Below are positions 1 to 64,000 of a stretch of DNA of 64,000 nucleotides, in pieces. Below the pieces are notes generated by a model. That model was not told the origin of the DNA. It did no database searches and saw only the letters and a list, made by a program, of their open reading frames with translations. Source of the stretch: Bacilli bacterium. GTDB lineage: Bacteria; Bacillota_I; Bacilli_A; RFN20; CAG-826. Both the position numbers and the translations under genes were made by a program. The stretch lies in NCBI GenBank assembly GCA_024408095.1, contig JAKSVI010000004.1:1546-65545 (forward strand). The letters are read 5' to 3'. Within the stretch, counting starts at the first letter, position 1; every line of letters begins with the position of its first letter.

Positions 1-166
1 CAAATTTTTCATTTTGATAAAATATTTCGTTATCTATTTTTCTTTTAACGTTGATTGTCGGAACAGAATCATAATTAAATTTTACAAATGATAAAGGAGA
101 TAAGGTTCCACAACTTGTTAAACCAACTAAAAAGATAAATGGAATATATTTCGCTAGTTTTCGCAT
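1..166 (-). CDS. putative lipoprotein, N-terminal fragment (gene runs off the left edge)
   Basis: Manual minus-strand translation from ATG at 166-164 gives MRKLAKYIPFIFLVGLTSCGTLSPLSFVKF..., a signal peptide with an L-T-S-C lipobox, open to base 2. No clear Shine-Dalgarno. Below the ORF-track length cutoff. Confidence 0.4.
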   Translation of the reverse strand, partial: MRKLAKYIPFIFLVGLTSCGTLSPLSFVKFNYDSVPTINVKRKIDNEIFYQNEKF

Positions 167-196
167 ACATATATAATACCCACTTACGCATCAAAA

Positions 197-228
197 TGAA
201 AGAAAAGACCCATCAAATGACGGGTCTT
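197..228 (-). terminator. rho-independent terminator after rpoC
   Basis: Minus strand reads AAGACCC-GTCATTTGAT-GGGTCTT (7-bp stem) followed by TTCTTTCATTTT, starting 15 nt after the rpoC stop. Confidence 0.55.
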
Positions 229-242
229 GAGACAAAATTTAA

Positions 243-3200
243 TTAGTTATTTTTATCTTCTTCGGCTTTTAAGTCGATTTTTTCATGAATGCTATTGATG
301 ACACGTTCGTGATCTTCAACATATCGATCTTTCACAGTGTGCATTGTATTTTCAACTGTGAAGTTCTCAACGATTTCAGCTTCAGCTTCTTCATTTAATA
401 ATCCACGGCCTGCTGGAATTAAGTGTCCAGTAATAACATTTTCTTTTAAGCCATGTAATGAATCGCGTTTGCCTTTAATAGCAGCATCAGTGAGCACTCT
501 AGTTGTTTCTTGGAAGGAAGCAGCCGATAAGAAGCTTTCAGTTTCAAGAGCAGCTTTGGTAATTCCAAGAATAATTGGTGAGAAGACTGCTGGGCGTTTA
601 CCTTCTTCAAGAGCTTTTTGGTTCTTTTCAGTGAAGGTTGTAAGTCCTTGTCTAGTGCCTGAGAGCATTCCAGTATCTCCGCCATCGATAACAAATACTT
701 TTCTAAGCATTTGTCTAACGATAACTTCAATATGTTTATCAGAAATGCCGATTGATTGAGCACTATAAACTTTCTGAACTTCTTTAATAATGTATCTTTC
801 AACAGCTGTAACATCAGAAACTTCAAGTAATTTCTTAGGAGCAATTGCACCTTCAGTAATCTTACCACCATTTCTAACTTCGTCACCTTTCTTGACACGA
901 AGTTTGGCACCAAATGCAGTAGTAAATGTCTTTTCTTCAAGATCATTTCTCACGGTAACATCATAGCAACCATGATTTTCTTCAATCTTAACGACTTTAC
1001 CAGCAATTTCAGAAATTAAAGCTTCGCCTTTAGGATTACGTGCTTCAAACAATTCTTGAACACGAGGCAAACCTTGAGTAATATCGCTTCCAGCAACACC
1101 ACCAGTATGGAATGTTCTCATTGTTAACTGAGTACCTGGTTCGCCAATTGATTGAGCAGCCATAATGCCAACAGCTTCGCCGACTTCAACTTCTCGACCA
1201 GTAGCAAGGTTACGTCCATAACAGTGGACACAAACGCCATCTTTGGTTTCACAGCCGAAGAGTGATCTAATTTCGACTTTCTTAATACCAGCATCAACAA
1301 TGGCTTGAGCATGTTCTTCGTCAATCATTGTGTTGCCTTTAACAATAACTTCACCAGTATTTGGATCAACGATGTCATTTAAGGCATATCTGCCAACTAA
1401 ACGGTCATATAATTTGACAATAACAGCGTTTCTAGCAGTATCAACAATTTCTTCAACTACAAAGCCATGATCGGTATGACAATCTTCTTCTCTAACGATA
1501 ACGTCTTGAGAAACATCGACTAAACGTCTTGTTAAATAACCTGAGTCAGCTGTTTTTAAAGCTGTATCAGCACCACCTTTACGAGCTCCGTGAGTGGCAA
1601 TAAAGAATTCAGAAACGGTCATACCTTCACGGAAACAACGTTTAACTGGGAGCTCAATAGTACCACCAGAGGTGTTACCCATAAGTCCTCTCATACCAGC
1701 AAGTTGTGTAATATTTGAAATATTACCACGAGCTCCGGAATCGGACATCATGAAGATTGGGTTCCTTGTATCTTTATTAACTTGATCGGTTAATCTTGCA
1801 CGAACATCTGCTAAAACATGGTTCCAAACATCAACGACTTGTCTATGTCTTTCTTCCTCGGTTAACATACCGAGGGCGTACATTTCTTCGATTTCAACAA
1901 CTTTATTATCGCCTTCGTTAAGAATTCCTTGTTTACCTTCAACAATATGAATATCGTTAATGGAAATTGTAAATCCTGCAACTGTCGCGTATGTAAATCC
2001 TTGATCTTTTAATTTATCAAGAACAGCACTTGTTTTTGGTTGTCCTTTACGATCATAACGTTGGAAAATCTCATTAATAATACTTCCTAAGTCTTTCTTC
2101 TTAAATGGGCTTCTTAATGGGAGTTTGCTGACGTATTCCTTAACATTTGTGCCGCGTGGAACAAAATATTCTGGAATATCGTTAGCTAAATTAGCACTAT
2201 TAACGACATTTAAGTATGGGAAATCACTTGGGAAAATTTGGTTAAATATAATTTTACCGACAGAAGTTACTAAATAACTCTTATTCATTTCTTCGGTAAA
2301 TCCTTTCTTCATAAGTGCACTACCTAAGATAGCAACACGGTTATGGAGAGAGATTTGTTTGGTTTGATAAGCAAGTAAAACATCATCAACGCTTCTGAAT
2401 AATTTTCCTTCACTTTCAGCGTATAATTCATATCTTTCTGCTTCTTCTAAATCATTTCTTGCTTTGCATTCTTCGGCTTTCTTTAAGAAATCTTGTTTTG
2501 TAGATTCTAAAGTAAGGTAATAGTTACCTAAAACCATGTCTTGAGATGGGGTAACGATTGGTTTTCCATCTTTTGGACCTAAAATGTTATTTGAAGCAAG
2601 CATTAAGTGTAAAGCTTCTTCTTGAGCAGCTTTGCTTAATGGCACGTGAACAGCCATCTGGTCACCATCAAAGTCAGCGTTAAATCCGGTACAGACAAGT
2701 GGGTGTAAACGGATTGCTCTTCCATCAACTAAAATTGGTTGGAAAGCTTGAATTCCTAAACGGTGAAGAGTAGGAGCACGGTTTAATAATACTGGGTGTT
2801 TGCCAATAATTTCTTCAACAATATCAAAGACAACATCATCATAACGATCGATGATTTTGTCTGCTTGTTTGTGTGCATTGGCGACACCTCTTTTTAATAA
2901 TTCGCAAGCGATGAATGGTCTTAATAACTGAATGGCCATTTCACGTGGTAAACCACATTGATACATCTTTAAGAATGGACCAACCGCGATAACGCTACGA
3001 CCTGAATAGTCGACACGTTTACCAAGCAAGTTTTGTCTGAAACGTCCTTGTTTTCCTTTTAAAGCGCTACTTAATGATTTTAAGGCTCTTCCGCCAGGAC
3101 CTGTAACAGGTTTATTTCTTCTACCATTATCAATCAAAGCGTCAACGGCTTCTTGAAGCATACGTTTTTCGTTCATCAAGATAACAGCAGGTGAGTTCAT

Positions 3201-4166
3201 ATCGATTAATTTCTTTAAACGGTTATTTCTTGAAATAACACGGCGATATAAATCATTTAAATCACTTGTTGCAAATCTTCCACCATCAAGTTGAAGCATA
3301 GGTCTTAAATCCGGTGGAATGACAGGAATAACATCTAACACCATCCAAGAAGGTTTATTTTTGCTTGTTCTAAAAGCTTCAATAACTTCAAGTCTCTTGG
3401 TGAGTTTTTGACGGTTTCCGATAGAACATTCTTTAATATTTTTGCTTAATTCTTCAGCTTCTTTATCTAAATCCACTTCTTCAAGTAAACGTTTGATGGC
3501 GGAAGCACCTTCAGAGAATTCTGCAGCGGTATATTTTCTAATGAAGCTAGCGATAGTTTGGAAATCGAAAACTTCACCGGTATTTTGCATTCTTTCAATC
3601 AATTCTTGGCTTCTTGAATAGTCATCAGTTCCAGGAATCAATCCCCATTCTTCTCCGTGAGATTGAATTTCTTGAATAACAGGAATGAATCTCTCACGAC
3701 CATTTTTCTCATTGATAAATTCACGATATTTGAGAATTTGGCTACGACCAGGAGATAAAACGATATGAGCCGCATAATAAACGACTTCTTCGAGGTGTTT
3801 TGGAGAAACATCAAGAATTAATCCAATACGGCTTGGAATACCTTTTAAATACCAAATATGGGTACATGGAGAAGCAAGTTCAATGTGGCCCATACGTTCA
3901 CGACGTACTTCTTTTGAAATAACTTCAACACCACATTTTTCACAAACAACACCAGCGTATCTAATTTTCTTATATTTTCCGCAGTGGCATTCATAATCTT
4001 TGCTAGGTCCAAATATTTTTTCGCAGTATAAACCTTCCATTTCAGGTTTTTGGCTACGATAGTTGATGGTTTCAGGTTTTTTAACTTCACCATGAGACCA
4101 GCTACGAATAGTTTCAGGAGAAGCTAAGCCAACTTGAATAGCAGATAATTTTTTTACATCAAACAT
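243..4166 (-). CDS. rpoC: DNA-directed RNA polymerase subunit beta'
   Basis: 1307-aa ORF with the N-terminal zinc-binding [23 protein letters not shown] and the catalytic NADFDGDQM motif. Lies directly downstream of rpoB. Confidence 0.97.
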
Positions 4167-4183
4167 TGTTAATTTCTCCTTTC

Positions 4184-7100
4184 TTATTCTTTATGTTCAG
4201 TATCTAAGATCATTGCTTGATCATCATCGATACCAATTTCGACTGTGGAACTGCCTTCACCGACTAAGTTACGGATTGATGTGTTAATCTTTCTTTCCTC
4301 TTTTTCGGCTTCTTTTGCAAGAGCATCCATATCGAGAACCTCACCATTTGAGTTAATTAATTGAACATCAAGAGCGAGGGATTGCAATTCTTTAACGAGA
4401 ACTTTGAAGGCTTCTGGAATACCTGGTTTTGGTAAGGTTTGGCCTTTAATAATGGCTTCGTATGTCTTTCTACGTCCAACTCTATCATCTGATTTAACAG
4501 TGATAATTTCTTGTAAGACGTGAGCGGCACCATAAGCTTCAAGAGCCCAGACTTCCATTTCACCAAATCTCTGTCCACCATTTTGAGCTTTACCACCCAA
4601 AGGTTGTTGAGTAACAAGTGAATATGGTCCAGTAGCACGAGCGTGTAATTTGTCGTCAACCATGTGGACAAGTTTAATCATATACATGACTCCGACTGTG
4701 ATTCTTTCGTCAAATCTTTCACCAGTACGGCCATCATATAAGATTGTTTTTCCATCTGGATCCATTTGAGCTTTCTTCATTAAATCAAAGATTTCTTCAT
4801 TGGTAATTCCATCAAAAACTGGAGTAGCAATCTTATAACCTAATTTCTTAAGTGCCATACCTAAGTGGACTTCTAAGATCTGACCAATATTCATACGAGA
4901 AGGAACGCCTAATGGGTTTAACATAATGTCAACTGGAGTTCCATCTGGTAAGAATGGCATATCACATTCTGGAAGAATACGGGAAATAACACCTTTATTT
5001 CCGTGACGTCCAGACATCTTATCACCTTCAGAGATTTTTCTCTTTTGGACGATATAGACTGAAATAACTTCATTGACTCCCGGTGGAAGTTCATTATCTC
5101 TACGATTTTCTTCATCTCTTTTTAAGATTTTGACATCAAGAACGATTCCAGCACCACCATGTGGAACACGTAATGAAGCATCTTTTCCTTCATTAGTCTT
5201 TTCACCAAAGATGGCCATTAATAATCTTTCGGCTGGAGTTGGTTCTGTTAAGCCTCTTGGGGTAACTTTACCAACAAGAATATCGCCTTCTTTAACTTCT
5301 GTACCGATAACAACAATTCCTCTTTCATCGAGGTGTGCTTTAGCAGCTTCACCGATGTTAGGAACATCTGGAGTAATGATTTCATCTCCTAATTTTGGAA
5401 TACTACGGCATTCGATATCATATTTTTCAATATGGATTGAGGTATAGACGTCATCTTTAACGAGTCTTTCACTCATAATGACAGCATCTTCGTAGTTATA
5501 ACCATTCCATGTCATGAAGGCAATAGTAACGTTTTGGCCTAAAGCGAGATCGCCATTTTGCATAGCAGGACCATCAGCGATGATTTGTCCTTTAGTTACT
5601 TTGTCTCCAACTTTCACAATACTAACTTGGTTAATACATGTGCCTTGGTTACTTCTTTCAAATTTTTGGAGTGTGTACACACGTGTTTTCTTGCTAGTTT
5701 TTTCTAAAATTTCAATTGTGCGTGAATCAGAATAAGTGACTGTTCCATCATCAACCGCAACAACAGCAAGTCCGCTATCACGAGCAACCTGGAATTCAAG
5801 TCCCGTGCCCACGAGTGGCGCGTGTGGTTTTAATAAAGGTAGGGCCTGACGTTGCATGTTCGAGCCCATAAGAGCACGCATGGTATCATCATTTTCAAGG
5901 AATGGAATGCTACCTGCGGCAATCGAAACAACTTGTTTTGGGCTGACATCGACGAAATCGATATCAGAACTGCGAGCTAAAATGTTTTCGCCTTTATATC
6001 TAGCGACAACTTGCTCGTCTAAGATTTCACCATCTGGTCCTAAATTAATGTTGGCTTCAGCGATGATATAATCCCATTCTTCATCTGCAGATAAGTAAAT
6101 ACTATCTTCAGCTTTAGAAAGGACTTTATGTGCTTTTTTATCAACTTTACGATATGGAGTTTCAATAAATCCATAGTCGTTAACTTTAGCGTAGCTTGCT
6201 AAGTTATTGATAAGTCCAATGTTTTGACCTTCAGGAGTTTCAATAGGACAAATTCTACCATAGTGAGAAACGTGAACGTCACGAACTTCAGTAGAAGCGC
6301 GATCACGAGTTAATCCACCAGGACCTAAAGCAGATAAACGACGTTTGTTTGTTAATTCTGCTAATGGGTTAGTTTGATCCATGAATTGAGAGAGTTGGCT
6401 GCTCGCAAAGAATTCTCTAATCGACGCTGTTAAAGGACGTGGATTAATTAAAGCTTTTGGTTTAATACCTGTTGTGTCACTAATGGACATCTTTTGTTGA
6501 ACAGTTTTAACCATTTTGGCTAAGCCAACACGGAATTGATTTTGAATTAATTCACCAACGCAACGGATACGTCTGTTGCCTAAGTGATCGATATCATCAG
6601 TTCCACCGAATCCATCCATAACATTTAAGAAATAAGAGAATACGGCGATGATATCAGGAATTGTGACATAAGTTGCTCTGTTATTGAGATCTGTTCCAAT
6701 AACGATTGAAACTTTCTCTTTTTTGTCATTGTTATAGACTTTGACAATGTTTACAAAGTTATGATTATCTAATTTGTCATTAACTTTGAGTTTATGTAAA
6801 TGAGCACCTTTTTCGAAAAATTCTTCATTTTTTAATCTTTCGACATCATCAACAGATAATGTGTCACCTTTACGGAAAAGAATTTCTCCATCACTAGAAA
6901 CAAGGTTTTCCGCTAATATACGATTTGGTAAACGGTTGTAAATACCTAATTTTTTGTTAAATTTGTATCTTCCAGCGCGGCCTAAGTCATAACGTTTTTC
7001 ATCAAAGAATTTTTGAAGTAGGAAATTATTTGTTCCTTCACGTGTGACTGGTTCACCTGGTTTCATTTTTCTAAAGATTTCAATAAGAGCATTTTCACAT

Positions 7101-7783
7101 GTCTTTGTGTCATCCTTAGCTAATGTATTTTTTAAAGCATCATTAGAACCAAATAGTTTTACGATATCTTCATCAGATTCAATGCCTAACGCTTTTAAAA
7201 GAGTTGTAGCATGTAATTTTCTTTGACGATCAATACGAACGCTTAAAAATTCTTTGGCATCACATTCAAATTGTAACCAAGTACCTCTACCTGGAATTAA
7301 ATCTGCGCCATAAAGGAATTTTCCAGCTTTCATCTCTTTGGAGAGATATGCTCCTGGAGAACGGACTAATTGGCTTACGATAACTCTTTCTGCACCATTA
7401 ACAACGAATGTTCCACTATCAGTCATAAGTGGGAGTTCTCCCATATAAACCGTAGTTTCAGTCTTTTCACCTGTTTCTTTGTTGCATAATCTAACAGCAA
7501 CATTCATTGGTGCACTATAAGTTAATTCTTTGGCTTTGCAATCTAAGAAGGTATGTTTTGCTTCTCCGATTGATATACCAACAAACTCAATACTTAAAGT
7601 ATCGGTATAATTGTCGATTGGGAAAGCTTCTTTAAAAACTTCCTCAAGCCCTTTTGCTAAAAATTCGGCGTATGACTTTGTTTGAATTTCCACTAAATTT
7701 GGTAAAGGTAATTCACCAGATATTTTGGAATAATCATAACGACCGTTATTTAATTGTTTTAGTTCAGTAATATTTCTGGACAT
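4184..7783 (-). CDS. rpoB: DNA-directed RNA polymerase subunit beta
   Basis: Full-length RpoB-like ORF (e.g. [28 protein letters not shown] motifs). Start trimmed from the track start 7843 to ATG 7783 (MSRNITELK...), which has AAGGAG 8 nt upstream and avoids overlap with the upstream gene. Confidence 0.96.
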
Positions 7784-7818
7784 TATAATGGCTCCTTTTC
7801 TATATAAAATTTGTGAGT

Positions 7819-8415
7819 TCACTTTTTTGCTTGAATCACCCAATAGCCTTTTTTCTTTAACAATACGGAAACGTTTCCAAATACTGTTTCGATGTATTTA
7901 GAAGCGCTTTCTGCGCCTTGGGCTTTTCGTAAAACAATGTAAAGAGAACCGCCATCAATTAATAATTTATGAGCCCCCTCATATATTGCGTATGTTACTC
8001 GCTTTCCAGCGCGAACTGGGGGGTTGCATATAATTGAATCAAATTGTCCTTCAATCTTTGAGTAGATGTCACTTTGAAGGCAAGTGACTCGCTTACTTAA
8101 ATTTAAGTTTTGCGCATTGAACGACGCTAATTCGACAGCGCGTTGATTGATATCTGCAAGTGTTAATTCTGCAGTCGGAGAGGTTAAGGCAATGGTTAAT
8201 CCAAGAGGCCCATAACCACATCCTAAATCGAGTATTTTTCCGGTTAAATGGAGGGGGATAATAGCCTGTAAAAAAGCCAAACTCCCCTCATCAACACGGT
8301 TTTTTGAGAATACTCCGTTATCGGTTACTAAAGTAATTTCTTGATCATATATCTGAAACTTGATGGTCCTTCTTTTTGACGCAATTGAATCATCAAAATC
8401 AAAATAATGAGACAT
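7819..8415 (-). CDS. class I SAM-dependent methyltransferase, RsmC/YbxB-like
   Basis: 198 aa with SAM motif [12 protein letters not shown] and substrate motif ICNPPVR. Sits between rplL and rpoB, the position of ybxB in Bacillus subtilis. Confidence 0.8.
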
Positions 8416-8439
8416 TAATAACCTCTAGAGAAACTGAGA

Positions 8440-8817
8440 CTATTTAATTTCAGTTTCGGCACCAGCAGCTTCTAAAGCTTTCTTGTGTTCTTCAGCTTCA
8501 ACTGGTGAAATGTGTTCTTTAATTGCAACAGGTGCACCATCAACTAATTTCTTAGCATCCATTAAGCCTAAGCCTGTGATAGCTTGAACAGCTTTGATGA
8601 CTTGGACTTTTTGAGCACCAGCGTTCTTTAAGAATAAACTTACTTCTGTTGGGCCAGCGGCAGCAGCTTCTTCAGCTGGGGCAGCGGCAGCAGCGGCGAC
8701 AGGTGCAGCAGCAGTGACGCCAAATTCTTCTTCGACAGCTTTGACTAATTCATTTAATTCAACGACAGTCATTTCTTTTAAGCTGGCAATAATTTCTTCT
8801 TTTGTTAATTTAGCCAT
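8440..8817 (-). CDS. rplL: 50S ribosomal protein L7/L12
   Basis: 125 aa with an N-terminal dimerisation helix, an Ala/Pro-rich hinge ([21 protein letters not shown]) and a C-terminal domain [27 protein letters not shown]. Confidence 0.96.
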
Positions 8818-8841
8818 TTTTCTTTTCCTCCTAAATTGGCA

Positions 8842-9330
8842 TTATTTTGCATCCGCAACAGCCTTTACAGTACAGGCAAATTGACGGACAGGTGCTTGTA
8901 AGCACGATAAGAGCATGGAAAGAAGACCGTCTCTTCCAGGAAGTTTTGCAACTTCGTTCATCATATCGGCATCAGCGAATTTTCCTTCAACGACGCCGCC
9001 TTTGATTATAAGAACGTCTCCATATCTTTTCGCATACTTTCTTGTTATTTTTGCTCCAGCGCATACATCTTTAGAAAAGATGATTGCGTTTGGACCAGTT
9101 AGAATTGAATCTAAGCCATCATAGCCTAATTCTTTTGAAGCACGTTCGACTAATGAGTTTTTATAAACGAACATAGTTGCGTCTTCTTTTCTTAAAGCAC
9201 GACGTAATTCTTGAATTTGGCTGACAGTTAAACCACGATATTCTGCAACAACGATGGCTTCACTTTCTTTAGCTTTGGAAACAATTTCTTTGACAAGATT
9301 TTGTTTTGCTTCTAAGACAGTTTTGTTCAT
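8842..9330 (-). CDS. rplJ: 50S ribosomal protein L10
   Basis: 162-aa L10-like ORF immediately upstream of rplL. GGAGG Shine-Dalgarno precedes the ATG. Confidence 0.95.
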   Translation of the reverse strand: MNKTVLEAKQNLVKEIVSKAKESEAIVVAEYRGLTVSQIQELRRALRKEDATMFVYKNSLVERASKELGYDGLDSILTGPNAIIFSKDVCAGAKITRKYAKRYGDVLIIKGGVVEGKFADADMMNEVAKLPGRDGLLSMLLSCLQAPVRQFACTVKAVADAK

Positions 9331-9470
9331 GATCTTGTTTACCTCCTTTTTTCAATTTGTGTTTTGAGGCTCCAATATACTAGGGCTGAAATATCTATTT
9401 CGTCACCTCGGTAACATTATTAAGACTACTTTGTCCGTTACTGTCTTTGGTATATTGAAATCTTTAAATT
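9331..9470 (-). ncRNA. candidate L10 (rplJ) ribosomal-protein leader
   Basis: 140-nt untranslated spacer between rplA and rplJ, where Firmicutes carry the L10 leader. The minus-strand RNA can form GUAAC...GUUAC and further helices (…GACAGUAACGGACAAAGUAGUCUUAAUAAUGUUACCGAGGUGACG…). Called from position and foldability only; no covariance model was run. Confidence 0.4.
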
Positions 9471-10154
9471 TTATCGACCTTCGAATGTAATGTGTATTGC
9501 TGGGCCCATGGTCGTATGGACAACAGCATTCTTCACGTATGTACCTTTTACGGAAGCTGGACGAGCCTTAATAACTGCGTCAACTAAGGCTTGAAGATTT
9601 TCTGCAATCTTCTTGGCATCGAAGCTTACACGAGCGAAAGAAACATGCATATTTGCTTCTTTATCAACGCGGTATTCGACTTTACCGGCTTTAATTTCTT
9701 TGACGGCTTTTGCGATATCCATCGTAACAGTACCTGTTTTTGGGTTAGGCATTAAACCTTTTGGTCCAAGAACACGTCCTAATTTACCGATTTCACCCAT
9801 CATATTTGGGGTGGCAACCATGACATCAAAGTCAAACCAGTTTTCCTTTTGGATTTTTTCGAGAATTTCTTTTCCTCCGGCATAATCCGCACCGGCTTCT
9901 TTAGCGGCATCAACTTTATCAGTGACGGCTAAAACCTTAACGCTTTTACCATTGCCATGTGGAAGAATTAATGTTCCTCTGATAGCTTGGTCTGCTTGTT
10001 TTGGATCAACATTAAGATTGAAGCTTGCATCGACAGTGGCGTCAAATTTAACAGTTGAAGTTTCCTTTACTAATTTACTGGCCTCTTCAATGGTATAGAA
10101 CTTATTAGAATCCACTTTTTCTAAAGCGGCAACATATTTTTTACCCTTTTTCAT
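9471..10154 (-). CDS. rplA: 50S ribosomal protein L1
   Basis: 227-aa L1-like ORF (…[17 protein letters not shown]…[15 protein letters not shown]-type motifs) downstream of rplK. Confidence 0.95.
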
Positions 10155-10165
10155 AAGTGTCCTCC

Positions 10166-10576
10166 TTAGTCATCAATGGCAATGCCCATATTACGAGCGG
10201 TGCCTTCGATAACCTTAACAGCTGCTTCAATATCGTTGCAGTTAAGGTCTGGCATTTTATACTCAGCGATTTCTCTGAGTTTTGCCTTGCTTACATGACC
10301 AACAATCTCTTTTGGATTGCTGGAACCTTTTTGGATGCCTGCTGCTTTAAGCAATAATTGGGCAGCTGGTGATGTTTTGACGACAAAATCAAATGATTTG
10401 TCTTCGTATGCTGTGATAAGAACGGGAACTACTTCTCCACGTCTATCAGCGGTCTTAGCATTAAAGTCGGTACAGAACTTTGCCATGTTAACACCGGCAG
10501 ATGCGAGTTTTGGTCCTGGTTTAGCGTCTCCGCCAGGTAACTCCATCTTGAGCACTTTTGCGATTTTTTTACTCAC
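10166..10576 (-). CDS. rplK: 50S ribosomal protein L11
   Basis: 136-aa L11-like ORF (…[29 protein letters not shown]…), first gene of the rplKA pair. Confidence 0.95.
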
Positions 10577-10837
10577 GTGACTTTCCTCCTATTTATAGAT
10601 TTGTCCGTGTCGTGGTCATATTGAGCGAATCACTCTCTTCCACGATACATACATGTGCGCCATATACGCAAATGTCGACATGCTTGTACATAATATCAAA
10701 TATATACGTACGAACACAAGTAGAAAATTAAGATATTTTCTCGATATGTAATAATAGAAAGTAAATTACTTTCTAAAAAATAATTATTGCCACTTTGAAT
10801 TATAAAAAAGTATATAATACAAGCGGAAAAGAGAAAA

Positions 10838-12238
10838 TTGAATGTTATGAAAAAGAAACATCCACTTACTCCATACCTATTAGTCCTATTTTCGTTCTTG
10901 GTAGTGATTTTGATTGGGTCCTTTTTCATTTCACTTCCGATTGCGCAAACAAGTGGCACATGGGGGAATTATATTGATTCATTTTTTCTGTGCACCTCTG
11001 CTACATGTGTGACTGGACTGTGCACATATGAGTCTGGAATTGGTAATACTTTAACCCTCTTTGGCCAAGTAGTTACTCTAATTATGATTCAAATTGGGGG
11101 ACTCGGTTTCATCACTGTTTTATCATTTTTTATTACCTTGTTTAAAAGTAAAATGCAGTTTAAAAATAGATACTTTTTATCACAGGCTGTTAACTCAATA
11201 AAATTTGCAGATGTTGTGAAATTCGTCCGCAAACTCATGCTAATTTCTTTGATTTGTGAACTGTTAGGTTTCGCATTATTGCTTCCAGTTTTCCTACAAA
11301 ATCCCACAATGGCAACCGGTAAAGCCATATGGAATTCTTTGTTCACTTCTGTATCTAGTTTTAACAATGCAGGTTTTGACCTACTTGGTGCCACATCGTT
11401 TGTTAGAGATCCACTTCTTGCATCGGAAGAATTATTGGCAATTCCAGAACATCTATATACATATATGTGCTGCGTTTGCATGATTCTAATTATTGTGGGC
11501 GGAATTTCCTTTTTGGTTATTATCGATGTATTTTCATTCAAAAGACCAAAACAATGGAATTCATTTACAAAAATTGTTTTATCTGTAACTGCCGTTTTAT
11601 TATTAGCGGGCGTTGGAGTATTTATGCTAAGCGAAGGCATCAAGTCTGACAACAGAATGACTTTCTTAGATGCTGTATTCCAGAGTGTTACATGCCGTAC
11701 AGCAGGATACGCTACTTATTCACAAGCTAACATATCTCCATTCGGACGCGTTTTCTCATGTATCTTGATGTTTATCGGAGGATCTCCATTATCCACTGCT
11801 GGTGGTGTTAAAACTGCGACAATATTCGTTATCTTTCTTGCTATGTGGTGTTACATTAGAGGTTCTAAAGTTACTGCTTTCAAACGTCAATATACAACCA
11901 GCACTATTGTTAAAGCTATGAGTATTGTGTTTATTTCATTAGTGTTAGTTATGATTGGATATGGATTAATCTCATTATTAGAAATGAATGCAGAAAATCA
12001 ATTAGTAATCCAAAATCCTGAATATGTGGCATTTGAAGTATTTAGTGCCTTCGGAACTGTTGGCTTAACTTGTGGGATAACCACAACACTTTCTATTGGA
12101 AGTAAAATAGTATTATGTGTTTTAATGTTCTTAGGACGTCTTGGTCCAATGACCATGCTCCAAGTGTTCCAAAAGAACATGAATATTGAATCTAATGATC
12201 ACTTCAAATACGTTGAAGAAGAGTTTCTAATTGGTTAG
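10838..12238 (+). CDS. ktrB: K+ uptake transporter membrane subunit (TrkH/KtrB family)
   Basis: 466-aa polytopic protein with four pore-loop glycine motifs in order (CVTGLC, NNAGFDL, CRTAGYAT, FGTVGLTCG). The start may instead be the ATG at 10847. Confidence 0.85.
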   Translation: MNVMKKKHPLTPYLLVLFSFLVVILIGSFFISLPIAQTSGTWGNYIDSFFLCTSATCVTGLCTYESGIGNTLTLFGQVVTLIMIQIGGLGFITVLSFFITLFKSKMQFKNRYFLSQAVNSIKFADVVKFVRKLMLISLICELLGFALLLPVFLQNPTMATGKAIWNSLFTSVSSFNNAGFDLLGATSFVRDPLLASEELLAIPEHLYTYMCCVCMILIIVGGISFLVIIDVFSFKRPKQWNSFTKIVLSVTAVLLLAGVGVFMLSEGIKSDNRMTFLDAVFQSVTCRTAGYATYSQANISPFGRVFSCILMFIGGSPLSTAGGVKTATIFVIFLAMWCYIRGSKVTAFKRQYTTSTIVKAMSIVFISLVLVMIGYGLISLLEMNAENQLVIQNPEYVAFEVFSAFGTVGLTCGITTTLSIGSKIVLCVLMFLGRLGPMTMLQVFQKNMNIESNDHFKYVEEEFLIG

Positions 12239-12247
12239 GAGAAATTT

Positions 12248-12919
12248 ATGGTAAAGAAAAGTTTTGCTGTTATTGGATTAGGACAATTTGGTTTGTCTGT
12301 TGTTTCTGAACTTGTTGACAACGGAATGGATGTTATAGCAATTGATAGAATTGAAGAAAGAGTTAAGAAAATTGCAAATATACTTCCGACAGCTTTTATA
12401 GCGGATTCCACAAGTGAAGATGCTTTAAAAGAATTAGGAATCCAAGACGTTGACGCTGCTATTGTTGCATTTGGTGATAATAAAGAAGCTAGTGTTTTAA
12501 CAACTGTTATTCTCAGAGAATTAGGTGTTAAGCAAATTATTGTTCGTGTAGACGATGATGATTATGTCCCTATTGTCAAAAAATTAGGCGCTACTGAAGT
12601 TATTACTCCACAAAAAGCAGCTGGAGCGGCACTTGCAAACAGAATTGGTAATGAAGACTATAGAGACTTCTATAAATTAGATGACAAATACTCAGTTGTT
12701 TCCATTGTTGTTAATCCAAGATTTGTTCCAACAACTGTTAAAGAAATGAACCCAAATAACTTATATGGGGTTAACTTAGTTCTTATCAAAAGAAATAATC
12801 GTTCATTTGTTCCAAGAGGCGAAGATTCCATACTTCCAGATGATTCAGTTTTCGTAGTTGGAACCACAAAAGAAGTTAAAGCTTTTAGAGAAGCAATTAA
12901 CGGAAATCATAGAAAATAA
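12248..12919 (+). CDS. ktrA: K+ uptake regulatory subunit (TrkA/KtrA, RCK domains)
   Basis: 223 aa with Rossmann motif IGLGQFG and TrkA-N plus TrkA-C architecture. AGGAG lies 7 nt upstream, and the gene starts 9 nt after ktrB. Confidence 0.85.
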   Translation: MVKKSFAVIGLGQFGLSVVSELVDNGMDVIAIDRIEERVKKIANILPTAFIADSTSEDALKELGIQDVDAAIVAFGDNKEASVLTTVILRELGVKQIIVRVDDDDYVPIVKKLGATEVITPQKAAGAALANRIGNEDYRDFYKLDDKYSVVSIVVNPRFVPTTVKEMNPNNLYGVNLVLIKRNNRSFVPRGEDSILPDDSVFVVGTTKEVKAFREAINGNHRK

Positions 12920-12940
12920 TTGAGTTTGATATGAAAAATG

Positions 12941-12976
12941 AAAAAAAACTCAGAATTTCAACATCTGAGATTTTTT
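12941..12976. terminator. bidirectional terminator between convergent ktrA and nusG
   Basis: AAAAAAAA-CTCAGA-atttcaaca-TCTGAG-ATTTTTT: a 6-bp stem flanked by an A-run and a T-run, between the two stop codons. Confidence 0.5.
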
Positions 12977-12993
12977 CATTTTCACTTTGTATT

Positions 12994-13620
12994 TTAGATT
13001 TTTTCAATATCTGAGAAATCAACTTCAACCCTGGTTGTTCTTCCAAAGAATACAGTTTCAACTTCAACAATTCCAGTATCTTTATTAATAGAAAGAATTT
13101 GTCCTTCGGTTCCTTCAAGAGGTCCATGAATGAGTTTAACATAATCATTAACGTTGTATCTATCATACATTGATTGATCAACCATGCCCATTCTCTTCAA
13201 GACTGGTTCAATTTGTTCTCTTGGAACTGGGAATGGTTTTGTACCTTTACCACTACTTCCAACGAATCCAGTAACACCTGGTGTATTACGAACAACATAC
13301 CAGGCATAGTCTGTCATAATCATTTCAACAAATACATATCCAGGATATAAGTTTTTCATTCTGGTTTTACCAGTTGGAAGATTTGTTTCTCTATCCATAA
13401 CTGGAACTTCTTGCTCCGCAACAATAATACGGAAAATCAAATTTTCTAATCCCATAGTTTCAACACGTTTTTGCAAGTTGAATGCAACTTTTCTTTCGTG
13501 TGTACTATAAGTATTAACAACGTACCAGGCTTTTTCACCTAATTTTTGTTCTTTGCTTGCTGCTTCATCACCGACATCTGTATTAGAGTCGGTAAAAGCC
13601 ATAATTTTATCATCTGCCAT
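12994..13620 (-). CDS. nusG: transcription termination/antitermination factor NusG
   Basis: 208 aa with an NGN domain (KAWYVVNTYSTHERKV) and a KOW motif (DYVKLIHGPLEGTEGQILSI). Follows secE. Confidence 0.93.
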   Translation of the reverse strand: MADDKIMAFTDSNTDVGDEAASKEQKLGEKAWYVVNTYSTHERKVAFNLQKRVETMGLENLIFRIIVAEQEVPVMDRETNLPTGKTRMKNLYPGYVFVEMIMTDYAWYVVRNTPGVTGFVGSSGKGTKPFPVPREQIEPVLKRMGMVDQSMYDRYNVNDYVKLIHGPLEGTEGQILSINKDTGIVEVETVFFGRTTRVEVDFSDIEKI

Positions 13621-13639
13621 AAATTTTATTATCCTTTAA

Positions 13640-13834
13640 TTAATGTTGTTTAAAAGCTTCAGAAAGAATATCTAATAATCTTCTACCAGCTACATCTTCT
13701 CCGAAAAGAAGCAAACCAGCAAATACTGCAATAACAACAACTACAATAATGCTTGGAATTAAAACGTCTCTTTTTGGCCAACGAACACGTCTGCCTTCTT
13801 TAACAACGCCTTTAGTGAAACTTTTGAGTCCCAT
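13640..13834 (-). CDS. secE: preprotein translocase subunit SecE
   Basis: 64 aa with a single TM helix (IIVVVVIAVFAGLLLF) and the conserved position between rpmG and nusG. Confidence 0.85.
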   Translation of the reverse strand: MGLKSFTKGVVKEGRRVRWPKRDVLIPSIIVVVVIAVFAGLLLFGEDVAGRRLLDILSEAFKQH

Positions 13835-13845
13835 ATTGGATCCTC

Positions 13846-13992
13846 CTATTTACTTATTTTGTGGACAGTCTGCTTTCCACAATGCTTACAAAATTTTTTC
13901 AATTCAAGATTTTTACCCTCACCTTTTTTAATGGTGGTTGTGTAATTTCTCGATAGGCATTCGGAGCAAATTAAAAGAACTTTTTCTCTCAT
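13846..13992 (-). CDS. rpmG: 50S ribosomal protein L33
   Basis: Not in the ORF track. Manual translation gives [48 protein letters not shown] (48 aa) with the CxxC...CxxC zinc ribbon. Its stop overlaps the AGGAGGA Shine-Dalgarno of secE. Confidence 0.85.
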
Positions 13993-14069
13993 CTCCAAAC
14001 CTCCTATATTAATTTTGTTATTTTAATCTATCATTTAAGATTGTTATTTGCAATCTAATTTTTAAAAAA

Positions 14070-14792
14070 TTACTTTATTTTGTTAACCACATCTATTACA
14101 TTCTCGTGAAAAACGAGTTCACAAAAAGAATCATATTGTGTTGAATCCCTATTAACACAAATTAAATGTTTGCCTCGAAAATATCTTATAAAACTTGCGG
14201 CAGGATAAACAACTAAAGATGATCCGATAACAACTAATGTATCAGCATTAGAAATAACATTTATCGCGTTTTTTATATTATCTTCATCTAGTTGTTCTTC
14301 GTATAAAACAACATCAGGCTTAACTATTCCGCCGCAACTTGGGCAAATAGGAATTGAACCACCTAATTTTACAACATCATTTAAAGAATAAAATTTATGA
14401 CAATTCACACAATAATTTCTGTATACTGAACCATGTAATTCAATTACATTTTTACTGCCCGCCATTTGATGAAGACCGTCGATATTCTGTGTAACAACAT
14501 ATACATTTTGTTTCTTCTCAAGATCCGCAATGAAATTATGAGCTAAATTAGGCAACGCTTTTGGATAAACCATTTTATCAAAATAGAAATTATAGAATTC
14601 TTCTGTGTTTTGAATGAAAAAATCATGAGAAATAATCGTCTCGGGTTTTAATTGTCCATATTTTTCACTGTAAAGACCATTACTACTCCTGAAATCGGGT
14701 ATATTGCTTGGCGTTGAGATGCCAGCACCAGTAAAAAAGACAATTAATTTGGAATTGTCTAATATATCTTTAAGAGTTTGATATTTATCCAT
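14070..14792 (-). CDS. cobB: NAD-dependent protein deacylase (Sir2/CobB family)
   Basis: 240 aa with GAGISTPSNIPDFRS, QNIDGLH, a zinc ribbon CVNCHK...CPSCGG and VIGSSLVVYPA. Confidence 0.85.
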   Translation of the reverse strand: MDKYQTLKDILDNSKLIVFFTGAGISTPSNIPDFRSSNGLYSEKYGQLKPETIISHDFFIQNTEEFYNFYFDKMVYPKALPNLAHNFIADLEKKQNVYVVTQNIDGLHQMAGSKNVIELHGSVYRNYCVNCHKFYSLNDVVKLGGSIPICPSCGGIVKPDVVLYEEQLDEDNIKNAINVISNADTLVVIGSSLVVYPAASFIRYFRGKHLICVNRDSTQYDSFCELVFHENVIDVVNKIK

Positions 14793-15265
14793 TAATCAAT
14801 AAGGTTCTTATTTTTAAGAACAAAGAATAAACCAATAGCAGTCATACCAATAAACGCTATCGAAATAATAATTGTAAGTGTGGTGTCTTCTGGAAGTGCG
14901 TTTTTAGTGTTTGAAGGAGTTGTTTTCGGATAGTACATAGCAGTTAAGAAATCTAGTGACGCTTTTACCTTCTCGCCAGCCAAATCAGTCCATTCATCCA
15001 AAAGGACTTTTTCTCCTCTCACCATCACGTTATATTCATAGTAAAGAAAATTGTATGTATCTTTATCCACATCGCATATTGAACTTTCAGGTGTTGGCCT
15101 AACATTTGCTGTCCAATATTCTTCATATTTTTGAGCTGTCTCAAGGTGCTGAACTTCTGCTTCTTGAGCTTCAGTTTTTACAGCATTTTGTGTCGAAAAC
15201 CCCGCAAAACCCGCAGGGATTGCTAATAATAAGAAACCAAGAAAAAATATTTTTAACTTCTTCAT
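14792..15265 (-). CDS. hypothetical exported protein with C-terminal membrane anchor
   Basis: Start trimmed to ATG 15265 (MKKLKIFFLGFLLLAIPAGFAG signal), 1 nt after the upstream stop. C-terminal TM helix LTIIISIAFIGMTAIGLFFVL. No family recognised. Confidence 0.45.
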   Translation of the reverse strand: MKKLKIFFLGFLLLAIPAGFAGFSTQNAVKTEAQEAEVQHLETAQKYEEYWTANVRPTPESSICDVDKDTYNFLYYEYNVMVRGEKVLLDEWTDLAGEKVKASLDFLTAMYYPKTTPSNTKNALPEDTTLTIIISIAFIGMTAIGLFFVLKNKNLID

Positions 15266-15266
15266 A

Positions 15267-15476
15267 TTACTTTCCAACCGTACAAATTACGATTACACAA
15301 GCAACAATTAAAACTAACAAAACACTGAAAACAATGATAGAAGAAAATGGGATTTCAAAATGGCCTTTTTCTTCTGGCGAAAGTTTGCTTTCATCAACCT
15401 GCAAATCTTTATCGGGTCGAAAATTTGGATCTTTTTTAGCTTCTTCTAATGCTTCTTTTCGTCTAGTCTTAAACAT
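15267..15476 (-). CDS. hypothetical small tail-anchored membrane protein
   Basis: 69 aa with a charged N-terminal half and one C-terminal TM helix. Tightly packed within the operon. No family recognised. Confidence 0.35.
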   Translation of the reverse strand: MFKTRRKEALEEAKKDPNFRPDKDLQVDESKLSPEEKGHFEIPFSSIIVFSVLLVLIVACVIVICTVGK

Positions 15477-16284
15477 TTTTAAAATACCTTCGAGTTATAT
15501 ATATTATATAAGAAATAAAAGCAGTATTTAATGGAACATTTACAAAAGCAACAATTATTTGGCAAAGCAGGATGATTGGATATAAGCTCATCGAGAAGGC
15601 TGTTGCTTTCATCAATGATCCAAATAATATCATTACCACTACCTCAAGGATCAATGAAGCGGTTGCAACTTGATACACATTGAAAACTGGCACAACATTT
15701 TTCTTATTTAAATGTCGATCGAATAACTTAATAAATAAGATTAACAAACCAAATAAAGCAAAACTAAGTGAAGGGATTAAAATTCGAGCCCAGAGTTCAA
15801 AGCTATAAACGTTCCCCCCTAAAGAAAGCGAACTGTTTAGCGAAAACACAAGGGTAGTTGATACAAATAAAACTCCTAAGACTCCATACAAAATAATTTC
15901 TGACAACTTTTTATTTGAGAATTTTCGTATCAAGCAGAAAACAAAATATGACACAAAACCCAATAAAGCATAAATTGCGGTAATTTGTATGAACGGCATA
16001 TATGCTTTTGTATCAAAAATAAGATATCCAAGTAAATCGCTAGCCGCGCCAACTAAAAACCCAAACCATGGGCCCAACAAAATTGATGAAATAATAATTA
16101 TGGCAGGCCCACCAAATGATATTCTAAAAAATGGTAGCACAGGGATGTTAATCACAAATGCTTTTTGAAAGATAGTAGCGAGCGCTATAAATAGGCCAGC
16201 CAAACAAATCTTTTGAACAATTGAAAAAGATGACTTTATGAAAAAATTACTTTTTAAGAATGCCATCTTTAAATTCCCTTTCAA
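15469..16284 (-). CDS. membrane protein, FolT-like ECF transporter S component (N-terminal half)
   Basis: 271-aa polytopic protein. The N-terminal region (FRISFGGPAIIIISSILLGPWFGFLVGAASDLLGYLIFD) resembles folate-family ECF S components, and the gene is adjacent to folC. It is longer than typical FolT. Confidence 0.5.
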   Translation of the reverse strand: MKGNLKMAFLKSNFFIKSSFSIVQKICLAGLFIALATIFQKAFVINIPVLPFFRISFGGPAIIIISSILLGPWFGFLVGAASDLLGYLIFDTKAYMPFIQITAIYALLGFVSYFVFCLIRKFSNKKLSEIILYGVLGVLFVSTTLVFSLNSSLSLGGNVYSFELWARILIPSLSFALFGLLILFIKLFDRHLNKKNVVPVFNVYQVATASLILEVVVMILFGSLMKATAFSMSLYPIILLCQIIVAFVNVPLNTAFISYIIYITRRYFKNV

Positions 16285-17473
16285 CTAAAGCGGCAAAAGC
16301 TAACGAACCAGTAATTAAAATTATATCTTCAGGATTCTCAGCAATTATTTTATTAATAAGATCAATGTGATTTTCTTCAAATTTATAATCATTTAGATAA
16401 AGAAAATAATCTTCTTCTTTTCTAGCTCTGGGATGATCAAATGTTGTAAGAGTTAATGATGATGATTCAACGGCGATTGTGTTCAAAATATTTTCAATAT
16501 TCTTGTCTTTAAAACATGCGATAATTGTATGAATTTTAGCAAAATTATGCAAGTTTTGCAGAGATTTTACTAAATTTTCAACTGCTTCTGGATTATGTCC
16601 ACCATCGATAATTATCAGAGGTTTTTTTGAAATAACATCAAATCGACAAGGCATTGTAACATTGGATAAACCATTATAAATATGTTCATCTTTTATTGGA
16701 AATTGAGACGCTAAAATAAGGCAAGCTTTAATAGCTAAACAGGCATCAAAAACAGAGTAATTAGCAGGGCTTTTTATCTTGATATTTTTATAGCTTAAGT
16801 ATGAAAAAATGGAACCATCCCAAGTGTTAGAAACATTGTTAGGTTTCTCAACTACAAATAATTCACTTTTATTAAGTCTGCATTCCGAAACAACGACTGT
16901 TTTTGATTCTTCCGCGAGATCTCCAATCAACACTGGAACCATCGGTCTAAAAATTCCACATTTCTGTTGAGTTATCTCAGAAACAGAGCGGCCTAAGAAA
17001 TTAGTGTGTTCCAATGAAACACTGGTGATAATACAAAGAATTGAATCGTAAATATTTGTTGCGTCTAATTCCCCACCCATTCCACATTCTACGACCGCAA
17101 TATCAACATTATTTCTTTCGAAGTAAACAAAGCAAATAAATGTCTCAACCTCAAATTCAGAAAGATCATATTTCTTTATCATTTTGGCGTATTCTTCGTA
17201 TATTGAGACAAATTCATCATCTGAAATAATTTGATCATTTATGGATATCATTTCATTAATTTCATTTAAATAAGGTGAACAAAATAAGCCAACTTTATAG
17301 CCAGCAGATTTATAAATTGAAGCAATATATTTAGCAGTGCTTCCTTTTCCATTTGTCCCAGCAATGTGAATTGTTGGACGTTTATATCCAAAACCAACTT
17401 TTTTTAAAAACGAATCAAAATTTTGTCTTTGATAATCATTGCGTAAGTGTGCTGACATTATTTCTTTTATCAT
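16247..17473 (-). CDS. folC: folylpolyglutamate synthase/dihydrofolate synthase (Mur ligase family)
   Basis: P-loop HIAGTNGKGST and Mur-ligase central and C-terminal domains. Start trimmed to ATG 17473 (MIKEIMSAH...), directly after the smpB stop (TAGCATG). Confidence 0.85.
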   Translation of the reverse strand: MIKEIMSAHLRNDYQRQNFDSFLKKVGFGYKRPTIHIAGTNGKGSTAKYIASIYKSAGYKVGLFCSPYLNEINEMISINDQIISDDEFVSIYEEYAKMIKKYDLSEFEVETFICFVYFERNNVDIAVVECGMGGELDATNIYDSILCIITSVSLEHTNFLGRSVSEITQQKCGIFRPMVPVLIGDLAEESKTVVVSECRLNKSELFVVEKPNNVSNTWDGSIFSYLSYKNIKIKSPANYSVFDACLAIKACLILASQFPIKDEHIYNGLSNVTMPCRFDVISKKPLIIIDGGHNPEAVENLVKSLQNLHNFAKIHTIIACFKDKNIENILNTIAVESSSLTLTTFDHPRARKEEDYFLYLNDYKFEENHIDLINKIIAENPEDIILITGSLAFAALVEREFKDGILKK

Positions 17474-17474
17474 G

Positions 17475-17924
17475 CTAATCTCCACGTTCGATATCCCTCT
17501 GAATATCTCTTGCTTTAATAGTTTCACGCTTATCGTAAGCTTTTTTACCTTTTGCTAACGCAATTTCTATCTTGGCTTTCCCTTTTCTTAAATATACTTT
17601 CGTTGGAACAACAGTATATCCACCAGTCTTTATCTTATTTTCATACCATCGAATCTCTTTTTTGTGCATTAAAAGTTTTCTTGTTCTTAATGGATCATGA
17701 TTAAATAAATTACCTTTATCGTAAGGTGTTATGTGCATGTTTAAAATTGTAGCCTCGCCATTATGAAAAACTATATATGAATCACTTAAAGAGGCACCAT
17801 TAATTCTTAGTGATTTTATTTCTGTGCCTAGAAGTTCAATTCCACATTCTAAAAAATCACTCAAAAAGTAATTGAAGTGTGCTTTTTTGTTTTGGGAAAT
17901 AATTTTTACATTCTCTTTTTCCAT
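17475..17924 (-). CDS. smpB: SsrA-binding protein
   Basis: 149 aa with typical SmpB sequence (NKKAHFNYFL…GTEIKSLR…RTRKLLMHKKEI…) and a basic C-terminal tail. Confidence 0.93.
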   Translation of the reverse strand: MEKENVKIISQNKKAHFNYFLSDFLECGIELLGTEIKSLRINGASLSDSYIVFHNGEATILNMHITPYDKGNLFNHDPLRTRKLLMHKKEIRWYENKIKTGGYTVVPTKVYLRKGKAKIEIALAKGKKAYDKRETIKARDIQRDIERGD

Positions 17925-17960
17925 AACGCTATCATATATAATACACGCGTATATTGCATA

Positions 17961-17992
17961 AAAAAATAAAAAAACGGGAAACCCGTCTTTTT
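17961..17992 (-). terminator. rho-independent terminator after the CarD-like gene
   Basis: Minus strand reads AAAGACGGG-TTT-CCCGT followed by TTTTTTATTTTTTT, about 10 nt after the stop at 18002. Confidence 0.55.
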
Positions 17993-18001
17993 ATCAATAT
18001 A

Positions 18002-18490
18002 TTATTTAGAATACTTAATTACTAATCCTTCAACTTTTTCAGGTGCTACATTAAATGCAATTTCAAATTCTCTATATAACATTCGTCTTGCAGATTCTAA
18101 TACATTAACATCGCTAGGTCCAAGTTTCATAACAACACCATTTCTATTGTTTTCAATAAATAATTGAAGCTGTTTGGTTAAGAACGCAAGGTCTCTTGGA
18201 TTACCGCTGGAGAGTCTCTTGTGAAAGTTATCTCTTCTTTGCTTTGTGTTGTTGAATGACTCAATACCAATTTCCTTCATTTCTTTGATGATGGTAATAG
18301 CCTCTTTTTTATCAATAATTCTTCTCAATAAAGGAACAGAATTATCTTTTGGGACAAATATTGTATCGCCACCACTTTGTTCTGGTTCTATAACAAAATA
18401 AATAGTGCCGGAAATATCTTTTTCGGCAATAATCTTTGACACACCTTCGCGGCAGTGTACAACGACTTCACCAACCTTAAAATCACTCAT
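18002..18490 (-). CDS. CarD/CdnL family transcriptional regulator
   Basis: 162 aa with an N-terminal RNAP-interacting Tudor-like motif (FKVGEVVVHCREGVSKI) and a helical C-terminal domain. Confidence 0.75.
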   Translation of the reverse strand: MSDFKVGEVVVHCREGVSKIIAEKDISGTIYFVIEPEQSGGDTIFVPKDNSVPLLRRIIDKKEAITIIKEMKEIGIESFNNTKQRRDNFHKRLSSGNPRDLAFLTKQLQLFIENNRNGVVMKLGPSDVNVLESARRMLYREFEIAFNVAPEKVEGLVIKYSK

Positions 18491-18553
18491 ACTATCTTTA
18501 TTTTATCAAAAAAATTATTTTAAAAATAAGTGTTTTTTTATTTGAATGTAAAA

Positions 18554-19156
18554 TTAGTCAATATAACAGGCTGTAAAATAGAATCCAATATATAAAATAA
18601 ATATGTTGAAGGGCATCAAAATTTCAAACCAATCTCTACCAAAATGACTAACTAAAATAACGCACAAAATTGCGCCAACGAACATAAGTGCACTTGAAAG
18701 TAATATAGATACTTTTACAGCTTTTTTAGTCCAACGAAATTCAAATATATTTTCCAATAAATAAAAAATAAATGCTAAGAAAATAACGAGAGCCGCAATG
18801 CCAAAAACAATATCAAATCCCATTTCAATTGGATGAGTTTTGTTTTTTGCAACCTCTGATAAGAACATTTGCGAATACAAAACACTATCAAAAACTTTTA
18901 AGGCGCCAAAGATAATGGTTATAGCCTTAAGTTTATCTAACAACAAAGAAATTACTAAACCGCCAACTAATATGACAGAAATTACAAAATATCCTAATGA
19001 TCCTGGAACAAAACCAAAATTAGCCCATTCAAATGCATTTATGAATATTCCACCAATGAATGCGATAATCAAAATAATTGCTGCAAGTAATCTTTGTTTG
19101 TTTTTGTTTTTAATTACTACTAAGAAATCTGATTTATTCGTTTGCATAATTGTCAA
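18554..19156 (-). CDS. hypothetical polytopic membrane protein
   Basis: 200 aa with about 6 predicted TM helices. No family recognised. Overlaps the upstream gene end by about 20 nt. Confidence 0.45.
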   Translation of the reverse strand: MTIMQTNKSDFLVVIKNKNKQRLLAAIILIIAFIGGIFINAFEWANFGFVPGSLGYFVISVILVGGLVISLLLDKLKAITIIFGALKVFDSVLYSQMFLSEVAKNKTHPIEMGFDIVFGIAALVIFLAFIFYLLENIFEFRWTKKAVKVSILLSSALMFVGAILCVILVSHFGRDWFEILMPFNIFILYIGFYFTACYID

Positions 19157-20324
19157 AATATCCTTGGACTAAAACAACAGGGGTTCCTTTGTCTCCACTG
19201 CCACTTACTAAATCACATAATGAACCGAGCAAGTCAGTTATTTGTCTAGGAGTTGTTCCTTGAGATGCCATTTGACCAACAAGGTTTGAACTTTTATTTG
19301 TGATGTTATTTTTTATTGCTTCTTCTAGAGCGCTACCTTTCAAATTTTTAAAATCGTTATCAGCTAAATATTTTAGTTTTAACTCATTTGGCGTTCCTTT
19401 AAGTCCGGGTGTATGGAATGGTGAAACAACAGGATCTGCTAATTCCCAAATCTTACCTTGTGGATCTTTAAATGCACCATCACCATAAACCATCACTTCA
19501 ATCTTTTTTCCGGTAAGTTTAAACATTTTATTTTGTATTTCTTCAACCAAATTTTGTGAATCTCTGGGGAAGAGTTTAACAACATCTTCAGTGGATTTAT
19601 TTGAACCTAAAAGTCCAAAATCTCCGTTAAATCCCGAATTATTTATCGGATTATTTAAAATTTCATCTAATCCTAAGACAAGTTCAGCGCCTCTATTTTT
19701 TAGTAAGGCTTTAGAATATTTTCTTGTATGAATATCACAGGTAATTACTTTTTTGCAATACAACAAAATGGCATCTGCATGGTTAGCAAAAAGTACTTCA
19801 ATTTCGCATCCAACAGATTGTACTAATTTAATGTAGTAATCAATATAATCAACGCCTGTAAATTCATGGACTCTATATCCAAATTTTTCTCTATATGTTT
19901 TTAAATCTAAAACATCAGAATATGGATTAACTCCACTAGCGATAATTTGATCATCAGTTAATAAAGCATTACCAACTTCATCACGGGGATAAGAGAGCAT
20001 CAAGTATATTTTCTTAACACCCATCGCTATACCTTTTAATAATATAGAGAAACGATTTCTTGAAAGAATAGGAAATATAAGCCCTATTTCGTTTCCACCT
20101 GTTTTAATTCTAACATCTGTTGCGATGTCGTTAATTGTTGCATAATTGCCTTGAGCTCTTGCAACAATAGACTCTGTAATTGCAACAACATCTTTATCAT
20201 TAAAAGAAAAATTTTCATTCTCTCTAGCTTTAATAAGCGAATCAACAGTAATATCAGCTAGATTATCGCCTTGTTTAACAATTGGCAACCGTATGCCTCT
20301 AGCAGTTACACCAACAGTTCTCAT
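19134..20324 (-). CDS. CofE-like (F420-0:gamma-glutamyl ligase family) protein with extra C-terminal domain
   Basis: 396 aa. The N-terminus (MRTVGVTARGIRLPIVKQGDNLADI…DKDVVAITESIVARAQGN) follows the CofE-family pattern G.P.I..GD.L…D.DV…SK…AEG. ATGA overlap with the upstream FAD-protein gene. Confidence 0.55.
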   Translation of the reverse strand: MRTVGVTARGIRLPIVKQGDNLADITVDSLIKARENENFSFNDKDVVAITESIVARAQGNYATINDIATDVRIKTGGNEIGLIFPILSRNRFSILLKGIAMGVKKIYLMLSYPRDEVGNALLTDDQIIASGVNPYSDVLDLKTYREKFGYRVHEFTGVDYIDYYIKLVQSVGCEIEVLFANHADAILLYCKKVITCDIHTRKYSKALLKNRGAELVLGLDEILNNPINNSGFNGDFGLLGSNKSTEDVVKLFPRDSQNLVEEIQNKMFKLTGKKIEVMVYGDGAFKDPQGKIWELADPVVSPFHTPGLKGTPNELKLKYLADNDFKNLKGSALEEAIKNNITNKSSNLVGQMASQGTTPRQITDLLGSLCDLVSGSGDKGTPVVLVQGYFDNYANE

Positions 20325-21736
20325 TTTTCATACTCCTTGTTAATACTTCTAGCAATATGAACTCCACATGCAGAAGCTTGCGCTAATCCTCGTGTTAAGC
20401 CAGCTCCATCTCCACCGACATATAAATGTGAGATTGCAGATGTTTCAAATGTATTTTTAATATCTGGGTGAGAAGAATAATATTTTGCTTCAACACCATA
20501 AAGCAATGTATGTTCAGTTGCTATACCAGGAGTGATATTATCTAAAACTTGAATCATTTCAATAATAGATTGCATGGTTTTTTGGGGTAAACATAATGAT
20601 AAGTCACCAGGCACAGCCTCTTTTAATGTTGGTTTAACAAAACCTTCTCTTAATCTATCGTAATTAGTTCTTCTTCCTTTAAGGAGATCACCAAATCTTT
20701 GAACAATTACAGATCCACATGCTAATTGATTTGCAAGGGAAGAAACTTTTAATGCATATTCGTTTGGTTTCTTAAATGGTTCATCAAAGTGATGAGTAAC
20801 TAATAAAGCAAAGTTTGTATTTTCACTATGTAATGAGGAATCACTATATGAATGCCCATTAACGTTAATAACTCCGCCATAATTTTCAACGACTACATGG
20901 CCTCCTGGATTTGAACAGAAAGTTCTAACTGTATTTCCTGTTGATGTTCTATAAATAAATTTGCCTTCATAAAGATTTTTGTTTATTTCATCCATAACTA
21001 AGTTAGGACATTCAACACGAACACCAATATCAACTTGATTTTGTTTCATTGGAACGTTGTATTCATCAAATATTTCTTCTAGCCAATTGCTACCTTCACG
21101 CCCAACAGCTAAAACAACATTATTAGCTTCAATAATACTGCCATTTGAGAGTTTAATGCCTTTAACAACATTATCTTCCACTACTAAATCATCGACTTTG
21201 GTGCAGAATTTGATTTCTATTTTCTTTAATAAATCGTCGCTTATTCTTTTCAATATTTTTAAGTTTTCTTCAGTGCCTAAATGGCGAACTTTGCTTCTTA
21301 ATAATTTAAGTCCTACAGACATTGCACGTTTCTCAATATCTAATACTTCTTTTGTTTCTGGATTTGTTAATACTTTTGTCGCTCCATATTGAAGATTAAT
21401 TTCATCAACATATCTGATAAGGTCTAAAACTTCTTGCTCACTTAAATAAGTTGTGAGCCATCCACCAAATTCTGAAGTGATATTAAACTTTCCATCTGAA
21501 TATGCACCTGCTCCACCAAAACCATTAGTAATAGAGCATGCAGGAAAGCATTCTTTTAATTTTCCTCCATTAGGACATTTTTCTAATTTATGTAGTAAAA
21601 CAGGACACCTTCTTTTTTCAATTGGTAATCCTTTATCAATCAAAATTACTTTTAACTGTGGATTATTTTTCGTGAGTTCATAGGCGCACATATAGCCGCA
21701 TGGACCAGCGCCAACAATGGCAACATCGTACTTCAT
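20321..21736 (-). CDS. FAD-dependent protein (COG2509-like uncharacterised dehydrogenase)
   Basis: Dinucleotide-binding YDVAIVGAGPCG at the N-terminus. Start trimmed to ATG 21736 (MKYDVAIV...) with AAAGGAGAG upstream. C-terminal GGDGAGLTRGLAQA motif. Confidence 0.7.
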   Translation of the reverse strand: MKYDVAIVGAGPCGYMCAYELTKNNPQLKVILIDKGLPIEKRRCPVLLHKLEKCPNGGKLKECFPACSITNGFGGAGAYSDGKFNITSEFGGWLTTYLSEQEVLDLIRYVDEINLQYGATKVLTNPETKEVLDIEKRAMSVGLKLLRSKVRHLGTEENLKILKRISDDLLKKIEIKFCTKVDDLVVEDNVVKGIKLSNGSIIEANNVVLAVGREGSNWLEEIFDEYNVPMKQNQVDIGVRVECPNLVMDEINKNLYEGKFIYRTSTGNTVRTFCSNPGGHVVVENYGGVINVNGHSYSDSSLHSENTNFALLVTHHFDEPFKKPNEYALKVSSLANQLACGSVIVQRFGDLLKGRRTNYDRLREGFVKPTLKEAVPGDLSLCLPQKTMQSIIEMIQVLDNITPGIATEHTLLYGVEAKYYSSHPDIKNTFETSAISHLYVGGDGAGLTRGLAQASACGVHIARSINKEYEK

Positions 21737-21810
21737 AAATTTCTCTCCTTTTAAAGAGTTTTGCATTAAATTATTTTACATAAATTATTCTTAAAAGAAT
21801 AGATATGAAT

Positions 21811-23220
21811 TACAGTCAGATTACGTTTCACAAAGGTAGGTCGTGAAATATAAAAAGGAGTTCTATAATTATTTTTGCTTAAGAAATAAGGAGAACTCCC
21901 ATGGACATTATACCTACCAACACAACTTCTTTTGAAGAAATAGTTAATTATTTTATAAAAGATATCAAATTATCTGGTCTAAATAATATAGCTTTGTTTC
22001 TGGAAAACTTAGATCAATTTTTATATGAAAACAGACAATCGCATCTAAAGGTAATTAAATTTAAGGAACGAGTAATACAAACCTCAATAGGAATGCTTAG
22101 ATTTAAAAGAAGGTATTATTACGATACCTACGAAAATAAATATCGGTACCTTCTTGATGCATTTTTATCGATTCCCAAAAGAAACCGTTATATGGATTCT
22201 GTAAAGCTAAAAATCATAGAAGCCGCAAGTGAGATGAGCTATGAAAAGGCTGGTAGATATGGATGTGAAGATGGTTTACCGGCTTCTAAAGCCACTGTAT
22301 GTCGATTAATAAAACAAACGGAATTCTACATAGTAGATAACTATAAAATAATTAAAAATGATGCTAAAATACACCTTCAAATTGATGAAAAATATGTTCA
22401 TATAAAAGGTGAGAAAAATCAAAAACGTTTATTAACTGCAACAATCTTTAAAGGAGTCAAAGTTAAAGGGGAGAAAAGAATATTACAGAATAGAACCATC
22501 ATATCTGGAAGTAAAATCAATACTTTCTTTAGAAGAATCAATAACATTTTAGAAAAGAAATACAAAGTCTTAACAGGTGAAGAAATATATGTCTCCGGAG
22601 ATTTAGCAACTTATATACAATCTTCTCCAGAAAAGATATATGTTTGCAAAGCAATATATGTTCCAGATAAATTCCATGTCGAACATACATTGAAGCAACA
22701 AACAGGAATAATCGCTAACGAGAAAGAATTAAATGATAAAGATTTCCAAAAAGATATTATTTCTTATCTCAAAGATGATATAAATCCAGAATCTAAAAAA
22801 CTTCTTAAACTATTAAAAACAAATCCAGAATGCCTCCGATGTTATTTAGATCCTAATTACGAGGGATGTTCACAAGAATGTATGAATTCACATTATTATG
22901 CAACTAGATTTGATAAAGTTCCTAATGTTTGGAAACTTAAGACAATAGAGAAGTTATCAAAGATAATAGAAGCGAAACAAAATAAAAATATAGTAAAAAT
23001 TGGATTTAAAGACGATTATTACGATATGCCTTATGATTTAGAAACAACAGTAACATTTGAAGATATATATCGTAATGTAATTAACACAGACGGAATGACT
23101 TATGAGATGAAAAAATTCTTCGATAGAATATGCGATGGATATGATGCTAAAATTATCTAGAAGCAAAAAGCAGATGGAATCTCTTCCACCTACCTTAATG
23201 AAACGCTATCTTACAGTCAT
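21811..23220 (+). mobile_element. ISLre2-family-like insertion sequence
   Basis: A single transposase ORF flanked by imperfect terminal inverted repeats. Left end: 21813-21843 CAGTCAGATTACGTTTCACAAAGGTAGGTCG. Right end: reverse complement of 23187-23216, CTGTAAGATAGCGTTTCATTAAGGTAGGTG. About 24 of 30 positions are identical. No convincing target-site duplication was seen. Confidence 0.6.
21901..23160 (+). CDS. transposase (ISLre2/UPF0236-like)
   Basis: 419 aa with AAGGAG upstream. Motifs resemble ISLre2-family transposases (…TSIGMLRFKRRYYYD…, IDEKYVHIKG). Lies inside the inverted-repeat-bounded element. Confidence 0.55.
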   Translation: MDIIPTNTTSFEEIVNYFIKDIKLSGLNNIALFLENLDQFLYENRQSHLKVIKFKERVIQTSIGMLRFKRRYYYDTYENKYRYLLDAFLSIPKRNRYMDSVKLKIIEAASEMSYEKAGRYGCEDGLPASKATVCRLIKQTEFYIVDNYKIIKNDAKIHLQIDEKYVHIKGEKNQKRLLTATIFKGVKVKGEKRILQNRTIISGSKINTFFRRINNILEKKYKVLTGEEIYVSGDLATYIQSSPEKIYVCKAIYVPDKFHVEHTLKQQTGIIANEKELNDKDFQKDIISYLKDDINPESKKLLKLLKTNPECLRCYLDPNYEGCSQECMNSHYYATRFDKVPNVWKLKTIEKLSKIIEAKQNKNIVKIGFKDDYYDMPYDLETTVTFEDIYRNVINTDGMTYEMKKFFDRICDGYDAKII

Positions 23221-23366
23221 TTAATATTTCCTAAGTAAAAATCTCAATCCTCCATTAAAAATTCATTAGAAATATTAAGCACATTATGTAAAAAAATTAC
23301 AAAAATATCTAAGTTTTGCACTACATTTTAATATTTTTCTCAGATTTTGTATATACATTTATTCAT

Positions 23367-23394
23367 CAAAAAAGGCGCCAAGTTTATGGCGCCA
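23367..23394 (-). terminator. rho-independent terminator ending the glycan locus
   Basis: Minus strand reads TGGCGCC-ATAAACT-TGGCGCC... (GGCGCCA/TGGCGCC stem) followed by TTTTTTGATG, 26 nt after the stop at 23420. Confidence 0.65.
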
Positions 23395-23419
23395 ATTATA
23401 ATATCTTCTTACCTGGCTA

Positions 23420-25369
23420 CTATTTTTTCTTTTTCTTTAAAATAATGCTGAGGCTTGCAATTAATCCTACAGACATAAAAGATAAGATGATAATAGTGAT
23501 TAGTGCACTTTCTGTATTACTTGTTAATGCTAAAAAATTATAAGAACTTTGATTGAATGAAATTCTATCACCATATGGTGTTGGATCATTATTTGCAACA
23601 GCCCAAGCTTCATAACGTGCTCTTGCTGATGCAACGAATGTATTATCACTTGTAGCAAACAAGATAAGATCTTCATCATCTAATTCACTAACTAACGCTT
23701 TGGTAGAGATATAATCAAGTGTGCAGTCGCCTTCGTCTCTTGTTGCTGAACCATTCCATGAGTTCATTTGTAGAGATGCAAACACATCTCTTAAATTACT
23801 AACAGAAAATGTTGGATCATTAATGACAGATGCAGAACAAGCCTTAACTCCAGTTAATTCTAATTTAATAGAAACTAAATCTTCTGGTTCGAAGTAAAAT
23901 TCAAATGGAATATCTGATGTTGTATAGTTAAATTCGTCAGATTCTTCAACTAATTTTCTGCCATCGCTATATGTGAAAGTAGCTACCAATTTGTTGCTGT
24001 TTGTATGGCCCGTTTCAGGAGAATATGCAGCAATTGTTCCTGATAATTTATCAAAAATCAAATCGGAAACAGGGAATTCATATGTAAAATCTTGATGGAT
24101 AAATAATCCGTTAACAGCGTGAACACTAGAGCCTTCACTATCTTGCATCATAAGTTCACTGCCCATCCAAGCAGTGCCACGAGCAGCTCCAAATGTATAA
24201 TCTGGGATTACAGAATCATATCCAAATAAACCATATAACTTTGTTGTCTCTCTAAAAAATTGAGCATTTGCAATAAATGTTGATCCATTGCCAAATCCAT
24301 TATCTGCAATAACTCTTAATTCAAATTCAGCAGAATCAGCTGGGATATCTATATTAACGATAAAGCCTGGATCTGTCTCTAAAATTTTTCCACTTGTATA
24401 AACACATAATCCATCTACATATCCTTCAACATGTGCTCCAGCGCATCCACTATGAAGTCCAATCAATGTGTTGAATAAACGAATATTTTTGTCTTCAATG
24501 TTGAATTTAAAAGAAACAAATAAATTATTATTTGTTTTGTCCGCTAAATATTGATCATAAGTAGCGTTTTTAAGGTGTACGCCAAAGCCTGTTTTTGACA
24601 TACACGGCATACCATATGGAGCGTATTGGCTGAATGGTTGTGCTTCAACATTTTTATCTAACATCGGGTATAAATATTGTGTTTGATTTGAGCCAGTAAT
24701 GAAGCTAAACCCTGATCCATTAGAACCAGTTAAACGTTCAAACATTTCTGATGCATTAATCTGATCACCTAATAAGTTATATAAACGTGGCTCTAGGAAT
24801 GCACATGTACCATTAGCGTAGCCCCATTCAGTTGCTTGAACACGTAATGTAAGTTTAGAACCACCAGCAATACGGCAACGTATAATCATTGGCTCGCCAT
24901 CATTATAAGTGGCACCAGCATTTGATCTAAAAAATACAAAATCTCTTTCCGTTCCATCAACTAAAACAGAGAATTTAAGCATATTGCTTCCTGCATCCAA
25001 AATTGCAACTTTTGCCTCAAAATATTCATATGCAAGTGATAAAGCAGAAATATCATATTCAATATCACCATCAGTGGAAGCTGGATCATTAAATGGATGC
25101 GTTCCGATACCTTTATTATATGTTTTGCCATTAACAATTAAGGGACCACCATCACATGCTTTATTGATGTTGACACTTGCCCAACCAGCAACTGGAGTAT
25201 TACTAAACGGAACAGTTGTAAGGTCTAATTCTTCTTCTATAACCTCATTTTCAGCATTACTCTGTATAACTGGAGCAACTTTAGATTCAGCTAATAAAGC
25301 TCCAGAAAACGCTAATCCTCCAACGAATAATGAGGTTATAAGTAATTTCATAAATTTATTTTTGTTCAT
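23420..25369 (-). CDS. membrane-anchored surface protein with NPCBM-like carbohydrate-binding module(s)
   Basis: 649 aa with an N-terminal signal (MKLLITSLFVGGLAFSGALLA) and an NPCBM-like signature (ACDGGPLIVNGKTYNKGIGTHP…DIEYDIS). A C-terminal hydrophobic helix followed by KKKKK serves as anchor; there is no LPXTG. Confidence 0.5.
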   Translation of the reverse strand: MNKNKFMKLLITSLFVGGLAFSGALLAESKVAPVIQSNAENEVIEEELDLTTVPFSNTPVAGWASVNINKACDGGPLIVNGKTYNKGIGTHPFNDPASTDGDIEYDISALSLAYEYFEAKVAILDAGSNMLKFSVLVDGTERDFVFFRSNAGATYNDGEPMIIRCRIAGGSKLTLRVQATEWGYANGTCAFLEPRLYNLLGDQINASEMFERLTGSNGSGFSFITGSNQTQYLYPMLDKNVEAQPFSQYAPYGMPCMSKTGFGVHLKNATYDQYLADKTNNNLFVSFKFNIEDKNIRLFNTLIGLHSGCAGAHVEGYVDGLCVYTSGKILETDPGFIVNIDIPADSAEFELRVIADNGFGNGSTFIANAQFFRETTKLYGLFGYDSVIPDYTFGAARGTAWMGSELMMQDSEGSSVHAVNGLFIHQDFTYEFPVSDLIFDKLSGTIAAYSPETGHTNSNKLVATFTYSDGRKLVEESDEFNYTTSDIPFEFYFEPEDLVSIKLELTGVKACSASVINDPTFSVSNLRDVFASLQMNSWNGSATRDEGDCTLDYISTKALVSELDDEDLILFATSDNTFVASARARYEAWAVANNDPTPYGDRISFNQSSYNFLALTSNTESALITIIILSFMSVGLIASLSIILKKKKK

Positions 25370-25440
25370 ATTGAACCTCCTTCTTCTTATGAAATATTTT
25401 GTAAATTGTTGTTCGGTAAATTTCTATAAATAACTCCTTT

Positions 25441-27585
25441 CTAACTTAATTTTTTTATTAAGATAACTGCAGCAGAAGCAGGATTATCAAGAATAATAGA
25501 ATATCCTTGTTTTAATGCTTTACCGCGTACTCTCGCTAATGTATTATTTCCATCTGTATCTGTTAAGGAATAATAAGCATCATCATCAATTCCTTGAACA
25601 TACACAGTTTGCGTTCTGTCTTTATTTTTTTCTTTTCTGAAAGCTTGAATAATTCCCTCACCAGATGTTGGGTCCATAAATTGGAATACATCCCAAGTTT
25701 TGTCATCACTAACATTGTGATATGGAGTTAATGGGTAATAATCTTTAGACAAATATTTATTGATCATGGCCCATTCTGCTTGACCACGTTTTACAACATC
25801 CCAGTCTAAATTCTTATTTTTAGAAAATTGTAAAGCATATGTCATAATTGGCGCATATGAAGCTCGCATGTTATACATACCAACTTTTCCATCGGACATT
25901 TCATTAACATAAACACCCGCTAATGGAAGCCATCTAAATGTCGCGTGAGAAAATGCTAAACGTAATGGCATACTATGGGGATGAACCATCGCCCAATCAG
26001 CATCACTTCTGTTGAATGGAAAACTATAACGCAAGGAAAGTAAATCGTTACGTCCACCACCCGATGCACAATCATCAATATAATTACATCCTCCAACACT
26101 TAATTGGGCATTTATAACTTCTTGCCATAATCTAAAGTGATTTTGAGTATATAAATTTTCAGTCATGCCTTTTCTATTTGGACCAGTAAAGGCATCATAA
26201 ACTGCCCATGAAGCAGCCGGTTCACCATTAAAATCTTCTCGATATAATCCAATTTTGTTATCGATAATCATGTTAACAACTCTGTTTTTAATCCATTGAT
26301 AAGCATCTTCTAATGCTAAATTAACGAAATTAAGTTCATTATTACCGTGTTCTGCAATTGCCCATCGACGATCAAAACCATAATTTCTAACTAAATCATC
26401 AAGATGTGTCACTCTTTCTGTTTCAAACCATAATTGAGTAAATTTACCTCTTTCTAAAGAGAAGTTGATGGTATCTTTAAATGTATTAGCGGGCCATTTC
26501 TTTCTGTCAACAGCCCATGTTCCTACATGTCCCCACCAATCTGTTGTTGTGGATTCGCCATTAGGGGATACATACCATCCAGCATCAATTAATCTGAAAT
26601 CAAAATCCATATTGTGATTTATAACTTGATTATAGGAATCCCTCCATGTTTCATATGTTTCAGAATCAGCATCATTAGTGGCTCCTTCTTTAATGTCTCT
26701 TTTTAAGAATACACCTTGAATAGAAGTAAACTTGCTACCATCACTATTTGTTGGGGCATTGCAATCCACATACCATCTTCTCCAAGCATTAATTGCAGTG
26801 TATTCATTTTGTTCGTAATATCTAACAATCCCGATAAGGGGAGACATTATTTGTTCACCTGGTTTTAAATATGAGGCAAAATCTAAGCAACCTTGTCCAA
26901 CAAAATTTGTTGTTTGACTATCTTTGTCATATAAAAATTTTGCACGATATGTACCTGGCCAGCCTATCGCTATCATTGCACCACCATCATCATTTGCTAA
27001 ATCATAATATGGGAATGTAACGTGAGTTGATCTACCAATAACGTTTTCATCTATAAAATCTTTTTTTGTTAAGTCAAAATCATACTCGGCGTATTGCTTT
27101 TCATGATCTCCTAATATTCCACGGATAAAGGCATTATTTCCCTTCAATAAATAATCAGCAGCATTGAAATTTTTGATTATTGGTGAGTTTTCACTAGCAC
27201 TATTTTTAATCCAAATAGTCCAGTCAAAGGCATCATAACCTTCATAATATGAAGTATCTAAAGTAATAACTAATCCATTTTTCATAGTCATTCTTATGAT
27301 GTGTTGTTCTTTTGGACTTAAATAATTTATTTTGTGTTCAATAACGGTAAAATATTTTTGTTTAAACCCACGATATCCAACATTTCCGCACATAAATGAA
27401 CATGGGAAATTCTCTAAGTTATTAATATATGAATCAAATTCTTTTCTAGATTCACCATTTTTCATGCTTGTTTCTCCTTCATTTATTGCCATAACAGATT
27501 TATTTTCTTTTATAGTCGAAACTCCTCCAATTGCGGTTGTTCCAATTAAAGAAAACAGGAATAAAAATAACAATGTTTTTTTCAT
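25441..27585 (-). CDS. exported GH36-like (clan GH-D) glycoside hydrolase, alpha-galactosidase/alpha-GalNAc-ase type
   Basis: 714 aa with an N-terminal signal. Catalytic-core motifs appear in the canonical order: FRLIDAGWY, LYREDFNGEP (nucleophile region, cf. KWDMN) and DDCASGGGRNDL (acid/base region, cf. GGGRxD). Confidence 0.6.
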   Translation of the reverse strand: MKKTLLFLFLFSLIGTTAIGGVSTIKENKSVMAINEGETSMKNGESRKEFDSYINNLENFPCSFMCGNVGYRGFKQKYFTVIEHKINYLSPKEQHIIRMTMKNGLVITLDTSYYEGYDAFDWTIWIKNSASENSPIIKNFNAADYLLKGNNAFIRGILGDHEKQYAEYDFDLTKKDFIDENVIGRSTHVTFPYYDLANDDGGAMIAIGWPGTYRAKFLYDKDSQTTNFVGQGCLDFASYLKPGEQIMSPLIGIVRYYEQNEYTAINAWRRWYVDCNAPTNSDGSKFTSIQGVFLKRDIKEGATNDADSETYETWRDSYNQVINHNMDFDFRLIDAGWYVSPNGESTTTDWWGHVGTWAVDRKKWPANTFKDTINFSLERGKFTQLWFETERVTHLDDLVRNYGFDRRWAIAEHGNNELNFVNLALEDAYQWIKNRVVNMIIDNKIGLYREDFNGEPAASWAVYDAFTGPNRKGMTENLYTQNHFRLWQEVINAQLSVGGCNYIDDCASGGGRNDLLSLRYSFPFNRSDADWAMVHPHSMPLRLAFSHATFRWLPLAGVYVNEMSDGKVGMYNMRASYAPIMTYALQFSKNKNLDWDVVKRGQAEWAMINKYLSKDYYPLTPYHNVSDDKTWDVFQFMDPTSGEGIIQAFRKEKNKDRTQTVYVQGIDDDAYYSLTDTDGNNTLARVRGKALKQGYSIILDNPASAAVILIKKLS

Positions 27586-27586
27586 A

Positions 27587-28663
27587 TTATTTCACCCCAT
27601 ATTGAATGAGCTCTTTTAATCTATAAGAGAGCATCATATAGCTATAAGAAATATCATCAACAGAACTTGAGTCTGTATAAGTTTTAGCAATTTCAAGGCA
27701 CTTTTGCAGGGAAATATAAGAATTTTTTGTATATTTCGATTCATCAGTTATTTTCTCAGCTTCCCTAATTAACTGTTGTAATTCATCAAAAGTTTTTATC
27801 TCTATCAATTGATTAATAGCATCATTTAATTGTTTATATGTTTCGTTAATAATTATTTGATTTTTACCATAAGCTTTAACTTCTCTAGCAAAATTTAAAA
27901 CCGTTTGGAAATCTTCCCATGATTTAGGTGTATATTTATCTTTATTGTATGTATCTGCAGTATTTATTAAATTAGTTAGTGCAGTATTATCTATCTTAAA
28001 AGATGGGGATGTAATTGTTATATTTCTAACTTTTGAAGGACATTTAAATGCACGAATGCCCACTAATCCAGCTTTGTCTCCAATATTATAAGAAAATAAA
28101 GGATTATCATAATCATTATTAATATATGTTGTAACAATGCCATTTTTAACTAAACAGCTTAAATGAATCCATTCAGCGTTCCAAAATGGAAGGTCAGAAG
28201 CTTCTATGTATTGTCCTTTCCAGCTGCCACCACTAAATTTATATAAACGTAAATCCCAGTTTGGTGTATTCTCATCATGTTTAATACAAACCTGCCAAGC
28301 ATTAATATGATCAACTTCAGAGCTTGGAGAATCGGCTTGTAAATAAAAACCTGTATCAATATGACCTTTATAAATAATTGGTGCAAAGTCGGCTTCAATT
28401 AAATATTCCGTTAATTTAACATCCCTTAAAATCAATTTATTTTCTGCATAAATATAAGAGAACATTGAATGATCATAAAAACGTGGTAGAGCATTATATG
28501 AAGTGTATGTATCAAAACGGCTTAAGTCATCTACGTTATCAAAATCAAAAGATATTGTTCCACCATCAATTAATTTATCAACTGAAGCATTAGAAGGGTT
28601 AGTTTTCATCAGAAAACCTCCAGATAAAAACGATATAAGTAAAGGCAATATTATAAATTTCAT
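27587..28663 (-). CDS. exported ConA/LamG-like jelly-roll protein with FIVAR-like helical repeats
   Basis: 358 aa with a signal peptide and a beta-sandwich core (…WIHLSCLVKNGIVTTYINND…GLVGIRAF). C-terminal repeats are YTPKSWEDFQTVLNFAREV and YTKNSYISLQKCLEIAKTY. Confidence 0.5.
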   Translation of the reverse strand: MKFIILPLLISFLSGGFLMKTNPSNASVDKLIDGGTISFDFDNVDDLSRFDTYTSYNALPRFYDHSMFSYIYAENKLILRDVKLTEYLIEADFAPIIYKGHIDTGFYLQADSPSSEVDHINAWQVCIKHDENTPNWDLRLYKFSGGSWKGQYIEASDLPFWNAEWIHLSCLVKNGIVTTYINNDYDNPLFSYNIGDKAGLVGIRAFKCPSKVRNITITSPSFKIDNTALTNLINTADTYNKDKYTPKSWEDFQTVLNFAREVKAYGKNQIIINETYKQLNDAINQLIEIKTFDELQQLIREAEKITDESKYTKNSYISLQKCLEIAKTYTDSSSVDDISYSYMMLSYRLKELIQYGVK

Positions 28664-30873
28664 CTAACGGCCTCCACTACAAACGAAGAAATTGTAACTT
28701 TATATCCAATTAAATCAGTCTGAGAAGAACGCATTGCGCAGAAATGGAATCCAATAAAATCTCCACCTTTGCATTCAAATGTCCATGTTGTTAAATCTGG
28801 AGATAATTCGTTTGATTTATCTTCTGCACCATTAGTTAACCAACGATAGAAGATAAAGGAAGTTTTGTCGTTATCACCTTCAATTTTGTAATTTAAAGTG
28901 AATCTATATGTTTTATCCATTTCAAAGTTGAATGGTTCCCAGGCAACTGGATTAGAACCATCTCTTTTCATTGTGAATATTCCGTTTTGGCAAACAGATG
29001 GATTTTTAGCGTGATCTTGTTCAGCGTTATATGGTTCGTAAACCAAAACATTATGTCCATCGACCATACCTAAACTAGACATTTTGGTGTCTTGAGTAAT
29101 TGTGTAATTTAACGAAGAACCGCAAGCATCCCATGGCCACACATTAGTTGTGTTGAAGTCATCATAGAAAATATTTGTTGTGTTAGTAATTGTAAATGTT
29201 AATTGATTTCCAATATTGGTATCAATTTTAAAAGTGGTTGTTCCATATAATGTGATTAAGGCGTTATTTTGAATGACTAAACCATCATTTTCAAATGAAA
29301 AGTCATTTTTACTAACTTCTTGACCGTCTTTATTTGAAACATCATATTGATTAGATCCATATTTAGTAACTTTTGTTATATAAGCATTATCAAATGTTCC
29401 TGATAATTTTACAGAACTTTCTTTTCCAGTAACTGTTTTAGATGTTTCAGTCAATATTGCAGTTCCATTAATTGTGACTGTTAACGTTGCTTTAACATCT
29501 CCAATTGAGGTGGCAAATACTAATTCATGCACTCCAACAGATAAATTATTCATAACAGAACTTGGAATGGTGAAACTATCATCTTTTAATGTGGCTTCAG
29601 TAACTTCATTGCCATCTAAAAGTAAATCATATTTCCATCCATGAGCATTTATAGTTCCTACATAATCTCCGCTATCTTTCTTATAGTCAGGAAGATTTAT
29701 AATTTCTAAACAATCTGTAACTTCAGAAACTCGGAAATTGTCAAGCAATAAATAGCCACTACCACGGAGCCATTTAGCATAAATAAATGTACCTGATTGA
29801 ATTTGATTTCCAGTTAAAATAACCGAGAAATGATGCACTTTATTATCATTTTCTGGTCCCATCAATAATGGCTCTTGATATGTAAATGGAGCGCCCCAAT
29901 CAGTAATAGTAGCGAAGCAGAAAGTTTGTCCAGTCACATTAGAACTTCCAATAGTTTCATAGTCAAAACTAATAGAATATATTTTGTCTCTAACATAACC
30001 AACTTTATACCAGCTCATAGTGGTTAAAGCGTCACCTAATGTCATTATTGAATTGCAATCAAGTTCAACTTCTACATTGTTTGGTACATATTTTAATGCA
30101 TTGCCAACCATTCCGTAACTTTCTGCGTTTACGATTTGAACAGATTCAGTTGTGGCATATTGGTAAAGAGGGTTCGCTCCATATATTGAAACAACGTCAC
30201 TATGTATAGTAGTTAAATCGTAATCGGTGAAGAATAAAATATCAGAGCTGACATTAAATTTATAAACATCATGGTTTGATAATGTTAATACAAATTCACT
30301 AGTGCCATAGCAATGATCTAAGACCTCACTTGATAAAGTAAATGTATTATCAGCATATGAATAATAAGTAGAAGGAATTGTTATTCCGCCTTTAGTTAAA
30401 GATGTAATAGTCGCAATTGAGAAATCGCAATCGTATTTAAGATCACCAGTTTTACCAAATGTATATTTCTTTGTAGCAGTGTCAAATCTTGTTTTAACAG
30501 AATTCATAACCTCAATATTTAATACAGATGGTTTAACTTCTTCGTCATAATAAACAGTTAATGTGTAATTACCTTTATCAACAGTTGACATATATGATTC
30601 TTTAATAGCTAAAACTTTTTTATCACTTTCATATTTAGCTTGTTTTGCAGATAATAAATAATCTTCGAAGTAACAGGCGTATATATTTACTCCATTAAGT
30701 TCGACCGGCATCTCTAAATCATTAGCTGCGTTTTTATCATACGAATATGAATCTTTAGAAAATACAGGAATGCCTGGATCTGGTTTTGGAGGAACAGGAG
30801 GATTTGTTGGATTATTATTACAGCCCACCAAGAATAGTGAAACTAACATTAATGGTAAAAAAATCTTTTTCAT
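28660..30873 (-). CDS. large surface lipoprotein, multiple beta-sandwich modules, no catalytic motif recognised
   Basis: 737 aa with lipobox LFLVGC. First gene of the AraC-adjacent operon. ATGA overlap with the next gene. Confidence 0.5.
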   Translation of the reverse strand: MKKIFLPLMLVSLFLVGCNNNPTNPPVPPKPDPGIPVFSKDSYSYDKNAANDLEMPVELNGVNIYACYFEDYLLSAKQAKYESDKKVLAIKESYMSTVDKGNYTLTVYYDEEVKPSVLNIEVMNSVKTRFDTATKKYTFGKTGDLKYDCDFSIATITSLTKGGITIPSTYYSYADNTFTLSSEVLDHCYGTSEFVLTLSNHDVYKFNVSSDILFFTDYDLTTIHSDVVSIYGANPLYQYATTESVQIVNAESYGMVGNALKYVPNNVEVELDCNSIMTLGDALTTMSWYKVGYVRDKIYSISFDYETIGSSNVTGQTFCFATITDWGAPFTYQEPLLMGPENDNKVHHFSVILTGNQIQSGTFIYAKWLRGSGYLLLDNFRVSEVTDCLEIINLPDYKKDSGDYVGTINAHGWKYDLLLDGNEVTEATLKDDSFTIPSSVMNNLSVGVHELVFATSIGDVKATLTVTINGTAILTETSKTVTGKESSVKLSGTFDNAYITKVTKYGSNQYDVSNKDGQEVSKNDFSFENDGLVIQNNALITLYGTTTFKIDTNIGNQLTFTITNTTNIFYDDFNTTNVWPWDACGSSLNYTITQDTKMSSLGMVDGHNVLVYEPYNAEQDHAKNPSVCQNGIFTMKRDGSNPVAWEPFNFEMDKTYRFTLNYKIEGDNDKTSFIFYRWLTNGAEDKSNELSPDLTTWTFECKGGDFIGFHFCAMRSSQTDLIGYKVTISSFVVEAVR

Positions 30874-30977
30874 ACATTCTCCTTACGACTAACATCTAAA
30901 TTTATAATTAAATTATAATGATAATTTCCAAGCTTTTCATTGTAAAGGCAAACATATATATTGTAAAATAGTACACA

Positions 30978-31901
30978 ATGATTGATGCCTTTAAATATCC
31001 AAAAAAACTTCCATTATCCGAAAAAATATTATGGGAATATAATGATTGTTTTGCCGATAGACCGACAAAAAAACTATGTTTTGCGTTCTTACATCAAAAC
31101 TATAGTATGGATATGCATAAACACGAATTTTATGAAATAAACGTAGTAGTAAGTGGAACAGGTGTCCATTATAGTAAATTAGGTTCAAAAATAGTAAAAA
31201 GAGGGGATGTATTCATAATTCCTCCAAATGCTCTTCATGGATATTATAGTTATGACCATTTGAATGTCTGGCACGCTTTATTTCAAGAATCATTCTTTAC
31301 TAGATATTCAAATGATTTGAGCCTAGCTTCCTCATACCAAATTTTATTTGACACTAATAGAAACAATGTTGAAAGATATCCTATTAAAATAGAATGTAGT
31401 AACCAACTATCATTTAATGAATTAGAATCATTAATTAAAAAATTAACTGATTCATTAAATTTGGAAGAATCATATCAAGTACAAAATATTGAATACGTTA
31501 GATCTTATTTATGTGGACTAGAGTTAATTATAAAGCTCTGTGAACTATACGAAAATAAAGGGACTATATTCGGCCCTAATATTGAACAAAACAATAAAAT
31601 TTATAGTTGCATGGCTTATTTCCATACTAATTATAACAAAAAGATAGATATAAATGAGCTTTGCAAAATAGCGTGTATGTCTCGTACTTTGTTATTTAAA
31701 GAATTTAAAAGGGTTACAGGTTTAACTCCTAACGACTTCCTAAATGATTATCGTATGAAAATCGCGAATAAGCTTCTTCAAGAAACAGATTTATCTATAA
31801 ATGAGATATCATCGCAAGTTGGTTATTATGATTCGTCTCATTTTGAAAAAATGTACAAAAGATATTTCAACACTATTCCAAAGAAAAATAGAACTTACTG
31901 A
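30978..31901 (+). CDS. AraC family transcriptional regulator (cupin sensor + HTH)
   Basis: 307 aa with an N-terminal cupin-type AraC_binding region (HKHEFYEINVVVSGTGVHY) and a C-terminal double HTH (…CMSRTLLFKEFKRVTGLTPNDFLNDYRMKIANKLLQETDLSINEISSQVGYYDSSHFEKMYKRYF). Divergent from the 30873 operon. Confidence 0.9.
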   Translation: MIDAFKYPKKLPLSEKILWEYNDCFADRPTKKLCFAFLHQNYSMDMHKHEFYEINVVVSGTGVHYSKLGSKIVKRGDVFIIPPNALHGYYSYDHLNVWHALFQESFFTRYSNDLSLASSYQILFDTNRNNVERYPIKIECSNQLSFNELESLIKKLTDSLNLEESYQVQNIEYVRSYLCGLELIIKLCELYENKGTIFGPNIEQNNKIYSCMAYFHTNYNKKIDINELCKIACMSRTLLFKEFKRVTGLTPNDFLNDYRMKIANKLLQETDLSINEISSQVGYYDSSHFEKMYKRYFNTIPKKNRTY

Positions 31902-31916
31902 TATTATTTTTTGAGT

Positions 31917-33956
31917 TTATTTACAAATATCAATTGGTATATAGCTAGCTTGCATTGCTGGATCGCCGCAAGGATTGCCGTTATGTCTCATTTCATTTAG
32001 ATAAGTTCCACCATTATAAACATTACCAATAAAGTCCATTTCAAGAAATAAAACTGATAAGGTGGATGAAGGACTAACGTTTTTGAGTTCTTCATAATTT
32101 AAAGAAACTGATAACGTAAAATAATTATCATATTGAATAAATATAGGCTTGTTAGTAGATTCTTTTGTTCCTGGACTATTAATTAAATTTAATTGCCAGA
32201 AATCATTAATATTTGTTTTAATAACACATTTTTCTCTATTAAACATTATAGAAGTATCTTCTTTTTGTATTGCCCAACCAGTACCGTTATTAGAATTAGT
32301 GTGTAAAACTGCTTTAATGGTTTCGTAAATTTGGAAAGTACCAAATCCAATGATATTAATATCAATTCCATTATTAGTACGTTTAAAATCTAAATACATA
32401 TCATCGTTTTCTTCTATAAATGTATCGTTAGGATCACCAAATGAAATTTTAAGATCTTTTGTAAGAGCCTTCTTATCTTCTTTATCAATTGTAATGACGT
32501 CTAAATCAGATTTCATTGCAATATATGAATTCATTCCAGCAATATCTCCAGAGGCGGTATTATTAACAAACATATATTCAAGTACATTAGTTGGTGCGTA
32601 TATCGTTTTGTTATTGTTTACATCACCAAATTCTGCAAAAGCATATCTAAAACCTTGTTTATTATTTAGAATATTGGTAAATAAAGACAAATCTAATTCA
32701 ACATCAATAGTGAAATAGTTTATATAATCGTGGTAAGTAAGTTTCTCTGTATGATAAGGGGATGTGGCTGTATTTTCAGTAGCAAAGTAATCTGAACAAT
32801 TGTTATACAAACGCACATTTTCTTTATCAAATAAAATAATAATGTCACTTCTATCAAGGCCCCAACCATAAAAAACATTTGGAGAAGAATGTATCACACA
32901 TTTTATGTATTCATCGCTTTCAAAATATCCAAAACCTATCATATTAAATACAATAGAGTCTTCTTTATATATTACCTTTGCGTATATGTTGTCAGCATTT
33001 GAATTTGTTGATTTATCTTTTATCGCAAATGCAATAGGTTTATCTTCAATTAATTCTGCTTTTAATTGTTTGCTTATCCATAAAGGATCGTAAGAATTAT
33101 TTGGTGCACAAAATGGAGTGGAATATTTATTTATTCTTACATAATTAGCTGTGTCAGAACTCGTTATTATTTCGCCATCAAAAACAAAATCTGCAATGAT
33201 GTTTTTGCTTACTAAATTATCGACAAAATTAACACCAATAATTGCATCAGAATTAATATTTAAATAAGAATAAGGAACTGACAAATAGACATCTGTTTTT
33301 CCATCTACAACTTCTAATCTTAAATCAAAAATATCTAAATCGGTTTCGGCTTCCTCTTTTCCAAAATCATATACAAATAGGTTACTTTTGCCGTCAATTT
33401 TGAATTCATAATCACCTTTTGAGAAATTAGAAGTTACATCGCCAGTATCAACAAATAAGTTAATCTGACTAGCCGAATCTACAAAATTATTATACGGTGA
33501 AGAAAATTTAAAATTAATGCTATTAACTCCTCGAGTTGAATAACCGCTCCAATTATTATAAATGAGTGAGGATTTATATTTTGTTTTTCCAAAAAAGCAA
33601 TATGGGTAATCAATTGAAACTGTATCTAAATCACAATTGTCACACAATGAAGGGAGTACAATATTAGTTATTTCGTAACCATCTTTAACAAAGCTAACTT
33701 CCTTGAATGAATCAGAATTGGTAGCTTTAAATTTAAATAAACCATTACTATCGCTTGATGCAACAACTTCTCCATCAAGATACACATCTACATCATCAAC
33801 AAAACCATCAATAACATTTTGAGTATAACCATAAACGGTAAATTCAGGTATATAAGTGGAGTGCGCAGATGTAAATATTTTCTGCATTGGTATAGTTAAG
33901 AGAGTTAATGATAATAATGAGGTAACCACTAAAACAGATTGAAGTTTATGTTTCAT
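31917..33956 (-). CDS. exported protein with CarboxypepD_reg-like domain and two CBM9/DOMON-like repeats
   Basis: Start trimmed to ATG 33956 (MKHKLQSVLVV… signal), 1 nt after the upstream stop. VDVYLDGEVVASSDSNGLFKF beta-sandwich. Two ~200-aa internal repeats (…IVFNMIGFGYFESDEYIKCVIHSS… and …IDINIIGFGTFQIYETIKAVLHTN…). Confidence 0.45.
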   Translation of the reverse strand: MKHKLQSVLVVTSLLSLTLLTIPMQKIFTSAHSTYIPEFTVYGYTQNVIDGFVDDVDVYLDGEVVASSDSNGLFKFKATNSDSFKEVSFVKDGYEITNIVLPSLCDNCDLDTVSIDYPYCFFGKTKYKSSLIYNNWSGYSTRGVNSINFKFSSPYNNFVDSASQINLFVDTGDVTSNFSKGDYEFKIDGKSNLFVYDFGKEEAETDLDIFDLRLEVVDGKTDVYLSVPYSYLNINSDAIIGVNFVDNLVSKNIIADFVFDGEIITSSDTANYVRINKYSTPFCAPNNSYDPLWISKQLKAELIEDKPIAFAIKDKSTNSNADNIYAKVIYKEDSIVFNMIGFGYFESDEYIKCVIHSSPNVFYGWGLDRSDIIILFDKENVRLYNNCSDYFATENTATSPYHTEKLTYHDYINYFTIDVELDLSLFTNILNNKQGFRYAFAEFGDVNNNKTIYAPTNVLEYMFVNNTASGDIAGMNSYIAMKSDLDVITIDKEDKKALTKDLKISFGDPNDTFIEENDDMYLDFKRTNNGIDINIIGFGTFQIYETIKAVLHTNSNNGTGWAIQKEDTSIMFNREKCVIKTNINDFWQLNLINSPGTKESTNKPIFIQYDNYFTLSVSLNYEELKNVSPSSTLSVLFLEMDFIGNVYNGGTYLNEMRHNGNPCGDPAMQASYIPIDICK

Positions 33957-33957
33957 A

Positions 33958-35769
33958 TTAATCATTTTCCTCCTTATATCTATATTCATTAACAAAATCA
34001 AAATCTTCCGCTAAATAACTTACATTTATAACAAAATTTCTTTCCGCTAAGCCAATAGCTGGATTATTTTCATCAGCAAAAGAAAACTCAAATTGATTTT
34101 GAATATTTAGATACTTATCGTGTAATGGAGAATACCAATAAACGTATGCTTTTTTCTCCGCCTCATTAATTTTGAATAATGATAATACATCACAGAATGA
34201 ATATGGCGTTGCTATTAAAGATCCTTGAGCATCAATTAATATATTGTGAATATAGTTACCGTGAATGCCGATATCACGTCTATAAACAATATCGTCATAA
34301 GATGTGTGACCTGAAAATACCATAAACATATTCGAATGTTTGGAAATAAATTTCTTAAATACTTGATCTCCATCATTGACGTCACTCTTGTATCTAGAAG
34401 CTGCATAATAATCAGAAGAATCATTAACTGTACCAGCTGGCTCTAAATAATGGTGAGTAGTAACAACTATTCTATGATTTGGATACATTTCACAAACTCT
34501 ATTAGCCCACTCTAAAATACAATCTCTTGGACCGAATTCTAGATTGATAAAGCAATAATCAATGCCATCAATTTGGACGAGATTATAATAATTATCAATC
34601 CTATTAGGTGCAGCCGAACCACCAAAATATTCTTTTTGTGAATAATAGGAATATGGTAAATGGGAATTAAATAGGTTTAAAGATGAGGAACGGCCTCCAC
34701 CATCATCGTAGTCATGATTACCAGGAACAAAGCCATAATTTACACCAGTATTGTCGAGTTTTTTAAAGCCTCTTGTAACAACATCCCATTGTGATTCAAC
34801 CGTAGCGTTATCACATAAATCGCCGACAAAAGTCACATATTTTGTATTTTTTGTCTTCAAAGAATTTGCAATCCAATCAAAGTCTAAATCCATTGTTTCG
34901 GGATAATAATGAACAGTGATTTGAATATCGGGAACCCCAATTATTGTATAGTCATAAAGTTCTGTCTCTTCATAATCAATATATTTTTCAAAGTTGGCGA
35001 TATAAGCATCATTACTATAAGAAGAATAGTCACTAACGCAATCGCGAGACCAATCATCAAAAGTCCATGATCCAATTAAATCATTATTAAAATCTGGGCA
35101 TATGAATTCAGAATTCATATCCTCATTAATTTTTCTTTCACTTATAGCTTTGTTATAAATAGCAATCTGACGAATTTCACCTTTAAATGGAGTTTTTAGG
35201 AAATCGTTACCATTTGTATTTTTTAACCACCCCAAAGAATCAATACCAATATTTGGTTTCATTTTGCAAATTGCATCAGAAGATGCTCGATAAATTTTTT
35301 CATTCAAATTTCCATTAATATAATATGAAAAGGAACCTTCTTTTGGATTTCTAATGACTGCAACATGAGTCCATTGGTCATTTCTAAAATCATAATTATT
35401 AAATGTGTAATCGACTTCTGCATTTGCGCTTCTATCTAATTGATTCCAATATAATCTGAACTTACCATTTTTAGTAATTTCCCAGTTTGTAGAGTGGCTG
35501 TAACCTGAGCTTGAATAGTAATTACCCATAATGATTCCACCGTAGTCACTATCTTTCAATTCAGATGGTATTTTAATCCACGCTTCGAATGTATCTGGAG
35601 ACTTATCTAATGGTTTTGAAAGAGTATAACAATAGTGTTCATTTTCAATGGTTCGTTCTTGCGCTAAATTATAGCCTTCATTAGCATTTACCTTTAAATG
35701 CTTTTCAAGAGGAAAAACAAACGAAGGAATAAATGCTAGAAACACTAACAAAAATAATTTATGTTTCAT
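33958..35769 (-). CDS. exported LamG-like domain fused to a calcineurin-like metallophosphoesterase
   Basis: 603 aa with a signal peptide. The N-terminal LamG-type module contains WTHVAVIRNPKEGSFSYYINGN. The phosphoesterase motifs occur in order: GVPDIQ, FVGDLCDN, PGNHDYD, VVTTHHY, FSGHTS. Confidence 0.7.
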   Translation of the reverse strand: MKHKLFLLVFLAFIPSFVFPLEKHLKVNANEGYNLAQERTIENEHYCYTLSKPLDKSPDTFEAWIKIPSELKDSDYGGIIMGNYYSSSGYSHSTNWEITKNGKFRLYWNQLDRSANAEVDYTFNNYDFRNDQWTHVAVIRNPKEGSFSYYINGNLNEKIYRASSDAICKMKPNIGIDSLGWLKNTNGNDFLKTPFKGEIRQIAIYNKAISERKINEDMNSEFICPDFNNDLIGSWTFDDWSRDCVSDYSSYSNDAYIANFEKYIDYEETELYDYTIIGVPDIQITVHYYPETMDLDFDWIANSLKTKNTKYVTFVGDLCDNATVESQWDVVTRGFKKLDNTGVNYGFVPGNHDYDDGGGRSSSLNLFNSHLPYSYYSQKEYFGGSAAPNRIDNYYNLVQIDGIDYCFINLEFGPRDCILEWANRVCEMYPNHRIVVTTHHYLEPAGTVNDSSDYYAASRYKSDVNDGDQVFKKFISKHSNMFMVFSGHTSYDDIVYRRDIGIHGNYIHNILIDAQGSLIATPYSFCDVLSLFKINEAEKKAYVYWYSPLHDKYLNIQNQFEFSFADENNPAIGLAERNFVINVSYLAEDFDFVNEYRYKEEND

Positions 35770-35771
35770 TA

Positions 35772-37727
35772 TTAAATTTCCTCCATAAGTGATGTCACTC
35801 TTAAATTATCAAGTTTTAGATTAATGGAAGAGGCTAAAAAGCCAATTCTTCCCTCTTCATATGTGAACATATTGGAACTTTGATGATCAAACGTGCCAAT
35901 TTCAACGTCATCAATAAACACAGTCAAAACATCGTTTTCTAAAATAATTAAAATTTTATATGTCTGCCCAATCTTCATCATGTTTGCATCAGATTTGCTT
36001 CTATATGTATGTAATACGGAATTCCACGTTGAAAAAGCTGGACCTGTATGATGGTATGTTAATAAATTGCCGCTCTGTCTAAAAGTTAAAGCACCATAAT
36101 CATAGGTATTTGGATCTCCACATCTCATCAAAACACTTAAATATTTGCTGTCTTTTGAGTTTGTTGGATCATTATACTCTTCTCCAGATAATTCATTAAA
36201 TGTCAAATCAAAACCAATAGTATAATCTTTAAGTTTAGTTTGAATAGGAGCAAAAATGGCTTGATGATGATATTGGGTCATTTTATATGCATCATTAATA
36301 TAAAAACTTCCGTTTTCTATAAAATATTCACCATTGTTGCTTCCAGTAGAATTGGTATCTTGTAACCATCCATCAGCAAAATTAGTGCCTGGAATACTAA
36401 AATCAGATTCATAATAAGTATCTGTTTGGTTAGGATTTGTAACTTTTACGTTCTTTATTGAAACATTGCATGAATTAGCAAATAAAGCGATTTTTGAGCC
36501 TGTTGCAGAATCTTTGAACCAAGTTTTATCACAAGTAGTATCTGAATAGGTAAACGCTAAATTATTGTCAAAATATGCTGTCATAGTTGTGTTATTGGAA
36601 ACCCCTTGAACAACAACTTTTACATTGTGATATGAAGAAACATTTGTCCCAGTAGGTAAATTATAGTAGCAATATGAATTAATATCTTCTCTCGAATAAT
36701 CTTTATTTTTATCAAGGGCACCAACTCTCAAACATGAAGCATTAGGATCATACATTGTTGCAACATACGCCTTATTCGAGTCATTAATTCGAGTTGCTAT
36801 TCCAAATCCAGAATCAAAGATTTTGCTATTAGCATCTTGGCTTGTTATCTTTTTAGTTACTTTAACATCTAAAGATATGCAATATTGATTACCGTTTCTA
36901 TATGCAACTTCAGGCAAATAAACACCTGTATCAACAAAATGATAGCCATTTGTAGTTGCTTCAAGTATTAGTTCATTATCACTGACTCTTGTTTCTCTTG
37001 TGGCAGCTATATTAGCGTTAACATATGTTGGAATTGTTGAACCATCATATTTAAGATAGTCATATGTTGTCCAATCTAAAACTTTATGCCATGAATAGCG
37101 AGAGTCAATATAGCCACAATCATTATCGAATTTATTTTCGTAAACAACATATTTGTCATCCATTTCAGGCGAACCATAGAAAGCGTGGAAAGCATAATAT
37201 TGATCTTTTACAACAAAATCTTCCGTTAATTGGGTTTCAGTTACATTTTTCCACATTTTAAATGGATATTGTAATCTGCCAACTTCTTTTCTTCTCGCTT
37301 TAGGAGCTTCAGAAAGATGAAAAGTCTCACCACATTCTTTAATAATGGGTTCAAATTCATTTTCATAGAATGTATCAAAATAAATTTTTATTGGTTTAAC
37401 GACCCATTTCGCAAATAAAGTTGTGCTTTCAAAAATGTCCTCATAGTTATTACAACGTCTTTCAAAAGTATTGTTATCAAAATACCAACCCGCAAAAGTA
37501 AATCCACTTTTTGTTGGAGTAGGCAAAGTTAAAACATCACCAACAACATATATTTGTTTGTTTATATTGTTTCCACCATTTGAATCATAATTTATTACAC
37601 ATTGTTTTTGTAAGTTTAGATTTTCAGCTGAAGTATTTAAATTGCGTATTGAATAATATAAAGGTGCAATTGAAGATAATCCAATCACAGCAATCAATGA
37701 AATGATGATAGGTAGTTTCTTCTTCAT
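35772..37727 (-). CDS. membrane-anchored protein with Listeria-Bacteroides repeat and ConA-like modules
   Basis: 651 aa with an N-terminal TM anchor. Flg_new-type signature YDSNGGNNINKQIYVVGDVLTLPTPTKSGFTFAGWYFD. C-terminal jelly-roll (…YKILIILENDVLTVFIDDVEIGTF…GRIGFLASS). Confidence 0.5.
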   Translation of the reverse strand: MKKKLPIIISLIAVIGLSSIAPLYYSIRNLNTSAENLNLQKQCVINYDSNGGNNINKQIYVVGDVLTLPTPTKSGFTFAGWYFDNNTFERRCNNYEDIFESTTLFAKWVVKPIKIYFDTFYENEFEPIIKECGETFHLSEAPKARRKEVGRLQYPFKMWKNVTETQLTEDFVVKDQYYAFHAFYGSPEMDDKYVVYENKFDNDCGYIDSRYSWHKVLDWTTYDYLKYDGSTIPTYVNANIAATRETRVSDNELILEATTNGYHFVDTGVYLPEVAYRNGNQYCISLDVKVTKKITSQDANSKIFDSGFGIATRINDSNKAYVATMYDPNASCLRVGALDKNKDYSREDINSYCYYNLPTGTNVSSYHNVKVVVQGVSNNTTMTAYFDNNLAFTYSDTTCDKTWFKDSATGSKIALFANSCNVSIKNVKVTNPNQTDTYYESDFSIPGTNFADGWLQDTNSTGSNNGEYFIENGSFYINDAYKMTQYHHQAIFAPIQTKLKDYTIGFDLTFNELSGEEYNDPTNSKDSKYLSVLMRCGDPNTYDYGALTFRQSGNLLTYHHTGPAFSTWNSVLHTYRSKSDANMMKIGQTYKILIILENDVLTVFIDDVEIGTFDHQSSNMFTYEEGRIGFLASSINLKLDNLRVTSLMEEI

Positions 37728-37728
37728 A

Positions 37729-40392
37729 TTATTTCTTCCCCGCTGCTAGATATATCGCATCTCTAATAGTTAAATAAGCACTTGCAGTTGGATGTAATCC
37801 ATCAATAAAGCAGGACGGATCTGGGTTACCATCTTTCAAGAAAGCGTTATCAACATCCGCAAGCTTCACATAATCAAAATCATTAGCAATTTGACGATAT
37901 TTTATGTTTGTTTCAGCAATTAAATCTTTATATACTTCGTGAGTAACAGTTCTATTAATCGACACTAAAATAACATTTTGCAAAGTCGGAATATGAGATT
38001 TCAAATAAGTAATCGTCTGTCTTACATTGTTTGCAATTGTGCTAGGTGATATCTGACCTGGAAAATCATTAATACCAATCATAAAAATTAATGTCTCTGG
38101 TTGATATTCAACAATATTTTCTTCCATTTCAATCCAATGATAAGAATTACTACCACCAATTCCAATGTTGTATATGTCTTCAAATTTTTGCAAGTCGTTA
38201 GCGTAATTTGTCCATAATTCCATGTAAGAATGGCCAATAATTAAAGTTTTATTGGTTTGATGATCCTTTTTATCTATATTTAATTTAATATTATTAAAGC
38301 ACGCAAATGGTAGCTTAGAATATAAACCATATCTATTGCCGGTGAGAATATTATCATCATGATAATGAGCATATAAAATGCCTCTTAAATAACAATAAAT
38401 ATCCTTGTCATTAATAATAATTTTCATGTCTGTCTCAATGCTTGTACCATATCCAGCAGATAAGAATTGGCCTATTACCAATTCGCTAGAAACATTATTA
38501 ACAACTTTTTTGAGATGTGTACGACCATTTAGTACATAGAAACAATAATATGAGGTTGCATTATCATTACTTAAGAAAATAACGCCTGCATCATTGCTTG
38601 TTCCTTGGGTATAATCTAAAGATAATGTGCCTTCTTTAAATGTGCTATCGTTTGCTAAAGCGATTGATTCACGATATTGAGAAATAATAGCAATATCATT
38701 CAAAGTCATAAATCCACCTTTAATAGCATTAAAATGTGAGGGCTTTTTAAATTCAAATGTACCAGTCTTGTTTGCTTTAATTGTGTCAAATTTTATACCA
38801 GGAGCAGCACCACTTCTAATACCATATTCTTTTCCAAGAAGAGGACAGTTATCGGTATAATTAATGTATAAAACATTATCGATATAGCATTTAATGGTTG
38901 TATTAGTTCTTTCAATTTTAAGATTAAAGATATCGCCATTTTTGAATGGATATCTACTTAAAGGTGTTTGCAAAACTTCTAAAGCTGACCAAGAACCATT
39001 ATTAACTCTACCTAAATATGGAGCGCCATTTGATGCTATAAAGAAGAAATAATAAGAAACGTTACTTTCCCAAAATACTGTATTTCCATATCTTTCCAAA
39101 CCAAAAATTATACCATTATCAGATGGTTCACCATTAAGGGTCATATTGACTTCTAAACTACCTAACTGAAATTCATCATTAATATATGCAATCGAGTTTG
39201 GATTTTTAGAAGAAATTGCATATTCTTCTTTAATAAAATTACCATTTCCAATAAAATAATTACCCACTTGTGTTCTAGAAGGAAATTCTATTTTTGATGA
39301 ACTATTGACATAAGTAAACTCAGTTCCAACTCCACCGCATCTAGTTCCAAAGTCGCTTCCGATGGTGTCTTCATAATCTTGGCAAGCAAAATAAAATTCA
39401 TCATTTAAATACGCATAAAATTGAATTAATTTATCATCGTTAATTTGGAAAGAAATTTTTAAATTATAATCTTTTTTAATTGAATAGCCTTTTATTTTCT
39501 CGTCGCCTATTGTTGACCAACCACCATTGGCAGTTTTTCCTAATACTAAATGGCCGGCAGTAGATATGAAATAGAAATAATATGTAATGCCTTGTCCTTC
39601 CCAGAATTCAGAATTAGGATGTCTATCTAATAGTACTATGCCACGATCGTTTTCTGTCATCGAAGATACAGATGACGATAAGGTGCCATTTGTTAATGTA
39701 TGATCTAAGTCCAATGCTAATGAATTACTCGCTTTTGCAATCAATTTATTTGCCCCAAATTGGAAGTAGCCTTGATAAGCCAAATAATTCCATCCTTTAT
39801 CGTCAATAATAGGATCTTTAACTTTTACTAATAATTCATATTCAGCAGTTTTAGTTATTGTTTGATCATGATAAGTTTCAGAATAGCTGACTGTTACAAT
39901 CTGATAGCCATATTCAGTCATATTATAACCAGTAAAAGAGGCTTGGGAAGTTACGTTCTTTGAGCTACCATCCGAATATTTTGCAGTAACAGTTCCACCA
40001 AAAACAAATTCTGAATTTATATCAAGTTCAGTAATCATATTCGCCAAAGTAATCTCAGTCAATCTGGGATAATCAGACACAGTAATTGTGTAATTAGTAG
40101 TTTTATTTTGATAAGTAACTGTAACTGTTTGTTCTCCAGGAACGTTTAAATCATATCCGGAGAATGTTGAATCTTTTGTAACGTCTTTTGTAGCGTTATC
40201 GCTGTAGAAAGCTGTAACAGTACCACCAAATTCAAATGTATCTCCAACAGAAAACATGCTTATATAATTAGAGGCTTCAATCTTTGTTAAAGATGGCGCA
40301 CTAGGTGCTGATGAACCGCAACCACAACTAGCAAGCATGCTTGATGCGACAGCTAATAAACAAATACTTTTCTTTTTCATATCTTTATTCAC
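37729..40392 (-). CDS. surface lipoprotein: 2 Big_3-like Ig domains + 3 ConA-like modules + C-terminal SGNH/GDSL esterase
   Basis: 887 aa with lipobox MLASCG. Two ~75-aa Ig repeats (…GGTVTAFYSDNATKDVT…GEQTVTVTY… and …GGTVTAKYSDGSSKNVT…YQIVTVSY…). Three YY(F/C)F-type modules. SGNH blocks are present in order: LIIGHSYM (I), GIGGSNS (II), IGINDF (III), DGLHPT (V), at about nt 37732-38280. Confidence 0.7.
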   Translation of the reverse strand: MNKDMKKKSICLLAVASSMLASCGCGSSAPSAPSLTKIEASNYISMFSVGDTFEFGGTVTAFYSDNATKDVTKDSTFSGYDLNVPGEQTVTVTYQNKTTNYTITVSDYPRLTEITLANMITELDINSEFVFGGTVTAKYSDGSSKNVTSQASFTGYNMTEYGYQIVTVSYSETYHDQTITKTAEYELLVKVKDPIIDDKGWNYLAYQGYFQFGANKLIAKASNSLALDLDHTLTNGTLSSSVSSMTENDRGIVLLDRHPNSEFWEGQGITYYFYFISTAGHLVLGKTANGGWSTIGDEKIKGYSIKKDYNLKISFQINDDKLIQFYAYLNDEFYFACQDYEDTIGSDFGTRCGGVGTEFTYVNSSSKIEFPSRTQVGNYFIGNGNFIKEEYAISSKNPNSIAYINDEFQLGSLEVNMTLNGEPSDNGIIFGLERYGNTVFWESNVSYYFFFIASNGAPYLGRVNNGSWSALEVLQTPLSRYPFKNGDIFNLKIERTNTTIKCYIDNVLYINYTDNCPLLGKEYGIRSGAAPGIKFDTIKANKTGTFEFKKPSHFNAIKGGFMTLNDIAIISQYRESIALANDSTFKEGTLSLDYTQGTSNDAGVIFLSNDNATSYYCFYVLNGRTHLKKVVNNVSSELVIGQFLSAGYGTSIETDMKIIINDKDIYCYLRGILYAHYHDDNILTGNRYGLYSKLPFACFNNIKLNIDKKDHQTNKTLIIGHSYMELWTNYANDLQKFEDIYNIGIGGSNSYHWIEMEENIVEYQPETLIFMIGINDFPGQISPSTIANNVRQTITYLKSHIPTLQNVILVSINRTVTHEVYKDLIAETNIKYRQIANDFDYVKLADVDNAFLKDGNPDPSCFIDGLHPTASAYLTIRDAIYLAAGKK

Positions 40393-41663
40393 CTACTAAA
40401 TACAGCGCCAGCTAATGAAGCCTTAAAACCTAATAATGTGCCAGCAAAACTAACATCATTTGTATAAGAATAAGTAGAAGTGCCATCGATCTTTAATCTC
40501 AATCTATTAGAAACAATTGTCATGCTTAATTGATAGGTATTTGATGGCAAATATGCGGGAATTGCAAATGAATTCTCAATAATTGTTTTATTTCCGTTTA
40601 CAAATTTCTCAAGCACCACATAACCATTTTCATTAATGTAATATGAGAAATATGTCGCATTGTCTTCATAAAATTTTCCACTGACTTCACTATTTAATCC
40701 AAATATGAAACCTGCTTGTTGGTTAACATTTGATTTAACATAACAAGAATATGTGGTGTTATAAATTGAATCTGTACGTTTATAAACAAGCGTTTTGTCT
40801 GAAATGGTAGTTATAGTATCGCCACTAACAATTATGTTGCCACTAGCGATTTCATAATCTGATTTAATTGTATTGCCTAAATTTTTAATTTTAGCTCCAG
40901 TTTTATGTAATCTAAATCCAACTTCATCCCCAGTAAGAAAATTATCATCAGTGTAGTTTATACATTCCACACCATTAACTAAACATTTGATATCATTATT
41001 ATTAATTAATACAGTAAGTTCATAATCAACTAGGGATGATGCCTGTGCAACATTGACTAATGTTTTATATTTACCATTATTTACTTTAGATAAAACAGCA
41101 GCGCCATTTTGATTGAGATAAAAGAAGTAATAGCTTACTCCAACATTTTCCCAGAAACTTCCAGGCTCATCATCATCAAAAGTAATGCCAAAGACAATGC
41201 CTGTATCTTCTTTTGCAGTCGATTTTGTAAAATGTGCAGTCAACATTCCAGATGTTAATTTCACACTATTGCTAATACCAAAAGTATTGTCACTGAGGGA
41301 AACATAGCTATTATCTACATAATCAAAAGCACCCTTTTTACACCTAACATCTAGAGATGTCATCATGTCGTAATTACAATCATAAAACTTTGAAAAATCA
41401 ACTTCTGGTAACCAGTAGTTAAAATATCCCTCTTCAGCTTTAGGAAGCTCAGGTACAACTTTTTCAAAATAATTATCTTCGTTATATGTAATAACAGTGC
41501 TTACTTCACCATCAATATAAAAAGTAGCATTATAATCAGTTTTTGGCACCGATATTTCGTTGTTTTTAATATTATTAGATAAGGATTTAAATTCAAAATT
41601 AGTACATCCAACTAACGGAAGCGTTAATAAACTAATTATCAATAATATACTTTTATTTTTCAT
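40389..41663 (-). CDS. surface lipoprotein with two ConA-like (YYFF-type) modules
   Basis: Start trimmed to ATG 41663 (MKNKSILLIISLLTLPLVGC lipobox). Modules: GIVFGITFDD…VSYYFFYLNQNGAAVLSKVNNG and GFIFGLNSE…TYFSYYINENGYVVLEKFVNG. Confidence 0.55.
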   Translation of the reverse strand: MKNKSILLIISLLTLPLVGCTNFEFKSLSNNIKNNEISVPKTDYNATFYIDGEVSTVITYNEDNYFEKVVPELPKAEEGYFNYWLPEVDFSKFYDCNYDMMTSLDVRCKKGAFDYVDNSYVSLSDNTFGISNSVKLTSGMLTAHFTKSTAKEDTGIVFGITFDDDEPGSFWENVGVSYYFFYLNQNGAAVLSKVNNGKYKTLVNVAQASSLVDYELTVLINNNDIKCLVNGVECINYTDDNFLTGDEVGFRLHKTGAKIKNLGNTIKSDYEIASGNIIVSGDTITTISDKTLVYKRTDSIYNTTYSCYVKSNVNQQAGFIFGLNSEVSGKFYEDNATYFSYYINENGYVVLEKFVNGNKTIIENSFAIPAYLPSNTYQLSMTIVSNRLRLKIDGTSTYSYTNDVSFAGTLLGFKASLAGAVFSR

Positions 41664-41713
41664 AGTTAAATCCCTATCTAATAATCCAGTTAAAACTGGA
41701 TTATTAATTAATA

Positions 41714-44371
41714 TTAAGGCTGAATGGAACCTTTGTGAGAACCTGGACAAGTAATTGTGCCATAGTTCGTATTTGTTCCCATTGTAACAGTACCCACTTT
41801 AGGGTTTCCTGCAATTCCACCACAATAATCTGTGCCAGCTTGAATATCACCATAGTTGATACAATTTGCAATTGAACCTTTCACAGTTCCGCCTGAAGCT
41901 TGACCAACAATACCACCAGCATAAGTAGTTCCAGCAATAACATGGCCATAGTTTTGACAATTTGTAATTGTGAATGATGCATTTCCTGAAGGAGATCCAG
42001 CTATGCCACCAATAGCAGTTGCGGAACCTTTGATTGTACCAAAGTTTCTACAATTGTTAACTTTGATATTAGAGATCTTGTCACCTTGATTATAAGAAGT
42101 ACCAACAATGCCGCCATTCCATTGAAGGGAAGCAGCACCACTTCTTGTACCAAAATCGCCACAGTTTACACAATTTTCGAATTCAGCAGTGACTGCCCAT
42201 CCGACAATACCGCCACTTCTCTGTGTTCCATCAACATAACCATAGTTTTCACAATTTGTGAATGTAGCTTTTGCAGCTAATACATCTTTTAATGTTTGAC
42301 CAGTAGGTGCTACAACACGTAAACATGTATCACCAACAATTCCTCCTGTGCCAGAATCGTCAGTAACATTACAAGTAACATCACCATAGTTTTTACAATT
42401 GACAAAATTAACTGTGCCTAAATATGTTTTTAAAACTTTTTCAACATTTCTTGTTCTAGTAATGTTGCTGATTATACCACCAGCTCTTGCAGTTCCAATT
42501 TGAGCGATTTTGCCAAAATTGTAACAGTTACTAATTGTTTTAGCTTCTGTTGCATCTGGAATCACGTAATTAGCAATACCGCCAAGTCTTACATTATTAA
42601 CACCTTTAACTTCACCAAAGTTATAACATCCATCTAAACTAACATAAGCCAAATCAGGTTGAAGTATAATTCCAGCAGAGTCTCCAGAACCTGCGTTAGT
42701 TACAATTCCAAAGTTATAAACATTTTTTAAAGAGAGAGTGACACCATCGTTTGCAAAAGGGGCAATACCAGCACTTAAAGTATTACCGTTAACATTTCCG
42801 AAGTTGAAACATTCTTCAACAATACCGCCATCTTTTTCAACAACTCCAAGAATTGAAGAAGTCTTATTATAGGCTTTGTTAACATCAGAAATATTTGCAT
42901 AGTTTGTACAATTTAATACATGTCCTCCCCAGCAGTCTCCGATTAAACCACTAACAGCATTTCCACCTTCTTGTTCTACGACCATGAAGTTAGAAATATT
43001 AGAAACTTCAGCTTTTGGATTAATAAAATTTGAAAGTGGTGCAGTTCTGGTTGAGTTATGATTTAAACCATAAAGAGATAAGTTTTTAACAACACCATTT
43101 ATATTATAAATAAGAGATTGATTAACAGCAGTTCCGGAAATTGAATATGTAATTCTTGTATTGCTTCCATCTAAATTACCTTGGAATGCTACACCACTTT
43201 TTCCGAACATAAATTGTTCACAAGTAAGACCAGTTAAATCAATTGAACGAGTTAATTTAAAGTACTTACCATTATTTGCCGTAGTTGATGCATCATATGT
43301 AGAAGCAAAATATAAATAATCTGCACATGTTTTAATTAAAAATGGATCGTTTGCGGTACCACTTCCACTTAAAGAGGTTGATGTTTTAGCAGGATCATAC
43401 TTTGATTCTTTTGAATAATAGAAATTGACTGAAGTATGTTCGCTGTCACGAACACTCATATAGTAATCTTTATCAACAACATAACCTGGTTTATTCATTG
43501 GTACTACTTTATATGAATAACCATCAGCAGATAAAATTGGCATTTCTTCATAAGAATCACCATCTGGCATAGCTACACCAGTATCTTCATCAACAATATA
43601 ATTTTGAACTGTAATTGTTTGATGATCAGTTAATGAAGTTTTAACAACAAGAACATCATCTGTTCCGGCTTCATATTCATAGACACCTAAATCAGAATTA
43701 TAAGGGACATCCGTGCCTCTTACTTTAACTGATTCAATTGTATTTCCAAGGAATGGATCTACATGAACTCTTACAGTGTTGCCTAAGATATCATCATCTT
43801 TAACACCATAAACTTTTGCACCGATTGCTTCGACATCAGCACCAAATACTACTTGTGGTTCTGGAATTGAACATGAGTAGTCTAATTTTGCTGTGTAGAT
43901 ATCACTATCTTCATCAGCAACCAACTTTACATAATTAAACATATAATCACCTAAAGTTGATTTTTGTCCGCTTTCGAGTTTTGAAATAGAAAGTGTTGAA
44001 TTCTCTTTCAAACCACATTCAGCATGAACACTACCACTAAATGTAGCAGTAACACTGTTTACACCGGACAATTGGGTTTTTAAAATTAAAGACCCCCCCC
44101 CGTTTAAGTGAATGAATCCTCCAGTCAACAATGATGCGTTCAAAAAATCAACTTTCACAGGATTGCCTAATTCAGTTTTAACAGTGTGTTCACCTATTGA
44201 AATTGGAGCATTCGTTGAATCAAGTGTAATTGAATAATTTTTTTCATTAGCAGAACTTAATATACCTAAAGAACTAGATAAATTTGAGTTTGCAAATAGA
44301 AAAACACCAATAGATACACCAAATACACCAAGTAAAACAGGCAAATAAATTTTTAAATTCTGTTTTTTCAT
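41714..44371 (-). CDS. large surface protein with MucBP-like region and ~12 GLUG-type repeats (predicted beta-helix adhesin)
   Basis: Start taken as ATG 44371 (MKKQNLKIYLPVLLGVFGVSIGVFLF). GTG 44392 (AGGAAAG upstream) or ATG 44440 are alternatives. Repeated unit NC.N(Y/F)G.(V/I)…GGI(V/A)G occurs about 12 times in the C-terminal half. MucBP-like ITVQNYIVDEDTGVAMPDG…VNFYYSK. Confidence 0.6.
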   Translation of the reverse strand: MKKQNLKIYLPVLLGVFGVSIGVFLFANSNLSSSLGILSSANEKNYSITLDSTNAPISIGEHTVKTELGNPVKVDFLNASLLTGGFIHLNGGGSLILKTQLSGVNSVTATFSGSVHAECGLKENSTLSISKLESGQKSTLGDYMFNYVKLVADEDSDIYTAKLDYSCSIPEPQVVFGADVEAIGAKVYGVKDDDILGNTVRVHVDPFLGNTIESVKVRGTDVPYNSDLGVYEYEAGTDDVLVVKTSLTDHQTITVQNYIVDEDTGVAMPDGDSYEEMPILSADGYSYKVVPMNKPGYVVDKDYYMSVRDSEHTSVNFYYSKESKYDPAKTSTSLSGSGTANDPFLIKTCADYLYFASTYDASTTANNGKYFKLTRSIDLTGLTCEQFMFGKSGVAFQGNLDGSNTRITYSISGTAVNQSLIYNINGVVKNLSLYGLNHNSTRTAPLSNFINPKAEVSNISNFMVVEQEGGNAVSGLIGDCWGGHVLNCTNYANISDVNKAYNKTSSILGVVEKDGGIVEECFNFGNVNGNTLSAGIAPFANDGVTLSLKNVYNFGIVTNAGSGDSAGIILQPDLAYVSLDGCYNFGEVKGVNNVRLGGIANYVIPDATEAKTISNCYNFGKIAQIGTARAGGIISNITRTRNVEKVLKTYLGTVNFVNCKNYGDVTCNVTDDSGTGGIVGDTCLRVVAPTGQTLKDVLAAKATFTNCENYGYVDGTQRSGGIVGWAVTAEFENCVNCGDFGTRSGAASLQWNGGIVGTSYNQGDKISNIKVNNCRNFGTIKGSATAIGGIAGSPSGNASFTITNCQNYGHVIAGTTYAGGIVGQASGGTVKGSIANCINYGDIQAGTDYCGGIAGNPKVGTVTMGTNTNYGTITCPGSHKGSIQP
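44093..44101 (-). repeat. G9 homopolymer (C9 on + strand) inside the GLUG-protein coding sequence
   Basis: Read directly as gaCCCCCCCCCgttt. It encodes the GGG of …HLNGGGSLIL…, about residue 91-93 from ATG 44371. Confidence 0.9.
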
Positions 44372-44536
44372 AATGCACACGCAAATAGCCACCTTGCTTT
44401 CCTTTCTTTTTCTGGCTATGCAATTAAGGGTTAAACACATTCCAAAACAAATTCAAACGATATTGTCTGTATGTATGTGTTTCTTAATCTTATTTTACTT
44501 ACACACGTGTGTGTTTTCAGTATTAATTTACTTTTT

Positions 44537-44554
44537 TTTCGATTATTTTGAAAA
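44537..44554. promoter_or_regulatory. degenerate copy of the ATTCGA-N6-TCGAAT palindrome
   Basis: TTTCGA-TTATTT-TGAAAA, 12 nt from the perfect site. The spacer is identical to the one at 57617-57634. Confidence 0.3.
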
Positions 44555-44565
44555 GCATATTATTT

Positions 44566-44583
44566 ATTCGATAAAATTCGAAT
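44566..44583. promoter_or_regulatory. candidate operator ATTCGA-TAAAAT-TCGAAT upstream of the GLUG-protein operon
   Basis: Perfect 6+6 inverted repeat in the 430-bp intergenic region, about 195 nt upstream of ATG 44371. The same palindrome occurs at 53978 and 57617. Confidence 0.55.
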
Positions 44584-44800
44584 GTTTAATGCGAATAAAC
44601 CATATAGGTTTACAATTTTTATTTGATTCAATCGAAATAATTTATACATATAAAATTAAAATTTATTTTATAATAAATTGCAAGTGTCTTTAAGATATAT
44701 GAAAAAATTACATAAATTTTAAATTCAAAAACCTATAAAAGCTTTAAAAATTAGTAAAATAGTCCAAATGAAAACAATAAATCGAAAATATTAAAACAAG

Positions 44801-46372
44801 TTAGATTCTATTTTTGGTTATTGGATCAAATGTGTGAATGCAATCATTTCTGAGCGAGAATGACATGACATCTCCAACTTTAATATTCTTTACGGCGTCG
44901 ATGTTTGCGAGTAATTCTTTGGTTGGAAAATCTAAGTGAACAAAATATTCACTACCTAAAAGTTCGGTTAAGGTAATCTTACATTTGAAACTTTCTTTAT
45001 CTTTACTTTCAACAATATGTTCAGGCCTAATTCCGAGAATAATTTCTTTTTCTTCTTTTTTGATTTGTTCCTCTAATTTATTCAATTTCCCCAGCAAATC
45101 TTCAATAATTGGATTAAATTCCTTTTCTTTTGCAAATAAATACTCTCTTAAAATTGAATTGAGTTTTACTTCGAGAGAATCAATATCATTTATATCCAAT
45201 AATGAATGAACTTCCTCATCCGTGATGTTTATAATTTCAAGGGTTGATTTATCCAACGAAGATATCAAATTAAATAACATGGTTTTATTAACTGTTTCAT
45301 TTTTGAAAATGGATTTATAAAGTTTTTTCTCTGCGAATCTACTCAAATATTCATCTTTCCAATCCTTGATTTGTGAACTATAAGAAGAGATTTGCGTACG
45401 ATAAAATTCATCAACTTTATCTTTAAATCCTTTGCCCATTGAAATCTTAATGCCGTTCGGTAGATAAATATCATCGCCTTTTGTTGTAACGTTTATCAAA
45501 TTCATAGCTGGAGAGCCAATAAATGTCGCGACAAATATATTTTTAGGTGTTTTAAAAATTTCTTCAGGAGTTCCAATTTGTTGAACATAACCCTTAGACA
45601 TAACAACAATTCGATCTGCCATAGTCATGGCTTCAGTTTGATCATGTGTAACGTAAATTGTTGTAGCGTTTAATGTGTTATGAAGTTTAACTAGTTCACT
45701 TCTCATAGTGACTCTTAGTTTAGCATCAAGGTTACTTAAAGGCTCATCCATTAAGAAAACTTTTGCGTCAGTAACAATTGCTCTTCCCAACGCTACACGT
45801 TGACATTGTCCACCACTTAAAGCAGCTGGTTTTCTATTTAAATATTCACTTATTTCAAGAATATCAGCAGCTTTATGGATTCTGTCATCTATTTCTTCTC
45901 TACTCATATTCTTGACTCTTAAGGCAAATGCCATATTGCCATACACAGTCATATGCGGATATAAGGCATAACTTTGGAAAACCATTCCTATTTCTCTATC
46001 TTTTGGAGGCAGTTCGTTAGCGTAGGTGCCATCAATAAATAAATCACCTGCAGTAATATCTTCTAACCCCGCAATCATACGTAAGGTAGTAGATTTACCA
46101 CATCCAGAAGGTCCAACGAAAACAATAAACTCGTGTTTTTTAATATCTAAGTTAAAATCATAAACAGCTTGAACGTGGTTAGGATATATTTTTGCGATAT
46201 GTTGTAAAGAAATATATGCATCGCTGTCAACATTTTTTTCTTCTTTATAACTATCTCTAGCCATCCTTAAGACTTCTTTATGATGACGTTCTCTTTCTTT
46301 AGCTAAAACTTTTTGTTCTTTTTTCTGTTGTTTAGTAATCGCTCTTTTTTGTTTTCTTTTCTCTAAGTCCAT
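44801..46372 (-). CDS. sugar ABC transporter ATP-binding protein (MsmK/MalK/UgpC type) with N-terminal basic extension and C-terminal insert
   Basis: Walker A GPSGCGKST, Q-loop FQSYALYP, signature LSGGQCQR, Walker B VFLMDEPLSNLD, H-loop YVTHDQ, and a TOBE-type C-terminus (GIRPEHI…LGSEYFVHL). Start set to ATG 46372, which has AAGGAGG 9 nt upstream; the track start is a TTG at 46381. Confidence 0.9.
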   Translation of the reverse strand: MDLEKRKQKRAITKQQKKEQKVLAKERERHHKEVLRMARDSYKEEKNVDSDAYISLQHIAKIYPNHVQAVYDFNLDIKKHEFIVFVGPSGCGKSTTLRMIAGLEDITAGDLFIDGTYANELPPKDREIGMVFQSYALYPHMTVYGNMAFALRVKNMSREEIDDRIHKAADILEISEYLNRKPAALSGGQCQRVALGRAIVTDAKVFLMDEPLSNLDAKLRVTMRSELVKLHNTLNATTIYVTHDQTEAMTMADRIVVMSKGYVQQIGTPEEIFKTPKNIFVATFIGSPAMNLINVTTKGDDIYLPNGIKISMGKGFKDKVDEFYRTQISSYSSQIKDWKDEYLSRFAEKKLYKSIFKNETVNKTMLFNLISSLDKSTLEIINITDEEVHSLLDINDIDSLEVKLNSILREYLFAKEKEFNPIIEDLLGKLNKLEEQIKKEEKEIILGIRPEHIVESKDKESFKCKITLTELLGSEYFVHLDFPTKELLANIDAVKNIKVGDVMSFSLRNDCIHTFDPITKNRI

Positions 46373-46386
46373 AACTAACAACCTCC

Positions 46387-48831
46387 TTAAATACCTTTAA
46401 TAGATAGGTTCTTATAATATGATTCAGCATTAATAGAATATAACGCTACTAGACCATGTGAATATGGATATGGATCTGTATAACTTGTTGCAAAAACCCC
46501 ATCAAAATAGACACTAATGAGATTTTTTTGGCAAATCACTTTTAATCTATGCCACTTATTTAATGAATACTGTGGACCGGTTGAAGCGCCAACAATATTA
46601 GTGGCATAATTCATTCTATCAATCATAATTTGCCCATTATTAAATCCTACAAAATATCCTTGTGAGGATTGATCGACATATCCACTATACAAACTAGCAT
46701 TTAATCCTCTAACAATAATTCCTGCGGCAGCATTACTTCCGGCACTTACTTCAATATTGATATCTACTTCAACTTCATAATCGGTTAAAGTCTCATCTCC
46801 TAATAAAACCATATTGTTAGCACCAGCTTTAGCTTTATGGCAATCAACACCATCTTTTTCCGCTATCTTCCACAATGATAGATAATTAGCTCCTTTATCA
46901 ATATAAGTAGATAAATCATTTTGATAATTTGGTAGATATTTAGAATCTTTAAATAAGTTACACGCAAATATATCTGCAACTCCCGAAACTAATTCTATTT
47001 TTAATGTGTGTAAACCTTTGGCGATTTCCGTCTCACAAAGCAATGTCTTAATAAACTGTAAGTTATGTTCATATTCGTTCATGTTACTGGCAAAATTAAT
47101 GGCAGGTAATGTGAACCTAATTGCATCATGATTATCAATCTGTAATGAAAGAATTGCCCCACTATGAGATTGCCTAAATGTTAATTCTAGTCCATATAAT
47201 CCAGTTTCTAAAACATCAATTGGATATAATAAATAATCTCCCACATTTGCTAAACTTACCGCGCTACTATCGCGATATATTTTTAATTTTTTATCATAGT
47301 TATCTAAAGGAATTTTAAATGTTTTTGAATTCCCAGTTAATTTACTTGCATCTAAATATGATGTGGCAAAGAATTGTCCTTCAACAACTTTTGGATCTTC
47401 TTTTTCTGAAGAATCAAAAGCTTCATTTGAGAATGTGGTTGTGCCAATCATTCCAACTCCTGAATATCCAACTTTACCACCACTAACAACTTCTTGATCT
47501 GTGATATCTATTTTCATCATATTATCGAAAAATACACGATAATGACCATTATCAACATTAAGTCTAATAGTGTGTAACTTAGTAAAATCAAACGAGTTTT
47601 TTAAAGTACCTGTCTCAATGAGCCCACCATTTACATACAATTTAATTTCTTTATTTACGATGGTAATGTAGTTACTATAATCATCATCTTCTACTGAGAA
47701 ATATAACTTCATTGAACCATCAGTCTCAACGTTTGAGAAATTATATTCTACTGAAAATCGTTCATTATGTGCGACTTTCGATAGGGTTTTTCCACTTTTT
47801 TCTTCCATATTTGATAAATCATAACTAACAAAATCTGGTAGTAAAGGAATCAACGCCCCTTTATCTGTTGGACCGTTTATAGTCATTCTATTTTCCGCAA
47901 AAAGAAGTCTATTTATGTTAAAAGATCTAATAGGTCCGCTGCCATCAACTAAGTTATGATAGGCAATATAATAAGAATCTAGGTTTGGTCCTAATACTGT
48001 TGAAGAATGTCCTAATCCAACCTGATCTCCAAGAGTTTTCAAAGCAATTGAATTGTTAGCGGGATAATTAAAGCCTTCAAATGGGCCATCATTAGAATAT
48101 GAATAGTTAATTCTATATCCTTTGCTTTTGACATGATTTCCAGCATATGTTAAAAAATATGTCCCATTATGTTTCATCATGTATGGGCCTTCTGTCCACT
48201 TAATCATTGGTGAAAATATTTGTTCTTCAGAAGATGGTCTAATATTTGTCATGGAATCCATTTCATAGGCCATAATGCCACCATTACCGCCAGTGAGAAA
48301 TGTCATTGATTCATCATCATCGATAAATACGCTTCCATCAATACTTAAACCAATATTATCTGTTACAGCTTTATAGTCTCCATATGGAAGACCAGTGACA
48401 CTTTTATAAATATAATGTCCTTTACCAGCTGGTGATCCATAACAATAGAAATCACCATTCCAGTAATATACTTCTGGAGCATATTGCCCTAATTGATTGT
48501 CGGTTGTACCATCTTTATTTAAGAACTGGAACAGTCCTAAATATTCAAAATGAATTAAGTCATGAGATTTCCAGCATTTATACCCTTCTTCTCCATCACG
48601 AGTTGATGAGAAAAGATAATATTCTCCATTAAAACGATACAAATATGGATCGCCTACACCATAATTTTCCCATTGTTCTGGAATCTTATCAGTTCCAAAT
48701 CTGTTATCATAACGTTCTCTAGATTTCACTTCATAATCCACCTTTGTAAATCCATTTCCGATAGAAGGAGCTTGACCACAGCTAGAAAGCATTAATGCTG
48801 GGATTATAAGTAAACAACATTTCTTTTTCAT
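46387..48831 (-). CDS. surface lipoprotein, GH43 five-bladed propeller glycosidase + C-terminal ConA/CBM-like modules
   Basis: 814 aa with lipobox LMLSSCG. GH43 motifs: GVGDPYLYRFNGEYYLFSS (catalytic Asp), YAPEVYYWNGDFYCY, GSVFIDDD, TEGPYMMKHNGTYFLTYAGN (catalytic Glu). Confidence 0.8.
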   Translation of the reverse strand: MKKKCCLLIIPALMLSSCGQAPSIGNGFTKVDYEVKSRERYDNRFGTDKIPEQWENYGVGDPYLYRFNGEYYLFSSTRDGEEGYKCWKSHDLIHFEYLGLFQFLNKDGTTDNQLGQYAPEVYYWNGDFYCYGSPAGKGHYIYKSVTGLPYGDYKAVTDNIGLSIDGSVFIDDDESMTFLTGGNGGIMAYEMDSMTNIRPSSEEQIFSPMIKWTEGPYMMKHNGTYFLTYAGNHVKSKGYRINYSYSNDGPFEGFNYPANNSIALKTLGDQVGLGHSSTVLGPNLDSYYIAYHNLVDGSGPIRSFNINRLLFAENRMTINGPTDKGALIPLLPDFVSYDLSNMEEKSGKTLSKVAHNERFSVEYNFSNVETDGSMKLYFSVEDDDYSNYITIVNKEIKLYVNGGLIETGTLKNSFDFTKLHTIRLNVDNGHYRVFFDNMMKIDITDQEVVSGGKVGYSGVGMIGTTTFSNEAFDSSEKEDPKVVEGQFFATSYLDASKLTGNSKTFKIPLDNYDKKLKIYRDSSAVSLANVGDYLLYPIDVLETGLYGLELTFRQSHSGAILSLQIDNHDAIRFTLPAINFASNMNEYEHNLQFIKTLLCETEIAKGLHTLKIELVSGVADIFACNLFKDSKYLPNYQNDLSTYIDKGANYLSLWKIAEKDGVDCHKAKAGANNMVLLGDETLTDYEVEVDINIEVSAGSNAAAGIIVRGLNASLYSGYVDQSSQGYFVGFNNGQIMIDRMNYATNIVGASTGPQYSLNKWHRLKVICQKNLISVYFDGVFATSYTDPYPYSHGLVALYSINAESYYKNLSIKGI

Positions 48832-48845
48832 TGTGTCTGTTCTCC

Positions 48846-50597
48846 TTAAAATAAAGTAAACATGGTTCCCACTGAACCAGATCTAAATCCATATTGATTT
48901 CCAGAAATTAATAGGGTTCTGCTATATATTTCTAATACATTATCGATGTAACATTCAATTCCATCATCGCTATAAGTTACCTTAATTTCATATGTTTTAT
49001 TCACGTCATAATGATCAATAGGATGCGATGCTATTTCGTTCCATCCTTCATATACAAGACCTAAATAAGCATAGCCTTCTCTATTAATCATAAAGAAGTA
49101 ATAATAAGTGTCTTCGTCTTCCCAGAATTGTTTTTTAGTCGTATCTAAAAGAAAGATAATGCCATTATCACTATTAGAACCAGCTTTCATTGAAGTTACC
49201 AATGTGACTTCTTCATCAATTGGTGCCAAATTATTACTTACAAGAATGGCGCCATCATTTTTAACATTTTTAACTCGAACTGAGGTTTCTTGTACATTGG
49301 AATATTCAAATTCTCCGCAAGCTGTGTGATATCCTTTAATTCCGTATTTTGCACCTTCCGTTGAATCTGAGAAAGTAACATTTTTATATTTAATTCCTTT
49401 TTGAGCGCTTCTTAATCCACACGCTAATGCTGTTATTGAATCATCTTCAACCAAGAAAACAAAAGTATTGTTAATGTAGCATGTTATAAATCCATCACAG
49501 AGAATTACTTTGAAGTTGTTCCAATCTGCTTCTGTGTGTGGAACATTTTCATATACACCGACTTCATTCCACTCACCATGATTAACATAGCCTAATAAAG
49601 CATTGCCATCTCTATTTAGGCATAAGAAATAATAAGAAACATCTTTGTCTTCGAAATAATATTTTTTATCTAATGGATCTTTAACTTGAATGGTGATTCC
49701 GTTATCAGCGACTTTATCATATGGTAAATACATATCAACGGAATAAGTTCCTCTTTCAAAGGCATCATAGTTGAAAGAACCAATACTTGGAACAATGTCT
49801 GTTGAATATATTTGATCATTATATTTATATGCTCCGCAGTTAATAGACAAATCTTCTATTAAATAATCCACAGGTCCAAATTCATCAATAGAAGCATATG
49901 TATCAATAATCTGAGGATCAGCAACCCAGCCAGTCCATTTTGATGTAATTTCTCCAGTATGTTTATCACGACATCCGAAGGCTATACCTATTATTGATTC
50001 TCTAGTAAAGCCAAAGGTTTGGTAAGGCATATATATTTCGCATCCCCATCCAGTATCAATATCAGAATCATTATTAACAGTACCTTCAACGTGAACTGCA
50101 TAGTCCACAACACCACTCCAACTAGACCAATATGATCCAGTTCCATTTCTCATTTCAATAAATTCAAGAGGATTAACTAAGAAGGCAAAATCATCTTGTT
50201 GTGCTACTTTTCCTTTATCATTTAATGTGTCAACATATATCTCAACGTTATCGGAATTAACAACAAATTGTGGATCGTTATAATTTGTAGAAGCTGCTAA
50301 ATATTTATCATGAGAATAAAAGCCTGCAGTTAAGCCATTATTTCCAAATACAACTTTAGCAGTAACACTCGTTTCAAAATCTTCTCTTCCACCTAATTCC
50401 ACAGTTAATGCTGCATCCTTATAATCTTCAGGATCAATAATTCCATCAATAGGAAAATCTGGAACAATCAAGTTCCCTTCTTGTTGAAAATTATTGTTAC
50501 CGACAGTTTTTGCGTATAAACCACTATAAAAAGGTATTTCTTGAGAGCAGGATGTAAGCAATAATGGAAGAAGTAAAATAAGTAATTTCTTTTTCAT
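48846..50597 (-). CDS. surface lipoprotein: CBM9-like N-terminal module + two ConA-like (YYFF-type) modules
   Basis: Start trimmed to ATG 50597 (MKKKLLILLLPLLLTSC lipobox), 1 nt after the permease stop. CBM9-like DGIIDPEDYKDAALTV…DNVEIYVDT. Modules GITIQVKDP…VSYYFLCLNRDGNALLGYVNHG and GIIFLLDTT…TYYYFFMINREGYAYLGLV. Confidence 0.55.
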   Translation of the reverse strand: MKKKLLILLLPLLLTSCSQEIPFYSGLYAKTVGNNNFQQEGNLIVPDFPIDGIIDPEDYKDAALTVELGGREDFETSVTAKVVFGNNGLTAGFYSHDKYLAASTNYNDPQFVVNSDNVEIYVDTLNDKGKVAQQDDFAFLVNPLEFIEMRNGTGSYWSSWSGVVDYAVHVEGTVNNDSDIDTGWGCEIYMPYQTFGFTRESIIGIAFGCRDKHTGEITSKWTGWVADPQIIDTYASIDEFGPVDYLIEDLSINCGAYKYNDQIYSTDIVPSIGSFNYDAFERGTYSVDMYLPYDKVADNGITIQVKDPLDKKYYFEDKDVSYYFLCLNRDGNALLGYVNHGEWNEVGVYENVPHTEADWNNFKVILCDGFITCYINNTFVFLVEDDSITALACGLRSAQKGIKYKNVTFSDSTEGAKYGIKGYHTACGEFEYSNVQETSVRVKNVKNDGAILVSNNLAPIDEEVTLVTSMKAGSNSDNGIIFLLDTTKKQFWEDEDTYYYFFMINREGYAYLGLVYEGWNEIASHPIDHYDVNKTYEIKVTYSDDGIECYIDNVLEIYSRTLLISGNQYGFRSGSVGTMFTLF

Positions 50598-50598
50598 A

Positions 50599-51495
50599 TT
50601 AATGTTTGCTCCCCGATAACATAAAAGTATTAACAAAGTGTTTTTGGAAAATAATATAAATTAATAAAGTTGGTATTGAAGATAATACACTTGCAGACAT
50701 AACTTCTGGTAAGTGCAATAATGAATCGCTTCCGCCAGAGCCTGTGCTTAAATTTCTAATAACAATTTGTAGTGTCTGAGATTCAGCTTTATTTAAGTAA
50801 ATGTCAGGTCCAAAGAAGTCGTTCCAAATACCTAAGAACCAGAAAATTACTTGTGCAAATAATGCTGGTTTAATTAAAGGAAGGAACAATTCAAAATAGG
50901 TTCTAAAGAAACCTGCTCCATTAATTTCAGCGGCTTCATATATTTCATTAGGAATAGTGTCTGCGTATTGCTTAATAAAGAATAACATTGAGACATTTCC
51001 GAATAATCCAGGAATGATTAATGGCAATAATGTGTTGATCATTTTTAGTTTTGCAAACACTAAATATTGAGGTGCCAAAACAGCAATATACGGAATCATC
51101 ATTCCGGTCAATAACATATAAAATAGTACGTTTTTGCCGAAGAAATTGATTCTTGAAAACGCATAACCTGCTAATGTTGTTACAAAGGTCCCAATGATTA
51201 AAACAAAGAATTCAATAATAAATGTATTTAGGAATCCTCTACCAATCATGATGTTCTCATCAGTAAAAATTGTGATGTAATTATTAAAAGTAAATTCTTT
51301 AGGAATTAAATAGAAAACAGCACTATTGTTGATAACTTCATCAGCAGTTTTAAAAGAAAGAGAAAGCATATATAAGTAAGGGAAAATCATGATAAAAGCG
51401 ACAATGACTAATATGAAAATAGCCAAAACTTTCAAAGTATAAAATTTGGTTTCACCTAATATATGTTTTCTTTTTCTTTGAGCAAGCGTTTCCAT
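50599..51495 (-). CDS. carbohydrate ABC transporter permease (MalG-like)
   Basis: 298 aa with 6 TM helices and EAA loop YEAAEINGAGFFRTYFELFLPLIKP. Confidence 0.9.
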   Translation of the reverse strand: METLAQRKRKHILGETKFYTLKVLAIFILVIVAFIMIFPYLYMLSLSFKTADEVINNSAVFYLIPKEFTFNNYITIFTDENIMIGRGFLNTFIIEFFVLIIGTFVTTLAGYAFSRINFFGKNVLFYMLLTGMMIPYIAVLAPQYLVFAKLKMINTLLPLIIPGLFGNVSMLFFIKQYADTIPNEIYEAAEINGAGFFRTYFELFLPLIKPALFAQVIFWFLGIWNDFFGPDIYLNKAESQTLQIVIRNLSTGSGGSDSLLHLPEVMSASVLSSIPTLLIYIIFQKHFVNTFMLSGSKH

Positions 51496-51498
51496 ATA

Positions 51499-52386
51499 TT
51501 ACCTTACTGCTTTCTTTCCTCTCGAATTCAAATAGAATTGGAGAAGTGTAACAACAAATAAAAGTCCAAAGACAAAAATTGCTCCTGCAGCGACTAGACC
51601 ATATTCGCCACGTTTAAAACAATCATACAAATAATAAACAATCGTCTGAGATTCACTGCTTGCAACAATAACATAGTTATCTGCAAACGCCATAATACCA
51701 CCAATAATTCCAGTGACTAATAAGTAGAATGATGTTCCATTGACTAAAGGAATAGTTATATGAAACATCTTTTGAATAGTATTAGCTCCAGCAATATCTG
51801 CTGCTTCATACATATCTAAAGATATATTTTGAATAGAAGCATAATAAAGTAACAGTGTTCCACCTAATCCTCCCCATACACCTTTCATGATAAGGGTTAT
51901 TTTGACTACAGAAGGATCGCTTAACCAGTGAACGTTAGTGTGAAAAATAATGTTGATGGCACCATATTGACCATTAAATAACCATTTCCAAACAACTCCA
52001 ATAGCAACAGCGGAAGTAACTGCAGGTAAATAATAGAGAATCAAGTAGGGTTTTTTTGCTTTAACAAATTTTGAATTAATTAATGTCGCTAATAAAAAAG
52101 CAAAAAGCATTCCTATAGGAATACCTAACATTAAGAATAATGTATTGGTGATAGATTTAATAAATTTTTGATCTTCAAATAAAACTTTGAAATTTTGAGT
52201 GCCAATAAAATATTCTGGAGAAGTATCCCAATATCCTTCCGTCATATCATAGAAAGAACCTTGAATCGTTTTAATTAAAGGAATTAAGGTAAAAATAACG
52301 AAACCAACGACCATTGGCAAAATTAAACAATAGCCGATTAGATTATTTTTAACTTTCTTAGATAAACGGTTTCTTTTGGCCCTCAT
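51499..52386 (-). CDS. carbohydrate ABC transporter permease (MalF-like)
   Basis: 295 aa with 6 TM helices and EAA loop YEAADIAGANTIQKMFHITIPLV. Confidence 0.9.
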   Translation of the reverse strand: MRAKRNRLSKKVKNNLIGYCLILPMVVGFVIFTLIPLIKTIQGSFYDMTEGYWDTSPEYFIGTQNFKVLFEDQKFIKSITNTLFLMLGIPIGMLFAFLLATLINSKFVKAKKPYLILYYLPAVTSAVAIGVVWKWLFNGQYGAINIIFHTNVHWLSDPSVVKITLIMKGVWGGLGGTLLLYYASIQNISLDMYEAADIAGANTIQKMFHITIPLVNGTSFYLLVTGIIGGIMAFADNYVIVASSESQTIVYYLYDCFKRGEYGLVAAGAIFVFGLLFVVTLLQFYLNSRGKKAVR

Positions 52387-52389
52387 ATA

Positions 52390-53892
52390 TTACCAACTAT
52401 ATTTATTAGCGTAATCGTTTAATTTGACTTGGACACTACCTTGTAGAGAGTCTAAGAAGGAGTTATTGATACGTGATTTTGTTGACCAATCCCAAACATC
52501 AATATGTCCGCCATATTGTCTGTCATTATGGAATACTCTATATAATTTTAAAGAATCGTTTGCGGATTCCCACATTTCTTGACTCCATTTATCATTATAT
52601 GTATATGAAGCAGGACGTCTTTTTGAATTCTCTGCAATATCAATATAAACTTGCCTATTTAATGGACGGTTTAATCCTTTGCCATCATCTAATGTAGCAG
52701 TTAAGAATTCGCCTTTTGCCATATCTTTCAAGTTAGGAAGGGCTTGACCCATTTTATAGTTAATGCGTTGAGCTTCCTGATTCACTGTTAAGAATTCTGC
52801 TAATTCATAGGCGGCTTGAGGAACACCAGTTGTTTTACAAACAGCAATTCCAACACTACCTAGATATGATTGAGTAGTACAACCACTTCTTGGGGCATCT
52901 TTCCAGTCATCTTCTTTTTCAAGACTGCCACTTTGGTTTGGAACTGGAGTTGGTAATACATCCCAATCAAAATTACATCTCCACATTTCAGGGAGCTTAT
53001 AGAAATCAATGAATGATGAGGAAGCTAGTCCACTAATGAATCTACTATAACCATCTTGGCCACCGCCACCTTGGTCTTCAGCAGCAGTCATAACATTGAA
53101 TTTTAATGCTAAATCAGCGACAAATTGCAAAGATTCGGCAAATTTATCATTCGCAATTGTTGATATTTTTCTAGTTGAATCAGTAAAGTCTCCGCCTGCT
53201 GTAAAGTATGCAGTTTCAAGAGGATAATGTGTTATACCAACTATTGAATCATGATCTTTTGGATCTCCGGTTTGTGTATCCTTACAAAATCTAATAAATT
53301 GCGCCCATGTCATTGGGGTAGATTGATAAACGGTTTTGGTGTTGGCATCATAACCATATCCATTTGGAGATGTTTCAGAAGAGATTGTGATACCTTTTTT
53401 TAAAGCGTTTGTTTTGTTATATGTTAATGCAATTGGTCCAACATCTTTTGGTAAAGCATACAAATCGCCTGTGCCTAAACGTTTATTAGCGGCATCAAAT
53501 CTATATGCATTTAATCCTTCAAACCACACATTATCTGTTGAAAATGTTTTTGATGCTTCAATAAAAGGAGTTAAGTTCATCATTACGTTATTTCTGCTAT
53601 TAGCCCATTCAATAAAATTGGTGTCTGGCATATAGAAAACATCAGGCATCGTATCTGATTGACGTTTTGTTAATAAAGCATTCATATAAAGTTCTGACGA
53701 AGAGCTTTCATAGTGAACATCGTATTCTGGATGTATTTCTTTAAATTTTGCAATCATTGCATTGAAAACAGCTTTTTCTTCCGCAGATCCCCAACCAAAG
53801 AAATTAATCAAAGTTTTTGATGGGTCTCTTTTGTTTGCGCCACAAGAACACAAAGCCAAAAAAGGCAAAAAGAGCAAATATAGTTTTTTCAT
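52390..53892 (-). CDS. extracellular sugar-binding lipoprotein (ABC substrate-binding protein, family 1)
   Basis: 500 aa with lipobox FLALCSCG. First gene upstream of the two permeases. General family-1 SBP sequence character. Confidence 0.75.
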   Translation of the reverse strand: MKKLYLLFLPFLALCSCGANKRDPSKTLINFFGWGSAEEKAVFNAMIAKFKEIHPEYDVHYESSSSELYMNALLTKRQSDTMPDVFYMPDTNFIEWANSRNNVMMNLTPFIEASKTFSTDNVWFEGLNAYRFDAANKRLGTGDLYALPKDVGPIALTYNKTNALKKGITISSETSPNGYGYDANTKTVYQSTPMTWAQFIRFCKDTQTGDPKDHDSIVGITHYPLETAYFTAGGDFTDSTRKISTIANDKFAESLQFVADLALKFNVMTAAEDQGGGGQDGYSRFISGLASSSFIDFYKLPEMWRCNFDWDVLPTPVPNQSGSLEKEDDWKDAPRSGCTTQSYLGSVGIAVCKTTGVPQAAYELAEFLTVNQEAQRINYKMGQALPNLKDMAKGEFLTATLDDGKGLNRPLNRQVYIDIAENSKRRPASYTYNDKWSQEMWESANDSLKLYRVFHNDRQYGGHIDVWDWSTKSRINNSFLDSLQGSVQVKLNDYANKYSW

Positions 53893-53977
53893 AAGCTTAA
53901 CCTCTTGCTTTAATTCTATATTATGTTAAAAACATACACAATTGCCATTTTTCAATATATTAAAAAAATACTTTATT

Positions 53978-53995
53978 GTTCGAAATTATTCGAAT
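53978..53995. promoter_or_regulatory. candidate operator GTTCGA-AATTAT-TCGAAT in the divergent SBP/regulator promoter region
   Basis: 11 of 12 palindromic positions match. Lies 86 nt upstream of the SBP ATG (53892) and 12 nt upstream of the regulator ATG (54007). Confidence 0.55.
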
Positions 53996-54006
53996 ATATT
54001 ATTGTT

Positions 54007-54939
54007 ATGAAAGAATCTAGAAATGTCCATTTAAGCGTTAATGATAATGATCAATTAGAGAAAATTGGAGACAGTTTTTCTTCTGGTTACAGAAGAAGAA
54101 TTTTATTTTTACTATCAAAAAGAAGTTACTCAACTCAAGAATTATTGGACGAACTAAAGATTTCTCCTTCCACTCTTTCATTTCACTTAAAAATATTAAG
54201 AGAGGCGAAGCTTATTAAGTTTGTTAAAGCACCATCAAAACGAGGAAATGAGAAAAATTTATCATTAAATATTGACTCGCTTGTAGTGAATTTTGATTCC
54301 ACTACTGCGAATAATGTTAAAACAGAAAACATCGATATCGGCCTTGGAAGCTTTTCTAAATTTGAAGTAAAGGCGCCTTGTCTTATAGCAACAGAAAATG
54401 AAATATTACAGCCAATTGATAATGATGTCATTTTTAATAGCACCGATAAAATAAAGGCTCAATTAATTTCTTTTACAGAAGGTTATATCGAATATCTAGT
54501 TTCGAATGATTTGCTATATTTTTCTAAAATTAAAGAGCTATCATTTACTCAAGAAATATGTAGTGAGTGCCCAAACTTTAATAATAATTGGAAAAGCGAC
54601 ATTTCATTCTATTTGAATAATATTAAAATTGGTGAATTCCTTTCTTTGGGTGATTACGGCGGAAGATTAGGATTATTTTCACCGCAATGGTGGCCTACTA
54701 ACTCATCTAATTATGGAATATTAGTAAATGTCACAATTAATGATGATGGCACTTTTATTAATGGCAAAAAAACTAGTGACTTAAAAATCAATGAGTATTT
54801 CAAAGAAGAAAAAATTATTAAATATAGGATTGGCGTCGATCACAACAGCAAACACCTTGGTGGTATAAATATTTTTGGCAGACACTTTGGTGATTTTAAA
54901 CAAAATATTTCGTTAAATATAACTTATATTGATAAATAA
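54007..54939 (+). CDS. ArsR-type winged-HTH regulator with ~210-aa uncharacterised C-terminal domain
   Basis: wHTH RRRILFLLSKRSYSTQELLDELKISPSTLSFHLKILREAKLIKF. Start taken as ATG 54007 (MKESRNV…) rather than 53923, because the extra 28 aa are hydrophobic AT-rich read-through. No clear SD at either start. The C-terminal domain is not recognised. Confidence 0.65.
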   Translation: MKESRNVHLSVNDNDQLEKIGDSFSSGYRRRILFLLSKRSYSTQELLDELKISPSTLSFHLKILREAKLIKFVKAPSKRGNEKNLSLNIDSLVVNFDSTTANNVKTENIDIGLGSFSKFEVKAPCLIATENEILQPIDNDVIFNSTDKIKAQLISFTEGYIEYLVSNDLLYFSKIKELSFTQEICSECPNFNNNWKSDISFYLNNIKIGEFLSLGDYGGRLGLFSPQWWPTNSSNYGILVNVTINDDGTFINGKKTSDLKINEYFKEEKIIKYRIGVDHNSKHLGGINIFGRHFGDFKQNISLNITYIDK

Positions 54940-54940
54940 A

Positions 54941-55798
54941 TTACGATAAGAAATCTTTTCTTAATTTTAAACCACAATCATATATTCTCTTAAGTTGCTT
55001 TTTAAATTCGTCCATACTTTCAACATTTAAAAGTGGGATCGTTTCAAAAGTGAAATCACCTTGATAATTTATTTTTTTAAGTGCTTTTATTATTTCGTCA
55101 AAATCAATCATTCCATCACCAGGTAATAAATGTTGATCATGGTGTTTGTCATTGTCGTGAATATGTAGGCATTTTAATCGTGGGCCCAATGAATTTATCA
55201 TCTCCACTGCGCTTGTATTTAAGCCTTTCATTTCGGCATGTCCAATATCGACAATTGCACATGCGAAATCGTCATTTATTAAGTCTAACAGATGAACAAA
55301 ATTCTTGTGATTTGAGCAAGAAGCAAGACAAGCATGATCATTTTTCTCATCCCAATTCCACATATTCTCAATTGAGACTTTTATATGAAATTTATGGCAA
55401 AACGGCAATATTTTTTTAAAATATGCAGAATTGTATTCATCATCATAATCGTTTAAAGGATGGACAACACAATAGTCTGCTCCTAATATTGAACTAACCT
55501 TAAGGCTTCTAATTAGTAGCTTGTATTGGCTTTGAATTTTAGCCTTAGAAAAAGATGGATGCTCAATCGGAAAAGGGGAATGAGTTTGATTACATTTCAT
55601 TTCTAATTTATCTGCGAATTTTCGTAAAGTTTTTGCTCTTTTTATATAATCTCTTTTGTCGATAAATTGATCATAACATCCATCGTTATTACACATAGTA
55701 AAATCATATGTGTCAAAGCCAACTTCCTTCATGGCGGTCAGTATATCGTATATACTTCTATTTTTAAATTGTAAGGTATGGCAAGATATTCTATACAT
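54941..55798 (-). CDS. sugar phosphate isomerase/epimerase (xylose isomerase-like TIM barrel)
   Basis: 285 aa with motifs KVSIENMW, VDIGHAEM and CLHIHDND typical of the AP_endonuc_2/xylose-isomerase-like fold. No signal peptide. Confidence 0.75.
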   Translation of the reverse strand: MYRISCHTLQFKNRSIYDILTAMKEVGFDTYDFTMCNNDGCYDQFIDKRDYIKRAKTLRKFADKLEMKCNQTHSPFPIEHPSFSKAKIQSQYKLLIRSLKVSSILGADYCVVHPLNDYDDEYNSAYFKKILPFCHKFHIKVSIENMWNWDEKNDHACLASCSNHKNFVHLLDLINDDFACAIVDIGHAEMKGLNTSAVEMINSLGPRLKCLHIHDNDKHHDQHLLPGDGMIDFDEIIKALKKINYQGDFTFETIPLLNVESMDEFKKQLKRIYDCGLKLRKDFLS

Positions 55799-57545
55799 TA
55801 TTTTTATTAATTTCTTCTAAAGTTTTTATATCAAATTTGGGTTGTCTATTAAAAGTAAATAGGCCGTTAACTTCTTGATAAACATCAGTAAGTTGAGTAA
55901 CACACCAGCCAGCTATATTTGGAGCAGTCGAGGCACATTTGATTAATCTTCTATATCTATCTATTAATCCATCTTTATCTTTTACTGAATCTCCATAACC
56001 CCACCCATTTTGAACAGTTTCAACATTAAAGCCAATACCACAAAATTCATCTAATAAAATAGGTTGTCCCTCATATTTAAATCCGTTAGCAAAAGGAGTG
56101 AATTTAGCAATAGCGTCGTTAATACACGTGTTATTTTTACAAATTTCTAAAATATTCTCAGTGTAATATCTTAATTTTTCATCATCTTGTATGTAATTAT
56201 GGAATGTCACTAAATCAGTCTTGCAATGGAGCCAACCATCATTAGAGATAACTAATCTAGTGGGATCAAATCTTTTGGTAAAATCATATATTTGAACGAG
56301 AAAATCCTGTTGTTCTTTACTTGTTCGAATACCGGGAATTCCCCAAGATTCATTAAATGGAGTCCACACTAAGATAGAAGGGTGATTAATATGTTGAACT
56401 AATATTTCTTGCCATTCTCTTAGTATGTTTTCTTTTAGTTCATCATCAAAATCATATCCACTTGGCATTTCGCTCCAAGTAATAAGACCAACTTGGTCAC
56501 ATAAATAATAGAATCTATCATCTTCTACTTTCTGATGTACTCTTAAACCATTAAATCCACTATTTTTGATTAGCTCTATTTCTTTTATCATTTCTGCATT
56601 ATTCTCAAAAGTATATATTCCTTTTGGATAATAGCCCTGCTCTAAGATTAATTTCATAAATAAAGGCTTGCCATTTAATAAAACTTTGCCATTTTCAGTT
56701 TCTATAAATCTATATCCAAAGTAACTAGAAACTTCATCAATCACTTCTCCATTTTTAATTAGTTTTAATTTAACAGAATATAAATTTGGATTTTCAGTAT
56801 CCCAAAAGTGTATTTCATTTAAAGGTACATTTGTTACTAATTTTTCATTACCAAAACGAACTAATTTTTGTGCGACTAATTTGTCTAAAAACAAGAAATT
56901 TATTTCAATTTCCCCTTCAAAACTAAAGTTATTTAACAAAATTGACACATCTACAGAATTATTTTTATTAGGAATGAATTGGAAGAAAGTAATATAAGTG
57001 CTTCGTACAATTTCAGCCCAGACTGATTTCCATATTCCATTAACTTCTTGATAAAAACATTCGAAAGGTTTGTCTTTCCATTTTTGTTTACCGCGAGGTT
57101 GATGAATGCTATATGAATCGTCGCATCTAATTACAACATTTCCTTTTTTCTCAATAAGATAGTCAGTTATATCGAAACAAAAAGAAGTGTAACCACCTAA
57201 GTGCTCTCCAACAAACTTACCATTAACATAAAGTTTTGTTTTATAGTCAGCAGCATCTATATGAAAAAGGACTCTTTCATTTTCTTTATAATCGAAGCTA
57301 ATTTCTTTTTGATAGTAAATGGTGTCATAATGAGTTTTATCGTTTATTCCGCTGAGCTCACATTGATAACAATATGGAACATTTATTTTCAAACAATCTT
57401 TAGGGAACTCAATGAATCTCTGATCGTGTTCATATATTCTCTTGTCATCGACATAAAAATTCCACTCACCATTTAAATTAAGAAATGAATTTCTTACAAA
57501 AAGTGGTCTAGGATAATCCGAAATTATTTTCGACAAATCTTTCAT
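55791..57545 (-). CDS. glycoside hydrolase family 2 (beta-galactosidase/beta-glucuronidase/beta-mannosidase type), cytoplasmic
   Basis: Start trimmed to ATG 57545 (MKDLSKIISDYPRP…). Sugar-binding domain NGKFVGEHLGGYTSFCFDIT. TIM barrel NGLRVHQKVEDDRFYYLCDQVGLITWSEMP. Acid/base region HPSILVWTPFNESWG. Confidence 0.85.
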   Translation of the reverse strand: MKDLSKIISDYPRPLFVRNSFLNLNGEWNFYVDDKRIYEHDQRFIEFPKDCLKINVPYCYQCELSGINDKTHYDTIYYQKEISFDYKENERVLFHIDAADYKTKLYVNGKFVGEHLGGYTSFCFDITDYLIEKKGNVVIRCDDSYSIHQPRGKQKWKDKPFECFYQEVNGIWKSVWAEIVRSTYITFFQFIPNKNNSVDVSILLNNFSFEGEIEINFLFLDKLVAQKLVRFGNEKLVTNVPLNEIHFWDTENPNLYSVKLKLIKNGEVIDEVSSYFGYRFIETENGKVLLNGKPLFMKLILEQGYYPKGIYTFENNAEMIKEIELIKNSGFNGLRVHQKVEDDRFYYLCDQVGLITWSEMPSGYDFDDELKENILREWQEILVQHINHPSILVWTPFNESWGIPGIRTSKEQQDFLVQIYDFTKRFDPTRLVISNDGWLHCKTDLVTFHNYIQDDEKLRYYTENILEICKNNTCINDAIAKFTPFANGFKYEGQPILLDEFCGIGFNVETVQNGWGYGDSVKDKDGLIDRYRRLIKCASTAPNIAGWCVTQLTDVYQEVNGLFTFNRQPKFDIKTLEEINKNNV

Positions 57546-57616
57546 ATATATAATATTAATATAGATAATATATTTTGATAGATTTATTTTAATGAATTTA
57601 AAAAACACATTTATTT

Positions 57617-57634
57617 ATTCGATTATTTTCGAAT
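57617..57634. promoter_or_regulatory. candidate operator ATTCGA-TTATTT-TCGAAT upstream of the GH2 operon
   Basis: Perfect 6+6 inverted repeat 72 nt upstream of ATG 57545. Confidence 0.55.
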
Positions 57635-57733
57635 TGTTCATTATAATTTTTCAACTCTCCGAGATATGTAGCATATTATATCCAACAAACATCATATCCA
57701 AGTATCTTAAAAACATGATTTCGATGTATTCAC

Positions 57734-58711
57734 TTATTTTACTTTCCAATGACCGTAACGCTTGCCGTTCATCCTTTTTATTATTTTTTTATTTTGTAAT
57801 TCCATCAAAACAGTTTTAATTGTCCTAAGAGATTTGCTAGTAATAGAAGAGATTTCTTCGCTGGTAATATTGTTTTTTCCTTTTATTAACTTTAATACCT
57901 GCTCTTCCAAATTATTTAACGAGTTGGTTTCTTTCTTAGTGATGTTAACAGATAGTAATTTATTTTCCAAAGTGTTCTTTTCACCTTTCAATAAATTGTT
58001 AAGAAAAATAACTAAAAAAGACTTATCAACAAAAATTCCTTTATTTATATTACTATAATTCGCTCTCACTAATGAATTTCTAAAATACCAAGCATTATTA
58101 GCAAAAGTATCGTTTGTTACATCAAACCCCAATGTTTGAAGATACTTGATAGTAAATATTGCTGTAGTCCTCGTATTACCTTCTTGGAAAGGATGAATCT
58201 GCCAAAGGTTAGCAATAAAAGTAGCTAGATGATCAATAATTTCATCTATAGATTTGTTTGAGTAATTATATTGTCTTTCTACTGAGAAATCATATTCTAA
58301 TGTTGATTGTATTTCTCTATAATCTGCATAATATACACTTTCACCATTTAATACCCATTCTTTCTTAGAAAAATTGAATTCTCTGAACTTGCCTGCGTGT
58401 TCATATACATTTGTAAATAATATTTTATGAATAGATAGAAGTTGACCAACTGTAAAGACAAAACCTCTGTTTGCTAATATATTGGCTATATTTAAAGAAA
58501 CAAGATCAGGTTTATCTTCTTGATTAATGGTTTCATCGTCTCTTTTATTTGCATAATAATCGGTTATTATTTTGTAAGCTTCTTCAAAGGAAACATCCCC
58601 ATTGATATATTTTTCACTTACTTCTTTATATTTATCAGATACAGTTAAACCATCTACATCTTGTAGACCAATACCTGTTTTAACGCAATATTTTAAATAC
58701 TTCTTTTCCAT
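57734..58711 (-). CDS. Fic family protein with C-terminal winged HTH
   Basis: 325 aa with Fic core HPFQEGNTRTTAIF (variant of HxFx(D/E)GNGRxxR) and a C-terminal wHTH (ITSEEISSITSKSLRTIKTVLMELQNKKIIKRMNGKRYGHW). Confidence 0.85.
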   Translation of the reverse strand: MEKKYLKYCVKTGIGLQDVDGLTVSDKYKEVSEKYINGDVSFEEAYKIITDYYANKRDDETINQEDKPDLVSLNIANILANRGFVFTVGQLLSIHKILFTNVYEHAGKFREFNFSKKEWVLNGESVYYADYREIQSTLEYDFSVERQYNYSNKSIDEIIDHLATFIANLWQIHPFQEGNTRTTAIFTIKYLQTLGFDVTNDTFANNAWYFRNSLVRANYSNINKGIFVDKSFLVIFLNNLLKGEKNTLENKLLSVNITKKETNSLNNLEEQVLKLIKGKNNITSEEISSITSKSLRTIKTVLMELQNKKIIKRMNGKRYGHWKVK

Positions 58712-58738
58712 AATAAGATATTATATATCTAAATTTCT

Positions 58739-58779
58739 AAAGTGCAATCCCAAAGTGCAAAAATAAGACCAAAGTGCAA
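58739..58779 (-). promoter_or_regulatory. three direct repeats (TTGCACTTT on the coding strand) overlapping a sigma70-like promoter of the Fic gene
   Basis: AAAGTGCAA occurs at 58739, 58752 and 58771 on the + strand. On the minus strand, TTGCAC (58747-58742), a 16-nt spacer and TATAAT (58725-58720) are followed by the ATG only 8 nt later, which suggests a leaderless mRNA. Confidence 0.45.
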
Positions 58780-58905
58780 ATGGTTATTGAATCGCCGGTT
58801 TTTCATATCAACAATAATCAGTGCTTTTCAAATGTAAATCAATATTCGTGCATAATATTTTGATATTATGCGTAAAAATTGAAACCCCCTATTTTTTGAG
58901 AAAAA

Positions 58906-60189
58906 TTATTTCAATATTTCCCAATATCCAGTCTTGTTCGATCCTATTCTTTTAATACGATTTAGTTCTTTTAATTCTTTAATTAATTCGCTAATTCTGC
59001 TTGTTCCAAGGCTCGTTACTTTGCATAATTCATTAGTTGTTATGGATGGTTTACTGATAATGGATTTTAAAACTTTTTCTTGAGATGGATTTAGTCCTGA
59101 AAAATTTGTTTCTCCTCTAGTTAACAAAAATGGGAATTTTAAAATTACGTTTAAATAATTATCGCTTATACAAAATGCCTCATTGCCATAATGCTTTTTA
59201 ATTTCCAAAACTCCATGACCAGTTTGTTCAACCAAGCCAAGTTGTACCATTATTTTTTGAAGACCTCTATTAATCGGGTGACTCACTCCATTAAAAAATT
59301 CTTCTTTCGAATAATCGATTGGCAGACCACCTATAGACACTATTTCTATCCTGTCATCAAAAATATAAATTGCTGGAGGAATCATTCTATCCCATTTACT
59401 ATGCAAACAAGCATTAATCCAGGCTTCTCTTAATGAAGATTCATCAAATAATTTAATTTCTTTCCTGATTGTACCAGACATATCAACCTTTGTTTCGTTG
59501 AATGATAAAGCAAAATCTAATGCGCTATTGAGCGATAAAATTAAGCACTTATATCCAAACTCATTTCGAGAAATAATTTCAGATTTATCAATCCCTTTAA
59601 ATCTAATTACTTTTATTGATACATCATTATTGTCTGCCAACAAATTTGCTAAATAATTGTACTTCCTGGCTTTAGTAAATAATCCTGTATTTTTAGCAAA
59701 ATTATCTTTATTTAGTGTGTATCCTCTTAAAATATATAATTGCCACAATTGACTAAAGGTTAAATCTTGATTAGATGATTCTATTTCAACAATATTATCA
59801 TTTGAATTTTTAAATATTAATTGTCTCATTGTATCTGGATCAACTTTTTTATTTTCATTTCCACTTCTAATAAAATAGTTACCATTTGAAGAATAAGGCG
59901 TATTCGTGCCTGACGCTTCAAGTTTAATGACTATTTTATCTTCATATTGTTCTTCGGTAATTTTTGGAATTAGAGTAGGTTTTATGTGTTCCGCAATTGT
60001 TTGACTAATGTCTTTTAATGTCTTATTTCCTACACTAAGTCCAACAATTGAACCATCATCTTTAACACCAAAGTAAATTGTGCAGGTACCACTTTTATTT
60101 ATCATTGCTACAATAGACTCAAGCGCTCTTGATAATTGACTTAAACTCTCTTTAAATTCGATATGTTCTGATTCTCTTTTAATATTCAT
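58906..60189 (-). CDS. AlbA_2 (Schlafen-like) + HATPase_c_4 + wHTH protein (COG2865 type)
   Basis: 427 aa with an N-terminal ESEHIEFKESL…YFGVKDDGSIVGL AlbA_2 signature, a central …INACLHSKWDRMIPPAIYIFDDRIEIVSIGGLP ATPase-like domain and a C-terminal wHTH. Confidence 0.75.
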   Translation of the reverse strand: MNIKRESEHIEFKESLSQLSRALESIVAMINKSGTCTIYFGVKDDGSIVGLSVGNKTLKDISQTIAEHIKPTLIPKITEEQYEDKIVIKLEASGTNTPYSSNGNYFIRSGNENKKVDPDTMRQLIFKNSNDNIVEIESSNQDLTFSQLWQLYILRGYTLNKDNFAKNTGLFTKARKYNYLANLLADNNDVSIKVIRFKGIDKSEIISRNEFGYKCLILSLNSALDFALSFNETKVDMSGTIRKEIKLFDESSLREAWINACLHSKWDRMIPPAIYIFDDRIEIVSIGGLPIDYSKEEFFNGVSHPINRGLQKIMVQLGLVEQTGHGVLEIKKHYGNEAFCISDNYLNVILKFPFLLTRGETNFSGLNPSQEKVLKSIISKPSITTNELCKVTSLGTSRISELIKELKELNRIKRIGSNKTGYWEILK

Positions 60190-60352
60190 AATTTCGCTCC
60201 TAATAATTTATTCTACACTTATTATACACTTTAATATCCGTTTTATTTTACACCACGTTAAAAAAGAAAAAGAACAATACAAATGTACTGCTCCAATTAA
60301 AATGCGTTTGGTGGACCTGACCGGATTAGTGTTGAACTTCTTATCAAATGAA

Positions 60353-61573
60353 TCATTTAGAAAGCCAATCGCCTAAATCAATAATTCTAATACCTTCAAA
60401 CTGGCTTTCAGGGTGTTTAGTCCGTGCTAATAATATTTTCGGGTAGGCATCTTTAATACTTAAAAGCGGTTTAACTTCTCTTTCAAAAGTTTCTTTTCTA
60501 GATATATCATCACTAACTTGAATATAATATTTATAACCATTTTTAATAGCTACAAAATCTATTTCTTTATCATACAACACGCCAACATAGACTTCGTATC
60601 CTCTTCTTAAAAGTTCTATTGCTACAAGATTTTCATATAACCTTCCGTAATCCATATTTTTTGTACCAATGTTTGCAAATCTAAACGATAAATCAGAAAG
60701 ATAATATTTCTTATCAGATTCTAAAAATTTAGAACCTTTAATGTCGAATCTGGTGAATGGATAAAAAAGGAATGATCTACAAAGATAATCTACATAAGAA
60801 CCAACTGTCTTATGGTTAATTGTATATGAATTAGATGTCAATGCATTTGCTATGTTCCTTAAAGATGTTTTGTTTCCTACATTGTCCATCAAATAATCTG
60901 CAATCATTAACAATAAAGGTTCGTTATCAATCTTAAATCTTTTTACAATATCTTTTGAAATTGTTTTCTTGTAAATTCCATCAATATAGTCATTCGCTAA
61001 TTCTTGTGAATGATATAAGTATGATCCAGCCATTCCACCTTTTTGAACATATTCATCAAAAGAATCTAGTGGATTATTATTTTCAAAATATACATTGAAT
61101 TCTTTAAAAGAAAAAGGATACATTTTTATATCTATGTACCTACCACCAAATAGTGTCGCTAAATCGCTTGAAAGCATAAAAGCATTAGAACCGGACAAAT
61201 AAATATCAAATCTTTCTTCTTCGTATAGACTATTAATAATTCTTTCAAACCCAACACATTCTTGTATTTCATCTATAATTAAATAATTATTAACACCTTC
61301 AACATACTTTTTGTCTATGTATTCATAAAGATTGTTTGGGTTTAACAAAGATTCGAATTTCTTTAAATTTAGTTTAATTCTTATAATATTTTTAATTTCG
61401 GGATCTGAAACCAAAAAATTATAAAAAGAATCTAACAATTTAGATTTTCCACTTCTTCTTACACCTGTAATAATTTTAATATCAGGAATATTTCGTACAC
61501 TAAGAAGTTTATCTAGATATAAATCTCTGTTTATAAGTTTCATATTTCTTAACCTGATTAGATTATAATTCAT
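60353..61573 (-). CDS. AAA+ ATPase of the AAA_14/DUF4143 type (COG1373)
   Basis: 406 aa with Walker A GVRRSGKS, Walker B YLIIDEIQ and a DUF4143-like C-terminal half. Confidence 0.75.
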   Translation of the reverse strand: MNYNLIRLRNMKLINRDLYLDKLLSVRNIPDIKIITGVRRSGKSKLLDSFYNFLVSDPEIKNIIRIKLNLKKFESLLNPNNLYEYIDKKYVEGVNNYLIIDEIQECVGFERIINSLYEEERFDIYLSGSNAFMLSSDLATLFGGRYIDIKMYPFSFKEFNVYFENNNPLDSFDEYVQKGGMAGSYLYHSQELANDYIDGIYKKTISKDIVKRFKIDNEPLLLMIADYLMDNVGNKTSLRNIANALTSNSYTINHKTVGSYVDYLCRSFLFYPFTRFDIKGSKFLESDKKYYLSDLSFRFANIGTKNMDYGRLYENLVAIELLRRGYEVYVGVLYDKEIDFVAIKNGYKYYIQVSDDISRKETFEREVKPLLSIKDAYPKILLARTKHPESQFEGIRIIDLGDWLSK

Positions 61574-61906
61574 TTCCCATTTTTAAACAATTATTATTTT
61601 TGGGAAATAAAAAATTCAATTATATCATTTCAAAAATGTATAGAAAAAACCATTTAATGGATTCTTCTTTAATGTTGATTGTACTTTTCCAATTTCACCG
61701 CTTCTTCATAATATGGTCTGAAGTCAACATCCAGAATCAAATAGTTTCTGAAGAAAGACTGGTTAAATAATTTTCCGTTTTGTACTAATCTTCTCCCAAT
61801 GATACAATTGCAACCCCCTATAGCACTAAAGAGTGCAACCCTCACCCATAATCGTGAAATTATGCAACCCCCCTATTTTGTGAGAAAAAAGCAAGTTTTT
61901 TTATAT

Positions 61907-63346
61907 TTATATGAATAAGTCTTCTAATGTTAACACTTTAGTTATTAAATTTAGTTTCGCCTTATCATTTATACCATATGGTGTAACTAGAATAAGATGA
62001 ATTGCAGACTTAATTGAATTATCTTTTACAAAATCATCTGCTCTTTCTTTCCATTCATCAACTTCATTTTTTGATAAGTTATATTCTGATATTGAATATT
62101 TATCTTCTATGATGTCAATTACATCATCTTTTCTTGCAATAATTAAATCAATTTGCCTGCCTTTAGTATTTCGATTTTTATCTCCCTTTTTTATCCAAGA
62201 ACAAACATCATTGCTTACTGCATAAAAACCGAGAGCCTTTTTTATTTCATTAACATGCTGAAGAACCACTCTTTCAAAAGATAGACCTTTCCAGGTATTA
62301 AGCTTTGGTGTTTGTGACATATTTTGAAAATAACGTTCATCGTTTGGTTTAGAAGCCATGAAATTAAAATAAAATAATGTGAAATTATCTAATAATTGAT
62401 ATAAAGTATCATGGCTTTTTTTGCCAAAACAATGATAACTACGAATAATGCCACAATTTTCTAAATTCTCTAATTTTGAAGAAAAATCACCATTTGAACC
62501 TATTTTACAAATATTAGAAATTTCATCTCTTGTTAAACCTTTTTTCTTTGAAGCGAGTGCTCCTACTATTTTTTTATAATCTCTAGATTCATTAAATAAA
62601 GAATCATATAAGTCATCAAATTCATTCTTTAATTCTGCATTTTCTTCAAAAAATAAATGATCAATATTCATTTCTGGAGTATTGCCACGAATGAATTTGC
62701 TCCAATATAAAGGGACTCCACCAAAAACCATATAACTATCTAATATTTGTTTTTTACTTAAACCTAGGTTATAAGAATTCGAATACTCTTCGCATTCTTT
62801 TAGTGTAAAAGGAGACAGATTGATCGATTTAGTTACTCTATTATGTAAACCACCTTTATTATGAATTACTTTATTTACAATCCAAGATGATGATGAGGCG
62901 CAAACAATTAATGTAACATCTTTTCTTCCGCTCATCCAATCGTTCCAAAAAGATTCAAAAGCAGTTAAAAAGCCACTTTGTGGTGTATCCATCCACGCTA
63001 GTTCATCAAGAAAAACTATTTTCCTTTTGTCTTTAGATTTCTGAATAAAATCATCCAAAAACGAAAAAACTTTTTCCCAGCTTTCAACTTTCTCGTTAAT
63101 CTTCATTCCGTATTTTTTTAAATTATCTACAAAATGTTTAATTTGAGCGACTTTGTTTGAAGATTTAGGGTTTTCTTTATTTGGGGCAAGACCGGCTGTT
63201 TTGAAGGTAAATTTATTATTAAACGCTTCATTAACCAAAAAAGTCTTTCCAATTCTTCTCCTTCCGTAAATGACAATAAAATTAGATCTATCATCATTTA
63301 TTGCATTTCTAAGATAATCTAACTCTTCTTTTCTGCCAACAATCAT
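61907..63346 (-). CDS. AAA ATPase of the archaeal-ATPase/DUF234 type (COG1672)
   Basis: Start trimmed to ATG 63346 (MIVGRKEELDYL…) with GGAGGA upstream. Walker A GRRRIGKT, Walker B IVFLDELAW, and a C-terminal DUF234-like region. Confidence 0.75.
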   Translation of the reverse strand: MIVGRKEELDYLRNAINDDRSNFIVIYGRRRIGKTFLVNEAFNNKFTFKTAGLAPNKENPKSSNKVAQIKHFVDNLKKYGMKINEKVESWEKVFSFLDDFIQKSKDKRKIVFLDELAWMDTPQSGFLTAFESFWNDWMSGRKDVTLIVCASSSSWIVNKVIHNKGGLHNRVTKSINLSPFTLKECEEYSNSYNLGLSKKQILDSYMVFGGVPLYWSKFIRGNTPEMNIDHLFFEENAELKNEFDDLYDSLFNESRDYKKIVGALASKKKGLTRDEISNICKIGSNGDFSSKLENLENCGIIRSYHCFGKKSHDTLYQLLDNFTLFYFNFMASKPNDERYFQNMSQTPKLNTWKGLSFERVVLQHVNEIKKALGFYAVSNDVCSWIKKGDKNRNTKGRQIDLIIARKDDVIDIIEDKYSISEYNLSKNEVDEWKERADDFVKDNSIKSAIHLILVTPYGINDKAKLNLITKVLTLEDLFI

Positions 63347-63369
63347 AGTATCATCCTCCGTGCAAATCA

Positions 63370-63506
63370 GCCAAATGTACATATTTTTTATAACTTTTGG
63401 CGCTTTTGCTTATCCATAATTTATAATTTATGCAGTAAAAATGCAAGAAGATTTTACGCAATTACGCCAAATGTACATATTTTTTATAACTTTTGGCGCT
63501 TTTGCT
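63370..63506. repeat. perfect 41-bp direct repeat (two copies, 55-bp spacer)
   Basis: GCCAAATGTACATATTTTTTATAACTTTTGGCGCTTTTGCT at 63370-63410 and again at 63466-63506, read directly. Each copy contains the dyad GCCAAA-N20-TTTGGC and a TGTACA palindrome. Confidence 0.9.
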
Positions 63507-63658
63507 ATCAAGAAAGTATTTTGAGCAATTTACAAATAGAAAATATTTTCTCAAATTTTGTTTGAATATAAAACTTTCAATTCTATTAAACCCTTTATGA
63601 TTCGGACATTTTTAGCATTTTTGTCCGAATTCCAAGCTACTTATTTAAACTTTTTTTC

Positions 63659-64000
63659 TTATAAATTATTATTTATTTGTTGTCCGTTCTTGAAGAAAAA
63701 TGTAATTGTTTTGTTTCTATTGACCACCGCTTTATCAATCATAAGATTCCATATTCTTGAATCCCAATCTGCAATAACTGTTGGCAGCTTTTTAAAGTTA
63801 GCAATGTAAGTATCAATTGCAGTCTTACGCTGTTCTTGTTCTTTTCTGTTTTTGCACATTGCATTAAGCTCTTCAGCACTGTTACTATATCTAATCTTCA
63901 GAGCATTATATTCTTCAGCTGGTTTGTTTGTTTCAATCATTTCTTTTAGATCTGCAAATAGAGCATCAACTTCGACCTTCTTTTCTGAAATCAACTTATC
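63659..64000 (-). CDS. large serine recombinase, C-terminal end only (gene continues beyond the window)
   Basis: The tail …EEYNALKIRYSNSAEELNAMCKNRKEQEQRKTAIDTYIANFKKLPTVIADWDSRIWNLMIDKAVVNRNKTITFFFKNGQQI has a coiled-coil segment followed by an 'F/WD..LW..L(I/V)DK..V…(I/L).F.FK.G..I' ending. I recognise this from Firmicutes large serine recombinases. The catalytic domain is not in the window. Confidence 0.55.
   Translation of the reverse strand, partial: DKLISEKKVEVDALFADLKEMIETNKPAEEYNALKIRYSNSAEELNAMCKNRKEQEQRKTAIDTYIANFKKLPTVIADWDSRIWNLMIDKAVVNRNKTITFFFKNGQQINNNL

Follow-up and report, generated by a model that had tools for sequence, protein, structure and literature searches.

A modular polysaccharide utilisation locus of a Bacilli bacterium, with a proposed regulon and mechanism for harvesting arabinofuranoside-rich plant glycans

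In G. stearothermophilus, arabinosaccharides are taken up by the AbnEFJ system, in which AbnE is the arabino-oligosaccharide-binding protein. Among GH2 enzymes, group III is made up of arabinofuranosidases and galactofuranosidases, most of them without signal peptides; PDB entry 7XYR is classed as GH2_19 (PMC12243196). The locus described here encodes relatives of both. It lies in a 64-kb window (the whole stretch of DNA that was analysed) on a contig of an NCBI MAG labelled "Bacilli bacterium", an uncultured low-GC gut organism. The ORF map bears out the layout given by a first-pass annotation, namely 34 kb (23420-57545) with four transcription units and 20 genes, of which 18 run on the minus strand; Pfam matches reproduce almost every domain call made there (Table 1). 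The two plus-strand genes encode an AraC and an ArsR-like regulator, the ORF of the latter opening at 53923 with a likely start at 54007. Genes within units are spaced by -8 to +71 nt; wider interruptions occur at 44372-44800 (429 nt) and at the two convergent/divergent regulator junctions. Likely true starts shorten g10, g11, g06 and g18 to 424, 885, 682 and 310 aa, respectively. Exported residues, by summed ORF lengths, total 8,483 (about 8,500 had been claimed), all on lipoprotein or transmembrane anchors: six proteins have a lipobox (g04, g09, g10, g13, g14, g17), each of the remaining exported proteins carries a signal or an anchor at its N-terminus, and LPXTG was found in none of the locus proteins, as the annotation had held. 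On its left the locus is flanked by a UPF0236 transposase, on its right by Fic, Schlafen/AlbA_2 and AAA_14 genes.

Table 1. Features of the locus, with positions in the window.
Feature	Unit	Position	Strand	Basis
g20, cytoplasmic GH2, furanosidase group (GH2_19-like)	a	55791..57545	-	Pfam GH2 N, middle and C domains
g19, xylose-isomerase-like TIM-barrel enzyme	a	54941..55798	-	Pfam AP_endonuc_2, 3e-26
g18, ArsR-type wHTH regulator with ~200-aa C-terminal domain		54007..54939	+	Pfam HTH_5
g17, CUT1 solute-binding lipoprotein, AbnE-like	b	52390..53892	-	SBP_bac_1 and lipobox
g16 and g15, two CUT1 ABC permeases	b	50599..52386	-	BPD_transp_1 twice
g14, CBM9 and DUF1080-type lipoprotein, predicted glycan-binding	b	48846..50597	-	CBM9_1, 3keto-disac_hyd, lipobox
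g13, surface GH43 lipoprotein with C-terminal DUF1080/LamG domain	b	46387..48831	-	Pfam GH43, 2e-28
g12, MsmK/UgpC-type ABC ATPase	b	44801..46372	-	ABC_tran / OB_MalK / TOBE_2
g11, 885-aa membrane-anchored protein, GLUG-type repeats in C-terminal half	c	41714..44371	-	repeats visible
g10, 424-aa lipoprotein, concanavalin/DUF1080-like domains	c	40389..41663	-	paralogous to g09 and g14
g09, lipoprotein with Big_3, DUF1080-like domains and C-terminal SGNH esterase	c	37729..40380	-	Lipase_GDSL_2, 5e-15
g08, Flg_new (Listeria-Bacteroides repeat) and DUF1080-like surface protein	c	35772..37727	-	Pfam
g07, exported LamG and metallophosphoesterase	c	33958..35769	-	Pfam Laminin_G_3 and Metallophos
g06, 682-aa exported protein with internal duplications	c	31917..33965	-	no Pfam match
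g05, AraC-family regulator, divergent from unit d		30978..31901	+	Pfam AraC
g04, CBM_X2 lipoprotein, conserved GH36 partner	d	28660..30873	-	Pfam CBM_X2 and lipobox
g03, 358-aa exported protein, weak FIVAR-like segment	d	27587..28663	-	Pfam search
g02, exported divergent GH36 glycosidase	d	25441..27585	-	Pfam Melibiase, 31.9 bits (cut-off 27)
g01, NPCBM (CBM51-related) protein, signal peptide and C-terminal TM anchor	d	23420..25369	-	NPCBM, 2e-16
Intrinsic-terminator-like hairpin, GGCGCC-N8-GGCGCC and T6, ending unit d after g01	d	23368..23393	-	read from sequence
Operator-like palindrome TTCGATTATTTTCGAA, upstream of unit a		57618..57633	.	match to TTCGA-N6-TCGAA
Operator-like palindrome TTCGAAATTATTCGAA, g17/g18 divergent intergenic region (unit b and regulator)		53979..53994	.	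match to TTCGA-N6-TCGAA
Operator-like palindrome TTCGATAAAATTCGAA, in the 429-nt gap upstream of unit c		44567..44582	.	match to TTCGA-N6-TCGAA

The gene content supports a real, modular polysaccharide utilisation system of the Gram-positive type, the logic already recognised in the annotation: the locus encodes exported, membrane-tethered proteins for binding and degradation, a CUT1 ABC importer, enzymes that finish breakdown in the cytoplasm, and regulators. We lean towards reading it as a harvesting system for plant glycans rich in arabinofuranosides, namely pectic arabinan or side chains of the arabinogalactan or gum type. The binding protein g17 resembles AbnE by remote homology; its best PDB match and only strong solved relative is 6RJY, 'Arabino-oligosaccharids-binding protein' (E 2e-39 over residues 26-443, identity estimated at ~25-30%), and the next match is at 7e-10. 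For the permeases, all matches to NCBIfam models of the UgpA/UgpE, GlcT/GlcU and MalF/MalG types were below cut-off. The ATPase, previously called MsmK-like, is of that type by Pfam but longer than a standard MsmK (523-526 aa vs. ~370 aa); it carries a basic extension at its N-terminus and a helical insert of ~130 aa. The GH43 lipoprotein has the catalytic motifs DP, ID and EGP, and its best PDB match is the alpha-L-arabinofuranosidase of H. orenii (4QQS). The GH2 enzyme g20 is without a signal peptide and matches 7XYR best (E 6e-97), followed by 7SF2 and the galactofuranosidase 9J6N (E 1e-60); both catalytic glutamates are kept (the NE motif of the acid/base and the nucleophile align), and on this sequence evidence g20 is placed in furanosidase group III, GH2_19-like. 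Its neighbour g19, overlapping it by 8 nt, has the uncharacterised MJ1311 as sole PDB match, and its matches to NCBIfam epimerase, isomerase and CbiR models were weak and all below cut-off. For g02, previously described as GH36-like, profile, fold and motifs show a bona fide if divergent GH36: the family profile matches LaMel36A (2XN0) over its full length (E 5e-44), the AF2 model (pLDDT 89) has Foldseek TM scores of 0.70-0.73 against GH36 alpha-galactosidases, and the nucleophile, CxxGGGR and SDxD are retained, with DDGW replaced by DAGW.

The annotation had judged that the enzyme set matches no textbook substrate, a view that these relatives do not support. From the affinities of the binding protein, GH2, GH43 and GH36, the set therefore approaches a textbook substrate, arabinan/arabinogalactan-type glycans, and the sequences point to arabinofuranoside-rich targets with alpha-Gal or beta-L-Arap caps. 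The substrate is read from remote homology, the GH43, GH2 and GH36 matches being at ~15-40% identity. The locus genes include no GH43 of the endo-arabinanase type, no GH51 and no genes for L-arabinose catabolism. Further points against an arabinan-type target are that enzymes of GH2 group III, and some of family GH43, act on beta-D-galactofuranosides as well, and that we know of no arabinan or arabinogalactan that needs a phosphoesterase.

A common control is suggested by a 16-nt palindrome, TTCGA-N6-TCGAA, with exactly three matches in the 64 kb (0.02 expected); units a, b and c each have one in their promoter region. The unit-a site closely follows a TATAAT, precedes the g20 start by 73-88 nt and has the longer context TTATTTATTCGAT...TTCGAAT in common with the unit-c site. 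A near-identical site, ATTCGAATAAAGTTGAAT, occupies the equivalent ArsR/SBP junction of a relative (L089), and lineage-specific 5-N6/7-5 palindromes adjoin g18 homologues in 16 other loci; the exact palindrome was not found in more distant relatives. Because the same palindrome precedes each, units a, b and c may form one regulon under g18, which would bind TTCGA-N6-TCGAA upstream of all three. Only the HTH part of g18 matches PDB entries, its C-terminal domain having no match there, and its family comprises 177 clusters (50% identity) at E<=1e-30. Unit d is without the palindrome, and its predicted regulator is the AraC protein.

In unit c, g11 had been described as 'GLUG/MucBP-like'; of the two, GLUG-type repeats are weakly supported by a visible NCxNxG...GGIxG periodicity, by PF07581 in one (P0088) of only six database homologues and by a weak Glug match in the L002 homologue; MucBP is not supported, and neither g11 nor g06 has a Pfam match. 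For g10 there are weak DUF6250 and LamG matches, and in g09 all four SGNH blocks are intact (GHS, GIGGS, GIND, DGLHP). The AF2 model of g07 (pLDDT 88.5) matches purple acid phosphatases, Lmo2642, Rv0805 and pentraxins in Foldseek; invariant residues are D281, Q283, D317, N351, H352, H439, H488 and Q515. The LamG-metallophosphoesterase (LamG-MPE), a Flg_new/GLUG surface protein and an ArsR-like regulator recur together in more than 40 gut Firmicutes loci. In 42 such loci, a g18 homologue adjoins LamG-MPE in 31, a Flg_new-repeat ORF adjoins or is fused with it in 27, and g11-like ORFs occur in 21; a g06 homologue is kept after it in L001, L002, L008-L010 and L093. An IS110 transposase adjoins the cassette in L001, a ParE/PhdYeFM toxin-antitoxin pair in L093 and a Bmp-type ABC transporter in L002, and Cohnella has an MPE-only homologue inside a sugar ABC/NanE locus. 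Homologues of g18 also adjoin GH2/GH43/GH36 modules.

In relatives, which come from herbivore, bird and human guts, the units recur in the combinations d+a+b (L089), a+b (L088), b+a+c (L092) and b+c (L024, L006, L022, L059, L001). In L024, b+c keep the order of the locus, L088 reads perm-perm-GH2-ArsR-GH43, and in L089 AraC/g04-g03-g02-g01 adjoin GH2-ArsR and SBP-perm-perm-GH43. Homologues of g13 share 59% identity with it in L092 and 32-35% in L006, L024, L088 and L089; those of g12 (51-61%; L001, L006, L022, L092) always lie between GH43 and the cassette, and those of g14 precede GH43 in L024 and L092. For unit d, g04 homologues occur in L089, L090 and L091, g03 homologues always lie between those of g04 and g02, the g01 homologue in L089 is 47% identical (the TM segment of g01 ends in a KKKKK tail), and the divergent AraC is found in L089 (58% identity) and L090. 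The 20 genes are co-conserved in modules: neighbouring units travel jointly, but not as a single fixed block. The earlier proposal of one functional system withstands this comparison, given the co-conservation and the palindrome common to units a, b and c.

In other genomes, the surroundings of most LamG-MPE cassettes are free of GH and sugar-transporter genes, and CUT1 permease homologues lie within 10 kb in only ~6 of ~50 loci. Unit c is an autonomous cassette, mostly occurring without either, and may for this reason have a role of its own. It is rather unlikely that unit c and its g18-type regulator stand outside catabolism of the unit-b glycan altogether, serving adhesion to host or particles, or phosphate/nucleotide scavenging, and neighbour the PUL simply since both are accessory surface functions. 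Such a role would suit the regulator that most cassettes have of their own, the cassettes (ArsR <- g11, g08, g07, g06) placed among housekeeping genes without GH in L002 and L008-L010, the several paralogous copies per genome in Christensenellaceae and Clostridia MAGs, a protein mass made mostly of lectin and repeat domains without catalytic sites, and the Bmp-type neighbour in L002. However, one palindrome precedes units a, b and c in the window, and L092 has g14-GH43-GH2-ATPase-g11-g10-g09-g08-g07 as one tight array, with 30 nt between GH43-GH2-ATPase and the cassette. The GH43/ATPase/cassette order also recurs in L001, L006, L022, L024 and L059 (33-60% identity), cassette proteins have DUF1080-type domains in common with the GH43 and CBM9 proteins, and the Cohnella homologue sits in a sugar locus.

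The phosphoesterase could also indicate another polymer, a microbial envelope glycan with beta-D-galactofuranose and phosphodiester links, such as teichoic-acid-like or pellicle-type polysaccharides of Gram-positive neighbours, fungal galactomannan or phosphomannan. GH2_19 and GH43 would then be galactofuranosidases, LamG-MPE would cut phosphodiesters and SGNH would remove O-acetyl groups. PhoD, an enzyme of the metallophosphoesterase fold, degrades teichoic acid. Galactofuranosidases do occur in GH2 group III, and 9J6N is among the g20 matches; an exported metallophosphoesterase and esterase are conserved beside GH43, GH2 and ATPase, and scavenging is plausible for small-genome gut Bacilli. 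We consider this target improbable: the sole strong SBP relative binds arabino-oligosaccharides, the nearest characterised relative of the GH43 is an arabinofuranosidase, Foldseek matches of g07 are to generic metallophosphoesterases, neither PhoD-like nor GpdQ-like, its metal site 1 is atypical (D-Q-D-Q), and a literature search found no link between such a cassette and phosphoglycans. Least likely by our estimate, and very doubtful, is a chance mosaic of unrelated PUL fragments with different substrates, which mobile elements would have brought together in a variable part of the chromosome: the genes flanking the locus, the transposase and toxin-antitoxin neighbours of L001 and L093, the different regulation of unit d and its absence within 10 kb of LamG-MPE homologues in ~50 loci would fit it, but units a, b and c share a candidate operator and each neighbouring unit pair recurs, rearranged, in at least one independent relative (L088, L089, L092, L024), which is a mark of functional linkage.

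For harvesting of arabinofuranoside-rich glycans, we infer both the substrate and the following order of steps. Membrane-tethered lectin-domain proteins (CBM9, DUF1080/LamG, CBM_X2, NPCBM, Flg_new and GLUG repeats, on lipid or TM anchors) would hold the polymer at the cell surface, where GH43 and the exported GH36 would strip arabinofuranosyl residues and alpha-Gal/beta-L-Arap caps. The SGNH esterase would take off acyl groups, and LamG-MPE may remove or cleave some phosphoester decoration. Oligosaccharides would enter through the AbnE-like CUT1 importer, driven by the long MsmK-type ATPase, and breakdown would be finished in the cytoplasm by the GH2_19-type furanosidase and the TIM-barrel isomerase/epimerase. 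Units a, b and c would answer to g18, and unit d to its divergent AraC. The one new element of the locus is the conserved surface "lectin + phosphoesterase" cassette with its own regulator family.

A six-frame ORF map combined with start-site inspection bore out the gene count and layout proposed in the first-pass annotation: 20 genes (g01 to g20) occupy 23420-57545, 18 of them on the minus strand and arranged in four units, a (g20-g19), b (g17-g12), c (g11-g06) and d (g04-g01), with intra-unit gaps of -8 to +71 nt. The regulator genes, encoding the ArsR-like g18 and the AraC-family g05, are on the plus strand between units, and units b and c are separated by a 429-nt gap. Start codons were corrected for g10 (424 aa), g11 (885 aa), g06 (682 aa), and g18 (310 aa). 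Identical proteins are deposited as MCQ2814911, MCQ2814913, MCQ2814916, MCQ2814920, and MCQ2814929, with locus tags MJ227_01265 to MJ227_01300. The GC content of the window is ~31%; no tRNA genes were found in it, and promoter and terminator consensus scans did not rise above shuffled expectation.

Nearly all of the domain names assigned at first pass were reproduced by Pfam. The "MucBP" label was unsupported, and GLUG-type repeats in g11 could be retained, if weakly supported. Relaxed Pfam thresholds gave no usable match for g04, g06, g11, g03, or g10, and a homology search with g11 recovered only 6 proteins. Surface anchoring without LPXTG also held, with a lipobox in six proteins, a signal or anchor segment in the remaining exported ones, and LPXTG in none; the exported mass, put earlier at about 8,500 residues, totals 8,483. 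The NPCBM protein g01 ends in a hydrophobic helix followed by KKKKK, with no LPXTG. This C-terminus resembles a sortase sorting signal minus its motif, and would fit a lineage in which all surface proteins are membrane-tethered.

Positions of features in the window, and features counted around the LamG-metallophosphoesterase (LamG-MPE) in related loci
Feature	Position	Strand	Context or count
Very long ORFs (1,307 and 1,219 aa)	243-4166 and 4184-7843	-	Followed by small ORFs
F420-0:gamma-glutamyl ligase-like protein	19134-21766	-	Region shared with the adjacent FAD-dependent protein
UPF0236-family transposase	21901-23160	+	Directly left of the locus
g01	23420-25369	-	NPCBM protein, unit d
Hairpin terminator	3′ of g01		Read from sequence
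Degenerate second operator copy	44537-44556		~15 nt from the perfect unit-c site
Palindrome, unit c	44567-44582		Gap upstream of g11
g12	44801-46372	-	Long ATPase, unit b
Palindrome, unit b/regulator	53979-53994		g17-g18 divergent region
Palindrome, unit a	57618-57633		73-88 nt upstream of g20, directly after TATAAT
Defence- or mobile-element-like gene run	57734-63382	-	Right of the locus
g18-like regulator	Within 10 kb of LamG-MPE		31/42 loci
Flg_new-repeat ORF	Within 10 kb of LamG-MPE		38/42 loci
Flg_new ORF	Directly adjacent or fused to LamG-MPE (L007 = fusion)		27/42 loci
g11-like GLUG protein or DUF1080-type protein	Within 10 kb of LamG-MPE		38/42 loci

The best clue to the probable substrate is the predicted transporter. 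Importer parts, namely a CUT1 substrate-binding protein (SBP, g17), two permeases, and an MsmK/UgpC-type ATPase (g12), are co-localized with the CAZymes. Residues 26-443 of g17 (418 residues) matched 6RJY, deposited as "Arabino-oligosaccharids-binding protein," at E 2e-39, a remote homology; the next PDB match was at 7e-10, so that 6RJY is the sole strong solved relative. A literature search on PDB 6RJY returned nothing relevant. In Geobacillus stearothermophilus, AbnE/AbnEFJ takes up arabinosaccharides as part of the L-arabinan regulon.

The degradative CAZymes of the locus are a GH43, a GH36, and a GH2, each with intact catalytic motifs. The GH43 lipoprotein g13 carries the DP, ID, and EGP motifs and is nearest, by PDB search, to 4QQS, the α-L-arabinofuranosidase of Halothermothrix orenii; no arabinanase structure was present among its PDB matches at E ≤ 1e-3, where 4QQS was followed by uncharacterised GH43s. 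A GH43-based metagenome scan returned one locus. The GH2 enzyme g20 (584 aa) has no signal peptide; among solved structures it comes closest to 7XYR (E 6e-97), followed by 7SF2 and 9J6N, a Streptomyces β-D-galactofuranosidase. A GH2 subdivision published in 2025 assigns 7XYR to GH2_19, of which only ~10% of members are secreted, and describes group III (GH2_18/19) as a furanosidase group with α-L-arabinofuranosidase and β-D-galactofuranosidase activities (PMC12243196). g20 appears to be a GH2_19-like member of this group, and it retains the NE acid/base motif and nucleophile Glu, which 7XYR does not. Domains of GH51 or of araA, araB, or araD were absent from the 20 locus genes and the 10 flanking genes scanned, and the cytoplasmic furanosidase role may be filled by g20 rather than by a GH51 enzyme. 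The second protein of unit a, g19, is a TIM barrel of the AP_endonuc_2 type for which no relative was informative; a CbiR-like phosphodiesterase identity was discarded as too weak (31.5 bits against a cut-off of 105).

The exported enzyme g02 gave no match in a single-sequence PDB search; a profile of its 32-member family aligned full-length to GH36 α-galactosidases (2XN0, E 5e-44), and Pfam scored it as Melibiase at 31.9 bits against a cut-off of 27. Its AF2 model (pLDDT 89) superposed on GH36 α-galactosidases with Foldseek TM of 0.70-0.73. The nucleophile, CxxGGGR, and SDxD are conserved across the family, while DDGW is replaced by DAGW (D334, A335, G336, W337). The profile match, the superposition, and the conserved motifs together establish that fold and mechanism are those of GH36, but α-Gal specificity is not assured, given DAGW in place of DDGW, and α-GalNAc and β-L-Arap are further candidates. 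With GH36 subgroup I (LaMel36A 2XN0, AgaA/AgaB 4FNR/4FNQ, SpAga 6PHU), g02 shares the full three-domain fold (TM ~0.7), the nucleophile motif (Y-R-E-D-F-N vs. Y-I-K-W-D-M-N), CxxGGGR, and SDxD. It differs in its ~15% identity, in being exported rather than cytoplasmic, in lacking the sugar-binding DDGW, and in that its gene always follows those for a CBM_X2 lipoprotein and a 358-aa protein. The core of unit d is likewise constant in three related loci (L089, L090, and L091), where it consists of a regulator, a g04-like CBM_X2 protein, g03, and GH36.

With their AbnE-like SBP, arabinofuranosidase-type GH43, and cytoplasmic GH2 furanosidase, units a and b resemble a variant form of the arabino-oligosaccharide systems of Firmicutes. 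The arabinan systems of G. stearothermophilus (abnEFJ-abnA-abnB) and B. subtilis (araNPQ-abfA with MsmX) share with the locus a CUT1 importer with a 6RJY-like SBP, an extracellular GH43, a cytoplasmic furanosidase, an MsmK/MsmX-type ATPase, and a nearby AraC-family regulator. However, the intracellular furanosidase of the locus is GH2_19-like and not GH51, its GH43 is a lipoprotein with DUF1080 and nearer to an exo-arabinofuranosidase than to an endo-arabinanase, araABD is missing, and an ArsR-like regulator stands where AraR would be. The locus also adds ~6,000 residues of surface lectin and repeat proteins, the GH36/NPCBM unit, an SGNH esterase (g09, in which all four SGNH blocks are present), and a metallophosphoesterase. 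Unit d may contribute removal of α-Gal or β-L-Arap caps. With the predicted activities of units a and b, this would amount to the combination one would expect to act on arabinogalactan, on gum, or on pectic side chains, and from these remote homologies we infer an arabinoside substrate. The first-pass statement that the enzyme set matches no textbook substrate was too strong, because the core is of a known kind, an arabinoside-type Gram-positive polysaccharide utilization locus (PUL).

Microbial Galf glycans remain a rival target, as Galf activity is also known for GH2 group III and for some GH43 enzymes. The oxidative 3-keto-glycoside pathway (Gfo/Idh/MocA with a TIM lyase and DUF1080) was rejected, since a Gfo/Idh/MocA oxidoreductase is absent from the 20 locus genes and the 10 flanking genes scanned, and the likeness, a xylose-isomerase-like TIM barrel and several DUF1080 (3keto-disac_hyd) domains, is one of domain names only, the DUF1080 domains of the locus being extracellular appendages of binding proteins and GH43 and its TIM barrel being cytoplasmic.

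Co-conservation was followed in 93 related loci (L001-L093), located through homologues of g07, g11, and g02, by comparing all 20 window proteins with their ORFs. The genes travel together as modules, but not as one fixed 20-gene block. In the 16-kb L092, a co-directional, tightly spaced array joins units a, b, and c, with homologues of g14 (48%), GH43 (59%), GH2 (36%), the ATPase (60%), g11 (44%), g10, g09, g08, and g07 (55%). In L089, units d, a, and b are adjacent: a reverse-strand AraC gene, forward g04, g03, g02, and g01, reverse GH2 and ArsR, then forward SBP, two permeases, and GH43. L088 contains two permeases, GH2, ArsR, and GH43. L024 joins units b and c in the order of the window (two permeases, a CBM9-like protein, GH43, ATPase, a DUF1080 protein, a Flg_new protein, and the LamG-MPE), and in L001, L006, L022, and L059 GH43 and/or the long ATPase precede the unit-c-type cassette, a set comprising the LamG-MPE, Flg_new/GLUG surface proteins, and an ArsR-like regulator. 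Every junction of the window recurs, rearranged, in at least one relative, which argues for functional linkage and not a chance mosaic. The ATPase g12 carries an N-terminal extension of ~55 aa, rich in lysine and arginine, and, between OB_MalK and TOBE_2, a helical insert of ~130 aa. Relatives share the long form (516-560 aa) at 51-61% conservation, with ORFs of 771-800 aa in L024 and L059; it always lies between GH43 and the cassette (window, L001, L006, L022, L024, L059, and L092).

A shared palindrome suggests how the units may be coordinated. The 64-kb window contains exactly three copies of the 16-nt TTCGA-N6-TCGAA, where 0.02 would be expected; in none of 100 shuffles was that number reached. 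Two of the three sites have the longer context TTATTTATTCGAT...TTCGAAT in common. The AraC-g04 region of unit d contains no such site. A near-match, ATTCGAATAAAGTTGAAT, is found in L089 at the equivalent ArsR-SBP junction; no exact copy lay between genes in the other loci, where all six exact matches fell inside coding ORFs. In other lineages, the divergent region beside the g18 homologue carries 5-N6/7-5 palindromes with different half-sites, CTACA...TGTAG in 5 loci and GTTGA...TCAAC in 11. From this distribution, we infer that g18-type regulators bind these predicted operators, and that units a, b, and c probably form one regulon. A degenerate second copy, TTCGATTATTTTGAAA, lies close to the perfect unit-c site, which suggests candidate tandem binding sites. 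Separately, a promoter-like string, AACTTATAATGAAAGT, stands upstream of the first structural gene past the ArsR-like regulator in L088 (~7600-7640) and L089 (~11905-11935), and could represent a conserved promoter or an additional regulatory element.

The regulator g18 matched HTH_5 at 5e-13, and its family profile matched many ArsR structures, over the N-terminal ~90 residues only. At 300-330 aa, the family is unlike the small (~100-120 aa) metal- or redox-sensing ArsR/SmtB architecture. Its conserved C-terminal domain of ~200 aa, with the motifs SLEICSE, SPGDFGGRRG, and GGFNIFGK, had no PDB match by sequence. A search of 1.84 billion representatives at E ≤ 1e-30 put 177 clusters (50% identity) in the family.

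The LamG-MPE g07 scored 32.4 bits for Pfam Metallophos against a cut-off of 21.5; a single-sequence PDB search with its catalytic domain gave no match, and Foldseek with its AF2 model (pLDDT 88.5) returned generic relatives only, namely purple acid phosphatases, Lmo2642, and Rv0805 (probability 1.0). Of the canonical motif set DxH / GDxxD / GNH[DE] / H / GH / GxH, the elements GD (316-317), GNHD (350-353), H439, and GH (487-488) are invariant. With extracellular metallophosphoesterases (purple acid phosphatases, Lmo2642, Rv0805; UshA-type 5′-nucleotidases; PhoD), g07 shares the fold and a canonical metal site 2 (D317, N351, H439, H488). It differs from them in its N-terminal LamG/pentraxin-like domain, in having no close sequence or structure match, in the obligatory pairing of its gene with those of Flg_new/GLUG surface proteins, and in site 1 (D281, Q283, Q515). 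There, motif I reads D-I-Q (Q283) and Q515 apparently replaces the last His, by alignment position only; both site-1 His residues appear replaced by invariant Gln. UshA offers a precedent for Gln as a metal ligand.

The LamG-MPE family comprises ~80 clusters at 90% identity, found in gut MAGs (Bacilli/Mollicutes-labelled, Christensenellaceae, and other Clostridia), often in several copies per genome. Its surroundings were tallied in the 42 loci whose upstream sequence extends for 5 kb or more. Most LamG-MPE cassettes have no glycoside hydrolase or sugar transporter nearby, and in L002 and L008-L010 the cassette sits amid housekeeping genes; it is therefore an autonomous unit, repeatedly recruited beside GH43/ABC modules. 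In Cohnella, an MPE-only homologue, predicted to be cytoplasmic, is encoded in a locus of sugar ABC, NanE, and two-component genes, which hints weakly at a sugar phosphate as substrate. A literature search on a LamG-metallophosphoesterase glycan system found nothing relevant. It is conceivable, if rather unlikely, that the cassette is a previously unrecognised, widespread extracellular glycan-processing module of gut Firmicutes (Bacilli MAGs, Christensenellaceae, other Clostridia), cleaving phosphodiester or phosphomonoester decorations of complex glycans and run by new ligand-sensing ArsR-type regulators on lineage-specific 5-N6-5 palindromes. In L007 (GCA_965348995.1, 10001-13120), the LamG-MPE is fused to Flg_new repeats in a 1,039-aa protein beside an AraC gene, a GH78 rhamnosidase, a CUT1 transporter, and an ADP-ribosylglycohydrolase-family gene, the same module in a different glycan context. 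A 146-kb contig of an assembly labelled Akkermansia muciniphila (L050, CAVDSZ010000003.1) encodes a full-length LamG-MPE with a g11-like neighbour, the result either of mis-binning of a Firmicutes contig or of horizontal transfer.

The locus region looks like a variable island. Its left flank is an ISLre2-like UPF0236 transposase; the run on the right encodes Fic/DOC with a Penicillinase_R-like HTH, Schlafen/AlbA_2 with HATPase_c_4, AAA_14 with DUF4143, and an archaeal-type ATPase_2. In relatives, an IS110 transposase (L001) or a PhdYeFM/ParE toxin-antitoxin pair (L093) abuts the cassette, which also lies near ribosomal protein operons in L001 and L002. The very long ORFs at the left end of the window are expected, judged by size and layout alone, to be rpoC/rpoB followed by ribosomal protein genes. 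The F420-0:gamma-glutamyl ligase-like protein (396 aa, its domain split over the whole length) is unexpected in a gut Bacilli genome.

Overall, the reading of the locus as a Gram-positive PUL is supported and sharpened by its CAZymes, importer, regulators, and co-conservation, the last as modules rather than as a fixed block. Like the gpPULs of gut Firmicutes such as Roseburia, Eubacterium, and Ruminococcus, the locus groups CAZymes with an ABC transporter and a transcription factor, and its extracellular enzymes are multi-modular and attached to the cell. In contrast to gpPULs, which use sortase/LPXTG or cohesin-dockerin attachment, the locus uses lipid or TM anchors, its load of non-catalytic surface proteins is unusually large, and its regulator comes from an uncharacterised ArsR-plus-unknown-domain family rather than being LacI, AraC, or two-component. 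New in the locus are the membrane tethering, the very large lectin/repeat protein load, the GH2_19-like enzyme in the presumed GH51 role, the divergent exported GH36 triad, and the LamG-MPE/ArsR-like cassette with its predicted operator.

Uncultured small-genome Bacilli and Christensenellaceae are common in the gut, and their carbohydrate ecology is barely known. The locus provides a concrete model for plant-glycan feeding in which everything is membrane-tethered, with no sortase motif and an AbnE-like importer. It also isolates uncharacterised pieces: the LamG-metallophosphoesterase surface cassette, a divergent exported GH36 clade with two fixed partners, and a family of ArsR-like regulators together with its predicted operator. 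Should the phosphoesterase not act on glycans, the locus amounts to a standard arabinoside PUL that is unusually rich in binding proteins; if it does, the enzyme repertoire of PULs would be extended by a "phosphoesterase arm" for Gram-positive PULs.

What the first reader, a model, noticed from the sequence alone, without database searches (positions are those of the whole stretch)
44566..57634. An 18-bp palindrome ATTCGA-N6-TCGAAT marks exactly the three promoter regions of the glycan locus
Read directly: 44566-44583 is ATTCGA TAAAAT TCGAAT (upstream of the GLUG-protein operon). 53978-53995 is GTTCGA AATTAT TCGAAT (between the SBP operon and the ArsR-like regulator gene). 57617-57634 is ATTCGA TTATTT TCGAAT (upstream of the GH2 operon). 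The flanks are also shared (TT(A/G)TTCGA…TTCGAAT), and a degenerate second copy (44537-44554) sits next to the first site. I saw only isolated half-sites inside coding sequence elsewhere in the window. The AraC-adjacent operon promoter (30874-30977) lacks the palindrome. This is the pattern of a dimeric wHTH operator defining a small regulon. The autoregulated ArsR-like gene next to site 2 is the obvious candidate binder.
Basis: seen in the sequence. Interest (0 to 1): 0.65.

Follow-up and report, generated by a model that had tools for sequence, protein, structure and literature searches.

The report
Conserved operator of a glycan-locus regulator
Three copies of a short DNA palindrome are real and are very probably the docking sites of the neighbouring regulator protein, which belongs to a large, unstudied family controlling complex-sugar digestion genes in gut bacteria.

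Summary
Three sites (44566-83, 53978-95, 57617-34) match ATTCGA-N6-TCGAAT with at most one mismatch, against 0.25 expected by chance. All three lie in non-coding DNA, each ahead of one transcription unit of the locus. The motif is better written TTCGAW-N4-TTCGAA: two palindromic hexamers one helical turn apart.

In 505 kb of related loci there are 20 exact copies. Nineteen sit directly upstream of an ortholog of the 54007-54939 regulator, in genomes of 28-58% GC. The twentieth precedes a homolog of a site-1 operon gene. More distant family members have a different recognition helix and lack the motif. Genes that form separate units here (GH2, the GDSL/LamG genes) lie next to the regulator, or inside its divergent operon, in other genomes.

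Two points are new:
- A -10-like box starts 58-60 nt after the operator in most sites, which puts the operator near -80 of the catabolic promoters. That is too far upstream for simple occlusion, so activation or cooperative repression is likely.
- The regulator joins an ArsR-type winged helix to a beta-sandwich that has no Pfam family and only weakly resembles lectins. The family has thousands of members, and my literature searches found none that has been characterised.

The direction of regulation and the effector are unresolved.

The parts
44566..44583 (.). Operator O1, site 1 (core TTCGAT-AAAA-TTCGAA, 44567-44582). It lies 126 nt upstream of the longest-ORF ATG (44440) of the p908...p694 unit.
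   Evidence: unchanged in variant strain X2
53978..53995 (.). Operator O1, site 2 (core TTCGAA-ATTA-TTCGAA, 53979-53994), in the divergent region between the SBP operon (ATG 53892) and the regulator gene (ATG 54007).
   Evidence: orthologous position conserved in 20 loci; unchanged in X2
57617..57634 (.). Operator O1, site 3 (core TTCGAT-TATT-TTCGAA, 57618-57633), 72 nt upstream of the GH2 ATG (57545).
   Evidence: unchanged in X2 although 8 substitutions and 1 indel lie elsewhere in the same intergenic region
54007..54939 (+). Regulator, 310 aa: an ArsR-type winged helix (about residues 1-90) followed by a roughly 215-aa beta-sandwich with no Pfam family. It is the candidate O1-binding protein.
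53995..54000 (+). Predicted -10 box (TATATT) of the regulator promoter. It abuts O1 and ends 6 nt before the ATG, which implies a leaderless mRNA. Inferred.
   Evidence: sequence; the geometry TTCGAA|TATAnT|N6|ATG recurs in L023, L024 and L025
53913..53918 (-). Predicted -10 box (TAGAAT) of the SBP operon promoter, starting 60 nt after O1. The paired -35 is TTGTGT at 53936-53941. Inferred.
57553..57558 (-). Predicted -10 box (TAATAT) of the GH2 unit, starting 59 nt after O1 and ending 7 nt before the ATG, with no Shine-Dalgarno sequence. The mRNA is probably leaderless. Inferred and weak (1.7 bits).
44492..44497 (-). Predicted -10 box (TAAAAT) of the p908 unit, starting 69 nt after O1, one helical turn further than at the other sites. 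The paired -35 is CTGAAA at 44515-44520. Inferred.
44537..44554 (.). The equivalents at the other sites are 53947-53966 and 57586-57605. It is either a weak auxiliary site or an UP-like element.
   Evidence: positional conservation (T-tract and A-tracts at offsets 12-31) in 20 anchored sequences
54941..57545 (-). Transcription unit behind site 3: GH2 (55791-57545) and a xylose-isomerase-like TIM barrel (54941-55798).
44801..53892 (-). Transcription unit behind site 2: SBP, two permeases, a CBM9-like/DUF1080 protein, GH43 and a MalK-like ATPase.
   Evidence: syntenic in L012, L019, L025, L151 and L152
31917..44440 (-). Transcription unit behind site 1: p908, p453, a GDSL esterase (887 aa), p651, a LamG/metallophosphatase protein and p694.
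   Evidence: homologs lie next to a regulator in L027 and behind a second O1 in L151

Best explanation
TTCGAW-N4-TTCGAA (O1) is the DNA site of the adjacent 310-aa regulator. A dimer of its ArsR-type winged helix would read the two TCGA cores, which lie 10 bp apart on one face of the helix. The three copies define a local regulon of three catabolic units (an ABC importer with GH43, GH2 with a TIM barrel, and a set of large secreted GDSL/LamG proteins) plus the regulator gene itself. At its own promoter O1 fills the -35/-10 spacer of what looks like a leaderless mRNA, so the protein probably represses itself. At the catabolic promoters O1 is centred about 80 bp upstream of the predicted start (about 90 bp at site 1), at a distance that is conserved to within 1 bp across genomes. 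From that position it cannot simply block RNA polymerase. I consider it most likely (about 55%) that the bound regulator activates these promoters from upstream in a helix-phase-dependent way. The trigger would be an oligosaccharide from the target glycan, sensed by the C-terminal lectin-like beta-sandwich. Shown here: the sites, their conservation, their co-occurrence with the regulator subfamily, the conserved regulon content and the conserved spacing. Inferred: binding, promoters and start sites, direction of control, and the effector.
For: - Enrichment: 3 sites against 0.25 expected, all in non-coding DNA.
- Distribution: 20 exact copies in 504,755 bp of related loci. Nineteen lie directly upstream of regulator orthologs and one lies upstream of a homolog of window gene GDSL887 (35% identity over 695 aa). 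There are none elsewhere. One-mismatch versions lie upstream of the regulator in L002, L003 and L027.
- Specificity: the motif is present only with the ST-x-SFH-x-KIL helix and GNEKN wing. It is absent from Thermoanaerobacterium and Clostridium thermarum homologs, which have other helices although they sit beside the same SBP-permease-GH2-GH43 genes.
- Regulon content: GH2 is inside the divergent operon (L012, L019, L025, L151) or fused behind the regulator (L002-L004). The GDSL/LamG/metallophosphatase genes are divergent from a regulator in L027.
- Spacing: a -10-like hexamer of at least 4 bits starts 58-60 nt after O1 in 15 of 23 sites, against at most 9% at any other offset. A looser -10-like hexamer is there in 21 of 23. 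Clear TTGACA-17-TATAAT promoters with cre-like sites in the spacer confirm these as real promoters in the orthologs.
- Own promoter: the geometry TTCGAA|TATAnT|N6|ATG is shared by the window, L023, L024 and L025.
- Protein: the HTH_5 hit has E 4.7e-13, Foldseek matches CzrA, SmtB and PH1932, and the C-domain model has pLDDT 91.6 with only sugar-binding beta-sandwiches as weak matches.
Against: - No binding, expression or start-site data exist; only DNA runs hold this sequence.
- Promoter calls in 30% GC DNA are weak. The generic scans match shuffle expectation, and the site-3 -10 box scores only 1.7 bits.
- Nearly all characterised ArsR/SmtB proteins are repressors (my own knowledge), which argues against activation.
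- The C-domain fold matches have TM-scores of only 0.3-0.4, so sugar sensing is a guess.
- The rest of the genome could not be scanned, so the regulon may be larger than three units.
- Site 1 departs from the common spacing by +10 nt.
Confidence: 0.8

Rival explanations
1. The same protein and site act as a classical inducible repressor. A dimer on the strong O1 recruits a second dimer to the weak AT-rich element at offsets 12-31. Together they cover the DNA up to the -35 box and shut the catabolic promoters until an oligosaccharide releases them.
For: ArsR/SmtB proteins are typically repressors (my own knowledge). ArbA, the only published ArsR-type sugar regulator I found, was predicted to be a repressor (PMC8579813). 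A positionally conserved AT-rich element lies between O1 and the -35 box. At site 1 it keeps one good half-site, ATCGAA. Fixed spacing would also be needed for cooperative binding. O1 does overlap the regulator's own core promoter in the window clade.
Against: The second element has lost the invariant CG cores in nearly all loci, and it resembles an UP element as much as an operator (UP consensus from my own knowledge). No O1-like site overlaps the -10 box or start of any catabolic promoter.
Confidence: 0.35
2. O1 is bound by a different factor, global or unlinked, and the ArsR-like gene is merely a neighbour.
For: No direct binding data exist. Orthologous promoters also carry cre-like sites for a global regulator.
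Against: Across orders and across 28-58% GC, O1 accompanies the regulator gene at a fixed position and disappears when the recognition helix changes. There are no other exact copies in 0.5 Mb of related DNA.
Confidence: 0.05
3. The three sites are leftovers of a duplicated promoter cassette or a chance feature of AT-rich DNA, with no regulatory role.
For: The three window sites share AT-rich flanks. At 2 mismatches the pattern is not enriched.
Against: The count is 3 against 0.25 expected. The core is invariant in GC-rich genomes where the flanks have diverged. Variant strain X2 keeps all three sites.
Confidence: 0.02
4. TTCGAA doublets are restriction-modification or methylation targets rather than protein operators.
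For: TTCGAA and TCGA are recognition sequences of known type II systems (my own knowledge).
Against: Fifteen other isolated TTCGAA hexamers are scattered through the rest of the window. A methylation target would not explain the paired 10-bp spacing, the promoter location or the linkage to the regulator.
Confidence: 0.02

Closest known systems
ArsR/SmtB repressors (CzrA, SmtB, CadC) and their inverted-repeat operators
   Same: The winged helix-turn-helix is of the same type (Pfam HTH_5 E 4.7e-13; Foldseek TM 0.66-0.71 normalised to the target). The site is a palindrome with half-sites one helical turn apart. The regulator is probably autoregulated.
   Different: There are no metal-ligand residues in the helix domain (sequence). 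The score is below the NCBIfam metalloregulator cut-off (42.6 against 55). The model shows no alpha-5 dimerisation helix. A 215-aa beta-sandwich is added. The site lies at -80 of the target promoters rather than over them.
PH1932 and Phr of Pyrococcus (ArsR-type winged helix plus a C-terminal domain)
   Same: These are the best structural match to the N-terminal part (1uly/2cwe and 2p4w). They share the two-domain layout with the winged helix first.
   Different: Only the 94-96 residues of the N-terminal winged-helix part align, so the C-terminal beta-sandwich has no counterpart in these structures. They are archaeal and have no link to sugar metabolism.
TrmB sugar-sensing regulators of Thermococcales
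   Same: The logic is the same (my own knowledge): an N-terminal winged helix plus a C-terminal sugar-binding domain, controlling an ABC sugar importer through a palindrome. Whether relatives such as TrmBL1 and Tgr activate or repress depends on where the site lies.
   Different: The window protein has no hit to Pfam TrmB (PF01978). The C-domain is unrelated by sequence, with no Pfam hit at E<=1.
ArbA (Athe_1102) of Caldicellulosiruptor bescii, a predicted regulon (PMC8579813)
   Same: It is described as the first ArsR-family factor linked to carbohydrate use. It is divergent from a glycosidase gene and has conserved sites in the shared intergenic region.
   Different: It is a prediction only. 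The published site (GTTCAAATCTATAAAAAAG) is unlike O1. I could not obtain its sequence, so whether it has the same C-domain is unknown.
Class I (CRP-type) upstream activation, and the strong-site/weak-site layout of LysR-type regulators
   Same: O1 lies at -80 or -90, two positions one helical turn apart. The regulator gene is divergent and its promoter overlaps the strong site. A weaker AT-rich element lies next to the -35 box (the comparison rests on my own knowledge).
   Different: The protein families are unrelated. This is an analogy of layout, not a claim of membership.

Membership tests
ArsR/SmtB family | ArsR-type winged helix-turn-helix domain | tested here: met
   PF01022 scores 49.2 bits against a cut-off of 22, and PF12840 scores 39.8 against 27. 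A PDB profile search hits CzrA, SmtB and HlyU. Foldseek agrees.
ArsR/SmtB family | Metal or metalloid sensing site (alpha-3N Cys motif or alpha-5 His/Asp/Glu site) | tested here: not met
   Residues 1-90 contain no Cys and no His cluster. The model has no alpha-5 helix. NCBIfam HTH_metalloreg scores 42.6, below its cut-off of 55.
ArsR/SmtB family | Homodimer that represses by binding an inverted repeat over its own promoter | tested here: inconclusive
   O1 is an inverted repeat and lies between the predicted -35 and -10 boxes of the regulator promoter. Dimerisation and repression cannot be tested with these tools. At the catabolic promoters the site is near -80.
TrmB family | TrmB N-terminal domain (PF01978) with the TrmB sugar-binding C-domain | tested here: not met
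   The window protein has no PF01978 hit. The C-domain has no Pfam hit at E<=1. Only distant homologs give sub-threshold PF01978 scores.
Uncharacterised 'ArsR winged helix + beta-sandwich' regulators of Firmicutes | A protein of about 300-330 aa with the winged helix first and a conserved C-domain carrying the E-x-CSECPNYN and GINIFG-x-FGD motifs | tested here: met
   Alignments A2 and A3. 637 representative clusters share this layout. There are more than 2232 hits to the C-domain profile and more than 4150 to P0254.
Uncharacterised 'ArsR winged helix + beta-sandwich' regulators of Firmicutes | Placement beside an SBP-permease-permease-GH2/GH43 locus | tested here: met
   Seen in the window, L012, L019, L025, L151, L152, L029 and L030.
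ArbA-type regulators (PMC8579813) | Orthology to Athe_1102 | not tested
No Caldicellulosiruptor protein appears among the 120 best hits listed in either search.
Carbohydrate-binding module / lectin fold (C-domain) | Beta-sandwich similar to solved sugar-binding domains | tested here: inconclusive
   The model is confident (pLDDT 91.6, pTM 0.88). The best Foldseek matches (BcsB, Fbs1, legume lectins, CBM36) have query-normalised TM-scores of only 0.30-0.40.

The most novel reading that the evidence does not exclude
The regulator is a ligand-dependent upstream activator descended from the ArsR repressor lineage. It senses a glycan fragment through a lectin-like beta-sandwich and works from a helix-phase-locked site at -80 or -90 while repressing its own leaderless gene. 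It would be the first defined member, with a known operator, of a family of thousands of unstudied Firmicutes regulators that sit beside glycan-utilisation loci.
Probability: 0.4. Interest if true: 0.7.

Novelty: new variant of a known kind. Interest (0 to 1): 0.55.

Why it matters
Local regulators with palindromic operators are ordinary. This one, however, belongs to a very large family that databases label only 'ArsR/SmtB family transcription factor', a label that suggests metal sensing. The evidence here ties one subfamily to a precise DNA motif, to a conserved set of glycan-degrading genes and to a conserved promoter layout. That makes the family directly testable. It would correct a widespread annotation, and it offers a way to predict glycan-utilisation regulons in uncultured gut Bacilli and Clostridia. 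If the activator reading holds, it would also be an unusual change of mechanism within the ArsR lineage.

Tried and rejected
- Generic sigma-70 and terminator scans of the three regions gave counts equal to shuffles and were not used as evidence.
- No RNA runs hold this sequence, so start sites could not be mapped.
- Variant strain X2 keeps all three sites, but with about 1% divergence this has little statistical weight. One short read-laying query returned nothing for technical reasons.
These are chance matches and say nothing about the regulon.
- One-mismatch intergenic hits in L006, L007 and L022 lie next to unrelated genes (AAA_14/DUF4143, HTH_3, MgsA). I rejected them as regulon members.
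- cre (CcpA) sites are not enriched in the window and none lies in the three regions.
- There is no Rfam family in the three intergenic regions.
- Whether ArbA of Caldicellulosiruptor belongs to this family could not be settled.
- Literature searches found no experimental work on this family.
Full report
**1. Observation.**
The three sequences are exactly as reported. With at most one mismatch to ATTCGA-N6-TCGAAT the window has these three matches and no others. Shuffles give 0.25, and none of 100 shuffles reaches three. At two mismatches the count falls to chance level.

About 6% of the window is non-coding, once a spurious ORF (44373-44693) and an over-long regulator ORF are set aside. All three sites fall in that fraction. 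The window holds 19 TTCGAA hexamers. Four belong to the three sites and the rest are isolated.

Aligned with 14 orthologous sites, the motif is best written TTCGAW-N4-TTCGAA. It consists of two palindromic hexamers whose TCGA cores are 10 bp apart, with a conserved T in the spacer and asymmetric flanks.

**2. Locus.**
Genes run on the minus strand except the two regulators.
- Site 3 precedes GH2 plus a xylose-isomerase-like TIM barrel.
- Site 2 lies between the regulator (plus strand, 54007-54939) and SBP, two permeases, a CBM9-like/DUF1080 protein, GH43 and a MalK-like ATPase.
- Site 1 follows the MalK stop, with no terminator-like site between them. It precedes p908, p453, a GDSL esterase, p651, a LamG/metallophosphatase protein and p694.

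The nearest solved relatives of GH2 are a beta-glucuronidase entry and a beta-D-galactofuranosidase. The nearest relatives of GH43 are arabinofuranosidase- or xylanase-like entries. The glycan is therefore not identified. A furanoside-bearing plant or microbial glycan is a reasonable guess.

**3. Comparative test.**
A genome scan with the regulator profile gave 22 loci from Bacilli and Clostridia MAGs. Contig look-ups added closer relatives (83%, 58%, 54% and 48% identity) and others.

Upstream of every regulator that carries the helix ST-x-SFH-x-KIL and the wing GNEKN there is an O1 copy. The copy is exact in 19 loci and has one mismatch in L002, L003 and L027/28. These genomes range from 28% to 58% GC.

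In 504,755 bp of these loci there are 20 exact matches. Nineteen are these regulator-proximal sites. The twentieth (L151, 14483-14498) lies 89 nt upstream of a 1073-aa lipoprotein that is 35% identical over 695 residues to the window's GDSL887, a gene of the site-1 operon.

Three groups of more distant relatives behave differently:
- Thermoanaerobacterium thermosaccharolyticum and Clostridium thermarum carry other recognition helices. Their regulators sit beside SBP-permease-permease-GH2-GH43 but lack O1.
- Christensenellaceae orthologs keep FH-type helices with changed neighbouring residues. They carry a different conserved element with a single TCGAA (CAGGATTTATCGAAATTCAAAA).
- The motif therefore tracks the DNA-reading surface of this protein, which is what is expected of its own operator.

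**4. Regulon content.**
In L012, L019, L025 and L151 the order is regulator <-> SBP-permease-permease-CBM9-like-GH43-GH2. This is one operon behind one O1. In L002-L004 GH2 directly follows the regulator. In L027 a 48%-identical regulator is divergent from a unit that includes GDSL, LamG and LamG/metallophosphatase proteins. That unit matches window genes LamG_Metallophos603 (36% over 552 residues), p694 and the GDSL domain.

So the genes that form separate units in the window are regulator-linked elsewhere, and in the window each separated unit has its own O1. This is the classical signature of a conserved regulon.

**5. Promoter geometry.**
On the regulator side, the window and its three closest relatives share TTCGAA|TATAnT|N6|ATG. 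In L025 the match is to the second ATG, the one that aligns with the other N-termini. This fits a leaderless mRNA whose -10 box abuts O1, so a bound protein would exclude RNA polymerase. Some gene callers even translate the operator: the N-terminal 'FEY' in P0002 and P0003 is TTCGAATAT. In more distant loci O1 ends 6-12 nt before a clear -35 box of the regulator promoter.

On the catabolic side, anchoring 23 sites on O1 gives the following:
- A -10-like hexamer of at least 4 bits starts 58-60 nt after O1 in 15 sites.
- No other offset exceeds 9%.
- A looser -10-like hexamer is present there in 21 of 23.

In many orthologs this box is part of an obvious TTGACA-17-TATAAT promoter with a cre-like sequence in the spacer, which marks it as the true sugar-operon promoter. 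The window's site 2 (TTGTGT-17-TAGAAT) and site 3 (TAATAT, then 7 nt, then the ATG, with no Shine-Dalgarno sequence) fit this spacing. At site 1 the best box is 10 nt further away (TAAAAT at offset 69). L027, which fronts the homologous gene set, has candidates at both 59 and 70.

O1 is therefore centred near -80, or near -90 at site 1. Between O1 and the -35 box lies a positionally conserved AT-rich stretch (a T-tract and then A-tracts, offsets 12-31). It has lost the CG cores and looks as much like an UP element as like an operator.

**6. The protein.**
The full-length model has pLDDT 87. The first ~95 residues superpose on PH1932, and about 76-80 of them on CzrA and SmtB. The canonical alpha-5 helix and the metal ligands are absent. 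The C-domain has these properties:
- no Pfam hit at E<=1;
- a confident model (pLDDT 91.6, pTM 0.88);
- only weak Foldseek matches (TM 0.30-0.40), all to sugar-recognising beta-sandwiches: BcsB, Fbs1, legume lectins, CBM36;
- three invariant cysteines and acidic residues in E-x-CSECPNYN, which suggest a metal or structural site.

The family is large. There are 637 clusters at 50% identity with the same layout, and thousands at 90% identity. Members occur in Paenibacillus, Priestia megaterium, Clostridium beijerinckii and Halothermothrix, all with generic names.

**7. Mechanism and rivals.**
That O1 is this regulator's site and defines the regulon I rate at about 0.8. The direction of control is open. 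A lone strong site at -80 or -90, held to within 1 bp across distant genomes with a one-turn variant, is the pattern of upstream, phase-dependent activation. This comparison with CRP class I promoters rests on my own knowledge. I put activation at about 55%. Cooperative repression through the AT-rich element I put at about 35%. That rival fits the family's repressor habit and the ArbA prediction (PMC8579813). Autorepression in the window clade follows from the site's position. A different binder, chance, or a methylation target are each unlikely (section 3).

**8. Comparison and novelty.**
The winged helix is ArsR/SmtB by sequence and fold. The protein nevertheless fails the metal-sensor features of that family, and it is not a TrmB. 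Functionally it resembles TrmB-type sugar sensors and, in layout, LysR or class I systems. The only related report I found is the predicted ArbA regulon, whose membership in this family I could not test. I classify the finding as a new variant of a known kind.

**9. Limits.**
There are no expression or binding data, no whole-genome scan and no identified effector. Promoters are predicted in AT-rich DNA. The metagenome pattern scan was uninformative.

Noticed in passing
L003, L004, L006-L009, L012, L013, L019, L151, L152 (offsets about 40-56 after O1); window 44441-44800, 53893-54006, 57546-57733: Orthologous catabolic promoters carry cre-like (CcpA) sequences such as TGTAAGCGCATACA or GAAAGCGCTTTCG between the -35 and -10 boxes. 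The window's three promoter regions have none, and cre matches in the window are at chance level.
   Followed up: partly
window 44501-44512: A perfect 12-bp palindrome, ACACACGTGTGT, sits in the spacer of the predicted p908 promoter (between CTGAAA at 44515-44520 and TAAAAT at 44492-44497). It could be the site of a second, unknown regulator specific to this unit.
   Followed up: no
window 57543-57558 and 53995-54009: Both the GH2 gene and the regulator gene lack a Shine-Dalgarno sequence and have a -10-like box 6-7 nt before the ATG. Both mRNAs are probably leaderless. The same holds for regulator genes in L011, L151 and the Christensenellaceae loci.
   Followed up: partly
window 44373-44693 and 53923-54006; proteins P0002, P0003: Mechanical ORF calling produces a spurious 106-aa ORF across site 1. 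It also produces N-terminal extensions of the regulator that translate the operator itself (TTCGAATAT read as 'FEY').
   Followed up: yes
L019 10001-10914: The regulator ortholog in this 1.48-Mb MAG contig is interrupted by stop codons after about residue 65 (frameshift or pseudogene). O1 and the SBP...GH2 operon are intact.
   Followed up: no
L014-L017, L021 (about 60-85 nt before the regulator ATG): Christensenellaceae orthologs have a different conserved element, CA(G/A)GATTT(A/C)TCGAA(A/T)TTCAAAA, directly before a clear TTGACA-17-TATAAT leaderless promoter. It is probably the diverged operator of that clade.
   Followed up: partly
window 57734-60189: Directly beyond site 3 lie a Fic/DOC-domain gene with a C-terminal winged helix and a Schlafen AlbA_2/HATPase_c_4 gene. 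These look like defence or mobile-island cargo unrelated to the glycan locus.
   Followed up: no
window 44801-46381: The MalK-like ATPase is 526 aa, about 150 aa longer than usual, with extra sequence between the OB_MalK and TOBE_2 matches. In run X2 the assembly breaks into many small contigs across 45,500-46,170.
   Followed up: no
window 9365-9468 (-): A ribosomal protein L10 leader (RF00557, 45.5 bits) is the only Rfam match in the window. It is ordinary.
   Followed up: yes
window 57519-57536: An inverted repeat, CGAAA-TTAT-TTTCG, lies inside the first codons of GH2. Its TCGA-like cores are 12 bp apart rather than 10, so it is not an O1 copy. Its meaning is unknown.
   Followed up: partly
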